Part shown: piece after piece, positions 1-64,000 of the stretch
How the letters are laid out: each line of letters begins with the position of its first letter
How positions within the stretch are numbered: position 1 is the first letter of the stretch
Source of the DNA: a virus
Lineage: Duplodnaviria > Heunggongvirae > Uroviricota > Caudoviricetes
Strand: one strand, 5' to 3'
Length of the DNA: 64,000 bases
Virus record (IMG/VR): IMGVR_UViG_3300015615_000629
Span: 288,001-352,000 of that record
The notes under the pieces: model-generated
The model's database searches: none
What the model was told of the DNA's origin: nothing
Seen by the model: the letters and a program-made list of their open reading frames with translations, nothing else
Position numbers and translations under genes: made by a program

Positions 1-55
1 ACCGACAATGTCAGCAACTTCTTGGAGAGTGTGCTTCTCCAGTAACTCAATCCAA

Positions 56-433
56 TCAGCCATTTTGCAAGTGCTCTAAAATCTTGCCGTAAACTATCAT
101 GTAAGGAATCGGCGTCAATTCGGGAATCCGTTTGATTTTCCTCCCTTTTACCAAAGGAGTAAACCCGTCCCCTCCAAATTGACACGATGTTAAATCAACT
201 TCTGAGCCATCTGGCAAACGATTCCAGTAATGGGGCTCACCATTAACTTTACCTTTAATTAATTCGCCACCTAATAATTTGTAGACTAAATAAGAAACAA
301 TTGCGCAATGTCCATCGAGTGGTGATAATCTTTTCTTTTGGTTGTACAATTCCGGATAGCAAGAATATTCTGCCGACGCTACTTCGAGGAAAACCTTTCG
401 TAGTTCTTTTAACAACTCAGTCATGTGCCACAC
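56..433 (-). CDS. YunG-like protein (possible transglutaminase-like fold)
   Basis: GHCAIVS...LLGGEL...HYWNRLPDG..VDLT..QF matches my recollection of the YunG family pattern. Confidence 0.6.
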   Translation of the reverse strand: MWHMTELLKELRKVFLEVASAEYSCYPELYNQKKRLSPLDGHCAIVSYLVYKLLGGELIKGKVNGEPHYWNRLPDGSEVDLTSCQFGGDGFTPLVKGRKIKRIPELTPIPYMIVYGKILEHLQNG

Positions 434-1013
434 ATATGGCTGCTAAAACAGCATAGATTACTGCGGATACTATAAACCAAAGAAAACTCCAAAAACTTTC
501 CAAAGTTAAGGAAATCAAGATATTAGACCAAGGTATGAAAAATCCCCACAAAATTGGCTTCATTTTATTCCTTTAATATATTCAACATATTCTTTGCCAA
601 ATACCTCTTCGACTACCGCCCATTCTTCGTTTTCTTCTTCGGGACTTTTCTCTACGGGCAGAAAACAGTCTTCTCCAAAAGCCTCTATCATCAGTTTTCT
701 AGCCTCTTCAATATGCTTGTCTGAATTAGGATGTTTTTCGTAATAATGGGTTTCTTGGTTATAAATCAATGCGTTATGGCCATGTCTTTTTAAATCTTTT
801 CCATATTTTGGATATACCTTCTCCAACCCTATTTCAACAGACAAATAATTTAAATCCGACATCAGCCCACAATCGCAACAAGAATAACCATAAACCTCTT
901 CTGCCTGATATATCATACAATAGGAAAAATGAGTTATAATGCCATTTTTGTTGGCTATAACCGGTCGGAAATATCTGTCTTTTATAATCTTTAACGTTTT
1001 AATGGTTCGTTCT

Positions 1014-1778
1014 TTATCCATTGTATTTCTCCACCAAGTCTTCAATATCGACTGGGTCTAAATGATATGCTTCACTTACTACTTCTTCAATCAAAACATC
1101 ATTTTTGTAAACGTTTAATCGGAAGGAAGTGAATAGATGTCTATCTTCTGGACGAAAGCAATCTACCTTGACTTTGAAGGCACCAAAGACAATCTCTGCT
1201 ATGTTAGTTCGGAACAGCCGATTGGTCAAGTAGCCTGTAACATCACATCCTGGTAATTCGATTGTGCATTCTTTTGGCTTCGGCCACGCATGATACGTTC
1301 TAGCAGAAAGCGTATCAACAGCGTGACAAATACCAGCCAATTCGTTCATTACCCGTTCTTTGCAATAGTCATTTCCTTCACCATGAACGTACTTCAAAGC
1401 GTTTAATTCTTCTTTGGTAAATTTGATTCCATACGCTTTCGGCAATCTTTCCAAAAACCAGTTTTCCTTGTCTATTACTTCGCCTGTTGAATATTTGAAT
1501 ATTTTTTCAATATCGTGAAAATATAATACAATTGCAGCCGAGTCATAAGTATGATCTAATTTTCCGCTTAATTCTATACAATTCATAATGTGGTCTAAAT
1601 AGCCACCCTCCCAGGCTTGATGTTTAGAGGCAGAGCCTTGAGCGATAGCCATTAAGTCTTCAAAATCTCTATGAAACTTTGTGATCCCGTTCTTTCTTTC
1701 TTCGTCAACCCTGTCTAACATCGCAGATAAAAGATCGTCAGACGTAATTTCACCGACATGCACTTTTAACGTATTCAT
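1014..1778 (-). CDS. HD-domain phosphohydrolase
   Basis: HQAWEGGYLDH, HDIEK, H..G and D(TLS) motifs of YhaM-like HD domains. Confidence 0.75.
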   Translation of the reverse strand: MNTLKVHVGEITSDDLLSAMLDRVDEERKNGITKFHRDFEDLMAIAQGSASKHQAWEGGYLDHIMNCIELSGKLDHTYDSAAIVLYFHDIEKIFKYSTGEVIDKENWFLERLPKAYGIKFTKEELNALKYVHGEGNDYCKERVMNELAGICHAVDTLSARTYHAWPKPKECTIELPGCDVTGYLTNRLFRTNIAEIVFGAFKVKVDCFRPEDRHLFTSFRLNVYKNDVLIEEVVSEAYHLDPVDIEDLVEKYNG

Positions 1779-2250
1779 TTAATTCATCCTCCGTTATTTT
1801 TGAATAGTACATTCGTGGATCAATGGCGGTGGTCGTACTTGTTCCGATAATGTTTTTGTTTAGATTTTCTAAAAACATACCCTTGAAGGTATCATTTATA
1901 AAAAAATCCGAAAAATTACTATCCCAAAATTTGTTTATAAGTGAATAGGCTGCTTTGAATGGGCTTTTACAGAATCCCAATCCTGCATTCCCTAAACAAA
2001 CATGTGCGGTGATTTCTAGTATATTTGGGAAGTACGGAATATAGCCGTATGGATCGATAATATAGAGAGCACACGGGGCAAAACCCAACTTGCTGCAAGA
2101 ATAATCTATAAGACACAAAAACGACAATTTAGGGACTGAGACAAAATAAGGTCTGCCATTATAAATAATGGTTCTTTTTTGCGTCGGCAATTCAAAAGAA
2201 AATAGTATATAGTTATAAGCCATTTTATGTTGATAAATGCTAACTTCCAT
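1750..2250 (-). CDS. Prok-E2_D-like paralog 1
   Basis: P..KRTII..PYFVSVP..F; FPNI...HVCLG; FWDSNF. Confidence 0.6.
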   Translation of the reverse strand: MEVSIYQHKMAYNYILFSFELPTQKRTIIYNGRPYFVSVPKLSFLCLIDYSCSKLGFAPCALYIIDPYGYIPYFPNILEITAHVCLGNAGLGFCKSPFKAAYSLINKFWDSNFSDFFINDTFKGMFLENLNKNIIGTSTTTAIDPRMYYSKITEDELNEYVKSACR

Positions 2251-2757
2251 ATTTTTCCCTTACTTCTTGAATGGCCTTTTCGACATCAGGGATTTCTGAG
2301 AATTCTTCACTATAAAATTCTCTTGCTGCCTCAAACATAGTTTCTAGAGAAATTTCTAACGAACTCAATACATCCGTCCAGAACATTTTCTTTAATTTGT
2401 CGCTGGTGCAAGGACCATCTCCACCTACCGTTATGGGTTTAGAACAATTTGGACATTTGGCGTGTCTAGTATGTTTTTTACAATGGATACAAAAGACTTC
2501 GTGTGGTTCGGTTAGTCTGTCCGTGACAATGATTAAAGCGTCTTGTGACGTTTTTCCTTTGGGGAAAGTTTTACCCTCTAAGGCTTCTCTTTCGTCCCAA
2601 TTATCAAACCAATGTTCTCCGAAATCCTGGTCTCTATTGAATAATCTGCCAATCCAGACAACGGGGCTCCACTCCGTCAATCCAAGGACATTGCTTATCT
2701 CTGTAAATTGATCGGTACAAAAGAAACAGTCTAGTTCCTGATTGTAATCAAAGACTT

Positions 2758-3258
2758 TCATATGCCTTCTCCAATCATGGGATTGTTGCTGGTCGATATT
2801 ATAGGTTCTTTAATCCAATGTTCACCATAATAAACTGGAAGGTTCGACACTTCTATCTTTCCTAATCTTAATCCTCTTATGAATTCTTCCTTTTCGAAAG
2901 GACCACCTCTAAAGTGATCGATAAACCTAGAAGTCCAAAATTTCTCCATTACCATTTCACACAACCCCTCTAGAGTTGGTGACGACAATACAAGAGGCAC
3001 TGTCGGTTGTTGTAAACAAACTTTACCTGTTCTGGTAGTGTGTGGCATTATTAACATGCGCTTACCAGATGCAGAAATGTATAAGCCGATAAATTCAAAT
3101 TGCAACTGAAAATGGATAGCAAATTCCAAAGCCGGATAATTTATAAAATATGGGACACCCAAGTAAATTATAGTCCTTCTCCCGGCAGGAACATTAACTT
3201 TTGCTAGTTTTGTAGAGGTGTGTTTTGAATAATATGTCTCTATTTTGGCGTTTCGCAT
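2758..3258 (-). CDS. Prok-E2_D-like paralog 2
   Basis: PAGRRTII; YFINYP; MPH...GKVCL; FWTSRF. Confidence 0.6.
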   Translation of the reverse strand: MRNAKIETYYSKHTSTKLAKVNVPAGRRTIIYLGVPYFINYPALEFAIHFQLQFEFIGLYISASGKRMLIMPHTTRTGKVCLQQPTVPLVLSSPTLEGLCEMVMEKFWTSRFIDHFRGGPFEKEEFIRGLRLGKIEVSNLPVYYGEHWIKEPIISTSNNPMIGEGI

Positions 3259-3489
3259 GCTTCCCTCATTAACCTGTCTAGCATCCCATGCTCAGCCAAC
3301 ACTCGACACCCATCGCAATACCTTGCAGGACTAAATATGTAATTTTCAGGCAAAGTCTCTGTCGGTATTCCACAACCTTTGCAATAAAAATACATAGGAG
3401 AGCCAGCAATTAACTTTGCATTGTCAATTTGCTTCTCTCTGGGATTTTCCTTAAACCTTCTGTGGAATTCCTGTTCGGCTACTTCAAAA

Positions 3490-4347
3490 TTAATCACGAT
3501 TCTTATCCAATGCCTTCTTAAGTTTTTGAGCTAAATTTGCCAATTCGATAAATTCTTTGTTTGTCTTGTTTTTCTCTAAGAAATCTTTCACTTCATCAGA
3601 ATAAGGCCCATGTCTGTTAATTAGAATTGCTAAATCACCCAACAACTTGTCGTTGTTCGGCCCGGCTGGGCCTGAGACTCTAATATTCGTCTCTATTTTG
3701 ATATCATGAGCAATTTCTATTGGAAAATCCAATCGATATTCTAGAAACAGTTTTGCTCTTTCAACAAGATCGCTAATTCCAGATCGGATAACTTCACCAG
3801 TAGTCATCTCATCTGAGTTGTCCGCTGCCATTAAATAACATATTTTTCCTGTGTTGTAACACTCTACAAAGAGTTTTCTATTCCCTAGTCTTACCGAAAT
3901 CGCTACGCCGCCCATTACCGTTGGAACAACACGGGTTGGATAAAAGTCTTCGTTTCGGTATACCGACAATACGGTCAGAGCATTTACGCATGATTCCGAG
4001 CTAGGTGGGTCTGCATTCTCACACCAACCCTTTTTTAATTCGGGAAATTCATCGGTAATTTTAAGGATATATTTATCCCAATCTCTGGGACAATCTATAC
4101 TCTGCCCCTCTGCAAACGCCAAATAATAGTACCAAGACGCAGGCTGGATTAAATTTCTAAAAACATCTACCTTGTCTCGCTCTCTATTGATATTGTTTCC
4201 AGCTACGGCAGCCAAACGATTGAGAGCCGATTGTGGTCTGTCCCCTTCTCCTATTACATTGAATTCTAGACAATGAGCAATCCAATGCTCTACATCAATA
4301 GCGTCAGACGGTTGGTAAACCACAATGTTTAGCGGCAGTCGAAGCAT
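3490..4347 (-). CDS. HicB-like N-terminal domain fused to an unknown domain
   Basis: WIAHCLEFNVIGEGDRPQSAL resembles the HicB antitoxin fold; middle region GW...PP...P.VVPT..GGV. Confidence 0.5.
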   Translation of the reverse strand: MLRLPLNIVVYQPSDAIDVEHWIAHCLEFNVIGEGDRPQSALNRLAAVAGNNINRERDKVDVFRNLIQPASWYYYLAFAEGQSIDCPRDWDKYILKITDEFPELKKGWCENADPPSSESCVNALTVLSVYRNEDFYPTRVVPTVMGGVAISVRLGNRKLFVECYNTGKICYLMAADNSDEMTTGEVIRSGISDLVERAKLFLEYRLDFPIEIAHDIKIETNIRVSGPAGPNNDKLLGDLAILINRHGPYSDEVKDFLEKNKTNKEFIELANLAQKLKKALDKNRD

Positions 4348-5510
4348 CTTAACTCCTAGACTTGTACTTCCAATTGAAACGGTGAGAATATACGCCTGTA
4401 GCTACACTTAGAATCTTGATATAGTGATTGAATTTCCTCTTTGGCTTTTTCTCCCGATTCGGCCTGTACAATAAATCTTTTTTCTACTGTATCGACTTGG
4501 TTTCTCAATTCAATCTGTGCAACTATCAAATACATGTTCATTTGGAAATCTCTTTTTCCACATCAAATGTTCTAGTTAAATAACCTGGGCAACAATGCAT
4601 TATACCCCTGCCCTGGAAGTCTACATCACAAGCAAAACGGTCTTTTTTGCCGTCAAATTCTGGTATCCGGACGACTACTCCATAAAGACCATGCCATTTT
4701 ACTCTATCGCCAACTTCTAGATAGACCTTCTGGCCGGATTGCTCGTCAGTTGCTCCAAGCATTCGCAATTCATCTTGAATATGTCTTTCTCGGTGAATAT
4801 CCCAAAGAAAACGGAACATCCCCATTCCAAGAGCAATAACGAAAACGAAAAACAAAAAACCAGACAAAGAGAATTTCATTGGACGTTTGCCAACCTGTAG
4901 GTTTCATAATCTACTTTAAGGTATTCCCAAGCCGATTCTCCGTCGTTATCTTCTGCTGCCCGACGGTATATTTCGTAATTTTCCATTTCATTTTCATAAC
5001 ATCGACGCTGACGCTTCCAAGTAGTAAATCTAGATTTGGCCTCTTCTCTAAGACTTTCAGGAAGCAATTCTATATCTGATTCAGAAAAATCTGGCTTCTC
5101 CGGTGCTTCGGGCTTGTCTGGAACTTCATGTTCTCCTAAAGATTTCACTATTTCTAGCGAAACTTTATGTAATTGCTCATCCGAACTTACATCGTAGTAA
5201 GTGGGCTCAATACTACGGTCGTGTTCCTCGACTATCAGGATGCGTTTCATTTTATTCCCAATGGATTAAATCTAATACAAAGAATAAAAATATTACTGCA
5301 AGTGGCAGTCCCAAAGCAACCACTGCCCCCAAAACAGAATAAATCACTCCGACAAATGGGTTTTCGTGCCCAAGTCCAGCCCCTAATATGTTCGCTCCAG
5401 AAAAGAATAGTATTAAAGATGTCAATATCGCAATTGTCGAAAAGAAGTATTCCTTAATTGGATTGGGTACTTCCTTTTGTGGTTCTTCTTGCGGCCAAGT
5501 TATTCGAAGT

Positions 5511-6023
5511 CTATTCATTTTTAACCAAATTATCTGTTTCCTTTATAATTTTTCGCAAATCTTCTATGGATATTTCTGAAAAAACAGAAGACACCTTTTT
5601 AGGGCATAAATACTCTTTAAATTTCTTTCCTTTGTTTTTTGGTATTAAATATGGCCCCTGACTTCCGCTCTCGTAGGGAGAGGCCCAAAGCTGCTCAATC
5701 GCCCTTTCAATTGCTTCCTTTACATCTGCCCTTATCGTTATATGATCGAAAGATATACAAACACTACCATCGTTGTCTGTGTGCCCAATACTTATGCTTG
5801 GTAAGTAAAATTCGCCATCTTCTTCAAGTAAGAATTGTAACGGATAACTACCAGATACGTAAAATACCCCTTTACTGGCTTTTACAGGAAAGATAAATAC
5901 GTGCTTGGGGATTTCTATAAAGTAACTTCTAGAACCGACTCTAGAATCGAATCTTACCGTCCTTTTACAAGGCGGACATTCCACCATGATGAGCGTTTTG
6001 GTTTTGTTTATTTTGAATTTCAT
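5511..6023 (-). CDS. Prok-E2_D-like paralog 3 (KINK subfamily)
   Basis: PPCKRTV; YFIEIPKHVF; DGSVCI; LWASPY. Confidence 0.55.
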   Translation of the reverse strand: MKFKINKTKTLIMVECPPCKRTVRFDSRVGSRSYFIEIPKHVFIFPVKASKGVFYVSGSYPLQFLLEEDGEFYLPSISIGHTDNDGSVCISFDHITIRADVKEAIERAIEQLWASPYESGSQGPYLIPKNKGKKFKEYLCPKKVSSVFSEISIEDLRKIIKETDNLVKNE

Positions 6024-6024
6024 T

Positions 6025-6468
6025 TCAATGGTCTACGAAGATTCTGCCATCCTCTTCCCAAATAGCAATCTTTTCGTTACTCACTTCTATCTTACCAGTA
6101 AGTAGGCTGGTTGTGAAATTGCGGTCGGTTGTGGGGCTATGGTTGAAGTGATCTAGATTGTCAGACTGGAAAAAATAGTCTATAACCCGTTTGTTAAGTA
6201 GTTCTAAATCAGGATCGTAAAAACTAATCGAATTATTCCACGCCAAACAAATATGTCCATCCTCTTCGATGTGTGGGAATCTCAAAAGATAGTCGTACTC
6301 ATTACAAACATTTAACCCAGCAAAGTGATACTTTTTATACTGTGAGTAAAACACTATGGTTTTAATTGTGGGGAATTCCACGTAGTAAGGCGTCCCCCAA
6401 TAGAGGATCGTCCTGTGGTGGCGGGGAATAATAGAGATTATCGCATTTTTGAAAATCTGGATTTTCAT
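6025..6468 (-). CDS. Prok-E2_D-like paralog 4
   Basis: PRHHRTIL; YYVEFP; FPHIEEDGHICL; FFQS. Confidence 0.6.
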   Translation of the reverse strand: MKIQIFKNAIISIIPRHHRTILYWGTPYYVEFPTIKTIVFYSQYKKYHFAGLNVCNEYDYLLRFPHIEEDGHICLAWNNSISFYDPDLELLNKRVIDYFFQSDNLDHFNHSPTTDRNFTTSLLTGKIEVSNEKIAIWEEDGRIFVDH

Positions 6469-6499
6469 GCTACGTCTTAGAAAGATGCCAAGGCATCCT

Positions 6500-6527
6500 A
6501 TTGTAGCACAGATCGGCAGAATGCCAA
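6500..6527 (-). promoter_or_regulatory. sigma70-type early promoter
   Basis: TTGGCA-N16-TACAAT with TGTGC extended -10; one of 11 similar sites. Confidence 0.6.
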
Positions 6528-6531
6528 GAAA

Positions 6532-7035
6532 CTAAGGAAACACCCTAGCCGTGCAAGTTTCTTCCTTTGGGAAATAAACAGGTGTTTCGTCTAACAGGGG
6601 AATCTCTCCATCATCTAATACTTTGGCCAAGTATTGTGCATATTGCCCTTCTGGGCCTCCACTGAAGTTATGAATATAATTTAACTTAAATCTAGATTCC
6701 CAAAATCTTTTTATTTGATCTGTAAAATCACGCCCAGGCGAACAAACAGAAAAGGCATAGTTATAGTCTGTTCCCGTAACATCTCCCCGAACATGCAACA
6801 ACCCAGGATGATAGACTTTCATTCCTGGTTTAAACTCTTCTTTGGTTAAACCAAGCCCAAATAAACCATACCAAGTTGGCGTAATATAAGTAAAAAAGAC
6901 ATGCCAAGGTATCCGAATAGGATAACTTCCAGAATATAACTTTTTGTTAATTTCTATTTGGCCGTCAAAAATCAAGGTTCTAACTTGCGGCCGAAAAGTT
7001 ATGTATCTGAAATTATTTTCAGTTTTGATGTGCAT
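6532..7035 (-). CDS. Prok-E2_D-like paralog 5
   Basis: PQVRTLI; IRIPWHVF; HPGLLHV; FSVCS; FWESRF. Confidence 0.5.
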   Translation of the reverse strand: MHIKTENNFRYITFRPQVRTLIFDGQIEINKKLYSGSYPIRIPWHVFFTYITPTWYGLFGLGLTKEEFKPGMKVYHPGLLHVRGDVTGTDYNYAFSVCSPGRDFTDQIKRFWESRFKLNYIHNFSGGPEGQYAQYLAKVLDDGEIPLLDETPVYFPKEETCTARVFP

Positions 7036-7053
7036 GGTTTACTCTATTAATGG

Positions 7054-7695
7054 ATGGCACCAACTACATATAAATTTGAATGTTGCAACTGCGGTAAAAA
7101 ATGTGAGAGAGAACTTCGTTCACATCCTAAATATAAGGGTGATCTATGGAAAGGTAGGCTTTTTTGTTCTTTGCAATGTTTGGGAAATTTTAACAACAAA
7201 ACCACAATAGAACCATGTGGGAATTGTGGAAAATTAGTTGAAAAAATACCAAAAGAAATAAAAGATTCTAAATCAGGAAAAGTGTTTTGTAGTAGGTCAT
7301 GCTCAGCGTCCTTTAATAATAAATTTAAACGTAAGACAAATCGTTCCAAGTGCGAGAAACTTTTATTTAATCTAATCTCTGAAAAGTTCCCAGACTTAGA
7401 AATATTGTCTAACGATAAAACAATGTTAAATGGCTTGGAAGCGGATATTGCTATTCCATCTTTAAGACTCGCAATAGAGTGGAATGGGCCGGTTCATTTC
7501 AAACCAATATATGGTGAAGAAAAATTACGTAGGATTCAGGAGATTGATAGAAACAAATTAGAAATAGCCTCTAGAAATGACATTAATTTGATTGTCATTC
7601 CAGACTATGTTTCCAAAAAATCTTTCGTGTTAGAAGTTTTCGAAAAAATAAAGAAAATTATCAACGACTTACGTAGCGGAACCGGCACGGTATGA
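7054..7695 (+). CDS. Putative homing endonuclease: Cys-rich Zn repeats plus Vsr/DUF559-like PD-(D/E)xK nuclease
   Basis: CxxC...FCSxxC repeats; LEADIAIPSLRLAIEWNG..H; antisense to and overlapping tRNA-Ser(CGA); paralog at 48977. Confidence 0.7.
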   Translation: MAPTTYKFECCNCGKKCERELRSHPKYKGDLWKGRLFCSLQCLGNFNNKTTIEPCGNCGKLVEKIPKEIKDSKSGKVFCSRSCSASFNNKFKRKTNRSKCEKLLFNLISEKFPDLEILSNDKTMLNGLEADIAIPSLRLAIEWNGPVHFKPIYGEEKLRRIQEIDRNKLEIASRNDINLIVIPDYVSKKSFVLEVFEKIKKIINDLRSGTGTV

Positions 7696-7759
7696 TCGTG
7701 CAACCCTTTCGGGCATCTGTTTTCGAGGCAGACTGCTATTCCAATTTCGCTTCGGTTCC
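7677..7759 (-). tRNA. tRNA-Ser(CGA)
   Basis: GGAACCG/CGGTTCC acceptor; loop CTCGAAA; long variable arm; atypical T-loop ATCATAC. Confidence 0.8.
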
Positions 7760-7765
7760 TTAGAG

Positions 7766-7847
7766 CGGATGCGGCGTGTGCCGACCACGCAACCCTTTCG
7801 GGCAGCCGGGTTCAAACCGGTGTCCTCGCCAACTTCGGATCGCATCC
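7766..7847 (-). tRNA. tRNA-Ser(TGA)
   Basis: GGATGCG/CGCATCC acceptor; loop TTTGAAC; long variable arm; atypical T-loop GTCGGCA. Confidence 0.8.
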
Positions 7848-7855
7848 ATTTACAG

Positions 7856-7940
7856 CGGAAGGTGTGGAAGTCGAATCCACAAGGGTTTTATCCTCGACTC
7901 TTTAGCAAAGAGTTCCCGTCGCCAATCGGGTTGACCTTCC
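7856..7940 (-). tRNA. tRNA-Ser(GCT)
   Basis: ACTCT-TTGCTAA-AGAGT anticodon arm; long variable arm; TTCGACT T-loop. Confidence 0.9.
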
Positions 7941-7950
7941 AAATTAAACG

Positions 7951-7975
7951 TAAGTCCTTACCATATAAGGACTTA
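7951..7975. repeat. Perfect 10-bp inverted repeat between Ser tRNAs
   Basis: TAAGTCCTTA-ccata-TAAGGACTTA. Confidence 0.7.
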
Positions 7976-7979
7976 AGAG

Positions 7980-8059
7980 CGGATACGGAGCGATTCGAAC
8001 GCTCAACCCTTTCGGGCGACCGCTTTCCAAGCGGTTTCCTCACCATTCGGATCGTATCC
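7980..8059 (-). tRNA. tRNA-Ser(GGA)
   Basis: ACCGC-TTGGAAA-GCGGT; long variable arm; TTCGAAT. Confidence 0.9.
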
Positions 8060-8071
8060 AGTTTGTTTCAC

Positions 8072-8662
8072 TCAAAATATAAAATTCTCAATTTCCAACA
8101 CGTAACAATCTTCTAATTCTGGTTTCTCCTTTTTGCACAGCAACATCTTATTTGTAAGTTTTTCATCGACAAATAATTTCCATCTTCCATGTATAATGCC
8201 ACTTTCTCGAATCTCTACCTCTGAACTATCAATCCATTCAAAGCCGGAGGTTGCCGTCTGGAATACCGCCGCAACCTCCGGACCAACAACAATCCAACCG
8301 TGGCCATATCCTAACTTGTAGACAACTTGCAAAAATAATGCTTCATATTTTTCCATAATAGTGTCGCCAAGAGCCTCATTAAAATTCCATCTCGAATATG
8401 CAAAAGTTTGCCAATCTCTAGGCCATGTGGGTCTATTACTGTAGGCTTCTTCACACCCATCAATTAAAGTTTGCACTTCTTCGTGAGTTTTGATAAAGTC
8501 CCGCCCCATCCAAAACTTATATCCTTCGCAATCCTTGTATGGAGTGAGATCCCATTCTACAGTCCATTCCGCTTTCAATTTATATTTTGGTTTTTCTTTC
8601 TGGAAGAAAGAACCAATAAACGGCAGTCCTGCCAAAGCCAAACTAAAGTCTCGTCTGTTCAT
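8072..8662 (-). CDS. Truncated T4-gp23-like capsid-domain protein with Tat-like N-terminus
   Basis: MNRRDFSLALAGL; KLKAEWT; GHGWIVVGPEVAAVFQTATSGF; G.I.GRWKLFVD resemble the gp23 C-terminal half. Confidence 0.5.
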   Translation of the reverse strand: MNRRDFSLALAGLPFIGSFFQKEKPKYKLKAEWTVEWDLTPYKDCEGYKFWMGRDFIKTHEEVQTLIDGCEEAYSNRPTWPRDWQTFAYSRWNFNEALGDTIMEKYEALFLQVVYKLGYGHGWIVVGPEVAAVFQTATSGFEWIDSSEVEIRESGIIHGRWKLFVDEKLTNKMLLCKKEKPELEDCYVLEIENFIF

Positions 8663-8663
8663 A

Positions 8664-9146
8664 TTAACCTTTCGGTAATTCGGTTGGTGAAACCTTTTGA
8701 TTTGTCAACTTCCCTTGAGCTATGTCAAATAACCATTGAGCCCATACTGCCCTTGGAATAATTCGTCCGCCTATCTCTTCTGTTGTGATCGGTAAGCCAT
8801 GTGCAATAGGAGATAAATGCCCATCAAACATCGACCACCAAAAGTGCGATATACTTTCATCAAATTTCTTAATTATGTTTTTTGAAGTATATTTAATGTC
8901 TCCCAAACAAACAAAACCCTCATTTACGTTAGGGAGATCAGGAAACTCAAAACTATCTTCGGTTTCAAACCAAACCGCTAAACTGACTGGTAAACCATCC
9001 GTGGGCACCCATAAAAAGAAATGTATCTTGGGGAAATCTATATAATATGAGCGATTCCAAACGTTTAGTAAAGTCCTCTTCCCTGCTGGTTGTGTTCTGT
9101 GATAAATATAAGTGTATTCACTAATTTTGTAACAATCTGTAGTCAT
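8664..9146 (-). CDS. Prok-E2_D-like paralog 6
   Basis: PAGKRTLL; YYIDFP; LPNVNEGFVCLG; FWWSMF. Confidence 0.65.
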   Translation of the reverse strand: MTTDCYKISEYTYIYHRTQPAGKRTLLNVWNRSYYIDFPKIHFFLWVPTDGLPVSLAVWFETEDSFEFPDLPNVNEGFVCLGDIKYTSKNIIKKFDESISHFWWSMFDGHLSPIAHGLPITTEEIGGRIIPRAVWAQWLFDIAQGKLTNQKVSPTELPKG

Positions 9147-9150
9147 TTAA

Positions 9151-9714
9151 TCACAAATTGGCTAAAGATTTTAAACTCTTATACGTTTCTTGTTCGTCTT
9201 CCGAAACCTCAGCCACCTTGTATACACATATCTTACCTTTTCTTAAATCATTATAAAACTTGGTTCTTTCTATCTCTGTCTCTTCAGCACGAGCGTATAC
9301 ATCGCCTGTTCCATTAAAAAGAGCAAAGTTGTTTGTGAAACCCAATTCCCAAAATTGGTCAATTACCTTTTTACACAAGACAACAGGATCACTCTCTTCT
9401 ATCTTAATATCATATCCTAAACAAACGTACCCATTGTTGTCGTAAGCACAATTAGGTAATCTTAAACAATTTCCATACTTCGTCCGTACTATTAAAGCAT
9501 CGTCGCTTTTCTCATCTGATAAATCAAACACATATGTTTCAAGTTTTCGAAAATATACTTCAAAATTGAAACTTGGGAACGAGACACAATAAGGTCTGCT
9601 GGCTCCAAAAAATAGTTGGTCTTTAAAATAAACAGTCCTCTTGCAAGCAGGATTCTTTACCATGCCAAAATAACGACAATTATCACTTTTATTTTGGTAA
9701 AAATTGACTTTCAC
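9151..9714 (-). CDS. Prok-E2_D-like paralog 7 (likely GTG start at 9714; ORF track starts at 9789)
   Basis: PACKRTVY; YCVSFP; LPNC..NNGYVCLG; FWELGF. Confidence 0.6.
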   Translation of the reverse strand: MKVNFYQNKSDNCRYFGMVKNPACKRTVYFKDQLFFGASRPYCVSFPSFNFEVYFRKLETYVFDLSDEKSDDALIVRTKYGNCLRLPNCAYDNNGYVCLGYDIKIEESDPVVLCKKVIDQFWELGFTNNFALFNGTGDVYARAEETEIERTKFYNDLRKGKICVYKVAEVSEDEQETYKSLKSLANL

Positions 9715-10221
9715 AATCCTAACCTGTAAAGGCCGCTTCTTCTGACATTTCCAACGCCTTTTCCAACCCACTCCCCATAAAACTGCCAAATATTGTATTC
9801 CTGTATATCTTCCGTTCTTAATTCCTTTAACTTTTTCCTTATCTCGTCGGATTGCAATAGAATCACCTGCCCAGGAGCAGGCCGATACCTATCGTAAACT
9901 CTCTTTCTCTCCGCATAGTCAATTCTATCCCCAAACAGAAGCCGACAATGAAGAGCCGAATTAATCAATTCAGCAACTATATGTTGCGGACTTCTGTTTG
10001 CAAGCGTATCTGGAACCAAATAACATTGCGAAATCATGTTTTTCTTTCCGGCACTATCGCCTTCGATATTCTCCACAAACACAGTAAAACTAAAAAGAAA
10101 TAACCAAACCAACCTGGAGCGTTTTCTGCTTTCCATTCCCACTCAAATATGAATGGAATAAAAATCATCAAAGCCATTAGGGCTAATGTTGCGGTTCCAA
10201 CCAAAACAGCAGAAAAGATTT

Positions 10222-10740
10222 TCATTTCATCAATTCCTTTAGGGTTAGCCTTTTGTCCGGTATGGCTAACGCACTTAATTTGTTAGGACTTACTAATATC
10301 ACGCCCTTCTTGAGTGCTTTTACAAAACAACGTTGCATGTGTATTTTTTCTATGCGATCCTCGCCAGCGAGCATTGTATTAAATTCAGACCGCCAAAAAC
10401 TATCTATAACTTTTTTACATAACCGTAGTGGAGATTTAGCAGTAATTTGTTCGTCCTCTTCTCCCATGCAAACCATACCATCTGATACCGAATAAACATT
10501 CGGTAGTATAATCCCACGCCCTTTTGATGTTTTTACTGCAACTCCCTCATCATCTGTCTCATAGTGGTTGTTAGATATCTTTATAAAAAGTATTTCAAAT
10601 ATCAACTCGGGAAAACTTACAAAATATGGTTTATCATCATAAAAGATAGTTCTGCTGTGTTTTGGCACCAACACCTTGCCCAAATATTCGCCCTCATCGT
10701 GGTCGCTGAGCCTCGGCAATGTGAAGAATTTGTATTTCAT
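10222..10740 (-). CDS. Prok-E2_D-like paralog 8
   Basis: PKHSRTIF; YFVSFP; LPNVY..DGMVCMG; FWRSEF. Confidence 0.65.
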   Translation of the reverse strand: MKYKFFTLPRLSDHDEGEYLGKVLVPKHSRTIFYDDKPYFVSFPELIFEILFIKISNNHYETDDEGVAVKTSKGRGIILPNVYSVSDGMVCMGEEDEQITAKSPLRLCKKVIDSFWRSEFNTMLAGEDRIEKIHMQRCFVKALKKGVILVSPNKLSALAIPDKRLTLKELMK

Positions 10741-10757
10741 TGTGGTATCGGCCCAAA

Positions 10758-11255
10758 TTAAGCCTTACGTTGCAAATCAAAGGCTGAGATTTCTTCGCCT
10801 AGAAACGTTGAATTAATCTTGTCTTCTGAAAGCGATATTTCCCCTTTTTCTATATCTTCAAAGAATTTATCTTCGGCGTCTTCCTCTTCCTCGGAATTAT
10901 CCAAACCAAGAAATTGATTGAATTCAGACATCCAAAAACTATCCAAGATTTTCTTACATAATTCAATTGCGTTTTTGTCTTTTATCGAGTTATCCAGGCC
11001 GGTACAAACAGTGCCTTCCCAATCTACATTGGGAAGATTTATACCATAGCCCTCTTTTGATTTGATAAGCAAATCGCAAAAATTAATGTTAAAATAAAAA
11101 CCATCCTCAATTATGAAATCTATTTCAAATACCAAATCCGGAAATCTGACATAATAAGGAGTCATTATGTAGAAAATAGTTCTAGAATGACTCGGTACAA
11201 ATACCTGTGCTATACAGCATTTTCTCTTTGAGTTTTCAAAAAACTTAATTTCCAT
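10758..11255 (-). CDS. Prok-E2_D-like paralog 9
   Basis: PSHSRTIF; YYVRFP; LPNVDWEGTVCTG; FWMSEF. Confidence 0.65.
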   Translation of the reverse strand: MEIKFFENSKRKCCIAQVFVPSHSRTIFYIMTPYYVRFPDLVFEIDFIIEDGFYFNINFCDLLIKSKEGYGINLPNVDWEGTVCTGLDNSIKDKNAIELCKKILDSFWMSEFNQFLGLDNSEEEEDAEDKFFEDIEKGEISLSEDKINSTFLGEEISAFDLQRKA

Positions 11256-11410
11256 GCCTTTTCTCGAATAAAATTAATTCTTTTTTGAGAAATTGCCGTT
11301 GCTTCTTTCTCGACTTTATTTCCCGAAGATCAGACTCATGCCACCATTCCAACCAGTGCTTTAAACAAAGTGCTGTTGGGGAAACATATTTGGCTTGTTT
11401 TGGGCATTTT

Positions 11411-11896
11411 TTACAAATCATCTCTAACTCGATAATCTTCTAATTCACCATTAATTACTTTAATCAGTATCGCAGTCCACCAAGACGGAGCAAATTGCCG
11501 ACCAATACTACAATCATACGAGGTAGGATCAAATCTAGATTGCCAAAAATAAGAAACTAGATTTTTAAGTTGCTCAGATACAGAGTCTTTAAATGGAATT
11601 ATATCGTTTCCCGTACACATCGAGCCACTATTACAATTTGGAAAACCAGAATATGTTATCACCCCATCTTTTTCAAAAAACACTATCAAACCGCCCCTGT
11701 TACTAGAAGAAGTGATGGCCCGCCAAAGAAAAAAATGTATCTTCGGCAGGTCTAAACAGACAGGCTTATTTCCTAAAATAACAGTCCTAGAACATGGCTC
11801 TTGCTCAGCATGAGCCATATGAACATCGAAATCGTAACCTGCCGTTTTAATAGTCTTTAGAGTCTTTGGTATTTTGTAACACTTGATCGGTCGCAT
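11411..11896 (-). CDS. Prok-E2_D-like paralog 10
   Basis: EPCSRTVI; LDLPKIHF; FPNCNSGSMCTG; FWQSRF. Confidence 0.6.
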   Translation of the reverse strand: MRPIKCYKIPKTLKTIKTAGYDFDVHMAHAEQEPCSRTVILGNKPVCLDLPKIHFFLWRAITSSSNRGGLIVFFEKDGVITYSGFPNCNSGSMCTGNDIIPFKDSVSEQLKNLVSYFWQSRFDPTSYDCSIGRQFAPSWWTAILIKVINGELEDYRVRDDL

Positions 11897-11902
11897 TTGG
11901 CC

Positions 11903-11930
11903 ATTATAGCACAGTCTGGACAGATGTAAA
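11903..11930 (-). promoter_or_regulatory. sigma70-type early promoter
   Basis: TTTACA-N16-TATAAT with TGTGC. Confidence 0.65.
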
Positions 11931-11931
11931 A

Positions 11932-12018
11932 TGAGAGTACACGGAATTGAACCGCTCGGCTATCCACCCGACTTTTTAGAGCCTTGTGTTCTACAGACAC
12001 ACGTCGGGAAATACTCTC
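11932..12018 (-). tRNA. Atypical tRNA-Tyr(GTA) lacking a conventional D-arm
   Basis: GAGAGTA/TACTCTC+A73; TGTGT-CTGTAGA-ACACA; GCGG-TTCAATT-CCGT; D-region CCCGAC complementary to GTCGGG in an enlarged variable region. Confidence 0.7.
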
Positions 12019-12314
12019 TAATGAATGAACTCAGGAAACGCATCAGGCTTGCTTTTTCTTATAGTTTGAACCGCCAGAGACTTTGCCATTTGTTCTGGCG
12101 ACCTACTGTGCGGAAAACTACTTTTCTCATCAAGTTTTAATTCGCCTTTAAATGCAATAACTTCTTCGAGAAAAGATTCGATTTCTGGGGCCAAGTCTGA
12201 TTCGGCCCGCGATGGCTCGGAAATAAATTCTATAAAATCGCCCAATAATTCTTCCCATAATGGAATATATTCTGGATTCTCTTGCATCGCTAAGCGAACA
12301 TGTTTGAAAAACAT

Positions 12315-12503
12315 TTAGCCTCCCATTCCACTTTCTAGGCGGAAACACATTTCCTCGATTGGCTTCAAACCTTCTCTTTCAATCACCTCAATTGGTGTTC
12401 TATTGTAAAAGAATCTATTTGGAGTTTTAAGCCAAGTTTCTATGAATTCTTCTTTAATCACCGATGATAGAAGAATTTTGGCTTGGTTGAGATTGTTGTT
12501 CAT
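12315..12503 (-). CDS. Xre/MbcA/ParS antitoxin C-terminal (DUF2384-like) domain
   Basis: WLKTPN..F..RTPIEVI...G...IE....RLESG. Confidence 0.7.
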   Translation of the reverse strand: MNNNLNQAKILLSSVIKEEFIETWLKTPNRFFYNRTPIEVIEREGLKPIEEMCFRLESGMGG

Positions 12504-12505
12504 AG

Positions 12506-12593
12506 TGACCGAGACAGGACTTGAACCTGCACGCCTTATTTATTCGGCACGGCGTTCTCATCGCCGCATGGCTGCCAATTACATCACTCGGTC
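12506..12593 (-). tRNA. tRNA-Leu(GAG)
   Basis: CGGCG-ATGAGAA-CGCCG; long variable arm; TTCAAGT. Confidence 0.85.
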
Positions 12594-13351
12594 TTATTTG
12601 CGGCTATTTTAGCCCAATAACCTCTAGGAGGTTTATTGATTCCTAAATTCTTTGCCCACTTAGCAATCGCATTATCACTCACGCCAAAATCTTTGGCAAT
12701 TTGCGTTGTTGGTTTTTCCCAAAGTAATTTTTCAAGTTCATCTTTGGTTGGGTGTGGAACTTTGTGTGGTTTCGGTCTTTTACGCCAATTGTTATCAATA
12801 GGATTGCCGGATTTTATTCTTTTATCTTTTCTTTTTGTTCTCGCTACACGATTAAACTCGCCAGTGTTCCCTGTTAATCCAGTTTGTCCTTTATTAAGTC
12901 CAAACGTAGATGTTTGACTATGGCAGTTTGGACACATAAATCTAAGATTTTCTTTTTTATTGTCTAAAAAATTTCCGTTGATATGATCAACATGCAATCT
13001 TATCTCTTTTCCTTGCCACATACCATTGCAACCACATTTTTCACACTTATACTCTCTCCCACTTTCAATTAGTGCTCGTCTAAGTCGAACACCATGTTCT
13101 CTTCTATACTGGGTTTTTCCTTCTACAAGAATTTTACTCCAATGTTGTTTTTTTGGAGACGTTTTTCCTCGACAATGACATTGACCTGTAAAATGAGATG
13201 AATCAATTTTAAGGTTTTTTATTTTATTTCTTATATTTGTATGGCTTCCTCCTCCAAATTTAATGCCTAATCTCCGCATTACCTCGGAGATGGACATAGA
13301 CTGTTTTACTGCTTCTTCAAGTTGTTCTTTTGTATATTTTGTGTAACTCAT
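12584..13351 (-). CDS. HNH homing endonuclease with flanking HTH domains
   Basis: CEKCG...LHVDHING...DN..ENLRFMCPNCHSQT; located between Leu tRNAs. Confidence 0.85.
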   Translation of the reverse strand: MSYTKYTKEQLEEAVKQSMSISEVMRRLGIKFGGGSHTNIRNKIKNLKIDSSHFTGQCHCRGKTSPKKQHWSKILVEGKTQYRREHGVRLRRALIESGREYKCEKCGCNGMWQGKEIRLHVDHINGNFLDNKKENLRFMCPNCHSQTSTFGLNKGQTGLTGNTGEFNRVARTKRKDKRIKSGNPIDNNWRKRPKPHKVPHPTKDELEKLLWEKPTTQIAKDFGVSDNAIAKWAKNLGINKPPRGYWAKIAANKTE

Positions 13352-13416
13352 ACCCTAAGAGAGTATGGCTTTACCAAATATAACTAAAAGATATCAAATT
13401 TTACGAAAATTTTAAG

Positions 13417-13490
13417 TAGCTCCGGCGAGATTCGAACTCGCAGCATCGAACGTTCTAAGCGTTCGTGGTCGTCCAGTTGCCTACAGAGCC
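13417..13490 (-). tRNA. tRNA-Leu(TAG), short variable arm
   Basis: GAACG-CTTAGAA-CGTTC; 74 nt. Confidence 0.85.
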
Positions 13491-13507
13491 AAATTGATAT
13501 TTTTAAG

Positions 13508-13581
13508 TAGCCCAGAACGGATTTGAACCGTTAGCATCGGATTTTTTGAAAATCCGTGGTCTTCCAGTTGCCTACTGGGCC
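13508..13581 (-). tRNA. tRNA-Leu(CAA), short variable arm
   Basis: GGATT-TTCAAAA-AATCC; 74 nt; paralog of the TAG copy. Confidence 0.85.
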
Positions 13582-13589
13582 ATTGAATC

Positions 13590-13611
13590 AAATTAAATTA
13601 TCAAAGAACAA
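13590..13611 (-). promoter_or_regulatory. boxA-like antitermination element, copy 1
   Basis: TTGTTCTTTGATAATTTAATTT; 21/22 identical to 53851-53872; resembles rrn boxA TGCTCTTTAACA. Confidence 0.65.
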
Positions 13612-13612
13612 A

Positions 13613-13687
13613 TAAGACGGGTGGGACTCGGACCCACAAACGAAGATTTTTAAAATCTTCCGCATTATCCAGTTAGCGTACCGTCTC
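13613..13687 (-). tRNA. tRNA-Leu(TAA), short variable arm
   Basis: AAGAT-TTTAAAA-ATCTT; T-loop TCCGAGT. Confidence 0.75.
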
Positions 13688-13691
13688 AAAG

Positions 13692-13764
13692 TGGTAAGGA
13701 TCGGAATCGAACCGATTTAGCGCCGTCTTCAGCGGCGTGCAATGACCACACCTGCTCCCTTACC
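13692..13764 (-). tRNA. tRNA-Phe(GAA)
   Basis: CGCCG-CTGAAGA-CGGCG; TTCGATT. Confidence 0.85.
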
Positions 13765-14028
13765 ATAAACTCTAAATATCGCTTGCTTTTCTATTTCTTT
13801 TATAGTCCCTTTCATGTCCTAACACGTATTCACCTTTCATTTTGGAATGAACGGCAAATACAGTCCAGCCATCGTCCCAACTGCCATCTTCTTGTTTTAT
13901 CTTTACTACATTTCCTTCAATGGCAAACTTTGAAGGAATCCACGAAACATCGCGTTGATAGCCGTTTTCAGTCGGCTTTCGTAATTCACATTGGTTATAG
14001 TAATCTGATTTATTCATAAAATTCCTAG

Positions 14029-14114
14029 TAGCCACAGCCGGACTTGAACCGGCAAGGGGTTTGCACCCCATCGGATTTTAAGTCCGATGCGTTTTCCAAT
14101 TTCGCCATGCGGCC
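14029..14114 (-). tRNA. tRNA-Leu(TAA), long variable arm
   Basis: TCGGA-CTTAAAA-TCCGA; canonical class II fold. Confidence 0.9.
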
Positions 14115-14117
14115 AAC

Positions 14118-14154
14118 AAAAAACCCTCAGTAACCACTTGGTTACTGAGGGTTT
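14118..14154 (-). terminator. Intrinsic terminator (attenuator 1) immediately 5' of tRNA array 1
   Basis: CCCTCAGTAACC-AAGT-GGTTACTGAGGG followed by TTTTTT; ends 3 nt before tRNA-Leu. Confidence 0.85.
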
Positions 14155-14180
14155 CGTATTCCCTAAGTCTAAGCGGTCAC

Positions 14181-14246
14181 TCAGCCATCGTCGCTATAGA
14201 GCGACAAGGATAAAAATGACAGGCTTAGACTAAACATCGCGTTCAT
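14181..14246 (-). CDS. Leader peptide 1 (21 aa, MNAMFSLSLSFLSLSLYSDDG)
   Basis: Read directly: ATG AAC GCG ATG TTT AGT CTA AGC CTG TCA TTT TTA TCC TTG TCG CTC TAT AGC GAC GAT GGC TGA; lies between promoter and terminator. Confidence 0.8.
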   Translation of the reverse strand: MNAMFSLSLSFLSLSLYSDDG

Positions 14247-14297
14247 TGTAGTGTATCTATTCTTCTCGTTTTGGTTTTTCTGCCACCGACTACAAAA

Positions 14298-14325
14298 ATC
14301 TTAGCACAGGATTTTCGTTTGTCAA
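14298..14325 (-). promoter_or_regulatory. sigma70-type promoter for leader 1 and tRNA array 1
   Basis: TTGACA-N16-TAAGAT with TGTGC extended -10. Confidence 0.7.
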
Positions 14326-16093
14326 GCGGGCGGCGAAAATTTTTCGACACCTTTGTAGTTTGTCCACGGATCACAACCGATTATAATATAGCCGGTTTCA
14401 GAGAACAACCTGCCAAGGTTATCCGGTTCAGGCATAATTTCCACAAACTTACCAGAAAAATCTCGATGTTCCAGGTTTCCCACATATGGATACGGCCTTT
14501 TGTCCCGTCGTCGAGTGAATTCTATTGTGTGACCATTTATCGATAGTACAAGATTATCGCCTTTTCGAACAACCAACATGGTTTGGGTGTCGGAGAAACT
14601 TCCGTGTTTGTGTCTGCAAACATCAACTAAATAATAATCGGCTTCCCCTTGGTCTATGACGTAACTGCTTGGGCGGACCTCTTCGTCTTCAAGTTCCAAC
14701 GGTGCTTTCCAACCAGAAGATATTTTGGACATAAAATGGAAATAACTTATATTGTGGGATAACTTGCCTTCTTTATCCCATTCCAACCTAACTAATTTTT
14801 CTAGAAAATAAACTACAATTCCACCTTCGCCTTCCCAACAAATCCAATTTGGTTCGTTCGTTGGGTTTGCACGAATTAGATTTCTGGCTTTCTCAATCGC
14901 CACTAAACTTGGTGAATAATAGCCATCGTCCTCTTCTTCGGGATTCTTGGCATATTCGTCAAGTATTTTTTCTGCTTCTTCGATAGTCATTTTAATACTT
15001 TAACTCCGCTCCCTCTGGTAGGGATTCCAACAAAGTATAGACATTTTCACCGCCAATAGGATTTTCTTCGGTTTTTGGAACGTCAATAAATTCTTTAAAT
15101 ACGATAAGAGGATCGGGGCAATCAATACCTTCCATCAATTTTGTAAGTTTTTTGGCACGCTTTGAAGTGCTTTCTAAAGCCTCTTCTTCACTGGATTCTT
15201 CAATGGCTCGGCAATCCAAATAGGAATAAAGGCGTTTGTTTTCTTTTTGTTGATAGAACCCCCAACGTTGATAAGTGGTTTTACCGTTAAGTTTAGATTT
15301 GGATACAATTTGGAGTTCTATTTCTCGATATTTTTCTTTGAAAATCCGCCCATATTGAATATCAACTGCTTCTGTTATTAGGCAATTTTTATCTTCTTTG
15401 AGCCATCGCCCTTCTTCGGCTGTCCAACCATTTTCTTCTAGAAATTTAGTATTTCGCTCAATGTAATCCAAACTTACAGCACTTAGGTTTTTTTCGTCGC
15501 CGACAAGAACGTATTCTTTGTTCATTAAACCATTCCGTGTTGTTCGTTTTCCTTCATCCTGCAAAGTTGTTCAAGCACCTCAATGTTAGCATAAAATTGC
15601 AACATTCTTAATCTATCAATTGTCGGAAGATCAGAAAGAACTTTTGGCAATTTGCCTCCGTTTCCGACATGTTCGAGTAATTTCTGGCTTAGTTCCACCG
15701 CTGCGGCGAAATTTCCTTCTCTATGAAGGTTACACATATCTTGCCAGCAAACATCGGGGTAAAAGTCGCTCAAAAGAAATCTCCTTTGTTTATTTCAATA
15801 CAATTCCAGGCACAGATTTTTTTAATTCTTCGGCCATTATGGCAAGTATTCTTTTGCGTTCTTCTTCTGTGAAATCTGTGCTGAATTCCAATTTTATTGA
15901 TTTTATTTTAATTGATTGACAATCTTGGCAATAATGTTTTGCGGGGTGATTTGGCCTACCGTCGTGTTCCTGTTGCCATCCCAATTTTGCGGCCGATTCT
16001 GATAACGATTCTCTAGATTGAGGAATAAAAGTTACACTTTTCCCACAAGTATCACAAATAAGATGCCGAGTTATTTTGTGCATTGTAGTTTAC

Positions 16094-17023
16094 TCAAAAG
16101 AAATCTCCTTGGTCGAAATACTTGAATCCCAATCTTTTGGCAAAAGTTTCATCGGTCGTTTGATCGCCGACGTAAATGCATTCTTTGGGATTCAATTTAT
16201 ATTTTTCGATCAAATAAACTCCCAAACCGCTTTGTGGTTTCCTACAATAGCAGGTTGGAGGGACATTATGTGGACAGAACACGTAATCAATATCGTGTCC
16301 TAGCAATTCATTTGTCTTATCAAAGCAGAGAACCGCGTTTTCTCTTGTTACTTGTTTTCTGGCAATTCCTGATTGGTTAGAAACGCCTAGCAGGAGATAG
16401 CCGTTATCTTTATATTCTTGTAGTTTTTCTTTTCTGTTTGGGAGAAGTTTGACTTCTTCTGGGTTGATAGGAAATTGGAATTCCCCTGTGGATTCTCTCA
16501 AAGTGCCATCATAATCGAGAATAAGTGCTTTGTTTGTATATTCGGATGGATTCCTTTTAAATTCTTTTTTGGTTATACTATTAAATCCTTCTTCTCTGGA
16601 AGGTTTTTTGAATTCTTTTCTATATTTGAAAAGGACAACGGCTGGGAATGTATTTGGATCTTTCTTGACTTCTTTAATTGATTCTAAGTCTAGGAATAGT
16701 TTTCCGTATTTTTGGTGCATCCTGTGAAGTGCGTTAATTTGGGCATCTTCGATGCTAGTTGCGACTAGGATGCAGTGAATTTCTGCTTTATTTTTATAGG
16801 CTAATTCTATAAAGGGTCGTCTACTTTCTACTGTTGGGAAGAGATTATCTAAGACTACATTTTTGCCTTGGCGTAGACAATTCTCCATTTTGGGCAACAA
16901 GTCGATAACTTCGCCGCCTTGTGTATCCCGATTCAGATGGATGTAGCCTTTTTCGATATATTCTTTTGCGATGGAGCTTTTACCGGAAGCGGGTGAACCG
17001 CAAATTAGAATTACTTCTGTCAT
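16094..17023 (-). CDS. Polynucleotide kinase/3'-phosphatase-like protein (P-loop kinase + HAD-IIIA)
   Basis: GSPASGKS P-loop; DYDGT, SNQSG, CRKP and VGD HAD motifs. Confidence 0.8.
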   Translation of the reverse strand: MTEVILICGSPASGKSSIAKEYIEKGYIHLNRDTQGGEVIDLLPKMENCLRQGKNVVLDNLFPTVESRRPFIELAYKNKAEIHCILVATSIEDAQINALHRMHQKYGKLFLDLESIKEVKKDPNTFPAVVLFKYRKEFKKPSREEGFNSITKKEFKRNPSEYTNKALILDYDGTLRESTGEFQFPINPEEVKLLPNRKEKLQEYKDNGYLLLGVSNQSGIARKQVTRENAVLCFDKTNELLGHDIDYVFCPHNVPPTCYCRKPQSGLGVYLIEKYKLNPKECIYVGDQTTDETFAKRLGFKYFDQGDFF

Positions 17024-17306
17024 GGGGAAATCTGTGGTTGGGGCGGTTTAAAGTTACCACGAACATCAAGCGGAACTGTATGTCCTGCTAATTCGACTGT
17101 TTTTGGGAAACCTTCTGGATTTTCTGGCTCGACTCTGAGTAAGAGGCAAGGGGTATAGAGAATCCCATTTTCTTCTGTGGTAGCGGAGTAAGAGACGCCG
17201 AGGGAGTAGGCACCCTGATAATCGCCTAAAATAAGGCGATGTAGTTCGCTACCGGCTGTCTCGAACGCTGTTTGTAATTCTTCGATGTGCATGTTATCCT
17301 CTTCTG

Positions 17307-17768
17307 TTATAATGTAATTTCTTGTAGAGTGTTTCTATAATTAGCTTTCTCTCCTAAGTTAAAATAAGGAGGTGCTGAGAATTTGCTTTCCCACAGATAG
17401 TTTATTATGTAGTCTACTGCGTCGGAGGGAATCTGTTTTACTATTAAGTTACGTTTATAATCTTCTCCAAGACAAATACCACCGCCGCAACACAACCATC
17501 CTGGTTCATCATAAAAATATTCATTATTTTTATCGAACAATAAGACGCTTATGTTTAGGGCGTAAAAAGTATTTTTGTTGCATTGTCTTAATAATATCTG
17601 ATAAAAACACCCTGGAATATCCCGATAAAATGCCTCTGTATAGAATTCGCAAGATAAGGCAAAGACGGTTCGTTTTCTTGGTGGCTCATGGACATGAGCC
17701 CAAAAATATTCTTCCGGTCTACCGCTAGCGGAATAATATTTTATCGTTCGTTTTTGGATTATATTCAT
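17307..17768 (-). CDS. Prok-E2_D-like paralog 11
   Basis: EPPRKRTVF; FYRDIP; GGICLG; LWESKF. Confidence 0.5.
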   Translation of the reverse strand: MNIIQKRTIKYYSASGRPEEYFWAHVHEPPRKRTVFALSCEFYTEAFYRDIPGCFYQILLRQCNKNTFYALNISVLLFDKNNEYFYDEPGWLCCGGGICLGEDYKRNLIVKQIPSDAVDYIINYLWESKFSAPPYFNLGEKANYRNTLQEITL

Positions 17769-18306
17769 CTGTTTTACTTTTTGAATTGGGCCAAGATTTT
17801 TCTACAATGTTTAGCGATTAGTTCTATATCTGGTTCACCTGCTTGGTGCCAAAATATTCTGCCTTCGATAGTACAAAATTCTGATATACTATATTCAATT
17901 AGTGGGGATTGGCACACGAAAATAAGGTCGCTTGATACGATGGGTTGAAGAACATTACGCTCGCGTTTAATAGGCTTTGTAAGTTTCTTTGCTATTTTAT
18001 AGAAAGCCTTTTCCTTTTTAAGGTCTGTTAAATATGCTCTTAACTGAAATTCTCTATTGCTCCAACTGGAATAATTCGAACAAATAGTTCCTCTAACCAA
18101 CCACGAAGGGTCTTTCAACAAATATGGTTGATAACCTTGAGCAGCGGCATTGTGTGTCGCCGCCAATAGGTCTTTTCTATATTTTGAAAAACTTTTCAAT
18201 ATTGGATCGTCGGTTTTCTTATCGACAATACTATTTTCGAGTTGTTCTAGGATGAATTCTGGATCGCTAGCCCAAGATGCAAGTCTGGACATCGACCATT
18301 GTTCGG

Positions 18307-18615
18307 CTATTTTGTCGAATTCTTTGTCCATGTGTCTAGCTTATCCTTTAAGCGGGCAAAGGCTTCATCGGCAGGATATAAGTCACCACGATTTGCCTGA
18401 TCGATACCGGCTTGCACATCGTCGCGTAAATTATTTTTGCCATACAGATTTATTGCCAACAAACAAGCACAGACCGCCATGCAATAGATGCCGACGGAGA
18501 CAGGAATTTCAAAATAGGGAATTTCATACATACCCATTACAACTGTTCCTAAAAGGCCGATTAGGAACAGTTGTAAACCTAAGAATCCAAGAAAGGAGGC
18601 TCGTTTGAGTTTCAT
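18307..18615 (-). CDS. Membrane protein with ParD-like antitoxin C-terminal helix
   Basis: Two TM segments, then LRDDVQAGIDQANRGDLYPADEAFARLK. Confidence 0.4.
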   Translation of the reverse strand: MKLKRASFLGFLGLQLFLIGLLGTVVMGMYEIPYFEIPVSVGIYCMAVCACLLAINLYGKNNLRDDVQAGIDQANRGDLYPADEAFARLKDKLDTWTKNSTK

Positions 18616-19089
18616 GTTTTTACCCCATTTTACTTCAATTCATTAGCAATGGCTTCCAATTCCATCTTAGCCCGCAATTCAGGGCTGATGATTGCATTGA
18701 GCCTTGTTTCGAGTGTGGCAAGCTTCTTTTTCTTGGCAGTGATTTGGATTCTGGTAATCCTTACCTTAATATCTTCAAGCCAATCACCTACGGTAAAGCC
18801 TTGCCAAGTGAATTCGGGCGGTTCTGTGACGCCAAGAGCCTTGGCGGCTGTATCGTAGGTCTTTTCCTTTTCAGCAAGGAATGCCGCAATACAGATTAAT
18901 TTGCGGACATCGCTTTCGACCTGCAAATTAGTTGCATCGGAGCCGCGTTCTGTATAAGAGAAAGAACAGTTGGTAGCAAAAACAGAACGTTCCGCCTTTG
19001 AAATTTCTTTCTTCTGGCGGGCAACTTCTGCAATTAGTTGCAGAGTTGTTTCGTCGGTTGTACCTTTTGCAGCCTTTACTTTGGCCATT

Positions 19090-20202
19090 TTAGCCGATTT
19101 CCTTTCTGTTGTCGTCGTTGTAGTAACGGGGATTGTAACCGGTTTGTCCAACTTTGAACTTTTGGCCGCTTTCCAATTCTACCCAAAGTTCTTGTTTGGT
19201 AGGTTCAACATATTCGTGTGTTGTTGTCTGGCTTCCGTAACTACGGCGTCCAGATTTAAACCAATATTGGTTTATTCTGTCAAAGACTAACATGTCATCT
19301 TTGATAGAAACTCTGAAGTTAAATGTTATTTGTTGTCCGTAATAGTGATCGTTGTAAGAATTACATTGGACATAGGTTCCTTCCGATTCTTGATATGTCC
19401 ATACACGTTCATTTTCGGCCTTTTTGGTAAAGAGCCTTACGGGCTTAGAACCATATTTAGTTTTATTGTATTTTTGGACAAGTTCGGCATAATTCGGAAC
19501 AATTATGTCGGATTGAATTGCCGCAATGTTTTTAGGTTCAACGAAAGCAAAGCCGGCTTTATCCCAACTTTCTTTTCCTTTTTCTCGCCAAAACACATGC
19601 TTGTGTTCGCTTTTCCCTTCATATTTACCATCAATATTTGTTCTAATTGAATGTCTAACGAACCTTCCAAGGTAAATCAGAGGTTCTTGTTTCTTGTTAA
19701 TATAAGTTGCTCCTGGGATTAGGTCTTTCGCCTTTACAGAAACCGTCTGTAATTCTGTAAAGTTCTTGGAATTCTTGTATTCTTGGGAATTCTCTGGGAG
19801 TAACACCAATTCCGTTCCACTCCAAGAATACACGAAATTACCTTCTAATCCCTTGCCTTTGCTACAGTTACATTCTCTTAGGATAAAGAGAAGATTAGCA
19901 AGAGAGATTTCGAACTCAAAATCTCTGGGATCGTAGACACGAATATATTCATTGCGGGCGTTCCAACCATAACTTTCGCGTGCTCCACCGACACCCTTAT
20001 TAAGAACAAAACCGGATGTAGGCGTATTTTCAAATTCAAGCGGCTTGATCTTGTGGTCTCGCCAAGATTGCCATGACTTTTCTTTCCTCAATACACCTTT
20101 CTTATCATAATAAATAACATAAGCTAGTTTGCCTGTATAAGTTCCTTGGCGATTTTGAAAACCAACATTGATCTTATCGGGGATGATGAGTTGGTCTTTC
20201 AT
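19090..20202 (-). CDS. Hypothetical protein (370 aa)
   Basis: Long clean ORF coupled to 18630-19151; no function recognised. Confidence 0.6.
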   Translation of the reverse strand: MKDQLIIPDKINVGFQNRQGTYTGKLAYVIYYDKKGVLRKEKSWQSWRDHKIKPLEFENTPTSGFVLNKGVGGARESYGWNARNEYIRVYDPRDFEFEISLANLLFILRECNCSKGKGLEGNFVYSWSGTELVLLPENSQEYKNSKNFTELQTVSVKAKDLIPGATYINKKQEPLIYLGRFVRHSIRTNIDGKYEGKSEHKHVFWREKGKESWDKAGFAFVEPKNIAAIQSDIIVPNYAELVQKYNKTKYGSKPVRLFTKKAENERVWTYQESEGTYVQCNSYNDHYYGQQITFNFRVSIKDDMLVFDRINQYWFKSGRRSYGSQTTTHEYVEPTKQELWVELESGQKFKVGQTGYNPRYYNDDNRKEIG

Positions 20203-20624
20203 TTCAAATTTCCTTATGCTGGATTACACGCCAAATGTGTTTCATTTCTGGCATTTCTAAAGAAACGAGAATGCAATCTTCGAGTGGCTTAACCACGCCT
20301 TCTGGGAAGGCTTCTTTTAATTGTTGAACAACTTCATCAACGGTCGATTCAGTGTTGTTTATACGATTGGCTATTTCTAGCAGGGGTTTGGGACATGGGG
20401 CGGCGGCACCTGCCCGGCCTGGGTGAGGATTGTAGAAGAATTTGGTATGTTGTGAGTGTCCAGCCATAAGTCAGCCGCCTTACCAGTTGCAACAAAGAGT
20501 TGAAATTTAAACAATCTTAAATCGAAAGCCCAATTGGACAAAGCCGTGTAATGGTGCTTCCAATTTACTTTCTTTGTTTTTGAATAATCTTTCTTGTCTC
20601 TTAGAGAGTGAAAACAGACTAGCA

Positions 20625-21032
20625 TTAGTTGAACCTATGTTTTAGGATTCGTTCGTAGGATTCTGTTGCTTTTACAAATTTATTTTTTGCTAAATTCGGA
20701 TTTTCTAGATTCTTATCGGGGTGATAAGCCACTTGCAACTGCCTATATTTGGATTCTAAATCTTCTTTAGAAGAGTTTGGATTTAACCCTAGATTTTGAT
20801 AATCGTTTTCTAAAAGGTTTTGAGGTGCGTCGGCAAGTTCGTTTATCATCCTCTCTAAATCCGCCATTTCTCTGGCGTGGATAGTGTTCAATTTGTGAGT
20901 TATGTAGATAATAACTCCTATGACGGCTGTGGTTGCTGCAGTTATGGTAAAATTAACCCAATCTCCGGTAAATAATGAATTTGTGGCTAAAGCAATTACA
21001 AAAATTAATGCAATAAGGATGACAACAATCAT
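20625..21032 (-). CDS. Membrane-anchored DnaJ (J-domain) protein
   Basis: Two TM helices; Y..LGL...YR.L...YHPDKN. Confidence 0.85.
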   Translation of the reverse strand: MIVVILIALIFVIALATNSLFTGDWVNFTITAATTAVIGVIIYITHKLNTIHAREMADLERMINELADAPQNLLENDYQNLGLNPNSSKEDLESKYRQLQVAYHPDKNLENPNLAKNKFVKATESYERILKHRFN

Positions 21033-21523
21033 TCTTTGACTTCTTTTAAATCATCTGAAATACAGACTAAGCAACGTATAAAAGCCTCAATAGGCATGGT
21101 CTGTTTAGTTGCGGGTGATATCCACACATCGCATCCGCATTTTCCACAACGTCCAACAGAGGCGTTAGGTACGGCACTTGGGCCGAACTTGCACGGCATA
21201 CAAACGCAAATTAACTCCCCTTTTGCTGCATTGTCGTCGATTTCTTTTTGATCGACAACTTGGATTCCGATAGATTCTAGGTTCGTAATGCCTTTAGCGG
21301 CAAGTTCAGCGGCTTGTAGTTGGCTTATTCCGATTGGTTCGTTGGGGTCGATTTTGTCCATTTAAAGTAATCCTCTCCAATGATGAAATCTAAGAAAAAT
21401 GAACAAATCCCAATAGAAATAGAGGCCAACATAAACCTAAAGTTAAAAAGAAAAGCCCCGGCGAATAGTAATATAACCATTACTACCACCAGGGCTTCGC
21501 TAAACAACGATAAGGATTTAACC

Positions 21524-22306
21524 CTATTTCTTCCAGACTTTAATATCTGCAAGTTTCCGACCTTCAAAAACATTGTTGGAACCTTCTGGAAGATTCGCAC
21601 AATTCAACGATACGGTTTCTTCTACCGGAACATCTGCCTGATCAGCAAGGTTTGCTACCTTTTCTGTATCCATTGAATACAGATTAGCCGTATTCAAAAC
21701 GCCTCTGCTGCGGGCACCGTAAAACGCTTTCTTGGAGTAGGCTGCCTTGCCCAAATCCGTAGCTGCTGCCATCGGTGTAGCGTTATTATAGCACGCTACA
21801 TTACCAAATCCAAGTCCCACGGATTTTACAAATTCGTAAATTTGCCCTTGGTCGCAACCAAGGAAAGAAATCGTCCACCTTCCGGTCGCTTCGCATTTCG
21901 CAATCAGGTTTTTGACGTCTTCGGGCTTGTAATTGCACTGATGGATCGGAACCGTATTTTCACCATCAGTAATAATAACAACCAGATAGGCACATTCCTT
22001 ATCACCCTCGGTAAGGGCTTCCAGGTTTTGGATGGAATAGCCAACGGCATCAAACAGGGCTGTAGAGCCAACAGGTTGATAATCGTTCAAGGTGGCACGT
22101 TTAATCTCGCTCACAGGGACAAGCCACTTGTGTTCGAAAACTTGTCCGTTAAACGTGACCAAAGAAGCATCAATTTCTTGTTCTTCGGCATTTAAACGAG
22201 CTTGGTCAACTTCTTCGTTGAAGAAATTAACTGCAACCTCTCTTCGACTCTCCATCGAGGATGAAGAATCTAAAACAATCAGCAAATGAGTACGTGGTTT
22301 CGACAT
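21524..22306 (-). CDS. vWA domain protein
   Basis: DSSSSM MIDAS; GSTALFDA; VIITDGEN. Confidence 0.85.
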   Translation of the reverse strand: MSKPRTHLLIVLDSSSSMESRREVAVNFFNEEVDQARLNAEEQEIDASLVTFNGQVFEHKWLVPVSEIKRATLNDYQPVGSTALFDAVGYSIQNLEALTEGDKECAYLVVIITDGENTVPIHQCNYKPEDVKNLIAKCEATGRWTISFLGCDQGQIYEFVKSVGLGFGNVACYNNATPMAAATDLGKAAYSKKAFYGARSRGVLNTANLYSMDTEKVANLADQADVPVEETVSLNCANLPEGSNNVFEGRKLADIKVWKK

Positions 22307-22340
22307 TGAGTTTTTCCTTTTCTTTGAAATTTGAAAAATA

Positions 22341-22367
22341 CAGGAGGGAGTAATGTCCTCCCTCCTG
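22341..22367 (-). terminator. Hairpin, likely terminator
   Basis: CAGGAGGGAG-7nt-CTCCCTCCTG then TATTTTT on the minus strand. Confidence 0.55.
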
Positions 22368-22378
22368 ATAATTGGTTT

Positions 22379-23416
22379 TTACTTATCCTTGGGCGACCAC
22401 AACGAGTAGGTCATGTTCCCAAACGGACGGTACTTCATATCATTGGTAGTCCATGTCCAAGACGGTTGATCCACGACTAGGGGAACCACTTTTCGTGGAC
22501 GAAACTCTACCTTCTTCTTATCGGAAAAAGGGCCGCCGAAGACTCCCTCCTTAACGAGTCTCAACGGCATGATAAGATTAGGGAGTTTGTTTAACTTAAC
22601 CAATTCGTCAAACCGGACAGCGGCTTGCTTGTAACGAACCCTCAATTTCTTAAGGGCATCGTTGTCCATGCACAAATCAATCAGATTATGAGCACGGTCA
22701 AGCCCGCCATTTTCAGTAACATTAAGTTCGTGGCTCTCCAAAGCCAATCGAACCAATTGACGAATCTTTAAATCAATTCCAGCCCAAGATCGGCCAGTTT
22801 GATCGCAAGTGCCATCCGGTCGTAAAGGACGCCCAGGATAAAGCGGATTTTCATCAGCAAAGGCATCCGGAAGGTCGGTAATTTTATAAACCGCCCTAAC
22901 GTCACCATCTACGGTAACGGTATCTCTCCCAGGATATCCTTTTTGGATTTCCTTCAAGATTTCAACCGTCTTGTCGATGTTTACAGAACCATCATCCTGA
23001 TAAACAACAAATTTAAAACCTTTGGAAATCTCCGTAAGTCGTTTCACAACCGGAGAATCCAAATTTTCCAAATTAGCCGCAAATGCTGCTACCAATTCGG
23101 CAACAGTCATTTTATCGGCTTTTTTGGTCGAGACATAAACCTTTGCAGGAGTAGTCTCTTCGTTTTCGTTACGCAAGAGATGCGTAACCTGCTTCGCCAG
23201 CAGAATCGGCTTTACTTTCAGAGTGTTAGGAAAACACTCAAGAATGTCTTCGTAGCGGAGCCTTTTGAGGCTTTCAAGATTCCCGCCCAAAGACTTAATG
23301 TTGTTCAGGACTTCGTTGGCGTCGAAGGTATTTACATTCCCTTCGCCTAACACCCGAACATGTTCTTGCAGGGCTGTAGAAACAGCACCATACCTGTCGT
23401 CTAGCGACATTACCAT
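22379..23416 (-). CDS. Hypothetical protein (345 aa) with its own promoter and SD
   Basis: Long ORF; AAGGAG upstream; promoter at 23488-23515. Confidence 0.6.
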   Translation of the reverse strand: MVMSLDDRYGAVSTALQEHVRVLGEGNVNTFDANEVLNNIKSLGGNLESLKRLRYEDILECFPNTLKVKPILLAKQVTHLLRNENEETTPAKVYVSTKKADKMTVAELVAAFAANLENLDSPVVKRLTEISKGFKFVVYQDDGSVNIDKTVEILKEIQKGYPGRDTVTVDGDVRAVYKITDLPDAFADENPLYPGRPLRPDGTCDQTGRSWAGIDLKIRQLVRLALESHELNVTENGGLDRAHNLIDLCMDNDALKKLRVRYKQAAVRFDELVKLNKLPNLIMPLRLVKEGVFGGPFSDKKKVEFRPRKVVPLVVDQPSWTWTTNDMKYRPFGNMTYSLWSPKDK

Positions 23417-23487
23417 AGCAATCTCCTTTTTTTACGGTAGCTCGTTCGCTACCAAACTCGTCGCAGCACTATTGCTGCCACAATCGG

Positions 23488-23515
23488 ATTCTAGCATAGT
23501 AGAGTAGTTTGTCAA
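23488..23515 (-). promoter_or_regulatory. sigma70-type early promoter
   Basis: TTGACA-N16-TAGAAT with TGC. Confidence 0.65.
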
Positions 23516-24150
23516 CCAACTTTTTGGAAATTTTTTCTGATGCCCTTTAACTCCATTTCACCAGCCAAAGACATTATCAAGAGAAGAATTGGGGTTGTAA
23601 AATATCCGTAATAAATTGCCAGCGGAGTTAATGACAAAAATAATAATTGACCCAACCTTACCGCATATTTTGTAGACCTCTCCAGGTCGTTAAATACCAT
23701 ATATAGTAGCGAACGATAAATTCGACCACCATCCATAGGAAAACAAGGCAGTAAATTGAATATAAACAAAGCGATATTTATACCGCCAATTTGGAGTAAT
23801 ATTTTCCAATCAGTTAATGCCCACAAAGGTAAAAACAGGGTTGCCAATGCAACGTTCACCAATGGGCCAGCGATAGCAATAAAGAATTCTTTTTGCCCTG
23901 TGTAATTGTTTGAAATATCGACTTGGGCAATACCTCCAATGGGATATAATGTTACATCCCCTGTTTTTGCACCATATTTTTGGCCTGCATAAATGTGCCC
24001 AAACTCATGCAAAAGGACACTCGCTAAAGCAATGGTATAGATTAACCCTAAGTCAACAGATATAGTGTATAAAAGAGCAACATAAAATACTGTTGTCCAA
24101 TGAATAGTAACTTTAGTATTAAACAATCCTTCAAATGTAAATGTAAACAT
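23512..24150 (-). CDS. Site-2 protease (peptidase M50)
   Basis: HEFGH; IAIAGPLVN; FNLLPCFPMDGGR. Confidence 0.9.
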   Translation of the reverse strand: MFTFTFEGLFNTKVTIHWTTVFYVALLYTISVDLGLIYTIALASVLLHEFGHIYAGQKYGAKTGDVTLYPIGGIAQVDISNNYTGQKEFFIAIAGPLVNVALATLFLPLWALTDWKILLQIGGINIALFIFNLLPCFPMDGGRIYRSLLYMVFNDLERSTKYAVRLGQLLFLSLTPLAIYYGYFTTPILLLIMSLAGEMELKGIRKNFQKVG

Positions 24151-24587
24151 TACCTTACCTTTTTGACTACGGCGGCGACATCGGCACTATTTACCATAGC
24201 GTCTGACGCTTTCAGTAATTTCATTGCCATTCCGATGGCTTTTCCCTCGGAATCCAGACTTTTCAATTCATTTTCATGTGGTTTTAGGAAATCAAGTATA
24301 TCCTCTTGGCTCAAATATGTTGGAAGCAAATTTTGCAAAATTCGGTTTTCTTCAACCAACTTGTCAGAATGACTTTTTGAAAGTAGGGCTTCGTTTGACT
24401 CAATGGTCTTTGTTATAATTTTGTAGACTTGTTCGTCTGTAACAGCCTTTTTAGTTCGGGTTTCAAGCAATTGAGTCTCGCCCAAAACATATCGCAAAAT
24501 AGTCTTTTCTTGTTCATTTTTCTGAATAAGTGCTGTCTTGATTAGGGACTTAAGTTTTTCAATCATCATTTTGAGATTCCTTTGCAA
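24150..24587 (-). CDS. GatB/YqeY domain protein
   Basis: Helical pattern LK..IKTAL..KN.....LR; E..IL..LLP..LS; G.AMK. Confidence 0.7.
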   Translation of the reverse strand: MQRNLKMMIEKLKSLIKTALIQKNEQEKTILRYVLGETQLLETRTKKAVTDEQVYKIITKTIESNEALLSKSHSDKLVEENRILQNLLPTYLSQEDILDFLKPHENELKSLDSEGKAIGMAMKLLKASDAMVNSADVAAVVKKVR

Positions 24588-25116
24588 AGATTTTTGCGAA
24601 CAATATATGGGTTTTGTATTCGTCTATAAGATATTCATGGTCATCCCTGCCGACACCAGTTATAGTTTCTTGGATTGTGATTTGTTTATCTCTGTTATTA
24701 CGCCACTCCGGTATTTTACGGCAGACTGTTTTCGTAAGGTCGAAATCATCGAGATATTCGTATCTTTTTGCAACTTCTTCTAGTTTCTTCATTTGATATC
24801 TTGATAAATCACTGACGCCTGGGTCGTTTATTAAACGAATCATATATCTGGTTTTCTGAATAAATTCAGACCAATCGGCAATGGCTAAATCATAACCGTT
24901 AATGATATCAAGAACGTCTTTATTAATCGGGCCACGATGGGTGCCTACACAAATCCCGCCACAAACTGGAAGTCCAGATTCTTTAATAGATTCTCTATCC
25001 GCGATATAAAGCAGCTGACAGGCTCTTATTTCGGGTAAGGTTCTTGTTTCTTCACGCCGTAACAAAACAGATAACGCTTGCAGGGCTTGTCTACTATTAA
25101 TTGGTAAGTATTTCAA
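24559..25116 (-). CDS. Panacea (DUF4065/SocA-like) antitoxin-domain protein
   Basis: LLYIADRES....G.PV.G; GP; LS..Q...L.EV..RY; PEW. Confidence 0.7.
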   Translation of the reverse strand: MKYLPINSRQALQALSVLLRREETRTLPEIRACQLLYIADRESIKESGLPVCGGICVGTHRGPINKDVLDIINGYDLAIADWSEFIQKTRYMIRLINDPGVSDLSRYQMKKLEEVAKRYEYLDDFDLTKTVCRKIPEWRNNRDKQITIQETITGVGRDDHEYLIDEYKTHILFAKIFAKESQNDD

Positions 25117-25410
25117 GATAGCCGATTCCTTTGCAAATATCGCATCCTATAGATTTACAGTGGTCGCAGACTTTATAAATTTTGTCGTCGGGATTGTCAT
25201 AGAGGCTTTCAGGTGCCCTTTTCTTTACCAGATAAAGGTTGCCTGTTTTCCACGGCTCAAAGAACAATTCCACGTCTTCATAAAGAAAGATTGGAGACGA
25301 TTTGTACTTTCTAGTACCTATCGCCTTATCATCTGGTTCCCCTAATGTAGAGATTACCTCTTCCCTTGTCAAGGAAGGGCAATCAAGTATCCACTCTTTT
25401 AAAATTTGGT

Positions 25411-25860
25411 TCATGGTAGAGTAACGTTCATAGGAACGGCAATCCCATTAGAGACTGGAATTTCTTCCATAATTTCCAGCCTTTTATTTCTGAATATATC
25501 TTGGATTACGGCTGCGTGTCCACTGCTTATAACATAAGATGGACTTATATCGAAACTGGAAAACCAAAAATCATCTACAATGTGATGAAAACCAACTCTT
25601 CGACTACAAATACAGTAATCTCTTCCTATATGTGGCAGCCCAGAATGAAAAACTTGTATTTCTTTGCCTTGCGGTTTGTTTTTCAATAAACCGAAGTAAA
25701 CCACTCCAAATTCATTGCCCCAAAACATGCTCCACGGAACTTCAATAGAAACCTTTTTGATAAGGTTGTAGCTACCAAAAGAACTAGAACCTATAACTGT
25801 TAAGGTTCTAGTTCTTGGCGGACAAACCAGATAATCTTCCACAATATAAGGAAAATTCAT
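25411..25860 (-). CDS. Prok-E2_D-like paralog 12
   Basis: PPRTRTL; IEVPW; HSGLPHIGRDYCIC; FWFSSF. Confidence 0.55.
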   Translation of the reverse strand: MNFPYIVEDYLVCPPRTRTLTVIGSSSFGSYNLIKKVSIEVPWSMFWGNEFGVVYFGLLKNKPQGKEIQVFHSGLPHIGRDYCICSRRVGFHHIVDDFWFSSFDISPSYVISSGHAAVIQDIFRNKRLEIMEEIPVSNGIAVPMNVTLP

Positions 25861-26160
25861 TTTAATCCTTTAAGGTGCCATTTTAGAAATTTGAAAATAA
25901 TTAAATTACAAAATGTTCTGGTAAACGAAGGACTAGTATCAACCGCTTCCGCGATTTGGTCAGCCCAAAATCGGCTTAATCCCATATCGGTTGCCGCTTG
26001 TCTGTATTGCATCCCAATATATTTTTTCTTATTTTTTAGGTAACACAACCCATTAATAGGACAAAAATGTTCTCCATCAATCACCATTCGCAGATAAGTA
26101 ACCGATCCATAATGGATGGTTTCCCACTGGACGTTTAGACGTTTAATTTCTCTAAGAAAT

Positions 26161-26817
26161 TTAAATATCGTCATTTTTTTGTTCTTCTAGATTTTCGGCT
26201 AATTCTTTCTTTAGTTCATCTATAATTTCCGCTTTTCTTTTCAGATCTTCCAGCCAAGAAAGCGTTTTAATTTTGCTCATCCACAAGCCGTGTTGTGGGT
26301 TTTTCTTGGGAAGTACACCTTTAGCGACTAGACCTTCTTTAAGGTCGTATTCACCATTTCTAACATCTTGAATAAGTTTTTTGTTAAAATTGCCTTCGTA
26401 GACTACTTTCGGTATCTTTAGGTGTCCAAATTTCTTTATAAAGTCTCTAGGCAGAATGAAGCCTTTTTTCATCAAATTTATATCTAATAGAACAACTTCA
26501 TGTTCTTCTTCAAAGTTATGCCAACCAGCAATACTAGAAGGCCCGAAGAACTCACAATAGGCAATAAAGTTATCGATTCGATATTCTGATTTGACTATCT
26601 TCGGAAGTGCGTCACCATAAGTTTCTAGAAATAATGGTATAGCTTTGCTGAATTCAGGGTCGTTTTTGTCAAAAAGTCGGTGTCTTGTTCCAAACTTATC
26701 CCAGCCACGCTTTTTAGAGTATTCAAAGCGTAGATTGCTCCCGTCATATTTGTAGAAACATATGCAGGGACTTCTAGGGGCTTTATTCGGCCCTGGGATT
26801 GACAGATAGGCTTTCAT
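26161..26817 (-). CDS. RNA ligase-like nucleotidyltransferase (Rnl2-like)
   Basis: Motif I KYDGSN; III CEFFG; IIIa LLDI; IV EGLVAK; V KIK. Confidence 0.7.
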   Translation of the reverse strand: MKAYLSIPGPNKAPRSPCICFYKYDGSNLRFEYSKKRGWDKFGTRHRLFDKNDPEFSKAIPLFLETYGDALPKIVKSEYRIDNFIAYCEFFGPSSIAGWHNFEEEHEVVLLDINLMKKGFILPRDFIKKFGHLKIPKVVYEGNFNKKLIQDVRNGEYDLKEGLVAKGVLPKKNPQHGLWMSKIKTLSWLEDLKRKAEIIDELKKELAENLEEQKNDDI

Positions 26818-27231
26818 AGCAACTCACGTATCTTCTTCATTCTTTCAAGTAATGCTCTGTTTTCTTTTTGTAAACGATAATATTCGTTTTGAATTGCATC
26901 TACTCTTTCAGGACGGATTCTTACATACGTAAAACCTTGGGAATCAACCGGCCACGTGTGGCCAGTTCTCTCATAGCAAATTTCAAACCCTTCTGGCAAG
27001 GCGTCGAAAAGTGCTTCTTGATCGGCGAGCCATTCGGTATGGTGTTCCGAATCTCCCTTCGGATCAGAGGCATAAACCCCGGAATAGGGCAACTTAACCC
27101 GCATCATGAATTCTGGGGATGGTTTAGCCATTTAATGGAATCCTTGCTTCAACAAATCCAGGGGTTCCACGCAATTTTCCCAGCATTTGGAAGTCCTCAA
27201 ATAATGGAAAAAGAGCCGTATATACTGTAGC

Positions 27232-27876
27232 ATGAATTCTCTATTTTGTAAAATCGCTTTTTTAGTGGCTATGGTTTTGGTGGTTTTAGCAATCGCTGAA
27301 CCATTAATTACAGACAGATTCACAGAAACCGAAATAGAAGAAAAACCGGTTGAACAACCAACTGAAGAAAAAATTTGTGGGCCTGTAGAAGTGCCAGTTT
27401 CATTCCCTGATACAACTCGTCCAGCGATAGAATATTTGCTGCCAGGACAGATAATAACTGTTCCCTGCAATATCATTATTCAAAGCAGATTTATGCATGG
27501 TTATTGGTTAGACGAAAAAAGAGAATATATTTTCAACATTTATATGAATTCGATATCCGACCCAAGATTAGTTAAAAAAGACACTAAACTTATAATAAAA
27601 AGTATAGTTCCGGATGGAGCCAATATAAGCGGAACTATTTTTGGTTGCGGTAAAAATACACTTATGCTAGAAGTGGTGTCTTCCGAATCTAGACAAAAAA
27701 TGTATGTGTCTGTTATTGTTGGAAAAATTGGATTAATACAAAAAAGCGACTATTCTGAATCTTATTTTTATAGATTACATATTTCCGACACTAGAGAAGC
27801 GACAATAAATGATATTTTAGCATATTCAAAAATACTTCATATTCCTGGCCAAGATAACATAGAAGAGATCAAATAG
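27232..27876 (+). CDS. Exported/membrane-anchored protein, paralog of 46558-47169
   Basis: N-terminal TM; G..IT.P..I.I....HGY.L......F.I.M; R.VKK.TKL shared. Confidence 0.65.
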   Translation: MNSLFCKIAFLVAMVLVVLAIAEPLITDRFTETEIEEKPVEQPTEEKICGPVEVPVSFPDTTRPAIEYLLPGQIITVPCNIIIQSRFMHGYWLDEKREYIFNIYMNSISDPRLVKKDTKLIIKSIVPDGANISGTIFGCGKNTLMLEVVSSESRQKMYVSVIVGKIGLIQKSDYSESYFYRLHISDTREATINDILAYSKILHIPGQDNIEEIK

Positions 27877-28063
27877 TTACTCATCTTCCATTTTCCAACC
27901 TTCTGGTTTCCACCAGTCGGAAGGATCGGGAGAATCTTTTGTTGGCGGTTTGAATTTTAAAATAGCACTAGTCAAAGAATCAGAGAACATCATAAGTGCT
28001 GTTATGGTCAATAAGATACCACATCCCATTCCTAATATAAACCAAACCAGTTCTAATAACATA

Positions 28064-28648
28064 TTAACTCCAAATAGATTCCTTCGGCTTTCTATCCCGA
28101 ACTGCCTTTAGTAGTTCGAAAACCTTATCTTTATTAGTTCCATCGTATTTAATCACGTTTTTATGAGAAAATTCGAGATTATTTGGGTGAGTTGGCATAA
28201 TCCCTAGTCCTCTGGGACGGTTTTTAAGCCAACTGGACATGTATTTGGGCCAATCATCAACTAAAACCCGTCCATAAGTAAGGGATTTATCATCCTCTGT
28301 CACAGTAACTTTAATGCCGCTTCCTAAGTGCCTACGGCACCACCGTATCTTTTGCTCCCATGCTGAATGGGTGTTTTCCGGCCCTTTTGTCAGGATATGT
28401 ATCTCATATTCAAGTTCTTGAAGCATTTTAAAAACATCAAAGCCTGATTGAATTGGTTCTAGATCAAACCACCAATCCTTGCTATTTTTAATCAACCGCA
28501 TCCTGTTTCTCAATGGTTTTGATAAACCATTGAGGCTTGTTACAATTGGTTCTTCGGGAGAACGTAATTGTTCCAACCATCGAAGCATAGAACCTTCGTA
28601 ATCAGCCAAGGTGCCGTCCATGTCTACTAATGCTACTATTCTGGCCAT
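28064..28648 (-). CDS. 5'(3')-deoxyribonucleotidase (NT5C/HAD family)
   Basis: LVDMDGTLAD; ILT; K..W; DK; LVDD. Confidence 0.85.
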   Translation of the reverse strand: MARIVALVDMDGTLADYEGSMLRWLEQLRSPEEPIVTSLNGLSKPLRNRMRLIKNSKDWWFDLEPIQSGFDVFKMLQELEYEIHILTKGPENTHSAWEQKIRWCRRHLGSGIKVTVTEDDKSLTYGRVLVDDWPKYMSSWLKNRPRGLGIMPTHPNNLEFSHKNVIKYDGTNKDKVFELLKAVRDRKPKESIWS

Positions 28649-29118
28649 GTTGGTTCGTCTACTTCTTTGTAATGACGGAGGGAGATTCTACTTAACTGTT
28701 CACGTTTTGCAGCCTCGATAGAGGCACTTCGACGTAAATAAGTAAAAGAAGTCTGCCAAAAAAGGTTTATCGTATTTAGCACTAATTTTGAAGCCGAAGG
28801 TTGTTCTTTAATCGCCGTTCCCAGACAGATGGGCTGATATTTGACATGAGAAATATTTTTGGGAAGATAACAAACGCCATCTTTGACAACGGACAACCAT
28901 ATTCCACTAAAAATGAAAACACGACTTACATGATTTTGAATAAACCCTATTTCAAATATCAAATCTGGAAAATTAACAAATCTGGGACGATGGGTCTCTT
29001 GGTCTTGGGCAAATCCTCGAATCATAATTGTCCTGTTGTGAGCCGGAACTAAAACTTGAGCATAGTTGGCTTTATATTGGATATGGGCGGCGTCGAATTC
29101 GAAGTATTTTATCTGCAT
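28636..29118 (-). CDS. Prok-E2_D-like paralog 13 (likely start MQIKYF)
   Basis: PAHNRTIM; FVNFPDLIF; PICLG; FWQTSF. Confidence 0.55.
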   Translation of the reverse strand: MQIKYFEFDAAHIQYKANYAQVLVPAHNRTIMIRGFAQDQETHRPRFVNFPDLIFEIGFIQNHVSRVFIFSGIWLSVVKDGVCYLPKNISHVKYQPICLGTAIKEQPSASKLVLNTINLFWQTSFTYLRRSASIEAAKREQLSRISLRHYKEVDEPTWPE

Positions 29119-30063
29119 TCTTGAGCCTCTGTAACAACTATAGCGATCAAATCTCGCCAAAATCTACCAGGATTCTTTTTAACGTGGAAAACGATATCGA
29201 ACTTTTCATCTGTTAAACGATTTGTTTCGATTTTATCGAAATAGTCGCCAAATCTATAGTGCTCTTCAGTTTGATGTTCTACGCCGTTAGGAAATCGTCT
29301 TATTACGTTCGTATAGACACGGTCTAGGCCGATTTGTTTAGCAGTTTCTCGTTCTACTTCTAAAGACTTTTCTTTAGTATCGGACTGAATTAAAAACGAT
29401 TTTATCATAATAGTTTACCAATAATTCTTCCAAATAATCCCCCGAACACAATGCCGCTAGAGATAGTTAAGACAACACGCCAAACGGGCAAACCACTCTT
29501 GTAGGAAAAATTTGATACGATTAAATAAACGAATGCGATAAAAACGAAAATTGTAAGAAATACCATTTCTTTTCTTTCTCGTGTAGAGTCCTGTTACCCC
29601 TTCTGGTGTTATCTCACCTACGATTTGGTCTCGCTCCCCAATCGTGCAGCAGGAGTTTTCAAATAAAGCGTATGTATATGGGTCTTTAATGGGCTTGCTA
29701 AGGTCTATCTGACCTTTGGCATTCTTTTCCCATTTGCGACCATGCCTTACTATACCATATCTCGTTCTATCGTAAAACCTGCCGTATTTGCGGCCATACA
29801 CCCTAACAATTTGTCCGCATCTGTATTCTTTGCCTTTTCTGTCGTTCATTCAAACATCTCGTCGTTCCATTTTCGGTTTATTTCAACGGCTTTAAAACGA
29901 TAATAATCTCCATGAAACTCCCATTTGTTTTCAGATATCTTTTCGAAGGTAGGGACTTCATTCTGAATAAATTCTTCGGCTAATTGTTGTGTGGAAAATG
30001 CCCCAACAATATATTCTTTAAGGTCTTTTCCGCCAAACATTACGAAAAAGAGTTGCATTTAAG

Positions 30064-30133
30064 TAGCCCGTAAAAGAGTCGAACTTTTCAACCATGTTTA
30101 GGAAACGCGGTGCCATATTCCCCTGGACGGGCC
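30064..30133 (-). tRNA. tRNA-Arg(CCT), compact atypical D-arm
   Basis: Loop TTCCTAA; AAAAG-TTCGACT-CTTTT T-arm; same architecture as 51309-51377. Confidence 0.7.
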
Positions 30134-32453
30134 ATGTATTATACTCAATACTTGGATTACAATAGATACATTTACAAGCAGTGTTTTCCGTACAATCCAC
30201 CCATTGACCTGTATTTATCAAATAGCCGCTCATAATTGCATTATTGTTGGACTCAAGACGACAATTACTATCTTGTAAATGCTTTTCACACAAGCACGAG
30301 GAAGGGATTGATATTCCTTCGCTGCTTGTTTTACAAAATAGTTTGATTGGCAAGTTTTTCTGCCCACTCTGCTGCTTCTTTTGGAGTAGTTGCCGTTTCG
30401 CAACCAATTTCTTTACCATCTTTAAACATTCTAACATAGAATTGGCCTTTTGGGTCGTTTTCTGGAAACCAATCTACGCAAATAGTCTTATTCCCGATAT
30501 TCACCACCACAATATCTTGGTTTAATTCATACGGTTGCATTTCTTCGTATAAATTGCTGGAAATTTCAGCACCCGCTGGCAAGGAAATGGGAATCGGTAA
30601 CAAAAAGTATTCCTTATCGACTTCTATTGCTTGCGTGCCATCCTCAAATGTCAGATCGGCACAACTGGGATTAATAGCATTTTGTTTGACATCTGCTTCG
30701 ACAATTTCGCCACATTTGTAAACCACTTCGGGTAAAACAACGTCTTTGGTTGGATAATCACCTAATTTTAGGCAATAAAATCCTTTATAATGACCGCCTA
30801 ATTTTCGAAATTTAATTTTTTCCATATCGTCTTTCTGCAAGTTCTACACCCATTCGGAAGGCTTGTTCTGGCGTAGGCGGCCCTACCTCATCAATTTTAC
30901 CAAAATAAGGGTGCTCGCAGTCGAACAATCGTTCTACGCGGCTTCTGGTTTCGTTGCTGTAATAACCTGCCCAATATCCCAAATTGGTTTTTTCTATTCC
31001 CTCAGCTTCTTCACGAGTAAGCCCGTGTTCCATCGAATGCCAGACGAGAACTTCAAAATATTGCTTAGCCTCGTCTTCTGAAACAATTTTCATTGCTGGA
31101 CTATATTTGTCGTCCAAAGTAATGTTATGCGGTAACACTTTATTTGTCATTGTGCCAACTCAATCCTTGCCCGTTAAGCGTATTGTATATGTCTTTGGCT
31201 AATATTTCAAATGCGGCTTTCTTGGCTTCTTTTGTTTCTAAGTCCCTGCCCATATTAGTGCAACAATGCGTATGAGACGAACCCTCGTTTTCGTCCTCAA
31301 CAATAACAGTAACGCAGAAATCGTCCCAATCGCGTTCGAATTTAATTGAACCACCATTATTACATATTTCTGCAATTTTAGCCACAATGGCAACGCAATG
31401 TTTTTCAGTCATTTTCATGGGCTCGTCTAAACATGTTCAAATCCAGTAGATGACCGGCTTCCTCTGCTGTAGCCCTGAACATTTTTCTAAAGGTGTTCTT
31501 TCCTAGTATCGTCTCTATTTGCTGAAAGTGCTTAAAGGCTGCTTCGTTGTATTGCTTAACGCATTCTTCCGAAGTAATTTCTTTTGTATCGAATCTATAC
31601 AATAGGCTTTGAAAAACCTTTAACATTTCATCTCTTATGGAGACAATTTCACGAATTTTTTCAAGGTCTACATCTTCTACATCTCCGATTTCAATATTGT
31701 TTTCGTTATACTCAACATCTTCTCGAATTCTCCAAGCAAACATATCGTCTACTTTCATGTCTTTGATTACGGATGGCGAAAAGAAAATAGGAACTTCCAA
31801 AACGGAGCTAAGACATTCAACTCCTTCTTCTTTATAAGCGGTTAATTTACATCCGATCCATTGACCGTTCATTCTGAAAGCCTTAATTTGTTCCAATGTT
31901 CTGTAAAATCGCCTTCAATCCATTCAGACCCTTCAATAAATTGATCTCTGGTTTTGAGCCAGTCGATTGTTTCTGCCTTACCGCGTTCCCAATCGAAGTA
32001 ATATCGTGGCCACAAATCTTGAAAGTCGATATCTAAAGCAAGAGTACCAGCGGCCTCAAGGTGGAAAAGATAGTTTCCACGGTCGCAATATTGCGGACGG
32101 GTAGATGTCCAAACAATGCAATTCTTACCAATGATAAAGTAAGAATCTTTTTTGATCCAGTTTATTCCCATTTGTCCATCAACTCGTTAGCATAAGTTTG
32201 CCCCTTAGTTTGTTTTATAATTTCCTTTGCTTCTCTCCATATCCTGCTTCTATTTCTTAGTTTGTTTTTCACGGGCAACGTTATTGTTAGAAACCCCAAA
32301 AGAACGTCAATTTGCAATCTATTTGGGTCTACGTTCTCTAAAATCGAGTCTACTTCGCTAAACTCGCCGGCCAACATGAGATCGTCGATATGATTGAAAA
32401 CAGCGTCTAGACCTTCGTCGGCATTTTCTATAGCGTAAAGGGATTCTAGCCAA

Positions 32454-33032
32454 TCATCTGATTGCATAGTGAGTCTTTTCGGTGACAAAACTTAATTTCT
32501 TATCTTCTTTCCTTTGTATAAAGCGTCCTGATTCTTCTCTGGGGTCTTTGATGGCGGCTATTTCCTGTCCGGAGCAAACATTTATTCTTTCACGAGGTTC
32601 ATAGGTGCCATTTGATAAACTATTAAAATTTTCCATAAAAGATTCCGACCAGCCGGTTTTCCGGCTTGGAAGCACAAACCGACTCGTCCAAAAATAATTA
32701 AATATGGAGAGACAACCTTTTTCTAAATCTTCAAACATATCAATGATCGGTCCACCCAAACAAAAAGCAAGATGAGGATCTTGATTTGTCAACGGTATTG
32801 GATAAATATGTTCATCTTTGGGATGTCCGAAAATAGTTTTTATAGTGAAAAATCCTTTTTCGTTTGCGACTAGTTCCAATAACAATAAACATTTTGGTAA
32901 TGTTATATTTTTACTAACATTAGGCAACTGGAATAGAAGTGTTCTTTCGTGTGCCTCGTATTCAAGAGACGCATAAAATCTAGTGCCGTTTTTGCCGTAA
33001 AGTGCGTCGTGAGATGCGTGATATTGAATCAT
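32454..33032 (-). CDS. Prok-E2_D-like paralog 14
   Basis: AHERTLLF; ITLP; IPLTN...AFCLGG; FWTSRF. Confidence 0.55.
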   Translation of the reverse strand: MIQYHASHDALYGKNGTRFYASLEYEAHERTLLFQLPNVSKNITLPKCLLLLELVANEKGFFTIKTIFGHPKDEHIYPIPLTNQDPHLAFCLGGPIIDMFEDLEKGCLSIFNYFWTSRFVLPSRKTGWSESFMENFNSLSNGTYEPRERINVCSGQEIAAIKDPREESGRFIQRKEDKKLSFVTEKTHYAIR

Positions 33033-33585
33033 ATCTTTTTCTTCGCTTCTTCGATTACGGACTCTACTTGATCGGCAAATTTTCGAAGGTCTTCAGAAAG
33101 AAGGGGACTATGAAGATGCACCGTGACAAGATTCGATGTCATGATTTGCTTAATATAAATTTCTTTCGTGCTATTTAAGTAAATGTTTGTCCATATTTCG
33201 ACGCCACCTTCAAATTTGAAGGATTGTGCTGCAATTAACTTGTCTGGCGGTGCGGGCGGTTTAAGCGATAATATTCTCTCACGAATCTTGTAACTATATT
33301 CATCCAAATTTTCACTACTGCAAGCAGCGATAAGTCCGTCTGCAAAATCCCTATTTAAGCCTAGATAATTTATCGCACCTTCAACATCATCGTCTTCAAA
33401 ATACTCCGGTTCACCTTCGAATTCAAGAAGAGTAAAGAAAAGACGAAAGTTAGCCACTTTGCATATTGGATGAACAATTGGCAAGCCATCTAAATCACTA
33501 CACCGTAATGATTGGCCGCATTCGGAGATATCGAATTTTACTAGAATTTCGAAAAATTCATCTTCGGTCATCGAAATCTTTCAAA

Positions 33586-33685
33586 TAGGAGCAGAGGGAA
33601 TCGAACCCCCACTTGGAGCTAATCAGGACTCCACCTTACGGCCGAGATTATAAGTCTCGTGTGCTAACCTTTACACCATGCTCCC
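33586..33685 (-). tRNA. tRNA-Ile(TAT) with ~30-nt expanded variable region
   Basis: CGAGA-CTTATAA-TCTCG; GGGAGCA/TGCTCCT; 100 nt. Confidence 0.75.
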
Positions 33686-34283
33686 AATAACTATTTAACC
33701 TTTACTCTATCTTTTAAATCTTGAAATAACTTAACCGGATCAAGTTGCGGTTCGTCATCTTCATCTTCGTCGGCATTGCCCCAAGCCATTTTTGTTTTTG
33801 TATTCCAGGTATTCCCGTCTTTAGGAATATATGCTCGAACGTTTTTACCATCCGAATAGAAAAATATCGAAATGGGCCATTCCCAGTCGCCACCCGCATT
33901 AATTCCCAAAACCGTCAACCCATTGTCTAATGTTCGATACCCAAGTACATCCCGCCATTCTCCATAAGGCTCGGAATTTTCATTTTCGTTGTCGAACTTT
34001 ACTTTACTTAAATCCTTTTCAACAAGTTTACTCAAATGGACGTAACTGCCGCCACTTGCTCTCAATAATGGTTCAATCTGAGCCCTTAGTTCTTCAATAC
34101 TAATCCTTGCTGCAACTCGGCCGGATTCCTTCGCCTTCTCAGGCGTTCCAACCAACGCAGCCAAGCATTTTCTCAATGCTTCTTTGGCTTCTTCCAACGT
34201 CAGATTTTCGATATTCTCAGAAAGCGAGGTTGCCCAATCGGCCGCTTTTGCCATGTTCTTCCTTTGAAAAAGCCTGTTGTGTG

Positions 34284-34312
34284 ATCGTAGCACAATTACA
34301 ACAATTCGTCAA
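34284..34312 (-). promoter_or_regulatory. sigma70-type early promoter
   Basis: TTGACG-N17-TACGAT with TGTGC. Confidence 0.55.
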
Positions 34313-34975
34313 ATTCGTTTTTTGACTAGCCAAATAAACCCTTGCCCTATCAATGCTAAAAGTTCATGTCCAGCAGCAATGACCATCAAAACAAACCACA
34401 AAATAGGCAAAAGCGGAGAAAACAATAAAAGCCCACCCAAGAGAGCATATTCATCTTCATTATTAGGATCTCCACTCCACCGAAACATCCAACCAAACCC
34501 AATAATCGCCACCAAATAACATATGAAGCAATAAATTGCGAAAATTATCATTTGTTCCTAACATCCGTTACCGATATAAATTTTGTCTTTCCATAATGAA
34601 CTAAATACCCATAAACATAAACTTCTCTCTGATCCTTGGCCGCATGACTTAGAACGTTTCCAAGTATCTTTCCCTGCTCAAAAGGTGGTAACAACAAAGT
34701 AACTATTTCCGTCGGCCGTTTCCAATCATCTGGAAAATTGGTTATTAATTGAAACTCACCATCAGCCGGCCAATTAATTTGCCCTTCTGTCTTTATATGA
34801 TAGCCGTTTTCAATTACACCTAAAGGTAATTCTGTCCTATTCTTAGCACTAAACCAAGGCGTAGGGAGATAACCCTTTGGCACGCCATACATTACATGAA
34901 CTAAATATGGAGAAAACGCCGTTGCAGCCAGTAATGCCATGCATACCAACCACATTGAAACTACCGTATACCATT

Positions 34976-36205
34976 TCATTCTGTTACCTTTAATAAAGCA
35001 TATTTACTCTTGCCCGAACGTATAACTATTGCAGCACAGTCGAATTTCAAAAAAGATATATCATTCGTAACGCGACGGTTATTCACGTAAATTCCGCCAT
35101 GTTCAATGCTACGTCGTGCTTCACTTTTACTTTTTGCTAAGCCAACCTTACATATAGCTTCGCTCAACAAAGTTCCAACAACTATATCACAACTTGGAAC
35201 ATTAGAAAATATCTCTTTTAATTGAGCATCATTTAAATCAATTTCTCCACCAAAAAAGATATTCGTTGCTCTTAAAGCAGTCTCTAAACCGCCTTCTCCA
35301 TGTACAATTCTAGTTATTTCTTCTGCCAAACGTTTCTGGCTCGCCCTGTTTCCTGGGTTTTTCTCTCGCTCAGCATCCAAATCTAGAATTTCTTCATGGC
35401 TCAATTCTGTAAAGAATCGGAGGCATTTACCCACATCCGCATCGGCCGTGTTGTACCAAAACTGATAGAATTCGTATGGGTTGGTTCTGTGGGGCGACAA
35501 CCAAATCGCCCCTGATTCGGTTTTCCCCATTTTAGAACCATCAGATTTAGTCAACAAAGGGAAAGTCAGTCCATAAAGTTGAACTTGCTTCGTCCTACGT
35601 GCTAAATCAATCCCCGCCGTAATATTTCCCCATTGATCGCTGCCACCTATTTGCAAAGTACAACCATATTGTTCGTTCAAATAAACAAAGTCATATGCTT
35701 GTAATAGCATGTAACTGAATTCTGTGTAACTCAATCCAGTCTCTAACCTAGATTTAACAGAATCCTTGGACAACATCACATTTACAGGAAAATTCTTGCC
35801 AACATCTCTTAAAAAAGATAAAAAATTGAGGTCTCTAGTCCACCAATGATTGTTTACCCTAATCGGAGAATCAAGAATAAAGTCAAAGGTCTGCAAAATC
35901 GAAGCAATATTGGCTTCGATTACATCTTGAGAAATTAAATTGCGTTCCTCACTCTTGCCACTCGGATCGCCAATCATACCCGTGGCCCCGCCCAAGAGCA
36001 CAATGGGCCGATGGCCTGCCTTCTCAAAACGCCTTAACATTAAAATGGCCATTAAGTGGCCGACATGAAGGCTGTCAGCAGTTGGGTCGAAACCAGCGTA
36101 GAGAGTCTGACTTTTAGATAAGTCAATTGCTGGCTCGGTGGATTGGTGAATCAATCCACGCCATTTTAGATCGTCAAGGAGATTCATTGTTTCCTTTGTG
36201 TCCAA
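34976..36205 (-). CDS. tyrS: Tyrosyl-tRNA synthetase
   Basis: YAGFDPTADSLHVGH; QIGGSDQWGNI; KMGKT; C-terminal S4-like domain. Confidence 0.97.
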   Translation of the reverse strand: MDTKETMNLLDDLKWRGLIHQSTEPAIDLSKSQTLYAGFDPTADSLHVGHLMAILMLRRFEKAGHRPIVLLGGATGMIGDPSGKSEERNLISQDVIEANIASILQTFDFILDSPIRVNNHWWTRDLNFLSFLRDVGKNFPVNVMLSKDSVKSRLETGLSYTEFSYMLLQAYDFVYLNEQYGCTLQIGGSDQWGNITAGIDLARRTKQVQLYGLTFPLLTKSDGSKMGKTESGAIWLSPHRTNPYEFYQFWYNTADADVGKCLRFFTELSHEEILDLDAEREKNPGNRASQKRLAEEITRIVHGEGGLETALRATNIFFGGEIDLNDAQLKEIFSNVPSCDIVVGTLLSEAICKVGLAKSKSEARRSIEHGGIYVNNRRVTNDISFLKFDCAAIVIRSGKSKYALLKVTE

Positions 36206-39145
36206 TACCTTTTGCGTTGTAATCGAAATCCTCTAGATTGTATTGTTTAAAATTGTTTTTTTCTGCCCATTGGTTGTGTTGTATTAAGTCTTGCCTAATT
36301 CTTTCAATGGCTACCGGAATGCCTTTTTCTATTGCTTCCTGAACAATCGACATTATATTAATTGCACAAGGCAACGCTAAGGCATCCTCAACCTTATAAT
36401 GTACGGCCAAAAAATAGCCTAACGCACCCACCAAACGATCTTCGTCTGTGTTCAAGCCTATTGGAAACTTAAGCAGATTCATTTTTAACCTGTTTCATAT
36501 TTTCGTGTAACTTGTCAAGAGCATCCGCGAAAGCAGTGAACCCTTCAATATCTTTAAATCTTTCTCTTAACCCAAGTGAATCTCTGCCCTGTGGTCCCTC
36601 CTCTGCGAGGCAGTGTGAATATGCTTCTACCGCATTTTTCAAGCCGGAATCGCCCAACTCCAATGGCGAGAGGCTTGTTTTCATAAAAACAACCGTACAG
36701 AATTGACTATAATTTGGCTCGCCAAGAGTATGGGGAGCGTAATACATCTGACCGAAGACATCCTCAAATATGAAGCCATGTGCCCTGACTTTTAAAAGGC
36801 TCACGACATGGCTATCAAGACATTCGTAACAATATTCGCCATCTGGTAGACCTATACGTGCATATTGCCCATCAAATTTCGTTGAACCATATCCACCATA
36901 ACAAAAACCATGACGGACAATCTCCCCATCCGGACATAACATTGCCCCACTTTCACTAGGCCCTAAATCTTTAATCTGCTTTCCGCAGTGGTCGCAAGTT
37001 CTCATTTTTGAACCTGTTTTGGTATTTCTCTAAAAGAACGTTTTTATCAAGCGTGTTGATTAGCCAATCTTCAAATAAATCTGCAAACAATTCGGAATTA
37101 TATTTGTCGTCCTCGTCACATTGACAGACATAAATTCCCTCTGCGTCTTCCCATAACCCGTAAATTATACTCTTGTTGCGTCTATATTTAATGGTTGCTA
37201 GTCGTTCGCCCTTTCTCCAGGTAACAACTCCCATCGCACAACAACGAAGGTCAAGCAATTCCTTGGCCGCAGCCGGAAGGGACTTGGTGAACATTATTGT
37301 TTTTCCCATTCATAAACGGGTTGTATCCAATCGGTTTGCTGCCAAGCAGGCGGTGTTCTAGGGCCTTTTTTGTATAGGTTTATTTTGGGAATTTCTTTCT
37401 CGCCATAGAAACATATCTCGCCAAATTGGAAGGGCCGAAAATCATCATCCCAGTTGTTGTCAAGATTGATTCCTGCTACCAAATTTTCTTTTATAAAATC
37501 TGTTGAAAAATTGTCTGGGTGGAGATATCCATAAACTACTTCTTCGCCCTCCAATTTCGCCATTACGGCATGTACACCATCTGCACCGTAATCGGTTAGT
37601 TTAAATGGGAACCAACTTTTAATGGCTTTTCCATCTACTTCTTTAGGGAAGTTCAGATGTGGCCCCTTCCACCAATCTAAGTAGTTTACATCCCACGGGA
37701 AGACGGCTTCCTCGAATCTATCAACTTCTTTAAGAACTAAGATATCATTAGCCAACGATTCGCAAACTGGGTCTACCAAATATTTATATGGAATCTTTCC
37801 CAAGATATCAACAGCAAAGTCAAGATTGACCCACCAAACTGCATATTTTGCAATCTTGACATGAAAGCCAAAATAATCTTCTTTGGTTTCAAATTTGGCG
37901 GTTGATATTACTTCTTCAAATTTACTTTGGGCTTCTTTCTTGCGACCTTTTTGAAGTAAATATATTACTTCTTTTGCTTGATAATTACTCGAATCCCCAA
38001 GCCAGTCGTTCACATCTATTCCTTTACATGATAGGTTTGTCCACAAGTAGGACAAACCCTTGCCGAAGCTCTTGATTTCTTTATGTTTTCAAAATATGTA
38101 GACTGTCTTCCGATAACGATAGAAAACGTTTCAGCAAGAAAAAACGCCAAAACGAAAAGAAGCGGTATTGAAAAAGTAAGCCATAGCGGCGGCGAATCAT
38201 ACTTTTTAGTTAGAAAACGTGGAAGTTTCATGTTAAATCTCTAAAGGAAAGTTTACCGCCAATGTCCAATATCTAACATATTATCTGACCTAAACCCTAA
38301 GCCCGAATCCTCTATGCCAAATTCATACTTCTTCTGTGCATCCCAAATCGCTAGAATTCCAGCGTCTACGGGAAAACCCATAGGAAATTCTAAAGACAAA
38401 ACCGTAACGCCAATTATGTCATACTTTTTCATCATTTGGAATAAAGTATAAGCCCACATAACCGCTTCCGCAGGCGTCCGAGACATATAAGCCAAAAACA
38501 AAAGGGCTGGTAACGTTACCCTCGGCTCATATCCGTTGTTCCTGCAAGAAAGCGATAGCCTATCCCATAGAATCTGCAATATCGGATGATTATCCCTTAC
38601 CTGCTCATCTGTGGCTATTTTAATCTCCTGTATATCGGCCATCATACACTTTATAAATACTTCCGATTGCTCCATGCTCATCGGAACACGTTGGTTTGAT
38701 GGCACATCCGTTAAGGATTTGATATCGAATTCTTTTTCGTCAACAAAAACAGTCATTACGGAGCAATTCCTATTTTAAAAGCAACAAAACAATAAACTTT
38801 TTCATTCTACTCTCCTGGCGGATAAATGCCACGACTAGGGCTATATTGAAGCGGTAAACAGTAACCTATTTTGTAGCCCCCACCAACCATAGCAACCCAA
38901 TAATAATTTCTATTCCATAATTTCAAGACGGTCGCCAATAATCTTACCGGCCAATAAGTCCAGTTACCCCAAAGAGTAAAAGGAAAACGCCGGCTCGTCT
39001 TAAGGCTGAGTTTTCCAGGTGTTTTCATCGCCCAATGGGTGGAAAATACATTGCTGCCGGTTGTCTGATACCAAATTCCATCCTTTGGCAACTGCTTTTT
39101 GATATCTTCGACCCATTTGTGGACTTCGTCTAATCTCATTGTTTT

Positions 39146-39173
39146 ACCCTAGCACAAAAAATACGATTTTCAA
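39146..39173 (-). promoter_or_regulatory. sigma70-type promoter (weaker match)
   Basis: TTGAAA-N16-TAGGGT with TGTGC. Confidence 0.4.
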
Positions 39174-40658
39174 CCTTGATCGATCATCGCAGCGAGCACT
39201 TCCTTTTTAGGAACAAAACCTAGTTCTTTAAATAAGGCTTTACAAGGCTCAACTCCATATGTTACGTTGGTAAAGCCCGACTCATTCTCCAGCACGCAGG
39301 ACAGGGGCGTTGTTTTAAAGCCACGTGCGAACGAATCAGAAGTGTCATGATTAACATCAAATACATAAACAGGCAGTGGCCAGGATTCAAAATAAATTTG
39401 CAAATCATCTAGAAGAGCCAAATCGTATGTGGAATAAGTCGATATGCCAATTACAAGGGATTTTTCATCCGGAATCTTTTCAAATAATTTGTATTTGCTG
39501 TTCTTAACCACTTCCGGAAATAAAGTAGCAGCCTCTTTTTGAACCTCCGCTGGATGTCTTTCCGATGGTTGCAACAAATTGCCAAACATATTGGACGCTT
39601 TAAGTCGAGAAGATAAATCTTTTATCCCATCTATTTGAGCGTCCAAGTCTTTCCTTAACGATTGCTTTCTCTCCGGATCACTACACTTCTTATATTCTTC
39701 GTTTACGTAAACCGTATGTCTTAAAAATGCTTCCAAATAAGAAAGAGATTGAATAGACTCTGGATTTTCCCGAATTAATTCACGAATTCTGCCGTATATT
39801 TGTTCCATAGTGCTATCAATAGATGGCACGCTCTCTCTTTCCTTTTTACGACGCTTCTCTACAAGGCTAACTGCAACGATTCCAAGCGTAAATCCAATGG
39901 CTCCTAAGAAGAGCAAGATTGTCATTATCTGTCCCCCATGCTGGTGCCCGAACCGGCTATCCCAAATATAATGAAAATTATCGCAAATAAAATCAAAGCC
40001 AAGACATCATTGCTCATAGTCCCAACCCTTTGTATTTTTTGGAAATGGCGGCGATAACCTAGACCACTTTTCGACCAATTCATGGATATCTTTAAGACAT
40101 TGATCTGGATTATCCGTATTTCTTATCTCTAACGGAAAAGTCCATCCATAACCATCGTCAATTTCCCTTTCGCCATTACGTAATCCTTGTTGAACTACTA
40201 CAGTCCTAAACCGCCACGGTTCATCCGCCGTGCCTTCCCCATGATACTGTCCAGAATCAACAAACAACCCGTTTCCAAGGATGATACATACCATGTCTTC
40301 ATCCCAACATGACAAATCCGGCTCTATTGTAAAATTATTCCACCATACCCAATACTTCGGTATATCCGATGAAAAATTAAGTTGTCGTAAATAAGGATAA
40401 GCAGAAGAATCAAAACTCTCCCGCCCTTCACAAAACGATAAAACTTCTTCTAAACCGTTTTTAAATGTCATTTCATTCTAACTATTTGATAGTCTTTATA
40501 TCGCTTGTTTAACTTGTAAATTGCCTCATATTGATCCCGTGCTTGAATCGTTACACCAATATAAGAACGATTCTTTGTTCTAATCCTAAAAGTAAATCTC
40601 TTTTGGGACGAACCAGAACAAAACAGCAAACAAACCAGAAGTAGAATTATCTTGCGAC

Positions 40659-40805
40659 TCATGTTTCGGAAATTCCGCCTAAAAGCCACCTGAAGAACAA
40701 GTCGAGCCCCAAATGCTGTTTATATCTCGGTTCTTCCATTCGAGTGTCATGATCTAATTGTAAACTGTCTTTAAGACGCTCAATTAACTCAATTTTATTG
40801 GTCAT
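40659..40805 (-). CDS. 48-aa microprotein A (not in ORF track)
   Basis: MTNKIELIERLKDSLQ...FFRWLLGGISET; ATGA coupling on both sides; paralog of 41260-41406. Confidence 0.65.
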   Translation of the reverse strand: MTNKIELIERLKDSLQLDHDTRMEEPRYKQHLGLDLFFRWLLGGISET

Positions 40806-41263
40806 TGAATAATCTCCATCGAATTTTCTACTTCAAAAACATTTAATAATTCATCTACATTCGGCCTAACATTTTTACCCGAATGGTAAGAATATCCACC
40901 CGAAATCTTCTCGACGCTTCCCAAAAGCATCATTCTTATCTTCAGACCGCCAGGAGTTTTTGCAACAAATGATATCGGTCTCCCAAAATCTAAAGGATCA
41001 TAGTCAAACTCAACTATTTTTAACCGCGTTCCAGTTTTTAAAATTCGGTTTTTCGGTTTTTTATCATAATTATACTTACAAGCAAATGTTCCGGAAATAT
41101 ACGTTACACTACTTGTTCTCCCGAAAAACACTACGTCAATTCTTGTGATTAATTCGGTTCCCACATCCAATAAAAATCCAGCATCTTGCTTGCCATCTTC
41201 TGCAAGAGCCCCAGATGATATGAAAATTATCCATAACAAAAATACGGTTTTAAAATGTTTCAT
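40802..41263 (-). CDS. Exported protein, distant relative of the 27232/46558 family
   Basis: Signal peptide MKHFKTVFLLW..ALA; G..LIT..D; RILKTGTRLKI. Confidence 0.5.
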   Translation of the reverse strand: MKHFKTVFLLWIIFISSGALAEDGKQDAGFLLDVGTELITRIDVVFFGRTSSVTYISGTFACKYNYDKKPKNRILKTGTRLKIVEFDYDPLDFGRPISFVAKTPGGLKIRMMLLGSVEKISGGYSYHSGKNVRPNVDELLNVFEVENSMEIIQ

Positions 41264-41406
41264 ACTGGTTGCTTGCCTTTTATGTAAATATTTCCAATTA
41301 ACCACTCGATAAATCCTAAAAGGCCCTGTCGTTCATGCTCCGAATCTTCAATATCGGTTTGTAAGCCATCCTTAAGACGCTCGATTAATTCAATTTTATT
41401 GGACAT
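41260..41406 (-). CDS. 48-aa microprotein B (not in ORF track)
   Basis: MSNKIELIERLKDGLQ...FIEWLIGNIYIKGKQPV. Confidence 0.65.
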   Translation of the reverse strand: MSNKIELIERLKDGLQTDIEDSEHERQGLLGFIEWLIGNIYIKGKQPV

Positions 41407-41424
41407 TATGCTTGAAAAACTCAG

Positions 41425-42057
41425 TTAAGTGATCATGGCACCTTCTTCTAATGGGCGACTTTCCAATATCCACCCACTTTCAAGCCCTCCTGAACCCTCA
41501 ACCGTAATAGCAGCCGTTGTTCCAGAACTTATATTATCAAATTCTTTTCCATATGCGGAAATAGATTTTATTTTGAAATTAACCTGCCTTATTTTCTCGA
41601 TTTGAACAAAACCAGCAGGACCATAAAGAACCGCTTTGTTAAATTCATCTCCTACTCGAATCTCACAATCCCCATTACGACCAACAATCACATTACCTTT
41701 TGCCTCTACAATATAGAATTCTTTTATAGGTCTCGCAGTAAATAAACATACAATTCTGTTAAATACAGATAATTCATTTGGATAAATTTCTTCAAAACTT
41801 TCGTCGTATGCCGGTTCTGAACAAGGAGGGCTTATAATAGAGAGTCCAAACTCGGTTACTTGAGTCGGTTTGTTGGTGTCGGCCGGCTTCTTGAATGAAA
41901 CTACTAGTCGAATACCATTTACACCGGCCGTTTTACCGAAAGGATTGAATATGTCCAAAAACCAAGCCCCATTAGGATTTTTTGGGCGGTCTAGAACGAA
42001 GCCACATTTAGGAAACCGGTTTTTAAGCCTGTCCTGCAGATGTTCAATAGGTGTCAT
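41425..42057 (-). CDS. Two-domain protein: N-terminal paralog of 42044-42313 plus possible EF-Tu domain II-like beta-barrel
   Basis: MTPIE.L..RL..RFP...LDRPK...G.WF.D shared; C-terminal IVGR...I.VGD...IKSI..YGK....SG. Confidence 0.45.
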   Translation of the reverse strand: MTPIEHLQDRLKNRFPKCGFVLDRPKNPNGAWFLDIFNPFGKTAGVNGIRLVVSFKKPADTNKPTQVTEFGLSIISPPCSEPAYDESFEEIYPNELSVFNRIVCLFTARPIKEFYIVEAKGNVIVGRNGDCEIRVGDEFNKAVLYGPAGFVQIEKIRQVNFKIKSISAYGKEFDNISSGTTAAITVEGSGGLESGWILESRPLEEGAMIT

Positions 42058-42313
42058 ATGCTATCCCTAGTAAAGATACCACTCGGTCGTAAACAGCATC
42101 TTCAGATAAAAAAGCCTCGTCACACCCCTCGCCATACAAGCCGCCACGGGATACGCCAAACCCTTTAGACTCCTGCCAGCAAACAATAATTTGCCGTCCA
42201 ACGACAACATCCATAAACCAAATTCCAGATTCTAGTTTTGGACGATCAAGATAGATGTCGCCTTCCGGAAAGCGACTTTCAAGCCGATTCTTAAGAGATT
42301 CAATGGGTGTCAT
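42044..42313 (-). CDS. Hypothetical protein, tandem paralog of the 41425 N-terminus
   Basis: Clear sequence similarity. Confidence 0.6.
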   Translation of the reverse strand: MTPIESLKNRLESRFPEGDIYLDRPKLESGIWFMDVVVGRQIIVCWQESKGFGVSRGGLYGEGCDEAFLSEDAVYDRVVSLLGIAYDTY

Positions 42314-42319
42314 TAACCC

Positions 42320-42348
42320 AATATAGCACAGATGTCAGAACTAGTAAA
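42320..42348 (-). promoter_or_regulatory. sigma70-type early promoter
   Basis: TTTACT-N17-TATATT with TGTGC. Confidence 0.5.
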
Positions 42349-42694
42349 CTAGTTGTTGTAGCCGCCAACCCTAGTTACAATGTACATGGCTGTACCTTCT
42401 GATTCGCCAACAGCAATAAATCCAGCAAAATTCCCATCATCGTCCGGAATCATAGCAGCCACTTGTACTGCCCCTGTCCCGATACCAGTTAATATCACAA
42501 CGTAATTAGAAGGTGGCCCAGGCAAAGGATTTCGAAAAGTTACCGTTCCAAGACCATCACTAGGAGGACTACCTAGCGAGTCATCTACCTCCATTCTGCC
42601 CGCCACTAAAATTAATGGAATGCTGTTCAATTCATTAATGGATAATTTTCTTGACGCTCCAGTACCCGTTCCTGTTACCGATGTTCCTGCCATA

Positions 42695-43459
42695 TTACTC
42701 CAAATTTATGTTAAAACTGTTTTCTACCAACTTAGTTCGCCTATTGCGAAATTCTGGGGCTAAACATAATCTTTCGCCTAATTGATATTTATCATACATT
42801 TTTTTAAAATAATTCAAATTATACATCTTTCCTGTTGGTGAATTTATCAACTTCTTCATTATGTCTCGACGAACATAACTCATGTGGTGTATTATAAACT
42901 CATCTTCATTGAAAATACGAAATTTATCGTATTTAGCAGGCGTCCTTGTCCTCTCCATAGGATAAGGAAATGCTTTATTTGGCTGATATAATACCCTAAC
43001 AGGCTGTATGAGTGACACCACATGCTTCGTAGGAGGCGTTACATGCCATGTAGGTTCCTTAAAGTATGTGTAATTCATTACGATTGAACAATCGTAATCT
43101 TGCTCCAAAAAAGCATTTTTTGAAAAATATAACTGCTCAGGAGCATAGAACTCGTCCACATCTGCAGCAATATGATGCGTACAACCAGCCTTAACCGATT
43201 TTTCTACACCTAAATTACGTATAGCTAGCTCATTAACCTTTGAATCAACTTTAAGATCGGGTTTGAAAAGGATTAATTTATCAATTAATCCTTCTTGAAC
43301 TAACGGCTCTAAGATTAGTTCAGGCTGAGCCGTATTACCAAAATAAGAAACATTTTGGTAGAAAACCGAGACGAAATCTAGTTGGTCTCGAATAGGACGT
43401 AAAACAAATTCAAGTAGTTCTTCGCCCTCAAATACTGGATAAGATATACCTAGCTTCAT
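42695..43459 (-). CDS. Glycosyltransferase (GT-A/GT2-like)
   Basis: RN.G; THHIAADVDEFY DxD motif; HHMSYVR. Confidence 0.7.
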   Translation of the reverse strand: MKLGISYPVFEGEELLEFVLRPIRDQLDFVSVFYQNVSYFGNTAQPELILEPLVQEGLIDKLILFKPDLKVDSKVNELAIRNLGVEKSVKAGCTHHIAADVDEFYAPEQLYFSKNAFLEQDYDCSIVMNYTYFKEPTWHVTPPTKHVVSLIQPVRVLYQPNKAFPYPMERTRTPAKYDKFRIFNEDEFIIHHMSYVRRDIMKKLINSPTGKMYNLNYFKKMYDKYQLGERLCLAPEFRNRRTKLVENSFNINLE

Positions 43460-43462
43460 AAA

Positions 43463-43996
43463 CTATTTTAGCATAGGCAGCAAAAATTTAGATCGATGAT
43501 CGCATTGCATTTTTCTTAAAGCTTTGTCAAATATCTGTTTGGCCCTTGTTTGAGTTACATTAAACATTTCGCCTAATTCAGCAAAAGTTTTTATCGTTCC
43601 ATCTAATCCAAACCTGAATTTTAAAATTTCTTTCTCTCTTGCCTCTAGTGTTTCTAAAACTTTTCTAATTATTTCGGCGTTTTCTTTCTCAACCAATCTT
43701 GCATGTGGTAATGGTAAAGAGTCGGCAATCTTGACCGACCTAAGAGGTCTTGCGAATGTTAGAAAATCCGTATTGCTTTCCGGAAACAACTCAACCATTG
43801 TCTTTCCGGTTAGTTCAAAAAGTGGTTTTTCTAGTTTCTGCCAAAATGGAAAATCCCGTTTCGGCCGAAACCGCATGTTGCACAGAGAACTAAGGGTAGT
43901 TTGACTAATCTTAAGATAATTAGCCAATGCGACTTGTCCACCCAACCGCTTGGCCGCCGCAAATAAAACAGGATGTTTTAACTCGGCACGTAGCAT
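43463..43996 (-). CDS. HTH + sigma70 region 4 protein
   Basis: N-terminal XRE-like HTH; L..REKEILKFRFGLDG..KTF.ELG..FNVT..R.KQI..KALRK. Confidence 0.85.
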   Translation of the reverse strand: MLRAELKHPVLFAAAKRLGGQVALANYLKISQTTLSSLCNMRFRPKRDFPFWQKLEKPLFELTGKTMVELFPESNTDFLTFARPLRSVKIADSLPLPHARLVEKENAEIIRKVLETLEAREKEILKFRFGLDGTIKTFAELGEMFNVTQTRAKQIFDKALRKMQCDHRSKFLLPMLK

Positions 43997-44043
43997 GTAG
44001 CGTGAGAAAAAACGGGCTAGCGTCCAATGATGGGAGAAAGTCT

Positions 44044-44071
44044 ATTGTAGCACATCTAGACCGTGTGACAA
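44044..44071 (-). promoter_or_regulatory. sigma70-type early promoter
   Basis: TTGTCA-N16-TACAAT with TGTGC. Confidence 0.6.
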
Positions 44072-44141
44072 GCCCGCAGCCAGAATCGAACTGGCATCAG
44101 GAAGGTACGAACTTCCCATTCTACCATTAAACTATACGGGC
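44071..44141 (-). tRNA. tRNA-Thr(CGT)
   Basis: GGAAG-TTCGTAC-CTTCC; TTCGATT. Confidence 0.85.
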
Positions 44142-44851
44142 AATTCTACTTCTTATTGTTTTCTTTCCAAACGTAATAACGCCCCGCAATCGCAGCACCA
44201 GCTAACGCAAGCCCAATAACTATAAAAATCAATCCACCAAATTTTCGAAAAAATGGGTTGTTGATTAATTCCTCTAATAAGGTTAATTTCCCCATCTCAA
44301 TTCTCCTTCTTCGGAACCTGAATCACCAACACCCAACGATTTAAACGCTCTTCCGAAGTTTTGCCATTAGGATCGCCCTGTAACATCTCCACACAGCAAC
44401 TTAAACCCCTGGCAATGTCCAATTGTGCCTGCGCCCGCCGAACCGCTGCCTTACATTTTCTTTCCAAATCCGGAGATAAAGGCTTGCCATCAAGTCCATT
44501 CACATCACCAGTTATCTCAATGTCACCAACAGATGGTAACTGCTTTAATAATTCATTTCTCTGAGATAACCACTCAGCCGCCCGATCTTCACATTCGCTG
44601 GTTCGCTCACTCTGTTCTTTTATAAGTCTTTCGTAGACAACGACCTCTTTTTCCATCACCCCAACAGCAGCAACACTTTCTTCCGCTGTCTCTTTATACT
44701 CAACAGCATCCACATATTGCTTGATATTAAAAAGAATCGAAGCCGCCAAAACAATCCCAAGGAATGCTTTCATTTTTTAATCGCCCATCCAACTAAGAAT
44801 AAACTAATGGCGTATACCAAAACAACAAATATAAGTAAAGCGTAAACCAAC

Positions 44852-46021
44852 TTAAACCATTTCATACTGCAATTGACGATCAACCATTCGCAGAACCTTC
44901 TTTGTAACGTCTACTGGCTGCTCTGTCAATCGTAATCCCGCCACCAATTCATCCGATATGCCACTATATTCACTACTTCTGGCTTCCTTAACAAATCTCA
45001 TGTCCCTTATCGGATAAATATTGTTCAACCTAGTCGAGGTCAATATGCCATTTGTAAACATGTTCATATGTTCATTAGTTACAACATTATAAAATGTGGT
45101 TTTTTCATGCACAATTTTCTTGTTTACTATCTTTACTTTGCCATTTCTTGTATATGTTGTAGTTCCAATAGGTGAACTCATCATATTAGTAAACATACCC
45201 TTTTCAATATTGAAAATACTATGACCCTTGCCATCGTCAATAGTTCCCAACGACGAACCGTCACTAAATTTAACCAAAGCATAAGAAAGTCTAGTAAATG
45301 GCTTCATAATCCAAATTGGTTTGGCTTTATCAAGTCTGGCAGTGTCAAAGTTCCAAACAAGTAAGGTATCTGAATAATCTACATTTTCAATATTCTTATA
45401 GCCATTTGGTAACGAAACCCTAGTGCCAGCCATTAAGCACAACCACGGATTTGGATCGGATTGAATTGCATTTCCATAAACCGTTCCATCTGCATTTATG
45501 GCATAGGCGGCAACCCATACAGGATTTGCCCCATCGGTTAAAGTAATGCCGTCTAAAGTAAAGGGAAGAGTAAGGGAGTCTTCATAGGAACCAGTAAACG
45601 GCGTAAACGCCATTGTCGATACATGATCACTTGTTGTCGGACTGTCCGTATTGGCAGCATAAACAAAACCATATTCTATTACGCTATCACCGCCATTGCC
45701 AATGGTTGCGGTCATATGTATATTAAGATTTTCGACTTCTAAAGAGTCTGTAGTGATTTCAAGTGTTGCAGCCGTTGCAGGAGCCGTATATAACTCCCAT
45801 TCTGGAGCCTGCCCCGCTTCCACCAGACGCTTTAAATTGACAGCTTCCTGGTCGTAAAGAGTGACAATATCTCCATGCTTTCGAACGATAGATGGAGAAC
45901 CACCCAATAAACCTATTGAGGTAAAGGTAGATTTAGCCTGAGCAGCAATCTCGGCTTCCGCTGGAGATAAAAGATGACCTTCTGTGTCCTTGAGATTAAT
46001 CCTAAATGTTAGTGAATACAT
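44852..46021 (-). CDS. FN3/Ig-like protein with C-terminal Hint domain
   Basis: GG..V.EYGFVY...AYAIN..GT.YG (FN3-like); CLMAGTRV...K.IE.V...D; YNVVT..H.N.F.NGILT. Confidence 0.7.
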   Translation of the reverse strand: MYSLTFRINLKDTEGHLLSPAEAEIAAQAKSTFTSIGLLGGSPSIVRKHGDIVTLYDQEAVNLKRLVEAGQAPEWELYTAPATAATLEITTDSLEVENLNIHMTATIGNGGDSVIEYGFVYAANTDSPTTSDHVSTMAFTPFTGSYEDSLTLPFTLDGITLTDGANPVWVAAYAINADGTVYGNAIQSDPNPWLCLMAGTRVSLPNGYKNIENVDYSDTLLVWNFDTARLDKAKPIWIMKPFTRLSYALVKFSDGSSLGTIDDGKGHSIFNIEKGMFTNMMSSPIGTTTYTRNGKVKIVNKKIVHEKTTFYNVVTNEHMNMFTNGILTSTRLNNIYPIRDMRFVKEARSSEYSGISDELVAGLRLTEQPVDVTKKVLRMVDRQLQYEMV

Positions 46022-46557
46022 TTAGATATATAGGTCAATCTTGACAATTTCCTAATTTACCAACAATTTTACCGCAATATGGGCATGGCCAACTTTCTAC
46101 CATTTTAACCATATCATCGTATGAAACACTAGTGCCCGACTTCCACTCCCTAGTATCGGTTTTCCCAATAACCCTTAAATGCCAAATTATAGTCTCATGC
46201 TTGGTAACATTTGACGAAATAACCGCATCGTAGCCAAGATTTTTACATGTTTCTAACAGATTATATACAATATTCTTGTTTTCATCTGACAAAAGGATAT
46301 CGCACGGAAACTGCTTTTGCTTGGCAAGGTATTCGGGAAGTTTTTCTAAGAACGTCATAAAACGAGTATGACAAATTTGGGTGAAAAGATCAAATCCAAT
46401 TGGAGTCGATTACGTCATCTATGGATTTTGGTTTTCTATCTCTTTTTTCTTGAACATGTTCGCAAAATATGAACACAAAACCCATTAGACTAAAAAATAC
46501 GCCAAGAAATACGATAGCTCCAACAACACAATCTAAAATTGACATTTGTTTGCCTTT

Positions 46558-47169
46558 TTATTCTATCACTTCCGCATCCCCTACACCAGGAATTTCCAAA
46601 ATATCCGAATATTTTAAAATATCAGAAACCCTTAGTTTTCTAGCGTCAGAACGATATCTGGAATATTTAGAATATTTAATAAGGACAATAGGGGTCTTGC
46701 TAACAACTATATCAATGTAAAATGTTTGATTTTGTCCTATAGTAGATACCCTGAAAAGAGAACCAAATTCAGGTGAACTCAATAACCAAGGTGTCTTCAT
46801 TATAGTAATCTCATTCGGTATCGCCTTTCTTACAACTAACTTAGTTCCTTTCTTGACCATTCTTCTATTGTTTTTTGCTTCCATCCAAATAGAAAAGTAA
46901 TACATCTTATCAGGGCTCAAAAAATATCCATGAACCATGTCTTCTTCAATAACGATATCATCAGGACATGTAATTACCATTCCAGATTTAATTGCATCTA
47001 TCGCAAAAGCATCCTCGTTATCGAATACAACATGCTTTTCAGTTGGTTCTTTCGCTGGTTCGACTTTGCTAATTAAGATGTTTTCTGTGAAAACAGGGGA
47101 TTTTTCTGCGGTTTTGAACAAAACCAAGAATATACAGAAAATTCCAAGAAGGATTGCGGCGGCTTTCAT
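46558..47169 (-). CDS. Exported/membrane-anchored protein, paralog of 27232
   Basis: Shared HGY and VKK.TKL motifs. Confidence 0.65.
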   Translation of the reverse strand: MKAAAILLGIFCIFLVLFKTAEKSPVFTENILISKVEPAKEPTEKHVVFDNEDAFAIDAIKSGMVITCPDDIVIEEDMVHGYFLSPDKMYYFSIWMEAKNNRRMVKKGTKLVVRKAIPNEITIMKTPWLLSSPEFGSLFRVSTIGQNQTFYIDIVVSKTPIVLIKYSKYSRYRSDARKLRVSDILKYSDILEIPGVGDAEVIE

Positions 47170-47490
47170 ATCTTTATTTACGGTCGAAAAGCATTATTAT
47201 AATTAGGATTTTCTAAAGGATACCAGCGAATTTGACTGTCATTGTCCTTTTTAAGTTCGTCTAGACTTTTTTGCAATTCTAATATCTTTTTGTTTAGCTC
47301 TGCAATTTCCTTGTTAAGAGCCTCTTCTTTGCTTTTGTCGGGTTTGGGCTGGGTTTGTTGGATGCATGGCGGTTCAATCTTGTTGGGTTCTTCGGACTTA
47401 TCTCGAAAAAAGAAAAGTGCTACAAAGAACACGACAGTTGCAAAAATAACCAAATACTCTTTCTTCATAGGAGTATTTAGGGTTATTAAG

Positions 47491-47574
47491 TTCGAGAGGC
47501 ACGAATCGAACGTGCGTAGGGTTTCCCCAGACTTGGTTCAAAGCCAAGCTGCCATACCAACATAGCACTCCGGA
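47491..47574 (-). tRNA. tRNA-Gln(TTG) with long variable arm
   Basis: CTTGG-CTTTGAA-CCAAG; GGG-GAAA-CCC variable hairpin; TTCGATT. Confidence 0.7.
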
Positions 47575-47578
47575 TCAA

Positions 47579-47652
47579 GGTGGCTGACGGGAATCGGACC
47601 CGCGTAAAACCTCATTCACAGTGAGGCACCTGAACCAACACAGGACAGCCAC
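47579..47652 (-). tRNA. tRNA-His(GTG)
   Basis: CCTCA-CTGTGAA-TGAGG; T-loop TCCGATT. Confidence 0.75.
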
Positions 47653-47654
47653 AG

Positions 47655-47725
47655 CGATGACGACGGGAATCGGACCCGCGTTACAACTTAGACAGAGTTG
47701 CGTGTTACCATTACACTACGTCACC
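47655..47725 (-). tRNA. tRNA-Asp(GTC)
   Basis: CAACT-CTGTCTA-AGTTG; G73. Confidence 0.85.
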
Positions 47726-47913
47726 GTATTTCTTATTCCTTGTCACTGAAAACGTATTGACCGTTCTCTTCTGTTAACATAAACTTCTTTTTATCAAATC
47801 TTTCTTCCGGCAAATCTCCCATTACTCCCGAATGACCATGCACTACATATTCGTCTTCTGTTTCGGATAATGTTCTTAGATTTGAAAATACATGTGCCAT
47901 ATCTGATCCTCGT

Positions 47914-48678
47914 TTATTGATATACTTGTTTTAGATTTACGCTATAGCAATCTTCTGAATCCGAGTATTTCCAAGTTACATTTCCTTCCAAATCTTTTTT
48001 GACTATGGCGTATCTATCTCCTATTAATCCAGACAGCATTTCATTCGAAATTTGGGAAAGCAATAATCTTTGAAAGTGATCCTTTATGGCCCTTTCTGCA
48101 TTTATAACATCGCGATACATGAATTGATCATCAATTACGTCAAATAAATCACAAATTTTAGAAAGTGTTTGCTTAACAATATCCATATTAAAAGTACCAA
48201 AAGAAAGAAGTTTATTATCTATTTGGTCCTTAAATTCCCTTATACTCATACTTCCGTTTACTTTACAAAACATCTCTTGTATTTCATCTATAATTTTTTT
48301 GCACTTCTCAACTTCTATATCGCTTAAATTAGATATTTCTACTAACTTCTTAAAGGTATCGCAATTAGTACCTGCAATTCTTACTACAAGGCGAACAAGT
48401 TCCCGCAGGCTCATTTGATACCATTCTATTGTAACAACAGTTCGAGGAACATCTGGACATTTTGTATGCATGTCCTTAAATGCTTCAATGTTTTTACATT
48501 TGTAAATGGCATCACAAAAGGTATTTCTTATTCTTCCCAAAAGAAAGTCCCTAATGTCTTGTTTTGTATAATGCCGATGCGACCCAACCATAGTGAAATT
48601 TAGAGTACCATTATCTGTCAAATTCCGCACGGTTCCAGGTGTTACGCCAAGTATTTTTGCAACTTCTTTAGTCTTCAT
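47914..48678 (-). CDS. MerR/excisionase-type HTH protein
   Basis: MKTKEVAKILGVT..TVR...G.HR.Y. Confidence 0.7.
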   Translation of the reverse strand: MKTKEVAKILGVTPGTVRNLTDNGTLNFTMVGSHRHYTKQDIRDFLLGRIRNTFCDAIYKCKNIEAFKDMHTKCPDVPRTVVTIEWYQMSLRELVRLVVRIAGTNCDTFKKLVEISNLSDIEVEKCKKIIDEIQEMFCKVNGSMSIREFKDQIDNKLLSFGTFNMDIVKQTLSKICDLFDVIDDQFMYRDVINAERAIKDHFQRLLLSQISNEMLSGLIGDRYAIVKKDLEGNVTWKYSDSEDCYSVNLKQVYQ

Positions 48679-48786
48679 ATCTTTATATAGTTAAATTTTA
48701 TATGAAACAGCACAAAAAGAAGAATTTGTTTTGGTGCTTCCGTTCTTTTCTATCTGCAAGGCTTCTATATATTAGCAGCCCCACGA

Positions 48787-48837
48787 CCCGTGACAAGGAC
48801 CGGTAGCCCAAACGGCAGCCTTGTCACGGGTTTTTTT
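48787..48837 (+). terminator. Plus-strand hairpin with T7 tail; possibly the end of a small RNA
   Basis: CCCGTGACAAGG...CCTTGTCACGGG-TTTTTTT, just downstream of a TATATA motif. Confidence 0.6.
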
Positions 48838-48839
48838 AG

Positions 48840-48911
48840 CTCCGGTGCCTGGGTACGATCCAGGAACAGTTGAGTAACAATCAACCGTGATACCAGTTTC
48901 ACCACACCGGA
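48840..48911 (-). tRNA. tRNA-Asn(GTT), copy 2
   Basis: GTTGA-TTGTTAC-TCAAC; atypical T-loop ATCGTAC; G73. Confidence 0.8.
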
Positions 48912-48976
48912 ATAGTTTTATTTAAACTTTTTCAACAGGAGTCGAAATTATTCGAGTCCAGTTACTATATAAGAGT

Positions 48977-49594
48977 ATGCCTTATGTAGCAACGTGTACT
49001 TGTTGTGGCATAGAATTTACTAGGCCAACAAGATGTCATCCTAAACATCATCCAAAATGGAAAGGAAAACATTTTTGTAGTGTTAAGTGTCGCCACTTGT
49101 CCCAAGTTACCTCTATCACTCAGCCATGCGGCTGGTGTAATAAATCGGTAACAAGAAACCTAGCAGAAGCAAAAGGTTCTGCTTCTGGCCTTTTATTTTG
49201 CAATAATTCTTGTTCAGCATCTTACAGCAATACCAAACGTAGAAAATCCAGACGTTCCAAATGTGAGGTAATGCTGTTTGATTTATTGAGCAAAGAATTT
49301 CCAAATGTTACAATGTTGCCAAATGATAAAACCATGTTAGACGGGCTAGAAGTGGACATTGCAATTCCGGATATCCAACTCGCTATTGAATGGAACGGAA
49401 TAGTTCATTTCAAACCAATTTATGGTCAGTCGAAACTTGATCGTATCCAAAATATAGACAAACAAAAACTTGAAATTGCTGAAAACAAGGATATAAATCT
49501 AATTGTAATTCCCGACCTAGTTTCCAAGGACGAATACGTAAAGGAAGCATTCCACAAAATAAGTTCAATCATACGTGAGTTGTTAAAAAACTAA
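48977..49594 (+). CDS. Putative homing endonuclease (Zn repeats + Vsr/DUF559-like), paralog of 7054
   Basis: LEVDIAIPDIQLAIEWNGIVHFKPIYG; flanked by two tRNA-Asn genes. Confidence 0.7.
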   Translation: MPYVATCTCCGIEFTRPTRCHPKHHPKWKGKHFCSVKCRHLSQVTSITQPCGWCNKSVTRNLAEAKGSASGLLFCNNSCSASYSNTKRRKSRRSKCEVMLFDLLSKEFPNVTMLPNDKTMLDGLEVDIAIPDIQLAIEWNGIVHFKPIYGQSKLDRIQNIDKQKLEIAENKDINLIVIPDLVSKDEYVKEAFHKISSIIRELLKN

Positions 49595-49595
49595 G

Positions 49596-49669
49596 AGGGC
49601 AAGGCCGGAATCGAACCGATGCGACATTTTTGTTAACAGCAAAATGCTCTACCACTGAGCTACTCGCCC
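49596..49669 (-). tRNA. tRNA-Asn(GTT), copy 1
   Basis: TTTTG-CTGTTAA-CAAAA; TTCGATT. Confidence 0.8.
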
Positions 49670-50196
49670 TTAAATTTTATCCATTCCTCGACAACATCCT
49701 TGTAAAGTTTCTTTCTCCCCTCTCTTTTATTTTTTACAAATTTAAGCAAGTCTTTGAAAAGAGATAAACTTTTCTCCCAATTTCCCTTTTTATACTCGAT
49801 TGCTTCTAAAATGAAGAAATTAATTGGTTTCGCATCGTAGTATTTCAGCCAGTCTGAGTCGTTCCCTGTAGACTTTTCTAAAAGCCATCTTACAGATTCT
49901 GCAAAATCTTCTCCTATATCACCTTCACAATTACCGCTGGCTCGACTAACCTCGTGTACGCCATGCCCCAGTTCATGAAAGATTGCATTAAATTCACAAT
50001 CATTATAAACAACTACATCCCCATACTTTTCATTTATACCTATCCATAACGCACTGCCTTCGGCAGTGTCCAATGTAAAATTTCTTATTTCTTTAAAAGG
50101 GATATCATTTACTGTGAAAAAATTATAGGCATACCTTATTTTATTTTCAAAATGTGCCACCACTCTTACTTCGCTCATGGCAAGCGTTGCTCGCAT
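49660..50196 (-). CDS. Possible zincin metallopeptidase
   Basis: HELGH...EDFAES. Confidence 0.55.
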   Translation of the reverse strand: MRATLAMSEVRVVAHFENKIRYAYNFFTVNDIPFKEIRNFTLDTAEGSALWIGINEKYGDVVVYNDCEFNAIFHELGHGVHEVSRASGNCEGDIGEDFAESVRWLLEKSTGNDSDWLKYYDAKPINFFILEAIEYKKGNWEKSLSLFKDLLKFVKNKREGRKKLYKDVVEEWIKFKGE

Positions 50197-50403
50197 CCCT
50201 TGTTTCCTCCAAAATATTCGTCTAAATATTCAATTTCTTTGGCCAGTGCTAGTGCCTTTGCTTCGGCCACTAATTTCTCCATTTCGGCAATTTCTTCGGG
50301 AGTATATCGCCTTTCTCGATCTTCTTTCAAATATTGATTAAAAGCATCGATATCCGCTTGCGTCGAAGTTGGACCTAAATGCATAATTTCATCCTTATTC
50401 AAG

Positions 50404-50474
50404 TGACCCCGGTGGTGCTTGCAACCACATCGTCCTGGTTAAGAGCCAAGAGCTTTTCGTTAAGCTACGGAGTC
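50404..50474 (-). tRNA. tRNA-Lys(CTT)
   Basis: CTTGG-CTCTTAA-CCAGG; atypical T-loop TGCAAGC. Confidence 0.75.
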
Positions 50475-50478
50475 AAAG

Positions 50479-50552
50479 GGCCGACGACTGGGTTCGCACC
50501 AGCATAAACTTGTTTACAAAACAAGCGCCTTACTAAATCGAGCCACGTCGGC
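50479..50552 (-). tRNA. tRNA-Thr(TGT)
   Basis: CTTGT-TTTGTAA-ACAAG; T-loop TGCGAAC. Confidence 0.8.
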
Positions 50553-50659
50553 AATTTTCTTATATTTTGCCCCGCCTTCACCCAGCGAGGCAGAACGGCC
50601 AATTTTGTATACAGGATCGTTAGTCCAGAGGCCGTAGGTTGTCGCCCTTTCGATGGCGT

Positions 50660-50920
50660 TTATTCGTTGTCTTTCCTACGTTGGAAATCTTCTATTATTT
50701 CAGATAACAAAGGCAAACGTCTAAAAGACGACAAACGCTTAAATTCTGTAATTTCATGTGGGCCAATAAACTCTTTCTCAGCCTCTAGCCAAAATTGCAA
50801 ATCTAAGTTCTGTGGGCACCCAGCATCAAGCCATTTGAAATAAGCAGACTTAGAAATTAATTCTTTTTTATAATACGAAATATTTTCATCTGCAATGCTC
50901 ATCGGGTGGAGGTTACTCAT
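50660..50920 (-). CDS. DUF2934-like small protein
   Basis: I...AY.KW..AG.P...D..FWLEAE.E. Confidence 0.65.
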   Translation of the reverse strand: MSNLHPMSIADENISYYKKELISKSAYFKWLDAGCPQNLDLQFWLEAEKEFIGPHEITEFKRLSSFRRLPLLSEIIEDFQRRKDNE

Positions 50921-51230
50921 ATCTTGTTTTAATGTCGCCTAGATAGGTTGTGCCGTGTTCTTTGTAAACTTTGTATATAGAGTAATATTCTTCACCCCGA
51001 TACATTAATTCATCAATCAAATACTGTTTATCTTCTGGTAGGACGACATGTGGTATGTGAGCATAGCCTACAGTGCCATGTTGTCCGCAATTACACTTCC
51101 AATGCCATCCTAATGGATTACTATAATTAACCATTCCGGATAGTTTAAGTTCTTTATTGCCGCAAGATTTACAGGTTTGTTCGTCTAAGAAATCTTGCAT
51201 TGCTTGACGTTCAGGGTCTTCATTCATAAG

Positions 51231-51304
51231 CACGGATGTAGGAAATCGAATCCTAAAAGCGAGAGTTTTGGAGGCTCTCCGTCGTACCCACCGACTGCAT
51301 CCGT
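51231..51304 (-). tRNA. tRNA-Trp(CCA)
   Basis: Loop CTCCAAA; ACGGATG/CATCCGT; G73. Confidence 0.75.
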
Positions 51305-51308
51305 AAAG

Positions 51309-51377
51309 TATCCCGTAAAAGAGTCGAACTTTTCATCCGAGTTTCGTAAACTCAGTGCCAATTCCGTTGGACGGGAC
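51309..51377 (-). tRNA. tRNA-Arg(ACG), compact atypical D-arm
   Basis: TGAGT-TTACGAA-ACTCG; 69 nt. Confidence 0.7.
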
Positions 51378-51393
51378 AAATTTTATAAGCCTT

Positions 51394-52029
51394 TTAGACT
51401 GGAAGCGTCCTTACTATGTCTTCTGCAAAATAGTCATCTCTTAATACTGTCAGAACTTCGCCTAGCCAGTTTGTGCCTTTCCAAGGCTTGCCATTTTTGG
51501 CGTCTTTGGCATCGATTCCGATTCCCCATATTGTATCATATGGAGATGCTTCAACTAACATTGTTCCGGCAGTTTTCCGCAACACTTCCAACATATCTGG
51601 ATTTTGAGTAAATTTGTAATAATTGCCTGTGAAAACTATGCTTCGTGCATTTGCATCCCATCTTCCCTTATCGAAGCCTTTTACCGTTCTGCCAAGTGCT
51701 TTTTGTTCACGTGGCGATTTGGCTTCCATTATCTTTTTGAATGTATCTTTATCTCCGAAGAACAGGGCTTTTTGAGCCATCATATACTGTTCGGCGGTGT
51801 TATAGGTAATTTTGTTTACTGTAAATTTGGAATGACTCCATTGGGAGAAAGGGGCTTCGTTCCAAAAGTAAGTAAATTCAGTGTACTTTTTCATTGTTTT
51901 TGGTTTCCGTGTAATTTCGTAGGAACCATCTGGTAAAATTTTATATTCAAGGTCATAAAATGATGGTTTTGCCGAAATATATTCGGATTCAATGTTTAGT
52001 TCGATTTCTTTATCCATAAGTGCGACCAC
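51394..52029 (-). CDS. NADAR (YbiA/DarG1-like) family hydrolase
   Basis: FSQW; TAEQYMMAQKA..FGD; KF.QN; LVEASPYD.IWGIG; G.N.LG. Confidence 0.9.
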   Translation of the reverse strand: MVALMDKEIELNIESEYISAKPSFYDLEYKILPDGSYEITRKPKTMKKYTEFTYFWNEAPFSQWSHSKFTVNKITYNTAEQYMMAQKALFFGDKDTFKKIMEAKSPREQKALGRTVKGFDKGRWDANARSIVFTGNYYKFTQNPDMLEVLRKTAGTMLVEASPYDTIWGIGIDAKDAKNGKPWKGTNWLGEVLTVLRDDYFAEDIVRTLPV

Positions 52030-52094
52030 TGAGAATTGAACTCAGTCTATTTGCTTGGGAAGCAAGTGTGCGAAGCCGTTAACACTTTGGTCGC
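52021..52094 (-). tRNA. tRNA-Gly(CCC)
   Basis: TTGC-TTCCCAA-GCAA; GCGACCA/TGGTCGC. Confidence 0.8.
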
Positions 52095-52098
52095 GGAG

Positions 52099-52169
52099 AG
52101 CGGGTAGGGAGAATCGAACTCCCATAACCAGTTTGGAAAACTGGAGCTTTACCATTAAGCAATACCCGC
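52099..52169 (-). tRNA. tRNA-Gly(TCC)
   Basis: CCAGT-TTTCCAA-ACTGG; U73. Confidence 0.9.
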
Positions 52170-52702
52170 TTAGTCTAGATATTTTTAAAGTAATGCGAAA
52201 ATTTCGGTAATAATTGATTCAAGGATTGAATATCGTTTTGTTTAAATGCTCCTTCAGCGTCTTTTACAAGATTTCTCCAATATAAAGCATTGTATAACTC
52301 GGTAGGAACATAAAGAAATCCTTGTGTGTCTTCTTTAACTGGTGTATTGGGACCGCCATCTTTTATATTTCCTGCTGGTTTTACACCAACCGCAAATCGC
52401 AACATAATAGATTTGTTTCTTTTTTCATAATCCACATATTTTAACCAACCGTCTTTTAATGGCCCATTAAGTTCTTGAATTAGTCTTTTTTTGACTGTTT
52501 CTACCATATTTTTATATGTAGTCATTTCTTCGGGGGAGATATTTTCGAATCTACCATTTGCTCGCATGGGATGTTTCCCATCTGCTCCAAGAGTATTCCA
52601 ACGACTGTGCAATCCTCGTAAGATATTTCTCTGCGTAGAGTAATCGAATTGTTCCTGTTCTAACAGGTAATCAATGAATGTTTTCATACGTTATATACCC
52701 GC

Positions 52703-52921
52703 TTAATCATAGAATCCAAGTTCTTGTGCCTCGGATACTAATTGATTTAATATTTCAAATGATCTTTTACGATTTTCTTTTTTAAAGTTCATTAACTCGT
52801 CTGAGTCAACTTGCACTTTCAACAAACCTTTTCCCACAATTTCCTTTAAGAAATATTCGTGGGAAACATTCATTAATTCTGCGGCTTGGTCAGTTGTAAG
52901 TTGTTGTGTCATTGGAATCAC
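52703..52921 (-). CDS. Excisionase-like HTH, resembling antitoxins of PIN-associated TA pairs
   Basis: LTT.QAAEL.NVS..Y; C-terminal L..L..EAQELG.Y; wing apparently deleted. Confidence 0.6.
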   Translation of the reverse strand: MIPMTQQLTTDQAAELMNVSHEYFLKEIVGKGLLKVQVDSDELMNFKKENRKRSFEILNQLVSEAQELGFYD

Positions 52922-52936
52922 GTTTCGTTGTGTAAG

Positions 52937-53010
52937 TATCCCCGGCTGGATTCAAACCAGCAACCTGCGGATTAGAAGTCCGCTGCTCTATTCAGTTGAG
53001 CTACGAGGAC
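52937..53010 (-). tRNA. tRNA-Arg(TCT)
   Basis: GCGGA-CTTCTAA-TCCGC. Confidence 0.9.
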
Positions 53011-53014
53011 ATAG

Positions 53015-53087
53015 TAGCCGGTATCCGAGTCGAGCGGATTCTTCATCGTTCGAAGCGATGCGTGCTAGTCCCTCACACTCACCGGCC
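53015..53087 (-). tRNA. tRNA-Arg(TCG)
   Basis: CATCG-CTTCGAA-CGATG; T-loop CTCGACT. Confidence 0.75.
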
Positions 53088-53092
53088 AAAGT

Positions 53093-53584
53093 TTAACTAA
53101 CCATTGCTTCTTTCCAATATTGGAGATTATTTTCGCTTATTTCTCCGTTGCAGTATTTTGCCAAGTCCAGAAGAGCATTATAGAACAAACTGGCTTCTTC
53201 TGCAAACCCTAATATGGTAAGGCATTTCAATACACGTGTGATTCGTAAGTAATTATGGTCGCCTGAGAATACCCAACTGCTATTTTTTCGTAGTTTGACT
53301 AATTTGCCATTGTAGGCAACTGCAAATCCCCAAAATTTGAGCATTCGGTAGAATGCTTCTAGCATCTTTTCTCTTAATGCTGGATCGCTTTTAAATAATT
53401 GTATTTGTTCGGCGTCGAGTAAGGGTGCATCTGGGTTGAAGTTACTTGGTTCTGTAAGTGGAAACAGCCATTGGATATAACTATGGTCTGCTTCAAGTCG
53501 GTGGTCTTTGGAGGCTATAATTTCATCAATTTTATAGCCTTCATCGTTACCGATTTTACTACGGTAAAATTCTACTGCTTGCAT
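53093..53584 (-). CDS. OGFr_N (opioid growth factor receptor N-terminal-like) protein
   Basis: LE..H.YIQWLFP..E.S..NP.AP.L; HN.LRITR.LK.L. Confidence 0.85.
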   Translation of the reverse strand: MQAVEFYRSKIGNDEGYKIDEIIASKDHRLEADHSYIQWLFPLTEPSNFNPDAPLLDAEQIQLFKSDPALREKMLEAFYRMLKFWGFAVAYNGKLVKLRKNSSWVFSGDHNYLRITRVLKCLTILGFAEEASLFYNALLDLAKYCNGEISENNLQYWKEAMVS

Positions 53585-53602
53585 TTTTAATCCTTATTTA
53601 AA

Positions 53603-53673
53603 TCGACCGCATAGGAGTCGAACCTATGTTTACTACTCATCAGATAGTCGTCCTACCGTTGAACGAGCGGTCG
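53603..53673 (-). tRNA. tRNA-Ile(GAT)
   Basis: ACTAT-CTGATGA-GTAGT (unusual G37); TTCGACT. Confidence 0.75.
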
Positions 53674-53689
53674 GGTTATTATAACGGAG

Positions 53690-53760
53690 TAGGCCGCCTG
53701 AGAATCGAACTCAGATCTAAAAATTAAAAGTTTTTTATTCTCCCATTGAACTAGCGACCC
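53690..53760 (-). tRNA. tRNA-Lys(TTT)
   Basis: AAAAA-CTTTTAA-TTTTT (all A-U anticodon stem). Confidence 0.8.
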
Positions 53761-53764
53761 AAAA

Positions 53765-53843
53765 AGGCATCGTGCCGGATCGAACGGCTTGGAATCATCT
53801 TTGCAGGATGACGGGCCGCCACGACCCATTAACCTACGATGCC
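53765..53843 (-). tRNA. tRNA-Cys(GCA) with enlarged D-region
   Basis: TCATC-CTGCAAA-GATGA; U73. Confidence 0.75.
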
Positions 53844-53850
53844 ATTGGCT

Positions 53851-53872
53851 AAATTAAATTGTCAAAGAACAA
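53851..53872 (-). promoter_or_regulatory. boxA-like antitermination element, copy 2
   Basis: TTGTTCTTTGACAATTTAATTT, right after the first tRNA of array 2. Confidence 0.65.
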
Positions 53873-53873
53873 G

Positions 53874-53945
53874 GGCCTTCGGTGAGAATCGAACTCACTA
53901 CCGCTTCCTTACCAAGGAAGAACTCTACCGATGAGCTACGAAGGC
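53874..53945 (-). tRNA. tRNA-Thr(GGT)
   Basis: CTTCC-TTGGTAA-GGAAG. Confidence 0.9.
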
Positions 53946-53963
53946 AAATCACTTTTCCAAACG

Positions 53964-53996
53964 AAAAAACCCGCTTCAGGTTTGAACCTGAGCGGG
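53964..53996 (-). terminator. Intrinsic terminator (attenuator 2) 5' of tRNA array 2
   Basis: CCCGCTCAGGT-TCAA-ACCTGAAGCGGG-TTTTTT; ends 18 nt before tRNA-Thr. Confidence 0.85.
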
Positions 53997-54052
53997 CTTT
54001 AAGTGATTCAGCCGACCCAGGTTTTATCCTGAGCCGTGTCTTGTTGACTGGT

Positions 54053-54142
54053 TCAGGACGAGATGATGGTGCATCCTTGGCGCGTATTAATATCGCACCA
54101 ATTATGCTGTTTATCTCGTCTTGTACCAATCATGAGTGACAT
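54053..54142 (-). CDS. Leader peptide 2 (29 aa, MSLMIGTRRDKQHNWCDINTRQGCTIISS)
   Basis: ATG TCA CTC ATG ATT GGT ACA AGA CGA GAT AAA CAG CAT AAT TGG TGC GAT ATT AAT ACG CGC CAA GGA TGC ACC ATC ATC TCG TCC TGA. Confidence 0.8.
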   Translation of the reverse strand: MSLMIGTRRDKQHNWCDINTRQGCTIISS

Positions 54143-54175
54143 TTTAGTTTCTTCTACTTTCGTTCTAACTGTAAG

Positions 54176-54247
54176 TGGCGGGAGAAGGAATCGCACCTCC
54201 GACCTTGAGTTTATGAGACTCACGAGCTACTACTGCTCCACCCCGCT
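54176..54247 (-). tRNA. tRNA-Met(CAT), initiator-like
   Basis: TGAGT-CTCATAA-ACTCA; A1:C72 mismatch; fMet-like D-arm; lacks the three G-C anticodon-stem pairs. Confidence 0.75.
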
Positions 54248-54256
54248 ATTGTGTAT

Positions 54257-54331
54257 TGGTGGCAGGGGAGGGCCTTGCACCCCCAACCTTCGGGTTTAAC
54301 CCCGACGCTCTATTTTTTGAGCTACCCCACC
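54257..54331 (-). ncRNA. tRNA-like RNA with 6-nt anticodon loop and encoded CCA
   Basis: GGTGGGG/CCCTGCC-ACCA; TCGGG-GTTAAA-CCCGA. Confidence 0.65.
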
Positions 54332-54338
54332 AATTAAG

Positions 54339-54420
54339 CGGCCAGGGATGGTAACGAGCCACCGACCTCCGCTACTTGCCATTGCTGACTTTCGCGGTGC
54401 TCTCACTGAGCTACCTAGCC
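54339..54420 (-). ncRNA. tRNA-like RNA with expanded, hairpin-containing anticodon arm
   Basis: GGCTAGG/CCTGGCC; GCTC/GAGC D-stem; CCGC-[GAAA GTCA GCAA TGGC AAGTA]-GCGG; T-arm GGTGG/CCATC. Confidence 0.6.
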
Positions 54421-54589
54421 ATGTTCTTCTATATAGAAGATTCAAATCATTTTTTCTTCACGCACTTAGTAAAACCTCCTTTTGGTCAGAGTTACTAATT
54501 GCGGCCGGAATTGAGCTATTCCTTTCGGACTTACTCAAGGATTACCGGCCCTTGTGCTGTTTCGCTCTTTTCTTGCCGTCAACTCCCCT

Positions 54590-54617
54590 ACTATAGCGTG
54601 ATTTTTTGGGTTGTCAA
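54590..54617 (-). promoter_or_regulatory. sigma70-type promoter for tRNA-like RNAs, leader 2 and array 2
   Basis: TTGACA-N16-TATAGT. Confidence 0.7.
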
Positions 54618-55568
54618 GTGTTCGGCAAGAAAATTTTCAAACCTGTTTTTCTGCCCTGTATGCTTTGGCTAGAGCCTTGTTCTTTTTACGTGTTGTGACT
54701 CGACGTAAGTGGCGGGCTCGCCCCTTATGGGATAATTTCATGATTGATCCTTATTCGGCAATTCTTCATTCTCGGAACAAAACCACTTCCAGGCATCTTC
54801 AAATTTCAAATTATCTACGCCTCCTCCAGGCGGATTTCTCAGGCCGATATTTGCAAAGCAGCTGCCGTAACAGGTTAGATAGAAAACTAACTGTTTTCGG
54901 CCACGATACCACATGCCAACAGCCATATCTTGGTCTGCTGGGCCAAAATTATTTGGTACAGGTTCCCAAATTTCGAATTTCTTGGAAGAATCTGGCGGGT
55001 TTGATTTTACGCCTTGGCGTGGTCATCGTCGCCGACAAAAGCTGTATTTTCTCGTTGAACTTCAACGGCAGAAGCACCAGCGGCTTCGGCAAAAAGGCAA
55101 AAGTCACCAAAGCCATCGTCTGGGACGCTGCCGGTGATGGTTCCGATTTCTTTTTGAACATCGGTCAAAACAAGCCCTTTAGATATAAGTTCGGCGGCTA
55201 CAAGTCCTATATCTTTGCCGGATTCAACCAAAATCATCACGTTAGTCATTTGTTCCCTTTGGTAAATCTTCAAAAGCGGTTTTTGGATTTAGTGTTCGCC
55301 AGCAAGCATCACTAATCCACATATCGATGCCTTGGGTGTTTTTACAAAGCTGGTGCCAGCAATCGTGGCACATAATTGCTGTGCGAATATCACATGTTTT
55401 GAACTTGGGTTTTCTGTCCTCATACCGAGGGGATTGTATGCATTCTATGGACAGAAGTGGTTCAATGGCTATTTCTTGGGTTATTCCGTCGGTTTCTTCG
55501 GAATAGGGATAAATTTCCAGATTATTTTGGTCTTTTTCACAATGGCAAGAGAGGCATTTCACGTAGTT

Positions 55569-55596
55569 ACTCTAGCACGGCATTGGTGTTTGTCAA
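55569..55596 (-). promoter_or_regulatory. sigma70-type early promoter
   Basis: TTGACA-N16-TAGAGT with GTGC. Confidence 0.6.
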
Positions 55597-55838
55597 GGAC
55601 CAAATGAGGGCGATTGAAGTGACAAAAACTATGGCGATTGCGGATGAGATTGCGGATTGTATATCCAAAAATGTGAAAACTGCAAAAAGTGAAATTAGGG
55701 ATATTGTTAGGATTCCGAAAAATCTAGTTTTTTTTAGATGTATTAGTTTTTACTTTTTGGGAAACTTTACATAAAGTGCAAAAATCAGGAGATTTTCTGT
55801 AACAGCCGTCACAATAGATTTCGATATCGGGTGGCATT

Positions 55839-56327
55839 TTATGTCCTGTTTAATCTATCGATTTTTTGTTGAATATCTGTTTCGTTTATCGGTTGAAATT
55901 TTCTCCAATGTGGTTCGATACGGTTGTACTTTTTAATACCGTCGGTGGGGGAGAAATATGTAGTCCAAAATATTTGGATGCATGACTCTACTAATTTACT
56001 AGGAGTGTCTGCTACCATTGTTCTTCCGAGGCAAATATTGCTGAAAAACGATCCACTTAGGCCCGAATATCTATAATATTTTCCGTTCTCAATCATACAC
56101 ATTTTAAATGCAGCGTTTGCGAAACGGAATTGTTTGCCTTTGAATGGAGCGTATATGTGCGAGAAGTTTATAACAAAAGCGTGGGGCGGCAATGATATCA
56201 ACTGACTTCCGTATTTGGTGTAATTATGTTGATCGACATAGCTACAGATGGGTATTGTCCTTTGCATTTCTCTACAATTTACTTGTGCGTAGTAATTGGA
56301 ATTATTAGCAAAATATTCAATGTTCAT
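55839..56327 (-). CDS. Prok-E2_D-like paralog 15
   Basis: QRTIP; LISLPPHAF; NICLG; FWTTYF. Confidence 0.5.
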   Translation of the reverse strand: MNIEYFANNSNYYAQVNCREMQRTIPICSYVDQHNYTKYGSQLISLPPHAFVINFSHIYAPFKGKQFRFANAAFKMCMIENGKYYRYSGLSGSFFSNICLGRTMVADTPSKLVESCIQIFWTTYFSPTDGIKKYNRIEPHWRKFQPINETDIQQKIDRLNRT

Positions 56328-56820
56328 TTTTATTTAGTTGGTTAAGGATTTCTTGGATATTTTGTTCTGTAGTTGGTCGTTTATTTCTCCAAAAAGGATT
56401 GATTATATCATCGGGCTGGATTGAATAAACTGGGCCAAAAAAGTAAGTTGTCCAGAATCGTTCCACTGCCGCGTTTACAATATCGGTTGGGGTGGCTCCG
56501 GAAACAACGTCTCCGAGGCAAACAAATTGAAAATCTCTAGCCTCGACGAATCCGGAGCAATTAAAATACTCTTCATTAATTTTCATACACATCCTAAATC
56601 CGTTTTCCATAAATCGGAACAATGGTGTTTCGCCAATATCTCTTCCCGGCGTAAAATTAACAATAAATGTGTGATCTGGCAGTGTGATTAGTCGTGGTTC
56701 TGGTGTGTTATCTGGCAGACCGCGTGAGACCAGTTGGTGTACAAGAATAGTTCTTTGCGTTGCTTTGAAAGTGACTTCTGCGGTAAAATTCAAGGCTGTT
56801 TGAAAGTATTCTACATTCAT
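56317..56820 (-). CDS. Prok-E2_D-like paralog 16
   Basis: QRTIL; LITLPDHTF; FVCLG; FWTTYF; tandem paralog of 15. Confidence 0.5.
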   Translation of the reverse strand: MNVEYFQTALNFTAEVTFKATQRTILVHQLVSRGLPDNTPEPRLITLPDHTFIVNFTPGRDIGETPLFRFMENGFRMCMKINEEYFNCSGFVEARDFQFVCLGDVVSGATPTDIVNAAVERFWTTYFFGPVYSIQPDDIINPFWRNKRPTTEQNIQEILNQLNKNEH

Positions 56821-57322
56821 TCTAAGTTTTCTAAAAAGGCGAGAAGTATAGCCTTGCTAGATGCTTCGTAATCACCAAACTTTACACCGTGTCCGTAATC
56901 AATAATACTGAATTCTCGGAAATCAGGTTTTGTTCCATCTCCGGAAGGTGTAAAAAAGGACAATGGGACGACAACTCTATGCAGATTTCCGGTCCATAAA
57001 GTTAAGCCAATTTCGTTAATCCTACCGCAAATAAACAATTCAGCCTTATTGTTGGCTTGAATAGCTTCGACAAGTTCTTCTGGGGGAGAGATGCTATTTT
57101 ATTCATGGGTTAATTAGTGTTGCTCCTTCCATTGCGTTTCTGAGATTATTATAGGTTCTTTTATCCCACTCATTGTCAAATTCTGGTTCTTCTGATAAAA
57201 AATAAACTTTTATTTCTGGGTCTTTAATTAGATCTGGCAGGTTGTGTGGGCCGAAGCAACCAAGGCGGCTTTTTTGTTCTACAAAGCCACAGCAGCCTAT
57301 GTATTTAAGAACGTCCATAATT

Positions 57323-57838
57323 TCACTTGTTTCTCGATTGTGAACGACGATCCATTTTTTTAGCGTTTGATTCATAGATTTCTTTAACAAAGGATTTTAG
57401 TTCTTTAATAGAAGAATTGGTTAATTTTGGCACGTGGATCGGGCGTCCATGCGTTTTATGATCAATGTATCTTCCCTCGGTTCCTTCTTGATAAGGGACA
57501 GACCAAAACATTTCCATAGCGGTTTTAATTACTTTTTCAACGGTTCCGCTAATAGATTCGTGATTCATATCAACGCAAACACCGCCTTCTCCATTATGGT
57601 TTCCAAGTGAAAGTGCTGAGTCGTAGTATTGTGAGCCGTACTTTAAGAGGAATTGAAAAGGAAAACTACCGGTGATTGTTATTCTTGTTTTAGATAAAGG
57701 ACAAATTCGAAACACGAAAGCGTGTTCAGGGAATGACAAATAATGAATTTTTCTTCCAAAGACTATATTTCTTTTGGTTGGTGGGCAAATCACAGCGAAC
57801 ATTTTCTGCGATTTATTTATTTTTATTGAGTTTTTCAT
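57323..57838 (-). CDS. Prok-E2_D-like paralog 17 (KINK subfamily)
   Basis: PPTKRNIVF; YLSFPEH; GEGGVCV; FWSVPY. Confidence 0.55.
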   Translation of the reverse strand: MKNSIKINKSQKMFAVICPPTKRNIVFGRKIHYLSFPEHAFVFRICPLSKTRITITGSFPFQFLLKYGSQYYDSALSLGNHNGEGGVCVDMNHESISGTVEKVIKTAMEMFWSVPYQEGTEGRYIDHKTHGRPIHVPKLTNSSIKELKSFVKEIYESNAKKMDRRSQSRNK

Positions 57839-58307
57839 CGATTTCTTTAACAAAGGATTTTAGTTCCTTAATAGAAGATTCTTCAAACTCAGGCAGATGT
57901 ACTAAGTCGCCATAGGCATAATTTTCTTTTACATATGGGCCTTCCCTCGACCAGTATGCGGTAGTCCAAAACTTGTCTATACAGGTTTTGATTGCTTCTT
58001 CAACTTCTCCACGAATCGATTCGTGGCCTAAGCTAATGCAGACGCCGCCTTGGCCATTTCTATTTGCCGTTGAAATTGGTGCATCGTAATATTTGTTGTA
58101 CTTTATCAAAACGAATTTAAACGGATAATCTCCCGTTAGGGTTATCTTGTTGGGGCCTATAGGACGTATCGGAAATACGAACATGTGTTCTGGGAACGAC
58201 AAATAATAGGCAATTGATTCGTCATATCTGATAAAGACTATATTTCTTTTGGTTGGCGGGAACACCACGGCAACCAATTTACGTTCTTTGTTTATCTTGA
58301 TGTTCAT
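57813..58307 (-). CDS. Prok-E2_D-like paralog 18 (KINK subfamily)
   Basis: PPTKRNIVF; YLSFPEH; GQGGVCI; FWTTAY; DNA-level repeat with paralog 17. Confidence 0.55.
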   Translation of the reverse strand: MNIKINKERKLVAVVFPPTKRNIVFIRYDESIAYYLSFPEHMFVFPIRPIGPNKITLTGDYPFKFVLIKYNKYYDAPISTANRNGQGGVCISLGHESIRGEVEEAIKTCIDKFWTTAYWSREGPYVKENYAYGDLVHLPEFEESSIKELKSFVKEIDEKLNKNK

Positions 58308-58795
58308 AGACTAGCAATAAATTCTTTTAAGTCTTCGATGGATGATTCTGTGAATTCAGGAAGATTTCCTTCTACCATTGGAAAATGTTCACATATTAAT
58401 TCACCGGTATTTCGTATCCAATGTGTTAGGAAGGAGCTTTCTTCACCCGTTGGCCATCTTACGGTCCAGAATTTTTCTATAACTAGATTAATTGTTTTCT
58501 CTAATTCCCCTTGAAAAGAGCGGTGGTCATAATCAATACATACATCTCCTTCTCTCGTGCGGCTGGCTGCTGAAATGGGTGCGACATAAAATTTATCTTG
58601 TTCTTTTAGTACAAATTTAATTGGGTAAAACCCTCTAACTACTAGATGTTTTTCGGAGGTAAGGATTATAGGGAATATGAATAAATGTTCGGGAAATCTT
58701 AAGTTATATGCTTTGTGATCAAAAAACACGGTTCGCCGTCTCGGTGGAAACGCGACTGCAAACATCTTGTGTTGTTTGTTTATCTTAATATTCAT
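58304..58795 (-). CDS. Prok-E2_D-like paralog 19 (KINK subfamily)
   Basis: PPRRRTVF; LRFPEH; EGDVCI; FWTVRW. Confidence 0.55.
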   Translation of the reverse strand: MNIKINKQHKMFAVAFPPRRRTVFFDHKAYNLRFPEHLFIFPIILTSEKHLVVRGFYPIKFVLKEQDKFYVAPISAASRTREGDVCIDYDHRSFQGELEKTINLVIEKFWTVRWPTGEESSFLTHWIRNTGELICEHFPMVEGNLPEFTESSIEDLKEFIASL

Positions 58796-59089
58796 TTTCT
58801 GCTTTAATGGGTTCACGTTCGATGATCGTGAAACTTTCGCCATGTATTCCGTGGTGCATAAGGATTCTTATTCTTTCATTGCCTCTTTCGATTGTGAAAT
58901 CAACCCAATCATGTTGATCCCATCCTGGGTTTATATTGCCCCAATTTATCCGAGCCCCTTCAGGAAGGTAATGGAATTGCGGAGGCTTCGGTTCTGTTTT
59001 TGGTGTAGTCTTGTAAAACAAGGTGATTGGCAAAAAGGCTACAACAATCGCCACACAACACAGAAAAAACAAGCCGCCTCTGTTCATTT

Positions 59090-59635
59090 TTACTCACAAT
59101 TAGGAAAGATTTCTTCTATCTCTTTAAGGGTAAGTGATTTTTCAGGAATTTTAAAATAATTGTAATAGCTTGTTTGTGATTGTTTGGACTTGTTTGATTC
59201 TTCCCAAAGGGCCAAAGAATAAAGATATCTATCGGTAACTGATCTGTCAGACGCATGGATGGAAAACATAGACGACCAGAAATCGTTTATAGTATTTACG
59301 ATAAGGTTATATGCTGATTTGTTCATAATCCGTTGGGCATGTCCTGTGCATACTAACCCCTCAAAATAATCAACATTTGGCAGTGTAGGTATTTGCCATT
59401 GGTTATCTACGTGAAATAAAATTCGCAATCCTTCAAAATCTCTCTCTTGAATACAATATCGTCCTGCAACTTTATCCAGGCTTATGGTAAAGCAATGTTC
59501 GGGAATGTATAAACAAAATGTAATAATTCGTGCCGTTGTAGTGGGTTCCAGAACAAGAACTCGTACAGTCCGCCAGCACGGCTTAAAGCAGACATAAATT
59601 AATGGAAATTCAACTCTAATGTCTAACATTTCCAA
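59090..59635 (-). CDS. Prok-E2_D-like paralog 20
   Basis: PCWRTV; LYIPEH; PTLPNVDYFEGLVCTG; FWSSMF. Confidence 0.6.
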   Translation of the reverse strand: MEMLDIRVEFPLIYVCFKPCWRTVRVLVLEPTTTARIITFCLYIPEHCFTISLDKVAGRYCIQERDFEGLRILFHVDNQWQIPTLPNVDYFEGLVCTGHAQRIMNKSAYNLIVNTINDFWSSMFSIHASDRSVTDRYLYSLALWEESNKSKQSQTSYYNYFKIPEKSLTLKEIEEIFPNCE

Positions 59636-59882
59636 ACCAACGTTCGTGCATTTGTTTTAAAAATGGAATATCAATGGCAATACCGTTTCCGTGTGGCAAT
59701 ACAGAATCTATACCACAATATGGACAGAGAACGGTCTTTTGTTCGTCTGTAAATTCATCAAACATGCTCGAATCAAATATCTTTAAACAATAGAAACAAC
59801 CGCAATATTCAGCGTCGATACATTTCTCTACGTTGTTTCTAGAAACCTTGTGTGCTTCTTTTAGAAAATCATCCATTAACAT
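59616..59882 (-). CDS. Small Zn-ribbon protein
   Basis: CGCFYC...T.LCPYCGIDSV. Confidence 0.6.
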   Translation of the reverse strand: MLMDDFLKEAHKVSRNNVEKCIDAEYCGCFYCLKIFDSSMFDEFTDEQKTVLCPYCGIDSVLPHGNGIAIDIPFLKQMHERWFGNVRH

Positions 59883-61174
59883 GGACCTTTCATAGAAAAT
59901 AAGCCCGTAAGATATTTTCTAATGGTTGTTAGAAGTTTGGGTTTTTGTTGTCGTTCATATTCATCATGAATTGCTTTGGCGACTTCTAGATAGTCTTGTT
60001 TAATGTGTCCTGGGATTCTTTCGTCACTCCAACCGTGGAATTCACGGGATTTGGCTATGGCATCTTCCAAATGTTTTAATTGATTGATATAGTTATTTTT
60101 AGCATATTCCCATTGGCGTGGAGAATGATGAAACAATTCTACTGCTGAACATATGATCCAGCCTTCTACAAGTTGCTCGCTTAAAAATCTCCAAGGGTCG
60201 GTCGTATGGTGGTTACATTCGGCTGCTTCCCATAATTCGAGCAATAATTTAGAGTCAAGTTCTGTGTTGGGTTTTTCGAGATTTTCTTTGCCGATGCTTT
60301 TGAGCAAGGTTAATACTCGGCCTTGAATTCTGCTTATCTTTTTCTCTAAATCTGCTTTTTCTTGTTTTAAATCATCGACAATTTTCTCAACGTGCTTGCA
60401 TTCATCACACAAGAGCGTTCCTTCTTTACGACATACTTTGCATGCTATGTAGCACATTATTATTCCTCTAAAGTCTTTTTGGTGAGCCCGCGTTGACGAG
60501 CAAACTCTTCGAAAAACAGATAAGTAGTTTTTAGGGAATAGAATCTAGTTCTATCTATAAAATCCTCGGTTCTGCTCGATGGCAATGGTTCGTATTCCCA
60601 TTCCATTTGTTTGTTAAGACATTGACCAAATATAGAGCAAATTGCCCAAACATTTTCTCCACGAGATTCAATATTTATTGATTTGTTGACAGAGAAACGT
60701 GTTGCTTTTGGAAAGAGGTGTTTTGCTAACGCTTCATCAGATAGTTCAGGGCTCATTTTGTCCTGTCTTGCGAAAACACAGATTTCAATTCTTCTTCAGA
60801 CAGTTGAGTCACCGCTTTTGAGAATTCTTTGTAACCTTCAGGGTTGCTTGGAGTACGGGTGTTAAGGGGGCTTGTCGCAAGCCATTCTTCAATTTGTCGG
60901 CGTTGCCTAATCCGCCGCCATTTAAGCATTGAAGAAATGCTTAATATTGGCAATAAAAATATCATAAAAGGCCAACCAACCGCTACCCCTGCTACGATAA
61001 CATGGACAGTTATTGGAGAAATTCTGTCCTTTGTGGCGAGGGCTAACAACTTTCCAATTATCTTTTTATCTTCTTGCCGATGACTTGGATCATATGTACA
61101 CAGCAGAATTAGGCACATTACAAATATGTAAATAATTGTACTAACTACGGCGAATATAAATTGATCTTCAGACA

Positions 61175-62710
61175 TTACCAATCTCCGGAGGCACCGCCGC
61201 CACTAAAGCCAGAATCGGAAGAACTTGACCCGCTATCAAAACTAGAGGACGAAGAACCACTATCAAAACTAGAAGAACTAGAGTCCCAACTAGATGATAC
61301 TCCCCCGCCGCTAAAGCCAGAAGAGCTACTTGAACTTGTATAATTGGACGAGTAATCCGTTTGTGGAGGAGGTGTTGGTGCGGGTTCCGGACGTTCTGCC
61401 TTCTCGCACAGTTTTTCTATGAGAAGTAGATTCAAATACCAATCCAATGGATCGGAGCCTCTATTGCCGATATCACGAGTCGCTTGCTCATAATATTTGC
61501 GATTAGATTTTGATACTTTCTTTTCAATTTTTCTCAATCTTTCATTGATCTTCTGTTCAAGTTCCGGCCCGAGCCGCTTAGCCTCTTCCGTTTTCTGTTC
61601 TCGTTCTTCAATGCGAGTTAAAAGGCTTCTGGCGTTAGTCTTATTTGTTTCGGCTAGTTTTAAAGTATCTCGCCAATCGTGGGGTTCTGAGATACTGGAA
61701 AGTTTTGCATGGTCGTCGCAAATCTTGTCCAAATGAGCCGATTCCGCTGCTTTCAAATCTTTGATTTTGATTGTGGCGATATATTCCTTTGTCTTGTCTA
61801 ATACCGCCGCCAAACCAGACTTAGCATTTCTTATTGCGGAAAGTGTTTTCTTATATAGACCGGCTTCGTCAACCACTTGCTCAATAGTTTCGCAGTCGGC
61901 ATCAAAATTAGAATCAAATATTGAAGGGACACGAGGGAATGCTCCTGGCCTGTTAAAAACACCAGGGGCTTCGGCATCTAGTTCTGAAAAGTCAATCTGG
62001 GCTTGTACGTTTTGGGTGCCATATCGTTCTATCAAATCCTCGCATCGTCGCCTTCTCGATTGTCGTCCCAAATACCACTTAATAAATGCCACCAAAGCGA
62101 AGCCTCCAACTACTCCGAAAAAGAACAATAAAATTGTTATAACAACTCCTGTGTTGTCCGACTTTTCAGCTTTGGCCTCGCTTGTTCTTTCTGAAGGCCG
62201 TGCAAAGGGTTCTTGTCGGGATTCTTGAAAAACCGGTTTTTCTTGTCGTGGAGGAGGCGTAACAGGCGTAAGGGCCAGAACAACCTGTTGTGTTCCGACC
62301 ATAATTCCTGATTGAAAATCTTTGCGTTTAAAGGCTGGAATTACATCATTTTGCATAATTCTATTGGCTGCTGCTTCGGTAAAGATTGAGGTAACAATAC
62401 CATCACTGATTTCAAATCTGGCTTTCCGTTCTTTTCGGGAAACCAAAAACAGAACGGCACCTTTCTTCTCTCTGTCAAGGTGCATTTTGTTGGCTAATTC
62501 ACGGGTATAATGTTCGATAGAATCCCCGCCCATGTCGTTAATTGTAACAACCGCAATCCTGTAGGGCGTGGTGTTGTTAAAATCGGCTAATTGCCGTTCT
62601 AGGGCGGAAGCCATGTTGGGAGACAAGAAATGGGCTTCATCGGTAACATGGGTAGCTGGGGCTTCGACTTGGCAAAGCACTACGGTTGCCAAAAGAATAG
62701 CATGGATCAT
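61175..62710 (-). CDS. TPM-domain (YgcG-like) membrane protein with Ser/Gly-rich tail
   Basis: Signal peptide; VTD.A..LS; IAVVTI; ER..R.E; P.FK..DF..GI; TM; FSGGGASGDW. Confidence 0.85.
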   Translation of the reverse strand: MIHAILLATVVLCQVEAPATHVTDEAHFLSPNMASALERQLADFNNTTPYRIAVVTINDMGGDSIEHYTRELANKMHLDREKKGAVLFLVSRKERKARFEISDGIVTSIFTEAAANRIMQNDVIPAFKRKDFQSGIMVGTQQVVLALTPVTPPPRQEKPVFQESRQEPFARPSERTSEAKAEKSDNTGVVITILLFFFGVVGGFALVAFIKWYLGRQSRRRRCEDLIERYGTQNVQAQIDFSELDAEAPGVFNRPGAFPRVPSIFDSNFDADCETIEQVVDEAGLYKKTLSAIRNAKSGLAAVLDKTKEYIATIKIKDLKAAESAHLDKICDDHAKLSSISEPHDWRDTLKLAETNKTNARSLLTRIEEREQKTEEAKRLGPELEQKINERLRKIEKKVSKSNRKYYEQATRDIGNRGSDPLDWYLNLLLIEKLCEKAERPEPAPTPPPQTDYSSNYTSSSSSSGFSGGGVSSSWDSSSSSFDSGSSSSSFDSGSSSSDSGFSGGGASGDW

Positions 62711-62741
62711 TCGTTTTCCTTGTGAGTAAAGAACTTCCGTT

Positions 62742-62770
62742 ATAGTAGCGTAAGCAGCCAGAAATGTCAA
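62742..62770 (-). promoter_or_regulatory. sigma70-type promoter
   Basis: TTGACA-N17-TACTAT. Confidence 0.6.
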
Positions 62771-62789
62771 TTTCCGGCATAAATAGCCT

Positions 62790-63494
62790 ATGCGAACGTT
62801 TCAAGAATGGCTATTACGAGAATCGATGGATGTTAGGGTTGTTGATGCACCTTACCAACACAAACAAGAAGACCTCCTAGATTTGTCTCATGTATTATTT
62901 CATAAGGTCTTTGACAAGGCTTGGGAGCGTTGGACTCCCGAACAACAGAAATATTGGCGTGCTGGTTTTGGCAATTTGGAAACTTTAAGCCCAGATGGCA
63001 ATGATCATTTTAAAGAAACTGGCACTTTGAATCTTTATATGCGTCCAATTCATCCCGAACTTCGTCCCAAGGTTCTGGAAGGAATAAAGTATTTTCTGAA
63101 GGATTTGGGTGCTGAATTCGGCCCTTTTAGAGAAGAAAAAGGGACTGACGGAGACGTTCGAGTGGTTAGAATCCCGATTCTTAAGATGCCTGCTACGCAA
63201 CAACAACCACCGAGTTTAAATTTAAGTAATGCCAACGCCTACGATATCTTTTCTGGTTTATTAAACTACAAGTCCGACGATCACTATTATAAAATTCCCG
63301 TAAGGGATTTGTTAATGAAAATAGACATGCTTTCCCAGCATCAAACACAGTCAGCCGAACGTCCGACTTCTCAAGATGGCAATTTTATAGATATGGGTTT
63401 GTCCCAACAACAAATTGATGTTAGATTGGGTAAAATAAGAGAAATTGCCAAATGGGCTATGGACAACCATTACGATTACATTAGCGTGTCCTAA
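62790..63494 (+). CDS. Hypothetical late protein, possibly virion-packaged
   Basis: TAAATA 4 nt upstream; N-terminus MRTFQEWLLRE resembles 52175-52687 MKTFIDYLLEQE. Confidence 0.55.
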   Translation: MRTFQEWLLRESMDVRVVDAPYQHKQEDLLDLSHVLFHKVFDKAWERWTPEQQKYWRAGFGNLETLSPDGNDHFKETGTLNLYMRPIHPELRPKVLEGIKYFLKDLGAEFGPFREEKGTDGDVRVVRIPILKMPATQQQPPSLNLSNANAYDIFSGLLNYKSDDHYYKIPVRDLLMKIDMLSQHQTQSAERPTSQDGNFIDMGLSQQQIDVRLGKIREIAKWAMDNHYDYISVS

Positions 63495-63994
63495 TCGAGA
63501 ATAGTTATGTTAATATTGTCTGCTGTGATTTTCTTGTTAAAAACACATCTCGTTTCGAAAATTAGTCCGTTCTTTAAATTTTCTATAAACTTTTCTGTAT
63601 CGGATTGAGAAAAATAGGAATAGGAAAAGACCGATGTAAAGAAATAATTTAAAACTTTAATATATTGTTTCTCGTGTATGTGCTTAGTAATGATATGTGC
63701 GTCTTGACCAAAACAGATATATCCACCTCCGGAGATGTTTTCGATAAGAGGGACATGGATATCTTCGGTACAAACGTACACATAAGGTTTATACAACCGG
63801 TTTTGACTATTCAAAATATAGAAATTTAGTGTTGGGAATTCAACAAAATATCTATTTTCGGTGTAGTTGTGACATCTGTAAACAATAGTCCGCTTGTGTT
63901 GTTCGACTTTGATTTTGGTTACAGAGACATCTTGCCATATATTTAAATTGCTACCGAGATGTATGATAAATTGTACATCTTCAGATGTGTGCAT
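63491..63994 (-). CDS. Prok-E2_D-like paralog 21
   Basis: QHKRTIVY; YFVEFP; ENISGGGYICFG; FFTSVF. Confidence 0.6.
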   Translation of the reverse strand: MHTSEDVQFIIHLGSNLNIWQDVSVTKIKVEQHKRTIVYRCHNYTENRYFVEFPTLNFYILNSQNRLYKPYVYVCTEDIHVPLIENISGGGYICFGQDAHIITKHIHEKQYIKVLNYFFTSVFSYSYFSQSDTEKFIENLKNGLIFETRCVFNKKITADNINITILD

Positions 63995-64000
63995 TACGTT

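Follow-up and report, generated by a model that had tools for sequence, protein, structure and literature searches.

Organization of the tRNA Arrays

The phage genome (572 kb) contained three blocks of tRNA genes, each located behind a short leader ORF and a putatively switchable terminator. Two of these blocks, arrays 1 and 2, lie in the window, the 64,000-nucleotide stretch analysed here, in which all tRNA genes and the cassette features described for them are on the minus strand. Using ARAGORN with default settings, array 1 was assigned the isotypes Leu, Phe and Ser and array 2 exactly 11 amino acids (I/G/T/R/D/K/Q/H/N/W/C), with zero overlap, which agrees with the original observation that the two sets are disjoint.

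Cassette 1 begins with a promoter-like site at 14298..14325 (TTGACA-16-TAAGAT, with TG upstream), followed by leader ORF 1 at 14181..14246 (21 codons plus stop). Intrinsic terminator 1 (14115..14151) consists of a 12-bp hairpin at 14151..14124 (−21.6 kcal/mol) and a T-tract at 14123..14115, which adjoins a tRNA-Leu gene starting at 14114. The proximal part of array 1 (12505..14114) encodes tRNA-Leu(taa), Phe(gaa), Leu(taa), Leu(caa), Leu(tag), an HNH endonuclease and Leu(gag). The distal part (7676..8059) contains Ser(gga) at 8059..7979, Ser(gct) at 7940..7855 and a doubtful Ser(cga) at 7759..7676, and Ser(gga) alone passed default thresholds. An 87-nt element at 11932..12018 has a GUA (Tyr) anticodon loop and intact acceptor and T arms without a normal D-arm, and is considered an atypical, putative Tyr tRNA-like element; the canonical tRNA-Tyr is 256 kb away from array 1. 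Promoter-like sites within the arrays (e.g., 11930..11903) could supply distal tRNAs independently.

Cassette 2 starts at a promoter-like site at 54590..54617 (TTGACA, 16 nt, TATAGT; 11/12 matches). Between this site and leader ORF 2 are a leader of ~170 nt and three genes, termed ungated here (54175..54420): two atypical tRNA-like elements (54420..54338 and 54331..54257) and a tRNA-Met (54247..54175) that is initiator-like, with an A1xC72 mismatch. Leader ORF 2 (54053..54142; 29 codons plus stop) is followed by a hairpin, C:D, at 54013..54036, whose 3′ half can alternatively pair with the terminator 5′ arm (the D:E antiterminator). Intrinsic terminator 2 (53964..53996) has a hairpin at 53996..53970 (−17.6 kcal/mol) and a T6 at 53969..53964, and the terminators of leader 3 and of a related contig, L007, are its paralogues. 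The first tRNA 3′ of it is a tRNA-Thr at 53945, which opens array 2 (44071..53945): Thr, Cys, Lys, Ile, Arg(tcg, atypical), Arg, Gly, Gly, Arg(acg, atypical), Trp, Thr, Lys, Asn, Asn, Asp, His, Gln and Thr. Protein genes, including OGFr_N-like, NADAR and HTH_17 genes, are scattered through this array.

Array 3, which carries Pro, Met, Glu, Ala, Val and Gly tRNAs, is located 171 kb upstream and has a third leader built of these residues. The original prediction had called for an additional leader of Ala, Val, Glu and Pro, and leader 3 was found at genome positions 116761..116690 (whole-ORF binomial P = 1.5e-7 for the array match); it contains one CGT (Arg) codon outside its array. Nineteen amino acids are split among the three leaders into three putative regulons, with the exception of Tyr, for which there is only the atypical tRNA-like element of array 1.

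As in known attenuators, a leader ORF with cognate regulatory codons lies between promoter and regulated genes, and an intrinsic terminator lies between the leader ORF and those genes. The order of promoter, short ORF, terminator and tRNAs first noted was recovered for both window arrays, except that promoter 2 is not beside leader ORF 2, which comes after the three ungated tRNA or tRNA-like genes. The extended promoter motif of cassette 1 is also found ahead of cassettes 2 and 3 and of the tmRNA gene of the phage. A genome-wide scan for a promoter, a short ORF and a strong terminator picked out leaders 1 and 3 and the tmRNA gene and nothing else, and no leader was found ahead of isolated tRNA genes in the genome.

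Each of the three arrays contains a 17-mer that resembles boxA, and the motif is found again in the tRNA arrays on unrelated phage contigs. Its only two matches in the window fall one per array, near the array start as had been proposed, at 13609..13593 in array 1 and at 53870..53854 in array 2, after the first gated tRNA (0.12 matches expected). Antitermination at boxA through Nus factors, with NusB/NusE binding the boxA consensus, is a feature of rRNA operons and of lambdoid nut sites. The phage motif likewise sits early in transcription units that are long and for the most part not translated; unlike in the rrn operons, we infer its role in antitermination from sequence alone.

Match between Leader Codons and Arrays

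The codons of each leader were compared with the tRNAs of each array. Codons 5–18 of leader 1 specify solely Phe, Ser, Leu and one Tyr, using five different Leu and five different Ser codons; Leu, Phe and Ser make up 13/20 residues (binomial P = 1.4e-5), and all eight distinct array-1 anticodons are sampled (8/8). Codons 5–27 of leader 2 cover the array-2 set of 11 amino acids in full and specify no others. Over the whole ORF, 23/28 residues belong to the array-2 set (binomial P = 7e-4) and 15/17 distinct anticodons are sampled, and leader 2 alone reached both values among 2,843 genomic sORFs. Leader 2 also uses GGT, whose tRNA belongs to array 3. The proposal that each ORF core covers its own array thus held for the 11 amino acids of array 2 and for Leu, Phe and Ser, and was weak for Tyr, given the atypical array-1 element.

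Codons cognate to a leader's own array accounted for 60–86%, vs. 5–15% for the other arrays (off-diagonal leader–array pairs matched at 5–20%), and the three leaders together sample 33 of the 36 distinct array anticodons, leaving three unsampled. Among the 2,843 genomic sORFs, the codon match and anticodon coverage of each leader were reached by the leaders alone, except for one ORF that tied leader 1. The match extends to isoacceptors, with three Thr, three Arg and three Pro codons facing three anticodons each. Residues from outside the arrays fall at codons 2–3 and the final codons, outside the modelled sensing zone. The leaders had also been noted to use diverse synonymous codons, and 58/70 codons, counted within each leader, were distinct, whereas synonymous resampling from the codon usage of the genome gave 51.5 ± 2.4 (P = 0.006). 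At both the isotype and the codon level, the match of the leaders to their own arrays is far beyond chance.

Modelling of the RNA Switch

The terminator hairpins of the three cassettes have energies of −16.8 to −21.6 kcal/mol with T-tracts behind them. The leader stop codons lie 29, 56 and 71 nt before the terminator 5′ arms, distances that exclude direct steric control by the ribosome and leave an RNA switch as the only mechanism able to couple translation to termination. A pyrBI-type coupling attenuator, in which the leader ORF reaches into the terminator and a closely trailing ribosome keeps the hairpin from forming, was rejected on the same distances.

To model switching, the leader RNA was folded with a ribosome positioned at each codon in turn. 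For leader 3, the modelled terminator probability was 0.00–0.02 with the ribosomal A-site at codons 4–21, 0.99 with the ribosome at the stop codon and 0.99 without a ribosome. The switch contrast was 0.98 (≤0.03 in 60 shuffles), and 0/300 shuffles reached its antiterminator stabilisation. In the model, leader 3 behaves as a clean his-type switch. The antiterminator stabilisation of leader 2 (−12.9 kcal/mol) was reached by 1/300 shuffles. Its two conformations are near-equal in energy, with an equilibrium contrast of 0.04, which is not significant, and a leader 2 switch consequently depends on kinetic reasoning. The antiterminator of leader 1 was not above shuffles (75/300), and the modelled terminator always won at equilibrium. 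In the model, a ribosome-position-dependent antiterminator was seen in leader 3; in leader 2 the antiterminator was significant but the equilibrium switch weak, and leader 1 had no such antiterminator. The suggested OR-gate over the tRNA pool, in which stalling at any sampled codon opens the array, was reproduced in silico by leader 3 only; leader 1 lacked a significant antiterminator and the states of leader 2 were near-equal in energy. Across the cassettes tested, the antiterminator was significant in 7/9: leaders 2 and 3, L007 (0/300) and 4/5 from distant phages.

Leaders in Related and Distant Phages

The L007 contig, in which an array gene is 69% identical, retains the array-2 cassette. 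The start context ACAATG, the switch and the amino-acid set are kept, whereas residue order and nucleotide order are not. The same trio of genes precedes the L007 leader, with tRNA-Met first and then the two tRNA-like elements. Another related array, L070, has no leader, and the matched ORF of L076 continues across its hairpin, giving a different geometry. More distant phages contain analogous array-matched leaders. Across seven cassettes from four phage records (three cassettes from this genome and two from one distant phage), the true leader–array pairing was the best of 5,040 permutations, and 54/55 array isotypes occur in their own leader. The layout, codon match, alternative pairings and recurrence in other phages are computed results, and every computationally testable part of the original interpretation is supported.

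Proposed Mechanism and Alternatives

We consider it likely that the three cassettes work by ribosome-mediated (leader-peptide) transcription attenuation and that the genes under their control are the tRNA genes of the phage itself. Each tRNA block would probably be transcribed only when ribosomes decode the codons of its leader slowly. A transcript started at a host-type promoter would be translated at once through an ORF of 21–29 codons, a roster of the codons read by the downstream tRNAs. When all sampled aminoacyl-tRNAs are plentiful, the ribosome would reach the stop codon and cover segment B, so that C:D and E:F form and transcription terminates before the array. When any sampled tRNA is scarce, a stall within the ORF would leave B free to pair with C, D would pair with E (the terminator 5′ arm), and RNA polymerase would enter the array. 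If no translation occurs, A:B, C:D and E:F would form and terminate transcription. The boxA-like element just inside each array would probably make the read-through complex processive over 6–10 kb of tRNA genes and small ORFs. The tRNA genes would then form three regulons, divided by amino acid and each subject to negative feedback through the speed of decoding, while the initiator-like tRNA-Met would be ungated. Leader translation, stalling and read-through are here inferred from the sequence. To such a leader sensor, tRNA loss and amino-acid starvation are indistinguishable.

The same device could instead respond to amino-acid supply or general translation status, reporting charged tRNA in starvation or late infection, with the roster merely setting which block responds. 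Leader-peptide attenuators are described as responding to aminoacyl-tRNA rather than to tRNA itself (PMC1183508), and nothing in the sequence separates the two signals. We nevertheless regard an amino-acid signal as unlikely: extra tRNA cannot relieve starvation, which would make the feedback purposeless, and amino-acid sensing needs no match to individual isoacceptors of the kind seen for the Thr, Arg and Pro codons.

It seems similarly improbable that the short ORFs are translated and array-matched but operate without stall-induced antitermination, either as translated spacers that shield against Rho or as a positive test of tRNA function, with constitutive, leaky terminators. The non-significant antiterminator of leader 1 is compatible with this, and the L076 ORF, by reading through its own hairpin, would favour read-through on successful translation. 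Against it stand the full three-state switch of leader 3, which has negative-feedback polarity, the significant antiterminators in most of the cassettes tested, and the distance between stop codons and terminators, which is too great for steric effects.

The leader RNAs show extensive structure, and leaders 1 and 2 have no clear Shine-Dalgarno motif, though only 28% of the long ORFs of the genome possess one. These features would suit untranslated structured RNAs acting as processing or pause signals before tRNA precursors, with the ORFs incidental. We find this very unlikely, given that three independent ORFs each reach a composition match of about 1 in 2,843, and given the conservation of the amino-acid set and the ACAATG start context without that of nucleotide or residue order; moreover, an element defined by structure alone gives no reason to expect a third leader composed of the amino acids left over. 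Least credible is direct, T-box-like sensing of tRNA by the leader RNA, which would also link tRNA status to the choice between terminator and antiterminator, as an Rfam search of the leaders at gathering and permissive thresholds returned no T-box or other family and one T-box reads one tRNA, not 3–11 isotypes.

Comparison with Known Attenuators

Leader-peptide attenuation of the phage tRNA genes would resemble the his operon attenuator (hisL) of Salmonella and E. coli, in which one codon is repeated seven times and which controls biosynthetic enzymes. Shared features are a translated leader between promoter and regulated genes, a hairpin chain (A:B, C:D, E:F vs. B:C, D:E, in leaders 2, 3 and L007) set by ribosome position, and predicted termination both on full translation and without translation. 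The phage leaders differ in listing 3–11 amino acids in many synonymous codons and in controlling phage tRNA genes. Multivalent leaders are known from ilvGMEDA, which senses Ile, Leu and Val, and thr, which senses Thr and Ile, i.e., two or three amino acids of one pathway. There too a stall at any of several amino acids gives read-through, whereas the phage leaders would sense up to 11 isotypes at isoacceptor resolution and the product would be the sensed molecule. Leader 1 has the three-segment layout of trpL, with an ORF segment that pairs with a downstream segment able to pair with the terminator 5′ arm; unlike in trpL, this 2:3-type pairing is weak (−5.7 kcal/mol) and does not exceed that of shuffled sequences. 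Aminoacyl-tRNA synthetase genes are controlled by a leader peptide (pheM-pheST) or by T-boxes. There too, control of a translation component follows the state of its cognate tRNA in charging or decoding, but the targets are synthetase genes, whereas the phage cassettes would target tRNA genes and have no detected T-box.

Unlike in classical attenuators, the regulated genes are tRNA genes and small phage ORFs rather than amino-acid biosynthesis or synthetase genes, which is the point of novelty and not a mechanistic failure. Ribosome-mediated attenuation is textbook for amino-acid operons, and a literature search found no precedent for leader-peptide attenuation of tRNA genes. The purpose of phage tRNA genes has been under debate for decades, the two main ideas being that they compensate for codon usage or that they allow escape from defences that cleave tRNA (PMC10264068, PMC11464382, PMC12409363).

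More tentatively, large phages of several clades may possess a modular surveillance of the tRNA pool. Codon-roster leaders would act as OR-gates that detect the loss of any isoacceptor in a block, for example to host anticodon nucleases or to the codon-usage demand of the phage, and switch on replacement tRNAs, with the initiator tRNA constitutive and boxA giving processive read-through. That host anticodon nucleases trigger the cassettes is speculation on our part. If the attenuation reading is true, the phage gauges how fast each codon is decoded and produces tRNAs as they are needed, and leader-peptide attenuation reaches a new target class in which the sensed molecule is the product. A single small ORF would then provide a natural many-input OR-gate, and the signature of roster ORF, terminator and tRNAs would be usable for regulon annotation in uncultured giant phages. 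The debate over the purpose of phage tRNAs would become a testable question, namely which perturbation opens which gate.

Organization of the tRNA Cassettes

The source is a complete virus record of 572,167 bp with terminal repeats, of which the window covers bases 288,001-352,000; coordinates are those of the window unless marked as genome positions. Every tRNA gene is on the minus strand, and the arrays are accordingly read in order of decreasing coordinate. Cassette 1 consists of a promoter-like site (14325..14298), a leader ORF of 21 codons (14246..14181) and a 12-bp terminator hairpin (14151..14124, −21.6 kcal/mol) followed by a T-tract adjoining tRNA-Leu at 14114, all on the minus strand. 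This is the order of promoter, short ORF, terminator and tRNAs that the original prediction had described for both arrays. For cassette 2 this layout needs one correction, as the promoter is not beside the ORF. The array 2 promoter (54617..54590, minus strand), the top-scoring promoter match of the region, is separated from the 29-codon leader ORF 2 (54142..54053, minus strand) by about 170 nt of leader together with two atypical tRNA-like elements and a tRNA-Met. None of these three genes is behind terminator 2. The ORF is followed on the same strand by a small hairpin (54036..54013), the terminator (53996..53964) and tRNA-Thr at 53945. The 1:72 pair of this tRNA-Met is mismatched; in the tRNA-Met of array 3 the acceptor stem is paired throughout. 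Bacterial initiator tRNAs carry a mismatched 1:72 pair.

The two tRNA-like elements (54257-54420, minus strand), located between the promoter and leader 2, are kept in a relative, contig L007 (L007:4508-4680). One has an expanded anticodon arm, and the other, with a 6-nt anticodon loop, reached 43.6 bits against the Rfam tRNA model. The cassette 2 5' leader also contains, upstream of the ungated tRNAs, a 7-codon mini-ORF (54442-54465, minus strand) with the strongest Shine-Dalgarno motif of the region and a perfect palindromic hairpin after it. Promoters and terminators in the cassettes are of the usual sigma-70 and intrinsic types, respectively. The boxA-like element reported for each array was recovered as a 17-mer found exactly twice in the window, once per array, against 0.12 occurrences expected.

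With ARAGORN defaults, array 1 contained five tRNA-Leu genes, Phe and Ser, and array 2 contained Thr, Cys, Lys, Ile, Arg, Gly, Trp, Asn, Asp, His and Gln. Relaxed thresholds and Rfam added Ser(gct), a doubtful Ser(cga), Arg(tcg) and Arg(acg) with unusual T-loops and, in array 3, Ala(tgc); the isotype sets are independent of these relaxed calls. The sets first proposed, Phe, Ser, Leu and Tyr for array 1 and eleven amino acids for array 2, thus stand except for Tyr, which is represented in array 1 only by an atypical 87-nt element (12018..11932, minus strand) with good acceptor and T arms, a GUA anticodon loop and no normal D-arm. A canonical tRNA-Tyr without a leader was located at genome position 558,543.

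Protein genes are also embedded in the arrays on the minus strand, encoding a NADAR domain (51394-52029), an OGFr_N-like protein (53093-53584), an HNH endonuclease (12584-13351) and an HTH_17 protein (47914-48678). Array 1 also contains five tandem ORFs of 160-212 aa (8664-11896, minus strand), placed between its Tyr-like element and its Ser tRNAs; four of them have common sequence motifs, and none of the five had a Pfam match. Outside the arrays, a 100-nt tRNA without a leader (33586-33685, minus strand; Rfam 57.7 bits) was not called by ARAGORN defaults, and two tRNAs whose anticodons, CTA and TCA, would decode stop codons lie outside the window (genome 30,802-30,894 and 286,239-286,310, minus strand). 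A fourth cassette-type promoter (genome 286887) is upstream of the tRNA(tca), yet has no leader ORF. No leaders were identified upstream of isolated tRNA genes in this genome.

A Third Leader and Array

The tRNAs for Ala, Val, Glu and Pro had been predicted to sit elsewhere behind a third leader, and a genome-wide tRNA scan found such a cassette. Array 3 (genome 116,577-113,841) reads Pro, Pro, Met, Glu, Ala, Val, Glu, Gly, Val, Pro, Ala, Glu, and directly upstream of it is a leader ORF of 23 codons (genome 116761..116690). This leader is accompanied by the extended promoter motif seen in the other cassettes, a hairpin, and a terminator that is a paralogue of terminator 2. The final tRNA of array 3 lies about 4.5 kb upstream of a single ORF of 409 aa (L001:64-1293; genome 108,063-109,292, minus strand), which combines an AAA_5 (MoxR-like) ATPase with ribosomal L7/L12 C-terminal and RNA polymerase alpha C-terminal domains; homologues elsewhere comprise the ATPase part only.

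Correspondence between Leaders and Arrays

The match between leader residues and array isotypes was scored on whole ORFs, with no core selected. Residues served by the leader's own array made up 13 of 20 in leader 1 (binomial P = 1.4e-5), 23 of 28 in leader 2 (P = 7e-4) and 19 of the 22 after the start in leader 3 (Ala, Val, Glu, Met, Gly or Pro; P = 1.5e-7), and each leader matched the other two arrays at just 5-20%. Under standard wobble rules, 60%, 79% and 86% of the codons in leaders 1, 2 and 3 were cognate to their own arrays. The leaders sampled 8/8, 15/17 and 10/11 of the distinct array anticodons, respectively, figures that depend partly on the relaxed tRNA calls. Among 2,843 genomic ORFs with an ATG start and 18-40 codons, both codon match and coverage for arrays 2 and 3 were reached only by their own leaders, and for array 1 a single further ORF equaled leader 1 on both values. 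This ranking, together with the pairing statistics across genomes described below, rules out chance as the source of the match, and the leader-array correspondence in this genome is confirmed.

When the peptides were fixed and synonymous codons redrawn from genome usage, the leaders contained more distinct codons than expected (58 vs. 51.5 ± 2.4, P = 0.006) and covered more anticodons (33 vs. 29.2, P = 0.034). The effect is modest, and it justifies the original description of the leaders as sampling diverse synonymous codons.

When the whole genome was scanned for a promoter, a short ORF and a strong terminator, the only hits were leaders 1 and 3 and one further locus; leader 2 was absent because its promoter is beyond the search distance. 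The further locus was rejected as a leader, being a phage tmRNA gene (L163:162-520; genome about 182,061-182,419, minus strand, outside the window; Rfam RF00023, 68.7 bits, E = 1.3e-26) absent from the ARAGORN calls. Its promoter is of the tRNA cassette type, and a strong terminator lies at its end.

Predicted Folding of the Leader RNAs

The stop codons end 29, 56 and 71 nt short of the terminators across the three leaders. Steric coupling of the pyrBI type, in which the ribosome would itself reach the terminator, is excluded by these distances, and any coupling would therefore have to act via alternative RNA pairing. A T-box reading was rejected, as the leaders had no Rfam T-box match. Equilibrium folding with pairs spanning the ribosome was uninformative, and the states could not be told apart by whether the terminator 5' arm was paired in truncated RNA. 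Consequently, we folded only the RNA downstream of the ribosome, with the A-site set at each codon in turn.

For leader 3, the terminator probability was 0.00-0.02 with the ribosome at codons 4-21, 0.24-0.78 at the last two sense codons, and 0.99 both with the ribosome at the stop codon and without a ribosome. The resulting contrast of 0.98 compares with a maximum of 0.03 in 60 dinucleotide shuffles. The predicted structures form a his-type chain of six successive pairing segments (A-F), in which A:B, C:D and E:F, the terminator, would give termination, and B:C and D:E, the antiterminator, would give read-through. A stall anywhere in the ORF body would lead to one outcome in this model, in agreement with the OR-gate over the tRNA pool that had been proposed. 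The chain recurs in leader 2, with a D:E antiterminator of −12.9 kcal/mol equaled in 1 of 300 shuffles. The two conformations of leader 2 differ little in energy, the terminator probability was 0.70-0.92 throughout, and the contrast was not significant. A switch in leader 2 would thus depend on a kinetic argument, namely that partners transcribed earlier pair first. In leader 1, a segment of the ORF pairs with a segment past the stop codon, and the candidate antiterminator is only −5.7 kcal/mol, equaled by 75 of 300 shuffles; for this leader, layout and codon match weakly suggest an attenuator. The residues unserved by the leaders' own arrays are at codons 2-3 and the last two or three codons, positions where the folding model makes stalls irrelevant. 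This consistency check was unplanned and agrees with the model.

Cassettes in Other Phages

No close relative was found among 50,697 phage records, and DNA similarity searches with both cassettes gave generic tRNA matches only; the sole long DNA match, LR756511.1, was an isolated tRNA without a leader. Exact and flexible terminator patterns yielded only chance matches without tRNAs in viral and metagenome contigs, and no relatives were found of the proteins flanking leaders 1 and 3 or of a 1,109-aa neighbor. L007, a 25-kb Logan contig, was reached via the OGFr_N-like gene within array 2 (protein 69% identical). L007 contains a whole cassette with a promoter, an initiator-like tRNA-Met accompanied by two odd tRNA-like elements, an ORF of 37 codons, a hairpin, a terminator and an array. 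Start context, switch segments and terminator align with cassette 2; the ORF body is unalignable and has the same amino-acid set, which indicates that the leader ORF is under selection for composition rather than for a peptide. All nine isotypes of the truncated array are present in its leader (9/9), and its antiterminator was better than 300/300 shuffles.

More distant phages, reached via terminase (23-26% identity), had promoters of another type and analogous cassettes. The first leader of L063, a 140-kb record, has 15/15 isotypes of its array and lacks Ala, Asp, Glu and Gly. The second L063 leader and its L066 homologue center on Ile, Leu, Gly, Asp, Ala, Glu and Phe, upstream of tRNAs for those amino acids. 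In L076, an unrelated 98-kb contig reached via the boxA-like motif, a Ser/Leu/Tyr-rich leader whose ORF extends through its hairpin precedes a Leu-Ser-Ser-Tyr-Leu-Leu block (P = 4.6e-9). Across seven cassettes, 54 of 55 array isotypes were present in their own leader, and the true pairing was the best of 5,040 permutations; at the distant loci the sORF beside the terminator was chosen by eye from short lists, so a small selection bias is possible. Antiterminators exceeded shuffles in four of five distant cassettes. In most distant cassettes the terminator probability tended to be lower with the ribosome in the ORF body and was 0.87-1.0 near the stop, a pattern that was not uniform. Homologues of the AAA_5 protein were unproductive as a route to cassettes: L068 and L069 had no tRNAs, and no leader was found at the related array in L070.

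The boxA-like 17-mer also occurs within tRNA arrays of unrelated IMG/VR contigs (L097:5479-5654, L112, L076, L096, L134 and L136), in two of which it is directly 3' of Ala(tgc)-Ile(gat). Bacterial rRNA spacers carry this same tRNA pair. In L066 a variant of the 17-mer is found after the terminator, and in L065 just upstream of one.

Discussion

On computational evidence, support for an attenuator interpretation is strong in leader 3, reasonable in leader 2 and weak in leader 1. No account of a leader peptide or attenuator over tRNA genes, in phage or cell, was found in the full-text literature searched, mostly outside subscription journals, and none was found in a huge-phage survey (PMC7162821) or a phage-tRNA paper (PMC10264068). 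The machinery itself is old; what would be new is its tRNA-gene target and an input read as a codon roster instead of a run of one codon. Also new is the split of the phage's tRNA set into three putative regulons that together serve 19 amino acids, with Tyr, the remaining one, represented by the atypical element only. If the attenuators work, the NADAR, OGFr_N-like, HNH endonuclease and HTH_17 genes would be gated along with the tRNAs. Phage tRNAs are described as rescuing infection from host tRNA-cleaving systems (PMC10264068, PMC11464382, PMC12409363), which makes it plausible that the leaders are linked to these defenses.

Follow-up and report, generated by a model that had tools for sequence, protein, structure and literature searches.

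The leader locus studied here belongs to a source record of 572,167 bp with direct terminal repeats, and the analysis was based on the window, i.e., the whole stretch of 64,000 nt that corresponds to bases 288001-352000 of this record. The G+C content of the window was approximately 39%, and nearly all of its genes were carried by the minus strand. The promoter, the leader ORF, the hairpins, the terminator and the tRNA genes behind them were all found on this strand, and their positions are summarized in Table 1. The -35 hexamer of the promoter was identical to the sigma-70 consensus, the 16-nt spacer contained a TG, and the -10 hexamer matched the consensus at four of its six positions. An extended 16-nt motif around the -35 hexamer occurred three times in the 572-kb genome, and two of the three occurrences preceded tRNA arrays 1 and 3. 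Transcription was predicted to start near 14291, from which an A-rich stretch of approximately 45 nt leads to the leader ORF.

Table 1. Features of the leader, its tRNA array and the sister leaders. Positions refer to the window unless given as genome positions.
Feature	Position	Strand	Description
Sigma-70-type promoter	14325-14298	minus	10 of 12 hexamer positions match the sigma-70 consensus
Leader ORF	14246..14181	minus	21 codons and stop; short ORF downstream of the promoter
Regulatory core	14234..14193	minus	codons 5-18; 14 consecutive codons, Phe/Ser/Leu/Tyr only
Region 1	14231-14211	minus	5' strands of the long-range helix, inside codons 6-12
Inner hairpin	14207-14188	minus	8 bp, 4-nt loop; spans codons 14-20
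Region 2	14183-14166	minus	stop codon and 3' strands of the long-range helix
Candidate antiterminator (weak)	14187..14139	minus	14168-14161 with 14151-14144; 14187-14185 with 14141-14139
Intrinsic terminator	14154..14118	minus	5' arm 14154-14140, loop 14139-14136, 3' arm 14135-14121, U6 14123-14118
Long-arm tRNA-Leu, anticodon UAA	14114-14028	minus	87 nt; first gene behind the terminator; ARAGORN and Rfam
tRNA-Phe	13764-13691	minus	ARAGORN and Rfam
Three short-arm tRNAs with Leu anticodons	13688-13612, 13581-13507, 13490-13416	minus	75-77 nt; ARAGORN and Rfam
HNH endonuclease ORF	13351-12584	minus	interrupts the array
Long-arm tRNA-Leu, anticodon GAG	12593-12505	minus	89 nt; ARAGORN and Rfam
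Strong promoter-like site	11930-11903		between the leader and the tRNA-Ser genes
Four tRNA-Ser, distal array	8059-7979, 7940-7855, 7847-7766, 7759-7676	minus	recovered stepwise
Sister leader	genome 116761-116690		23-codon ORF; 19 of 22 post-start codons Ala/Val/Glu/Met/Gly/Pro
Sister leader	54142-54053		29-codon ORF; 23 consecutive Ile/Gly/Thr/Arg/Asp/Lys/Gln/His/Asn/Trp/Cys codons

The original prediction had placed in this ORF a 14-codon core of Phe, Ser, Leu and Tyr codons, in which Leu and Ser are each represented by five different codons, and this core was confirmed. It comprised two Phe, six Ser, five Leu and one Tyr codons; all five Leu codons differed from each other, and the six Ser codons were of five kinds. 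Other amino acids were encoded by the first three sense codons past the start and by the last three codons of the leader. The Shine-Dalgarno sequence of the ORF was poor at the window locus, unlike those of the five homologous leaders described below.

The RNA of the locus was predicted to be strongly folded. A 216-nt stretch folded at -75.6 kcal/mol, compared with -47.8 +/- 3.9 kcal/mol for its shuffles (z = -7.1). The anti-antiterminator, or 1:2 domain, contributed -31.6 kcal/mol, and its 5' strand was positioned inside regulatory codons 6-12. A pairing of the ORF with the stretch after its stop codon, which had been proposed from inspection of the letters, was recovered as two helix segments of the minimum-free-energy fold: the outer helix was formed by 14231-14223 with 14174-14166, and the second segment was formed by 14220-14211 with 14183-14176. 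The hairpin at 14154 begins 26 nt past the leader stop. The proposed 12-bp terminator with six U residues was likewise found at 14154-14118, where the G+C-rich core of 12 bp can be extended to 16 bp around a 4-nt loop (-26.0 kcal/mol). An Rfam cmscan of window positions 7000-16000, with E values up to 1, returned only tRNA-type matches and neither an amino-acid operon leader nor a T-box. The distance from the U tract to the tRNA-Leu at 14114 was 3 nt, which is too short for a separate promoter. Because no promoter fits into this interval, the tRNA-Leu could be transcribed only by read-through of the terminator.

The array behind the terminator was expected to hold five tRNA-Leu, one tRNA-Phe, one tRNA-Tyr and four tRNA-Ser genes. 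The five Leu genes (three of them with short arms), the Phe gene and the four Ser genes were borne out, whereas a canonical tRNA-Tyr was not found in the array. The sole candidate was a tRNA-like element at 12018-11933 (Rfam E = 0.32), which has an acceptor stem, a T arm and the Tyr anticodon triplet in a loop and lacks a normal D arm. The only confident tRNA-Tyr of the genome was located far off, at genome position 558543-558622. One of the tRNA-Ser genes was called at the ARAGORN default, those at 7940-7855 and 7759-7676 were called at a lower threshold, and the fourth, at 7847-7766, was read by eye and has an unusual T-loop. The Leu/Phe part and the Ser part of the array were separated by approximately 4.4 kb of ORFs. 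The tRNA-Ser genes thus defined were positioned 6 kb downstream of the leader, beyond the internal promoter-like site, and all four may be under the control of this leader.

The correspondence between the leader codons and the tRNAs of the array was evaluated at the level of the anticodons. The array contained nine distinct anticodons; all nine had a leader codon that they can read, and eight had the exact Watson-Crick codon. Moreover, 13 of the 14 core codons were decodable by tRNAs of the array, and each of the two remaining arrays in this genome matched only 3 of 20 codons of the same leader. The leader was also compared with all 3,827 ATG ORFs of 15-45 codons in the whole genome. Full coverage of the nine anticodons together with at least 65% decodable codons was reached by two of these ORFs, one of which was the leader. 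The other top-scoring ORF, at genome position 113713, had neither promoter nor terminator and was taken as a chance match.

Two further cassettes of the same layout were present in this genome. The sister ORF at genome 116761-116690 had upstream of it a promoter whose extended -35 motif was almost identical; a terminator followed the ORF, and after approximately 10 nt came tRNAs for Pro, Met, Glu, Ala, Val and Gly. This leader sampled 10 of the 11 anticodons of its own array. The sister ORF at window 54142-54053 was followed by a terminator and, approximately 18 nt on, by an array of exactly the eleven isotypes named in its codon run, and 15 of the 17 anticodons of this array were sampled. The amino-acid sets of the three leaders were nearly disjoint, with Gly alone in common, and jointly covered all 20 amino acids. 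When the short ORFs were ordered first by anticodon coverage and second by decodable fraction, each of the three leaders ranked second among the 3,827 for its own array, and each was a poor match to the other arrays. A covariance model of the leader family, built as described below, found no second copy in the genome of the window.

Homologous leaders were searched for in related phages. The portal protein had a single match in GenBank, the uncultured phage record LR756511.1 (595 kb; 51% identity over the full length). As a single query, the portal protein found no match in IMG/VR, and an alignment of the two portal sequences matched 79 IMG/VR contigs. Neither megablast of the locus nor tblastn of the upstream ORF gave a match among GenBank phages, and no relatives were found with a 222-aa neighbour protein as the query. 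The HNH ORF as the query led to one tRNA cluster, which was unrelated and lay on the opposite strand, and DNA patterns based on the tRNAs were rejected because the tRNAs of the relatives were too diverged. The array of LR756511.1 comprised four tRNA-Ser, two tRNA-Tyr and six tRNA-Leu genes. Immediately upstream of it, a 27-codon ORF with many Phe, Ser, Leu and Tyr codons was preceded by a promoter and a Shine-Dalgarno sequence and followed by a terminator. Further homologous leaders were present in four IMG/VR records of 527, 341, 210 and 223 kb. They were recovered by a DNA search and then by a covariance model built from four leaders, which brought the total to five phages whose portal proteins are approximately 50% identical. 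The ORFs of the five relatives had 24-27 codons and, as judged by eye, Shine-Dalgarno-like purine runs before the start. The array behind each leader was called by ARAGORN as almost wholly Ser, Leu, Tyr and Phe; at a lower threshold, three of these arrays gained a total of four calls of other types. Two near-complete relatives (459 and 390 kb) without such an array had no match to the leader model.

The six peptides, of 21-27 codons, differed in sequence, and in each of them the run of Phe, Ser, Leu and Tyr codons started at codon 4 or 5. In all six phages, the 5' strand of the long-range helix started at codon 5 or 6, and according to our reading of the folds, its 3' strand started at or just past the stop codon. 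Three elements made up the consensus of the six-sequence alignment: the terminator, the inner hairpin and the long-range helix. Consensus pairs were formed in 91.4% of the cells, compared with 36-52% when the partners were slid by 1-3 columns, in an alignment that was guided by the model and fitted to it. Compensatory changes were found in 24 of 41 pairs and in 6-11 pairs of the slid controls, and none of 500 shuffles reached the observed pairing and compensatory values. The changes included 6 of the 12 pairs in the inner hairpin (helix 3) and 14 of the 16 pairs in the terminator (helix 4). In helix 1, the window sequence was aligned in a shifted register, owing to a short tandem duplication in region 2 of this copy.

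The use of synonymous codons was examined in the same six leaders. The window leader alone gave modest evidence of codon diversity (Leu, p = 0.09; Ser, p = 0.25). Summed over the six leaders, 61 distinct Leu and Ser codons were observed against approximately 48 expected by our own arithmetic, and 0 of 50,000 simulations reached 61. The null model was a uniform random choice among synonyms, which is the most generous null. These pooled values overstate the independence of the leaders, which share ancestry. Given each peptide, coverage of the anticodons was not unusual under random synonymous codons (p approximately 0.2-0.6; approximately 0.2 for the window leader). Hence, the diversity of the codons, and not the coverage of the anticodons, was the signal.

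The alternative pairings of the window leader were explored by folding. The original prediction had named a five-base antiterminator, CTGAG over the stop codon with CTCAG in the 5' arm of the terminator. This complementarity exists; however, the pairing had an energy of -6.4 kcal/mol when forced and was absent from every fold with a stalled ribosome. The best alternative was a weak composite structure of seven pairs with one mismatch and three more pairs, approximately 10 pairs in all, which encloses a small local hairpin. As the best structure of region 2 and the terminator 5' arm before the 3' arm exists, it had an energy of -11.6 kcal/mol, compared with -26.0 kcal/mol for the terminator, and covered approximately 10 of the 16 arm positions. 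Six of its ten pairs used bases that are sequestered by the 1:2 domain, and the structure was predicted only when region 1 was masked and the 3' arm of the terminator was unmade. The duplex of region 2 with the 5' arm was no better than those of shuffles (p = 0.30 here; a marginal 0.08-0.38 in the relatives). Of the classic set of alternative pairings that had been envisaged, the anti-antiterminator and the terminator were strong, whereas the named antiterminator was not favoured and its best replacement was weak.

A ribosome was then represented by a 30-nt footprint that was masked codon by codon, and the RNA was folded up to the terminator loop. The composite structure formed with the A site on codons 4-15, and formed neither with the A site on codons 16-20 nor in the ribosome-free RNA. 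The number of bases of the 16-nt arm that were paired upstream was 5.5 in the free RNA, 7-8 in the stalled states and 6.8 with the ribosome on the stop codon. Constrained folding with masked footprints, which had been put forward as a check, produced a weak candidate antiterminator on stalling, with a modest shift in occupancy and in pairs other than those that had been named. In the full-length RNA, the terminator was always part of the minimum-energy fold, and any switch must therefore be kinetic. Similar energy ratios are found in the classical trp attenuator. A clear switch was predicted for two of the relatives only. In the 210-kb record, stalling on codons 4-14 raised the upstream pairing of the arm from approximately 5 to 13 of 20 nt, and the pairing returned to approximately 5 on later core codons and was 6 at the stop. 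In LR756511.1, stalling on core codons raised it from 8 to 12 of 17 nt. In both cases the antiterminator used the same bases that otherwise pair with region 1, and the register of the antiterminator differed from phage to phage. Sister leaders 2 and 3 appeared in the thermodynamic models as multi-hairpin relays, with an antiterminator predicted in nearly every state. We concluded from the folds of the window leader and its relatives that the three-way logic of a classical attenuator is probably a property of the leader family, of which the window copy would keep a weakened form.

Taken with the anatomy of the locus, the sister cassettes and the homologs, which support the earlier proposal of a translated leader with codons that correspond to the tRNAs behind it and of a terminator that has to be read through, the element is probably a ribosome-mediated leader-peptide attenuator that gates phage tRNA genes by the speed of decoding. 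Transcription would begin near 14291, and a ribosome would translate the 21-codon leader. If all core codons were decoded rapidly, the ribosome would reach the stop codon and cover region 2, and the terminator would form. The terminator would also form if the leader was not translated, with region 1 then paired with region 2. In both situations the product would be a transcript of approximately 175 nt ending at 14118-14123. If any core codon was decoded slowly, owing to a low level of its tRNA or to a lack of charging, the ribosome would linger on region 1. With region 1 covered, region 2 and its neighbours could occupy part of the terminator 5' arm ahead of the synthesis of the 3' arm, and the RNA polymerase would continue into the tRNA-Leu and the rest of the array. 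This control would be a negative feedback, because the products are the very tRNAs that the leader tests. Because almost every synonymous codon is used once, the leader would act as an OR gate over approximately nine isoacceptors and not as a sensor of one amino acid.

The attenuator could instead be a translated gate that reads the supply of amino acids, or the general capacity of translation, and not the abundance of isoacceptors. A shortage of any charged tRNA would stall the ribosome, so that the mechanism alone cannot distinguish an uncharged tRNA from a missing one, and full coverage of the anticodons was not statistically unusual given the peptide. However, additional tRNA does not relieve starvation for an amino acid, which would leave the wiring without purpose. 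Moreover, classical leaders repeat one or two codons, whereas the six leaders use nearly every Leu and Ser codon, a level reached in 0 of 50,000 simulations, and the division of the amino acids among the three leaders of this genome is exactly that of the tRNAs among the arrays. Hence a reading of amino-acid supply was considered unlikely.

The locus could also encode a structured non-coding 5' leader or a small stable RNA of approximately 175 nt, delimited by a promoter and a terminator of its own, in which the ORF is incidental, with the tRNAs expressed by constitutive leaky read-through or by way of processing signals. The very stable fold (z = -7.1) and the covariation would be expected from such an RNA, and the weak Shine-Dalgarno sequence at the window locus and an antiterminator not above chance are in line with it. 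By contrast, an incidental ORF does not account for a same-frame ORF rich in the same four amino acids that six diverged phages have retained, five of them with Shine-Dalgarno-like sequences, for a composition that follows the array behind it in each of the three cassettes of this genome, or for the over-dispersion of the synonymous codons. These features make a non-coding RNA quite improbable. An ordinary hydrophobic micropeptide gene with its own terminator and a coincidental tRNA neighbour would fit the hydrophobic, Ser-rich core, as in a short membrane or amphipathic peptide, but is highly improbable, as the composition is conserved and the sequence is not, the two sister ORFs have entirely different compositions that each match their own array, and the first tRNA lies 3 nt past the U tract and depends on the leader transcript.

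Beyond the single attenuator, the three leaders may together form a homeostat for the tRNA pool of a giant phage, in which they partition the genetic code, each serving as a checklist of almost all codons that its own array can read, and the loss or slow decoding of any single isoacceptor induces exactly the set of tRNAs that replaces it. We consider the chances of this broader proposal to be evenly balanced. The homeostat could be triggered by host anticodon nucleases, by phage-induced decay of host tRNAs or by a mismatch in codon usage. Ribosome-mediated attenuation would then sense tRNAs and not amino acids, and the product would close the loop directly. If the element works as proposed, huge phages adjust the expression of their many tRNAs to demand, separately for each array and according to the speed at which the codons of these tRNAs are decoded, and a phage could answer the depletion of tRNAs by host defence without the constant synthesis of 40 or more tRNAs. 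Furthermore, the element would be a compact natural sensor that reads the availability of isoacceptors through multiple inputs, and as such it could be reused in cell-free systems. An array-mirroring short ORF followed by a terminator that abuts the first tRNA may also serve as an annotation signature in metagenomic phages.

The principle of such a switch is classical, and the tRNA-gene target and the codon-checklist design are new. The control of tRNA genes is generally exerted through promoter strength, growth-rate and stringent control, and processing. To our knowledge, leader-peptide attenuation has not been described for tRNA genes, and a full-text search, with most subscription journals outside its coverage, returned no published report of leader-peptide control of such genes. 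The tRNA region of phage T5 likewise has tRNA clusters among small ORFs, homing endonucleases, annotated promoters and terminators; no codon-matched leader was found in eight of its small annotated ORFs and one promoter-to-tRNA interval (P14a to tRNA-Tyr). T-box riboswitches also use terminator/antiterminator control to report the state of a specific tRNA and regulate genes that serve this tRNA. However, a T-box has no ORF and binds the uncharged tRNA directly via a specifier codon, whereas the phage element has an ORF, and its sensing would proceed via the ribosome and extend to many tRNAs simultaneously.

The enterobacterial leader-peptide attenuators (ilvGMEDA, ilvBN, leu, his, thr, trp and pheA) share with the phage element a promoter-proximal short ORF with clustered regulatory codons, a hairpin that overlaps them and, ahead of the first structural gene, an intrinsic terminator, and in the multivalent ilv leaders, as here, the codons stand for more than one amino acid. 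In these systems the position of the ribosome decides between alternative pairings, and the same logic is proposed for the phage element. In contrast to them, the phage element controls tRNAs and not biosynthetic enzymes, its regulatory codons span nearly all synonyms where the enterobacterial leaders repeat one or two, and its antiterminator is weak. It also differs in being encoded by a phage, in occurring as three complementary copies and in having no match to an Rfam leader family. The pheST attenuator of E. coli, with its pheM leader, controls the synthetase for one amino acid via a run of Phe codons. As is proposed for the phage element, it is a leader-peptide control of a translation component for the amino acid that is sensed, whereas the phage element would act on the tRNAs as such, which serve three or four amino acids and carry approximately nine anticodons. 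The multivalent ilv leaders were the most similar attenuators, and among those that control a part of the translation apparatus, the closest was the pheST leader.

The simple three-way design proposed for leader 1, in which the antiterminator competes both with the helix between regions 1 and 2 and with the terminator, was replaced by multi-hairpin relays in leaders 2 and 3. The spacer from the stop codon to the apical terminator hairpin, which was detected by script, was 62-76 nt in these two leaders and was much longer than that in leader 1. The terminators of leaders 2 and 3 were nearly identical. Upstream of leader 2, the mini-ORF was followed in order by a small hairpin, the two tRNA-like sequences, tRNA-Met and the leader itself. 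The positions of all elements are summarized in the table.

Features of the tRNA arrays and related loci (window, positions in the 64,000-nt stretch; genome, positions in the phage's own record, L005)
Feature	Position	Strand	Remark
Leader 2 with terminator	window 53955-54156	minus	long-spacer layout
Leader 3 with terminator	genome 116580-116775	minus	long-spacer layout
Array 2 promoter	window ~54589-54617	minus	
Seven-codon mini-ORF	window 54442-54465	minus	strong Shine-Dalgarno sequence; directly after array 2 promoter
Two tRNA-like sequences	window ~54257-54420	minus	no ARAGORN call; upstream of tRNA-Met and leader 2
~13-nt motif	window 53855-53870	minus	array 2; 12-18 nt ahead of a tRNA
In-frame stops of leader 1	window 14161-14183	minus	
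Three short-variable-arm tRNAs, Leu anticodons	window 13416-13490, 13507-13581, 13612-13688	minus	75-77 nt
HNH-type homing endonuclease ORF	window 12584-13351	minus	helix-turn-helix motifs; Pfam matches slightly under curated cut-offs
Non-canonical tRNA-like element	window 11933-12018	minus	Rfam E = 0.32
Promoter-like site	window 11930-11903		directly after tRNA-like element
Fourth tRNA-Ser, anticodon UGA	window 7766-7847	minus	read by eye
Third copy of extended promoter motif common to arrays 1 and 3	genome 286874-286889		~1.1 kb ahead of window start
tRNA, opal-suppressor anticodon	genome 286239-286310		
Amber-suppressor-type tRNA	genome 30802-30894		

The stop codon of leader 1 was followed by two more in-frame stops within 24 nt. 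A second in-frame stop was also read by eye, a few codons on, in the printed leader sequences of three related phages (L017, L100 and L101). These extra stops arise in part because region 2, which spans the leader 1 stop codon, is the complement of the Leu-Ser codons. The ~13-nt motif of array 2 and the relatives, which is similar to the boxA of ribosomal RNA operons, was located right behind the leader terminator and ahead of the first tRNA in L017, L100 and L105; an exact 9-mer search did not find it in array 1.

No leader ORF was present downstream of the third promoter motif. The motif was followed by a tRNA-like 3' half, which is possibly part of an intron-containing tRNA, then by a small ORF and the opal-suppressor tRNA.

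In the non-canonical element, the 7-bp acceptor stem was fully paired, a T arm was present, the Tyr anticodon triplet lay in a loop, and the D arm was absent; the site that follows it gave the best promoter score of the region, with 11/12 matches. The fourth tRNA-Ser was called by neither ARAGORN nor Rfam, probably owing to its unusual T-loop. The short-arm tRNAs adjoined a normal long-arm tRNA-Leu, and tRNAs of 75-76 nt with Leu anticodons were also called by ARAGORN in three of the relatives, L100, L109 and L110. The homing endonuclease ORF lay within array 1, similar to the T5 and T4 tRNA regions, where a homing endonuclease is likewise situated among the tRNA genes.

Follow-up and report, generated by a model that had tools for sequence, protein, structure and literature searches.

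The locus lies on the minus strand of a 64,000-nt window of phage DNA, which comprises bases 288,001-352,000 of a 572,167-bp record that carries direct terminal repeats and is rated complete. It begins with a sigma70-type promoter (54590-54617) that was recognized by consensus match only (11 of 12 bases); similar promoters are also found upstream of the two other leaders of this genome. The interval from promoter to leader (54257-54590) contains a tRNA-like RNA with a 6-nt anticodon loop (54257-54331), a second tRNA-shaped element and more hairpins. The first of these scores 43.6 bits with the Rfam tRNA model and was assigned no anticodon by ARAGORN, and no Rfam family was found for the RNAs between promoter and leader. 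They are followed by an initiator-like tRNA-Met(CAT) (54175-54247), a leader ORF of 29 codons (54053-54142) and, after 83 nt of alternative helices, the six T of an intrinsic terminator (53964-53998), which is the only strong hairpin-plus-U site on the minus strand between positions 44000 and 53990. The initiator-like tRNA stands upstream of the terminator and is hence not gated by it, an arrangement that makes sense because a leader cannot sense the loss of its own start tRNA. The four orthologues, too, each have a Met(CAT) or initiator-like tRNA ahead of the leader; in that of the phage G011 (L488:3860-3958, plus strand) about 22 nt are inserted into the anticodon loop.

Downstream of the terminator, 18 tRNA genes and interspersed protein genes (OGFr_N, NADAR and HTH) occupy positions 44071-53945. 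The tRNAs are specific for Thr (three), Cys, Lys (two), Ile, Arg (three), Gly (two), Trp, Asn (two), Asp, His and Gln, in agreement with the initial annotation of 17 downstream tRNAs (47490-53945) and a distal Thr(CGT) at 44071; Arg-TCG and Arg-ACG were detected only at a lowered ARAGORN threshold. As the NADAR (51394-52029) and OGFr_N (53093-53584) genes lie on the same strand inside the array, they are possibly co-induced with the tRNAs. Promoter-like sites within the 10-kb array, for example at 50150 (11/12), could let distal tRNAs bypass the switch. A 15-nt element after the first of these tRNAs (53857-53871, minus strand) is presumably akin to the boxA of rRNA operons and has exactly three copies genome-wide, one near the start of each tRNA array. 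Several further genes of this genome bear on tRNA function. An Ile tRNA gene with the anticodon TAT and an enlarged variable region (33586-33685, minus strand) stands alone outside the arrays; the codon ATA is absent from the leader. tRNAs whose anticodons are TCA and CTA were located, together with a tmRNA-like match, at L015:2241-2311, L016:847-981 and G000 30802-30894, all on the minus strand, and all three stop codons terminate ORFs normally in the genome despite these tRNAs. A polynucleotide kinase/phosphatase-like gene (16094-17023, minus strand) could serve tRNA repair.

The phage (G000) is T4-like and encodes a gp23-type capsid protein. The one close record that bears a name is the unannotated huge phage LR756511.1 (capsid identity 70%), and capsid identities to G000 were 69-77% in the four relatives measured. 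The tyrosyl-tRNA synthetase of the phage (34976-36205, minus strand) is 58-64% identical to Planctomycetota enzymes, and 79 of its best 80 genome hits bear Planctomycetota names, mostly Pirellulales. Because of this similarity a planctomycete is the likely host, although this is inferred from a single gene. Capsid genes of the phage clade were also met on contigs binned in bacterial MAGs of unrelated phyla (L480 (CALFYV010000090.1), L482, L483 and L484), among which a 546-kb contig resembles a near-complete phage.

Leader codons and the tRNA content of the arrays

The initial annotation had noticed that codons 5-27 of the leader encode only amino acids of the downstream tRNAs, and a check of the composition bore this out: Ile, Gly, Thr, Arg, Asp, Lys, Gln, His, Asn, Trp and Cys, and no others, occur there, and all 11 are present. 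Each amino acid is sampled one to four times and each codon once or twice, with no run longer than two. A codon listing confirmed three different Arg and three different Thr codons, and also the imperfections that had been pointed out, namely that GGT and CAG have no exact tRNA in the array and that AAG and GGG are not sampled. The GGT codon can be decoded by Gly(GCC), which is encoded in the third array of the genome. Over the whole leader ORF, 23 of 28 codons fall within the set of the array, a value reached by 189 of 200,000 dinucleotide shuffles. Genome-wide, the 23-codon run ranks third longest among 610 such runs in six frames, and among the eight longest it alone contains all 11 amino acids. 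As the window of codons 5-27 was picked post hoc, stronger evidence comes from out-of-sample leaders, that is, the third leader, which lies outside the window, and eight leaders in relatives. No clear Shine-Dalgarno motif was found before this ORF, where the sequence is A-rich; AAGG or GGAG precedes the start in nine of the 11 leaders altogether.

Two more units of the same kind are present in the genome. The sister unit (14118-14325, minus strand) consists of a promoter (14298-14325), a leader of 21 codons (14181-14246) and a terminator (14118-14151), and precedes an array (7676-14114, minus strand) with five Leu tRNAs, one Phe, three to four Ser and an atypical Tyr(GTA)-like gene. Its leader is rich in Phe, Ser, Leu and Tyr and carries five different Leu codons. 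The Tyr codon is explained by the Tyr(GTA)-like gene (11932-12018, minus strand), which has no normal D arm and was missed by both ARAGORN and Rfam. The third array (Pro, Met, Glu, Ala, Val and Gly-GCC) lies at 113.8-116.6 kb of the genome, and its leader was found where predicted, at 116.7 kb (L013:4691-4762, minus strand). In this leader 19 of 22 codons match the array, which none of 200,000 shuffles achieved, and its terminator is homologous to that of the first leader. Each tRNA block thus has its own matching leader, and the three leaders jointly cover all 20 amino acids. The partition of the tRNAs is itself non-random. The Ser, Leu and Tyr tRNAs with their long variable arm, sometimes joined by Phe, form a separate block in G000, G002, G011 and LR756511. 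The third block is composed mainly of G-starting codon families together with Pro, and the block of the leader at 54053-54142 mainly of A- and C-starting ones. A shared nuclease, a modification enzyme or host GC bias are candidate causes, and the partition remains unexplained.

Five related phages add eight more leader units, so that a short ORF between promoter and regulated genes is observed in 11 units of six phages. Orthologues of the first leader are found in LR756511.1 (L104:3831-3938, minus strand), G010 (L360:1250-1369, plus strand), G011 (L488:4080-4205, plus strand) and G014 (L492:4291-4386, plus strand); of the other two leaders, the sister leader was met in three relatives and the third in a single one. 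The four orthologues, 31-41 codons long, retain the helix ladder, an uninterrupted frame and a start region rich in purines despite their changed sequence. Conservation of the amino-acid set rather than of its order had been proposed as a check of the idea, and the relatives met it: length (29-41 codons) and order vary, and the set follows the array. Ala, Val, Glu and Pro occur in the leader where the corresponding tRNAs are in the array (LR756511, G010 and G014) and are absent where these have been split off (G000 and G011). In G011, where the Asp tRNAs reside in the third array, Asp is missing from the first leader and appears near the end of the third. Only G000 has Gly in its third leader, and it is there that the third array includes Gly(GCC). 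Phe is used by the leaders of LR756511 and G010, whose arrays include a Phe tRNA, yet a single Phe is also present in the leader of G011, where the array has no such tRNA. Among the variable amino acids, leader and array concur in 34 of 40 cases (32 of 35 without Met). Counted by amino acid and unit, 89 cells were positive in both leader and array, 31 in the leader only, five in the array only and 95 in neither. This observed covariation represents few independent events, about three or four and not forty, because Ala, Val, Glu and Pro move as one, and the tRNA lists, taken from partial regions of the relatives, may be incomplete.

Some members of the clade may lack the unit, as no leader or terminator was detected within 800 nt upstream of a Ser/Phe/Leu array of G001 (L098:11900-12700); loss of the leader or control from further off are both possible there. 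Scans of viral and genome contigs for the terminator motif returned no further units, and of 97 loci inspected after a scan for the protector hairpin, one was a true orthologue. Scanning for the initiator tRNA led to unrelated phage arrays without an evident leader after that tRNA, the only position inspected, and distant blastn searches against phage records matched only tRNAs. By inspection, no evident leader-terminator unit accompanies four Thr-Tyr-Gly-Thr housekeeping tRNA operons from four genomes of Planctomycetota.

Alternative helices between leader and terminator

The leader region folds far more stably than shuffled sequences (z-score -10) and can form five helices that share segments. 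Segment Z (54113-54132, codons 4-10) is the 5' arm of a long hairpin within the ORF and pairs with segment A (54045-54064), which surrounds the stop codon (Z:A, -44 kcal/mol). Segment A can instead pair with segment B (54026-54035; A:B, -14.2 kcal/mol), B with segment C (54010-54023) in a protector hairpin (B:C, -14.8 kcal/mol), and C with segment D (53985-53998) in an antiterminator of 13 pairs and one mismatch (C:D, -18.9 kcal/mol). Segment D is also the 5' arm of the terminator, which it forms with segment E and the U-tract (53964-53982; D:E, -17.6 kcal/mol). In the naked RNA, segment Z would hold segment A. All four pairings listed in the initial annotation were recovered by folding at the places given there, and the his-type relay inferred from them proved anatomically right, as it recurs with changed sequence in the four orthologues and in the paralogous third leader. 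An antiterminator that is mutually exclusive with the terminator and linked to the end of the ORF is part of the ladder in all seven units of this type. The energies are similar in LR756511, G010 and the third leader, and the ladder was likewise obtained by folding in both G011 units and in G014. Segment A, always at or just past the stop codon, covaries with segment B between units. No Rfam family fits the leader region; the best candidate, the trpB motif, reached 22 bits against a cut-off of 59 and was rejected. No T-box match to the leader was obtained even at E values up to 10, and the T-box criterion of a specifier stem with a T-box antiterminator is unmet.

The switch between these helices is supported by modelling only. 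When the full-length RNA was folded at equilibrium with a ribosome mask, the terminator of the leader at 54053-54142 had a probability of 0.65-0.85 at every ribosome position. The third leader did switch under equilibrium folding, with terminator probabilities of 0.00-0.02 for stalls at codons 5-22 and of 0.62-0.85 for a ribosome at the stop or an untranslated RNA. For the first leader, the antiterminator was preferred before segment E is made even with the ribosome at the stop (0.81), and the barrier from protector to antiterminator amounted to only 7.1 kcal/mol at this stage. The two end states differ by less than 1 kcal/mol and are separated by a barrier of 13 kcal/mol, so the folding path should decide the outcome. 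In a simple co-transcriptional kinetic model the terminator formed with a probability of 0.84-0.97 when the ribosome was at the stop and of 0.00 when it was stalled eight codons earlier. With the faster rate constant and even codons scanned, read-through was predicted for codons 6-26 and termination at codons 4, 28 and 30; this read-through window coincides with the stretch of matching codons and excludes codons 4 and 28, which have no match. With the slower rate constant, codons 12-16 terminated too. The model is home-made, crude and noisy, gave no termination at the stop for G010 and was inconsistent for untranslated RNA. The proposed polarity, termination with a ribosome at the stop and read-through upon an upstream stall, is hence favored by the crude co-transcriptional model and not by equilibrium folding of this leader, and the kinetic results are consistent with a switch without being proof of one.

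Proposed mechanism and competing explanations

We consider it highly probable, though not certain, that the unit controls a phage tRNA operon by ribosome-mediated transcription attenuation. Polymerase would start at the sigma70-type promoter and make the initiator-like tRNA and the leader unconditionally, and a ribosome would translate the leader behind it. If decoding is prompt, the ribosome is expected to reach the stop and cover segment A, whereupon B:C and D:E would form and transcription would end ahead of the array. Absence, cleavage or lack of charging of even one of the 11 tRNA species would make the ribosome stall at about codons 5-27; A:B would form, C would capture D and transcription would read through into the array, with long read-through probably aided by the boxA-like element. 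Newly made tRNAs would relieve the stall and close a negative feedback loop. Translation of the leader, its coupling to transcription, regulated termination and the physiological signal are inferred here.

Because no codon is used more than twice and the synonymous codons differ, the sensor is expected to register near-complete loss of any single tRNA. The leader should accordingly behave as an OR gate over the usable tRNA pool that answers severe loss of a single tRNA more than mild starvation, a behavior well matched to defence nucleases of the host that destroy tRNAs, or to the decay of host tRNAs during infection. The same attenuator might have evolved to respond to amino-acid starvation or to a general slowing of elongation instead. 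It is established for attenuators that a stalled ribosome cannot distinguish an uncharged from a missing tRNA. In addition, a tRNA array of Anabaena is induced by general impairment of translation (PMC8421152). Nevertheless, extra tRNA is no cure for a shortage of amino acids, the leader is without the long single-amino-acid runs of classical starvation-sensitive leaders and samples different synonymous codons, and a general speed sensor has no need for leaders that track array content. Within the attenuator interpretation such a signal is considered unlikely, though it deserves to be kept in mind, and tRNA destruction or decay is clearly favored over amino-acid starvation.

Much less support remains for a constitutive terminator, or for one bypassed with the help of an antitermination factor (boxA/Nus type) from phage or host, with a leader that merely tunes basal read-through or is a relic. 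The presence of a boxA-like site in every array and the failure of equilibrium folding to switch the leader at 54053-54142 would fit this idea, but the boxA-like site cannot act on the terminator because it is located downstream of it, and frame, amino-acid match and ladder have been maintained across phages with capsid identities to G000 of 69-77% (four measured); we regard this explanation as very improbable. A structured non-coding RNA, made up of the long hairpin and the terminator with an incidental ORF, could account for the very stable fold (z -10), the weak ribosome-binding site and the tRNA-like RNAs nearby. The covariation of leader and array already speaks against it, and it is scarcely credible given that no Rfam family fits, that the amino-acid match is conserved in 11 units and the hairpin sequence is not, and that AAGG or GGAG stands before nine of 11 leader starts. 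Equally hard to uphold is a nascent peptide that acts in trans or, like TnaC or ErmCL, arrests the ribosome in response to a ligand, as the short motifs common to two orthologues (LR756511 and G010) stand against five orthologues across which only the amino-acid set, and not order or length, is conserved.

Starting from the attenuator interpretation, we lean, though only slightly, towards a broader proposal: the giant-phage family would check the entire genetic code through leaders that serve in parallel as codon checklists, one for each tRNA block, only the block that replaces tRNAs destroyed by host immunity would be switched on, this codon-resolved counter-defence response would cancel itself, and a leader would be re-spelled when tRNA genes change block. 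Why phages carry large tRNA sets is a long-standing question, with codon adaptation, replacement of decaying host tRNAs and escape from tRNA-cleaving defences as the proposed answers. An array that is conditional on slow decoding of its own codons would make these tRNAs on-demand spares and not constitutive helpers of codon bias. A reporter of about 200 nt makes the purpose of phage tRNA sets directly testable, and the leader could itself act as a genetically encoded reporter of tRNA-nuclease activity.

Relation to known systems

The mechanism is known from amino-acid operons, and its use on tRNA genes was not found in our literature search, which returned no published account of leader-peptide control of tRNA genes (most subscription papers were outside its scope) and nothing relevant on coupling in Planctomycetes. 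Attenuation is not mentioned in a huge-phage survey and a 2026 review of jumbo phages. The phage unit meets the structural criteria of ribosome-mediated attenuation and would work like a multivalent attenuator of the his type. The criteria of classical amino-acid attenuators are unmet, as tandem codon runs are absent and the regulated genes encode tRNAs instead of biosynthetic enzymes or synthetases. The his attenuator of Salmonella and E. coli comprises a leader ORF and a ladder of alternative helices, three of which favor termination and two read-through, and a stalled ribosome frees the segment that starts the relay. The phage leader has the same ladder layout as hisL; unlike hisL, with its seven tandem His codons and biosynthetic enzymes, it combines 11 amino acids with tRNA genes. 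The thrL and ilvGMEDA leaders regulate proteins and respond to two or three amino acids by means of codon runs; in pheST, the pheM leader places a tRNA-charging function under the control of leader translation. The phage leader would resemble the former in sensing more than one amino acid and the latter in tying leader translation to tRNA function. To our knowledge, none of the three controls tRNA genes or distributes the complete genetic code over parallel leaders. A T-box makes direct contact with a single uncharged tRNA and needs no translation. As in a T-box, the status of tRNA would decide in the phage unit between terminator and antiterminator, but the phage leader has no T-box match.

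The nearest functional parallel is the inducible L-array of Anabaena, which is under the control of a protein repressor. In Anabaena sp. PCC 7120 this array is a silent spare set of tRNAs that is induced when translation is impaired; no leader or attenuation is mentioned for it, and it is not codon-specific as described (PMC8421152). Phage tRNAs that replace host tRNAs cleaved by PARIS AriB, Retron-Eco7 and Schlafens are the subject of reports (PMC12409363, PMC12673091, PMC13056530) in whose abstracts neither sensing nor control on demand is mentioned for the phage tRNA genes. With the unit described here, attenuation would reach beyond amino-acid operons to tRNA genes, and the signals would number eleven or more instead of one to three.

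Follow-up and report, generated by a model that had tools for sequence, protein, structure and literature searches.

For decades, phages T5 and T4 have been known to encode tRNA look-alikes that do not decode. In T5, the RNA1, RNA2, and RNA3 genes (NC_005859: 30501-30644, 32959-33083, and 33877-33949) are annotated as "tRNA-like stable RNA with unknown functions" and lie inside a tRNA cluster that also holds an initiator tRNA. When folded, RNA3 shows both an acceptor stem and a T arm, plus a 6-nt loop on a 6-bp stem, and its ACCA is encoded; RNA2 and RNA1 fold into cloverleaf-like shapes whose anticodon arm is enlarged. In T4, the species 1 and 2 RNAs (rnaC and rnaD; NC_000866: 70908-71171) are small stable RNAs of 119-139 nt at the end of the tRNA cluster, with no function assigned in the record; rnaC closes with a canonical T arm (CCGGG-UUCGAAU-CCCGG) and, after it, an acceptor-like 3' strand.

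In this study, we analyzed a trio of tRNA-shaped elements, E3-E2-E1, which heads one of the tRNA operons of a complete, 572-kb phage genome. The window comprises 64,000 nt (positions 288,001 to 352,000 of IMGVR_UViG_3300015615_000629), and the trio is on its minus strand. In both E2 and E3, the acceptor and T arm are of the tRNA type but the anticodon region does not decode, and they are additional members of the kind known from T5 and T4, where its function is unexplained. As in T5, the elements are co-oriented within a tRNA cluster; E2 resembles RNA3, and E3, together with its homolog G010b from the related megaphage G010, resembles RNA2 and RNA1. However, RNA3 lacks a D stem and adjoins tRNA-Asn rather than the initiator, the T5 RNAs are not located upstream of a leader-peptide attenuator, and E2 differs from them in that it looks initiator-derived. 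The T4 species are much larger than E2 and E3 and are not full cloverleaves, and T4 has no initiator tRNA. A blastn comparison of positions 53400-55400 with 50,697 phage records matched ordinary tRNA genes only and found no homology to the T5 or T4 RNAs; the class is defined by resemblance and is not a homologous family.

Conflict over tRNAs between phages and hosts has published precedent. The tRNA-Lys of T5 resists the host tRNA nuclease of PARIS (PMC11464382), a phage tRNA-Thr counters P2-OLD (PMC12445682), and anticodon-loop mutations have been hypothesized to render phage tRNAs resistant to host nucleases (PMC10264068). The altered anticodon stem of E1 fits this pattern of a resistant replacement, whereas the nuclease-resistant phage tRNAs are working decoders that replace the cleaved tRNA, and E2 and E3 cannot decode. 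No non-decoding decoy tRNA was described in the searched literature, and nothing specific was found there on 6-nt anticodon loops or phage decoy tRNAs.

Organization of the Locus

The three elements were recovered by ARAGORN, Rfam, and folding where they had been predicted (table 1), and their anatomy was as predicted: E2 has a loop of 6 nt and a CCA that no other tRNA of the genome encodes, the anticodon loop of E3 is replaced, and E1 is initiator-like. They also lie, as proposed, ahead of the second terminator, with a strong promoter on one side and the attenuator terminator on the other; on the minus strand, the first site resembling a terminator (53983-53967) is downstream of E1. E1, E2, and E3 are almost certainly co-transcribed from the promoter, upstream of the leader-peptide attenuator. 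Their expression may be constitutive, as had been proposed, but a leader of ~170 nt lies between the promoter and E3 and contains a mini-ORF as well as a Shine-Dalgarno sequence.

Table 1. Features of the trio locus.
Feature	Position in the window	Strand	Evidence or description
E1, initiator-like tRNA-CAU	54176-54247	-	ARAGORN tRNA-Met(CAU); Rfam tRNA, 54.9 bits
E2, tRNA with 6-nt anticodon loop GUUAAA	54257-54331 (body 54260-54331, CCA to 54257)	-	Rfam; ARAGORN -ps
E3, tRNA-shaped RNA with replaced anticodon loop	54339-54420 (cloverleaf 54340-54420)	-	Minimum-energy fold; strict cloverleaf scanner; G010 homolog
Sigma-70-type promoter, TTGACA-16-TATAGT	54590..54617	-	11 of 12 consensus positions matched; ahead of the trio
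Leader ORF, 29 codons, MSLMIGTRRDKQHNWCDINTRQGCTIISS	54053..54142	-	Downstream of E1; from the sequence and the ORF list
Intrinsic terminator (terminator 2 of the original prediction)	53963..53997	-	Between the trio and the downstream tRNA array

This organization was also observed in related phages. Similar promoters precede the initiator-like tRNA in relatives, and a leader ORF and a terminator follow it in G002, G004, and G010, that is, in all three relatives in which an initiator-like tRNA was found. The position upstream of leader peptide and terminator in these genomes fits a supply of the initiator-like tRNA outside attenuator control.

An Initiator-Like tRNA with an Altered Anticodon Stem

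Bacterial initiator tRNAs are defined by three consecutive G:C pairs in the anticodon stem. E1 had been predicted to be a tRNA-fMet, and this assignment stood in part. It has the anticodon CAU in the 7-nt loop CUCAUAA, an A1xC72 mismatch that leaves position 1:72 unpaired, and a D stem (GAGC/GCUC) with the purine-pyrimidine pair A11:U24; its discriminator is A73, followed by CUU. However, the three G:C pairs are missing, as the anticodon stem UGAGU/ACUCA has A29-U41, G30-C40, and U31-A39 at positions 29-31:39-41. Thus, E1 is initiator-like and not a proven tRNA-fMet. Its best match in Escherichia coli was metZWV, three tandem tRNA-Met genes next to amiC, and it is ~78% identical to the E. coli initiator over 69 nt. 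CAU, CUCAUAA, the 1:72 mismatch, G2:C71, C3:G70, and A11:U24 are common to E1 and the E. coli initiator genes (metZ/metW/metV/metY), whereas the three G:C pairs are replaced in E1 and its T loop (UGCGAUU) has UGC instead of UUC.

The initiator-like copies of the relatives have A-U, G-C, and G-C at 29-31:39-41, and 1:72 is unpaired in all of them, with A, U, or C as base 1 (A1xC72, U1xC72, or C1xC72). In an alignment of the initiator family, 95% of the cells were paired and 12 of the 21 pairs showed double-sided changes, which was equaled by none of 500 shuffles; 1:72 was unpaired in six of the seven rows, the sole paired row being E2. A metagenome scan with the E1 anticodon arm retrieved 57 contigs, all with other phage initiator-type tRNAs, and none of these 57 contigs showed similarity to either look-alike, to the leader, or to the region upstream. 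Phage initiator-type tRNAs with non-host stems are common, occurring in at least 119 IMG/VR contigs in addition to the 57 metagenome contigs. Within the phage itself, E1 is almost surely the only initiator-type tRNA.

A tRNA Look-Alike with a 6-nt Anticodon Loop

E2 scored 43.6 bits with the Rfam tRNA model (RF00005; gathering score, 29) and was called by ARAGORN at the relaxed setting (-ps) only, under the label "tRNA-?(Stop|Leu)(ta)", which denotes a 6-nt loop. All three G:C pairs at 29-31:39-41 are present in its initiator-type anticodon stem, UCGGG/CCCGA, and E2 has CGUCGGG...AACCCGAAGGU in common with E. coli metZ/metW, where E1 instead has AAACUCAAGGU. The anticodon stem and its flanks are thus those of the E. 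coli initiator, but E2 differs from the latter in a paired 1:72 (G1-C72), in C11:G24, and in having no CAU. It further has U3.G70, a D loop without GG, and the T loop UGCAAGG. The A-CCA tail of E2 is the only encoded CCA among the ~41 tRNAs of the genome (0 of the 40 ARAGORN tRNAs encode one); 21 of these 40, as well as E1 and E3, have an N73-CUU trailer, and the phage encodes a nucleotidyltransferase of the CCA-adding family (PF01743). The CCA of E2 therefore breaks the trailer rule of this genome, which suggests a separate maturation route. Altogether, E2 looks like an initiator paralog that has retained a host-type anticodon stem of the initiator class and the 3' loop half, but with a 6-nt loop, a paired 1:72, and a CCA of its own.

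Compared with E1, E2 differs at 16 of 42 stem positions, with six pairs changed on both sides and all 21 pairs kept; when decay was simulated by random substitution, all pairs were kept in 0 of 200,000 trials. The best identities in relatives were 0.52-0.64, giving no clear ortholog, and the T-arm pattern GGGUGCAAGGCCC matched only the L127/L166/L252 lineage.

A Conserved tRNA Body with a Capped Anticodon Arm

E3 had no match in Rfam, RF00005 included, at E<=10 in a 600-nt search; its minimum-energy fold is nevertheless a cloverleaf, with a 7-bp acceptor stem, a 4-bp D stem with a 5-nt loop, and the T arm GGUGG-CUCGUUA-CCAUC. The anticodon stem consists of only 4 bp (CCGC/GCGG) and encloses an insert of 21 nt, which folds into the hairpin GUCA-GCAA-UGGC. 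This insert had been described as branched, but the fold shows a simple hairpin that is capped by GCAA and contains an internal loop. G73 is the discriminator and precedes CUU, and positions 3-70 and 11:24 are C3-G70 and C11:G24. Both E2 and E3 were detected by a strict cloverleaf scanner, which gave 504 matches in 1.12 Mb of phage loci versus 3 in the reversed control; earlier, relaxed scanners were too noisy and were discarded.

A homolog of E3, G010b, was found in megaphage G010, whose DNA polymerase is only ~55% identical. A covariance model built from E3 and G010b was run over 15 related records and scored G010b at 112.6 bits and E3 itself at 89.3 bits, versus 25-47 bits for ordinary tRNAs. 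No further firm member was found among the 15 records, so that the firm members are two; an insert-bearing tRNA of G002 reached 29.8 bits, which is within the range of ordinary tRNAs. Exact and degenerate DNA patterns of E3 retrieved G010 alone or nothing from IMG/VR, and synteny via the neighboring OGFr_N protein led to one locus, without tRNAs. Between E3 and G010b, two pairs (5:68 and 52:62) showed double-sided compensatory changes and three one-sided changes preserved pairing. The copies are conserved in the D arm and at the base of the anticodon stem, whereas the inserts (21 nt in E3 and ~41 nt in G010b) and the discriminators (G in E3 and A in G010b) differ. An absence of conserved homologs, which would have spoken against the original prediction, was thus not observed: E3 has a homolog with compensatory changes, and 6-nt-loop tRNAs like E2 recur beside phage initiators. 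E3 is practically established as a separate, conserved tRNA body with an anticodon arm closed by a tetraloop. No antisense target of the E3 insert was found above chance in the phage genome. An intron-containing tRNA was rejected, because ARAGORN found nothing in intron mode, the 21-nt insert is too short for a group I intron and is not a bulge-helix-bulge, and the differing insert of G010b has no anticodon in common with it.

Could E2 and E3 simply be dead or dying tRNA genes, which lost one loop base recently (E2) or received a junk insertion (E3) and persist through array duplication and decay? Several observations are in line with this: huge phages have 40-64 tRNA genes with many oddities, other aberrant CAU tRNAs adjoin the initiator in relatives, and the elbow of E3 is degenerate (the 5-nt D loop lacks GG, and the T loop is CUCGUUA). 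Moreover, for E2, which lacks a clear ortholog, it is possible that a working tRNA lost a single loop base not long ago. However, all stems are intact in both elements, the 16 stem differences between E2 and E1 are fully compensated, and the CCA of E2 falls outside the trailer rule. E3 and G010b, both without a decoding loop, are as conserved as real tRNA orthologs (core identity of 0.68; the median for same-anticodon tRNAs of this phage and G010 is 0.62) and show compensatory pairs, and the T5 record annotates such look-alikes as stable RNAs. Decay is therefore an unlikely explanation, and neither E2 nor E3 appears to be decaying.

The intact acceptor stems, with a CCA that is encoded or can be added, would also suit amino acid carriers outside the ribosome, in which E2 and/or E3 would be charged by a synthetase that ignores the anticodon and the amino acid would be passed to a transferase. 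In Staphylococcus, non-proteinogenic tRNA-Gly species donate their amino acid for cell-wall synthesis, and altered elbows similar to those of E2 and E3 (a D loop without G18G19, and G55 or C54 in the T loop) keep non-proteinogenic tRNAs off EF-Tu and the ribosome. In addition, E2, E3, G010b, and the tRNA(UUA) of G002 all have a U.G wobble at either 3:70 or 4:69. Such a role is nonetheless quite improbable, since neither G3:U70, a long variable arm, nor G-1 is present, the discriminator varies within the E3 family, and no transferase gene was seen next to the trio. Identity with the tRNA-like domain of tmRNA was rejected, as there is no G3:U70 and both elements retain the D stem and the anticodon stem; ARAGORN found no tmRNA in the window.

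Look-Alikes beside Initiator tRNAs in Other Phages

In other phage contigs, 6-nt-loop tRNAs were enriched directly after initiator tRNAs (4 of 13 versus 6 of 499; Fisher's exact P = 5e-5, from three lineages only), with spacings of 7-11 nt from the initiator in these three lineages. No counterparts of these 6-nt-loop partners were found in cultured phages, and the L094 element matched only ordinary initiator-type tRNAs of Vibrio, Aeromonas, and Acinetobacter phages. Besides G010b, G010 carries a tRNA look-alike that has a 17-bp anticodon arm capped by UUCG, with a fold z-score of -5.5.

A decoding tRNA requires a 5-bp anticodon stem and a 7-nt loop with U33 and the triplet; E2 has a 6-nt loop, and E3 has a 4-bp stem and the 21-nt insert. 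That neither element is a codon reader is thus close to proven. The contrary possibility, that E2 is an unconventional decoder which reads UAA/UUA or frameshifts through its 6-nt loop, or through an 8-nt loop if the last stem pair opens, could draw on the UUA/UAA within the loop and the Stop|Leu label of ARAGORN, on the 7-nt-loop tRNA(UUA) that adjoins the insert-bearing look-alike in G002, and on the tRNA(CUA) and tRNA(UCA) genes of the genome; tRNAs with a 4-bp stem are able to decode near-cognate stop codons (PMC13092985). However, the standard code suits the genome (table 11 gives 84.5% ORF cover) with TAA as the commonest stop, so that efficient ochre suppression would hurt the phage; the analogous 6-nt loops in other phages have no common sequence, and E3 and G010a have no loop to decode with. 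We regard this as very improbable. Stop-codon recoding was rejected because the genome uses the standard code, and E2 does not have the features of an ochre suppressor, as its loop has 6 and not 7 nt and TAA ends 297 of the 566 long ORFs.

Weak matches to YrlA (RF02553) were observed across neighboring look-alikes, scoring 15.2 bits in this phage and 27-33 bits in the relatives G002 and G010, which could point to Y RNA-type partners of the Ro60 (Rsr) protein. Like E2 and E3, YrlA RNAs are tRNA-body mimics without an anticodon and occur also in phages; however, they have a permuted topology with the RNA ends in a long stem, the opposite of the open acceptor ends of E2 and E3, and they need Ro60. 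The matches all fall far short of the gathering threshold of 69, each runs from the T arm of one element into the D arm of the following element, and a search of the complete 572-kb genome yielded no TROVE domain, which leaves this explanation close to refuted.

Alternatively, E2 and E3 could be only cis-acting recognition bodies for RNase P and RNase Z. They would punctuate the transcript, determine where the leader-peptide mRNA begins at its 5' end, and shield this mRNA, with no role in trans. tRNA-like elements are used in this way in mitochondrial transcripts and in the tRNA-miRNA units of MHV68. The elements are indeed packed tightly, with spacers of 7-9 nt, between the promoter and the leader ORF, where the look-alikes of relatives are likewise found; E3 and E1 share the N73-CUU trailer with real tRNAs; and in the E3 family the tRNA body is conserved and the insert sequence is not. 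On the other hand, E1 alone would already provide a processing site, and the element order varies (E3-E2-E1 here versus initiator-a-b in G010). A minihelix is sufficient for RNase P and RNase Z, yet conservation extends to the D arm and the lowest part of the anticodon stem. Processing would also leave unexplained the CCA and the initiator-type stem of E2, as well as the 6-nt-loop tRNAs after initiators in unrelated phages, in which no leader ORF is in view. A purely processing role thus seems possible but rather doubtful.

A Possible Decoy Role for the Look-Alikes

Among the readings considered, we tentatively favor a role of E2 and E3 as decoys or competitors, as had been suggested in the original prediction; it is the most likely one, although its probability falls short of even. 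All three RNAs would probably be excised by tRNA-processing enzymes, and E2 and E3 would accumulate as stable tRNA-shaped RNAs, in competition with real tRNAs for some factor that binds tRNA; a host defense enzyme directed at tRNAs is the most plausible candidate. The factor bound by E2 would be specific for initiator tRNA, and E1, through its altered stem, would escape the same factor, so that initiation could continue. A RelA-type target, which had also been proposed, is unlikely for E2 and E3, as RelA-type recognition is improbable without an anticodon. A stoichiometric decoy is a weak defense against a multiple-turnover nuclease, which counts against the decoy reading. The paired CNG motif of P2-OLD is present in the stems of E2 and E3; however, it also occurs in 7 of 40 tRNAs of the genome and in ~36% of the tRNAs of relatives, and such a common motif is uninformative on a decoy role.

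More speculatively, and with a low probability, many phages might carry an initiator with an escape stem together with an initiator-derived, anticodon-disabled look-alike, which would retain the anticodon stem of the host initiator and serve as bait or inhibitor for VapC-type defense nucleases specific for initiator tRNA, with E3-type elements acting in the same way against enzymes that recognize the tRNA body. If true, this would represent a two-part "escape plus decoy" counter-defense for translation initiation.

Taken together, the look-alikes appear to be maintained by selection, as suggested by the compensatory changes and by the ortholog in the related megaphage G010. The E2 type looks initiator-derived and retains exactly what the working initiator of the phage has changed, and 6-nt-loop tRNAs recur right beside phage initiators in unrelated contigs. 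Since standard tRNA finders miss or mislabel such elements, they would be useful annotation markers for phage tRNA arrays even if the decoy reading is wrong. If it is true, the look-alikes would constitute a new class of RNA-based counter-defense, which would predict host enzymes that attack initiator tRNA during infection.

Arrangement of the Three tRNA-Shaped Elements

The window corresponds to bases 288001-352000 of an IMG/VR virus record of 572,167 bp, which is rated as complete and carries direct terminal repeats. Because standard-code ORFs (120 aa or longer) span 84.5% of the genome, and a genome-wide ORF comparison found no region opened by stop-codon readthrough, the phage is a standard-code megaphage; it carries a very large tRNA gene set (40 by ARAGORN and 41 by Rfam, on the minus strand throughout, 24 of them inside the window). 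Outside the window, tRNAs with the anticodons CUA and UCA were observed at G000:C1:30802-30894 and 286239-286310; the genome nevertheless uses the standard code, and the acceptor end of the UCA tRNA, C1xA72, is initiator-like in type.

The promoter and the next terminator-like site on its strand enclose three tRNA-sized elements with spacers of 7 and 9 nt. This confirmed the trio and its predicted position ahead of the attenuator terminator. E1 is the initiator-like tRNA, and E2 and E3 are look-alikes, that is, tRNA-shaped RNAs with no usable anticodon loop. The leader between the promoter and E3 spans about 170 nt and contains a Shine-Dalgarno (SD) sequence with a mini-ORF.

Features of the promoter-attenuator region and other tRNA-related sites in the window
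Feature	Position	Strand	Description
Promoter	54617-54590	minus	TTGACA-16-TATAGT; 11/12 consensus positions
SD and mini-ORF	54449-54485	minus	AAGGAGG; six codons, GUG-R-E-E-K-M-I-stop; directly upstream of E3
Motif	54425-54445	minus	(A)CUAUAUA(A)G; 10-25 nt ahead of E3
E3	54340-54420	minus	folds as cloverleaf
E2	54260-54331	minus	Rfam tRNA 43.6 bits (threshold 29)
E1	54176-54247	minus	tRNA-CAU by ARAGORN; Rfam 54.9 bits
Leader peptide and terminator	53963-54142	minus	downstream of E1
Next terminator-like site	53983-53967	minus	on promoter's strand
OGFr_N- and NADAR-domain genes	53093-53584, 51394-52029	minus	among tRNAs downstream of attenuator
Cloverleaf	53016-53087	minus	clean; anticodon UCG (Arg), T loop CUCGACU; scanner only, no ARAGORN or Rfam call
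tRNA	33587-33685	minus	loop CUUAUAA (anticodon UAU), variable region ~32 nt; Rfam 57.7 bits, missed by ARAGORN

Three related megaphages, G002, G004, and G010, were identified via their DNA polymerases (about 55-59% identity). A leader peptide and terminator follow the initiator-like tRNA in 4 of 4 genomes (in the relatives, L039:1340-1490, minus; L040:600-800, minus; L049:2150-2380, plus). The placement of this tRNA, common to the three relatives, is consistent with the unconditional supply of tRNA-fMet that had been proposed. The motif (A)CUAUAUA(A)G also lies ahead of the relatives' initiator-like tRNAs and leader ORFs (L040:1575-1600, minus; L049:1478-1498 and L049:2108-2128, plus) and may be a phage-specific promoter or processing signal. 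The G004 leader, MSKQQKQQKQKWQHCCITGDLF, agrees with the Lys, Gln, Trp, His, Cys, and Ile tRNAs downstream. A hairpin motif, GGGACGCAAAGCGACCC, stands between the look-alikes and the leader ORF (L040:1190-1250, minus; L049:1960-1980, plus), with two copies in G002 and one in G010. Past the attenuator, G002 (L040:1-320, minus) and G010 (L049:2680-3060, plus) first encode a small basic protein and a second ORF, which presumably resembles a PTH2-type peptidyl-tRNA hydrolase.

An Initiator-Like tRNA with an Altered Anticodon Stem

E1 combines an A1xC72 mismatch with G2:C71, C3:G70, and A11:U24, an anticodon loop CUCAUAA, and a T loop UGCGAUU; its anticodon stem, UGAGU/ACUCA, has one G:C pair only. 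Since the defining three G:C pairs are absent, we named E1 initiator-like, and the predicted initiator character holds for the CAU anticodon, A1xC72, and A11:U24 but not for the stem. Across 5,426 Escherichia coli genomes, the closest match to E1 was three tandem tRNA-Met genes adjoining amiC, which we take to be the metZWV initiator genes, with a median of four match places per genome. Each relative has an E1 homolog (77-79% identical) in which 1:72 is unpaired, with base 1 varying among C, U, and A; a position never paired while its base changes indicates that the mismatch is selected for. In the genome's second CAU tRNA (116092-116164), 1:72 is paired and position 11:24 is C11:G24; E1 is therefore the sole initiator-type gene of the genome.

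Initiator-type phage tRNAs with non-host anticodon stems were common, each form having fewer than three G:C pairs. The relatives' A29:U41 form (GCAAGG/CCUUGA) was found in at least 119 IMG/VR contigs (L071-L189), and the form of E1 (GUGAGU/ACUCAA) in 57 metagenome contigs (L192-L248).

E2 Retains Host-Type Initiator Features without a Decoding Loop

E2 received no default ARAGORN call, and the relaxed setting labeled it 'tRNA-?(Stop|Leu)(ta)' because of its six-base loop GUUAAA, the 6-nt loop of the original prediction. Its terminal pair is G1-C72, its D loop, AAAAAAUA, lacks GG, and its T loop is UGCAAGG. The label would suit an odd decoder, a rival reading that sits poorly with the missing decoding loop of E3. 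As an ochre suppressor E2 is implausible, the commonest stop in this genome being TAA, and intron-bearing tRNAs were rejected as an identity for E2 and E3; as Y RNAs, both scored far under threshold, and Ro60 is not encoded in the genome.

A-CCA directly follows E2, and this is the sole encoded CCA, as predicted: none of the 40 ARAGORN tRNAs encodes CCA. C75 occurs in 0 of 40, so the CCA of E2 is an exception to the rule followed by this genome, not a 1-in-64 coincidence. N73-CUU (21 of 40) and C74 (29 of 40) recur and resemble a conserved signal for 3' processing. E3 and E1 have tRNA-like trailers, and the phage encodes a nucleotidyltransferase of the CCA-adding family (PF01743, CCA-adding/poly(A) polymerase; 524 aa, near G000:529 kb). 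The look-alikes might alternatively be non-ribosomal amino-acid carriers, which the CCA end of E2 would allow, or cis-acting processing modules within the closely spaced transcript.

No firm ortholog of E2 was found. Its nearest relative anywhere is E1 (identity 0.63), with which it has the UGC T loop and a G50.U64 wobble in common. The look-alikes could be recent pseudogenes, more plausibly in the case of E2 than of E3; however, the stems of E2 are maintained. E2 and E1 differ at 16 of 42 stem positions, six pairs having changed on both sides, and the pairs of E2 are intact (21/21). When decay was simulated by placing 16 random substitutions in the E1 stems, 10.2 of 20 pairs survived on average, and all survived in 0 of 200,000 trials. 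In the initiator-family alignment, 95% of cells were paired, with double-sided changes at 12 of 21 pairs, which 0 of 500 shuffles reached.

E2, not E1, has the initiator-type three G:C pairs. The anticodon arm reads CGUCGGG-CUCAUAA-CCCGAAGGUC in E. coli metZ/metW, CGUCGGG-GUUAAA-CCCGAAGGUU in E2, and CGUGAGU-CUCAUAA-ACUCAAGGUC in E1; thus, the host-type stem and 3' loop half were kept by E2 and changed in the working initiator. The initiator features are apparently split, with a host-like stem in E2 and an altered stem in E1.

Conservation of E3 and Look-Alikes in Related Megaphages

In E3, the 4-bp stem CCGC/GCGG is closed by a 21-nt insert, which folds into the hairpin GUCA-GCAA-UGGC; the anticodon loop is replaced, as had been predicted, but by a hairpin and not by a branched insert, the one point on which the original prediction failed. 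The D loop has 5 nt only, the T loop is CUCGUUA, and Rfam gave no match. G010 carries a clear homolog (L058:10480-10576). A covariance model of the two scored them at 89 and 113 bits and each ordinary tRNA from seven array loci at 25-47 bits. The pairs 5:68 (A-U to G-C) and 52:62 (G-C to A-U) have changed on both sides in a compensatory manner, and three further one-sided changes kept pairing; these differences bear out the conservation expected of the mimics. Core identity (0.68) exceeds the median for same-anticodon tRNAs of both phages (0.62). The decoding loop is absent from both, and the inserts are unlike in length and sequence. Together with the stem maintenance of E2, these comparisons support E2 and E3 as conserved, non-decoding elements.

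Adjoining the E3 homolog, G010 has a second look-alike, in which a 17-bp rod with a UUCG cap makes up the anticodon arm (z = -5.5); the order is promoter, initiator-like tRNA, two look-alikes, leader peptide, and terminator. In G002, the initiator-like tRNA is followed by tRNA(UUA) and a tRNA with a 21-nt anticodon-loop insert, and the second CAU tRNA of G004 is aberrant. Two more look-alikes were observed 6 kb downstream in G010: L058:16422-16550 (plus; 128 nt, canonical T arm, ~78-nt middle region) and L058:16783-16852 (plus; 4-bp anticodon stem, 6-nt loop AAAAUA).

Recurrence beside Phage Initiator tRNAs

Default ARAGORN called 798 tRNAs in 176 loci fetched with two initiator-type patterns, and 0 in the reversed control of 119 IMG/VR loci. 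With duplicates removed, 6-nt loops occurred in 4 of 13 tRNAs starting within 60 nt downstream of an initiator versus 6 of 499 others (Fisher 5e-5); the four cases represent only three lineages (L094; L107 and L149; L127), so this enrichment is suggestive, not strong. The L094 partner (C1xA72, A11:U24) has its matches among ordinary initiator-type tRNAs in cultured phages and is thus also an initiator paralog. The partner in L127 and its relative L166 (gap 110 nt) has a T loop identical to that of E2.

A strict cloverleaf scanner (504 hits versus 3 in control) also found long-arm look-alikes near phage initiators: the family AGUCAGG...CCUGACU occurs in six contigs, and a second encodes ACCA. 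A 114-117-nt look-alike common to two IMG/VR contigs (L113:8798-8911, minus; L117:8218-8334, plus) lies ~300 nt after the initiator tRNA, with GCAGAAA...UUUCUGC-ACCA, a T loop UGCAAAU or UGCAAGU, and a long co-varying middle.

The T5 record (NC_005859) labels RNA1 and RNA2 'tRNA-like stable RNA with unknown functions' and calls RNA3 a 'putative tRNA-like RNA'; the three genes lie within the tRNA cluster that includes tRNA-fMet. The fold of RNA3 combines an acceptor stem and a T arm with a 6-bp stem that closes a 6-nt loop, and the RNA ends in ACCA; RNA2 and RNA1 fold much like cloverleaves, but their anticodon arms are enlarged. The species 1 and 2 RNAs lie at the end of the T4 tRNA cluster, species 1 terminating in a canonical T arm. 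Although E2 and E3 have no sequence homology with these RNAs, they belong to a kind long annotated in such records and never explained; no description of non-decoding partners to phage initiator tRNAs was found in the literature covered.

A Possible Role in Conflict over tRNAs

The proposed interpretation was partly supported, and its decoy function is putative. E2 and E3 would be processed into stable RNAs and act in trans by mimicking the tRNA body. In published cases, phage tRNAs take the place of host tRNAs that PARIS, P2-OLD, or VapC-type enzymes cleave (PMC11464382, PMC12445682, PMC10264068). A decoy would cope poorly with a catalytic nuclease, and no antisense target above chance was found in the phage genome for the E3 insert. 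The paired CNG motif of P2-OLD was seen in the stems of E2 and E3, but its occurrence in 7 of the genome's 40 tRNAs and in about 36% of those of the relatives makes it uninformative. Nevertheless, given these replacement cases and the division of 'escape' and 'host-like' features between E1 and E2, we weakly favor the view that E2 and E3 may serve this phage as competitors or decoys in a conflict over tRNAs.
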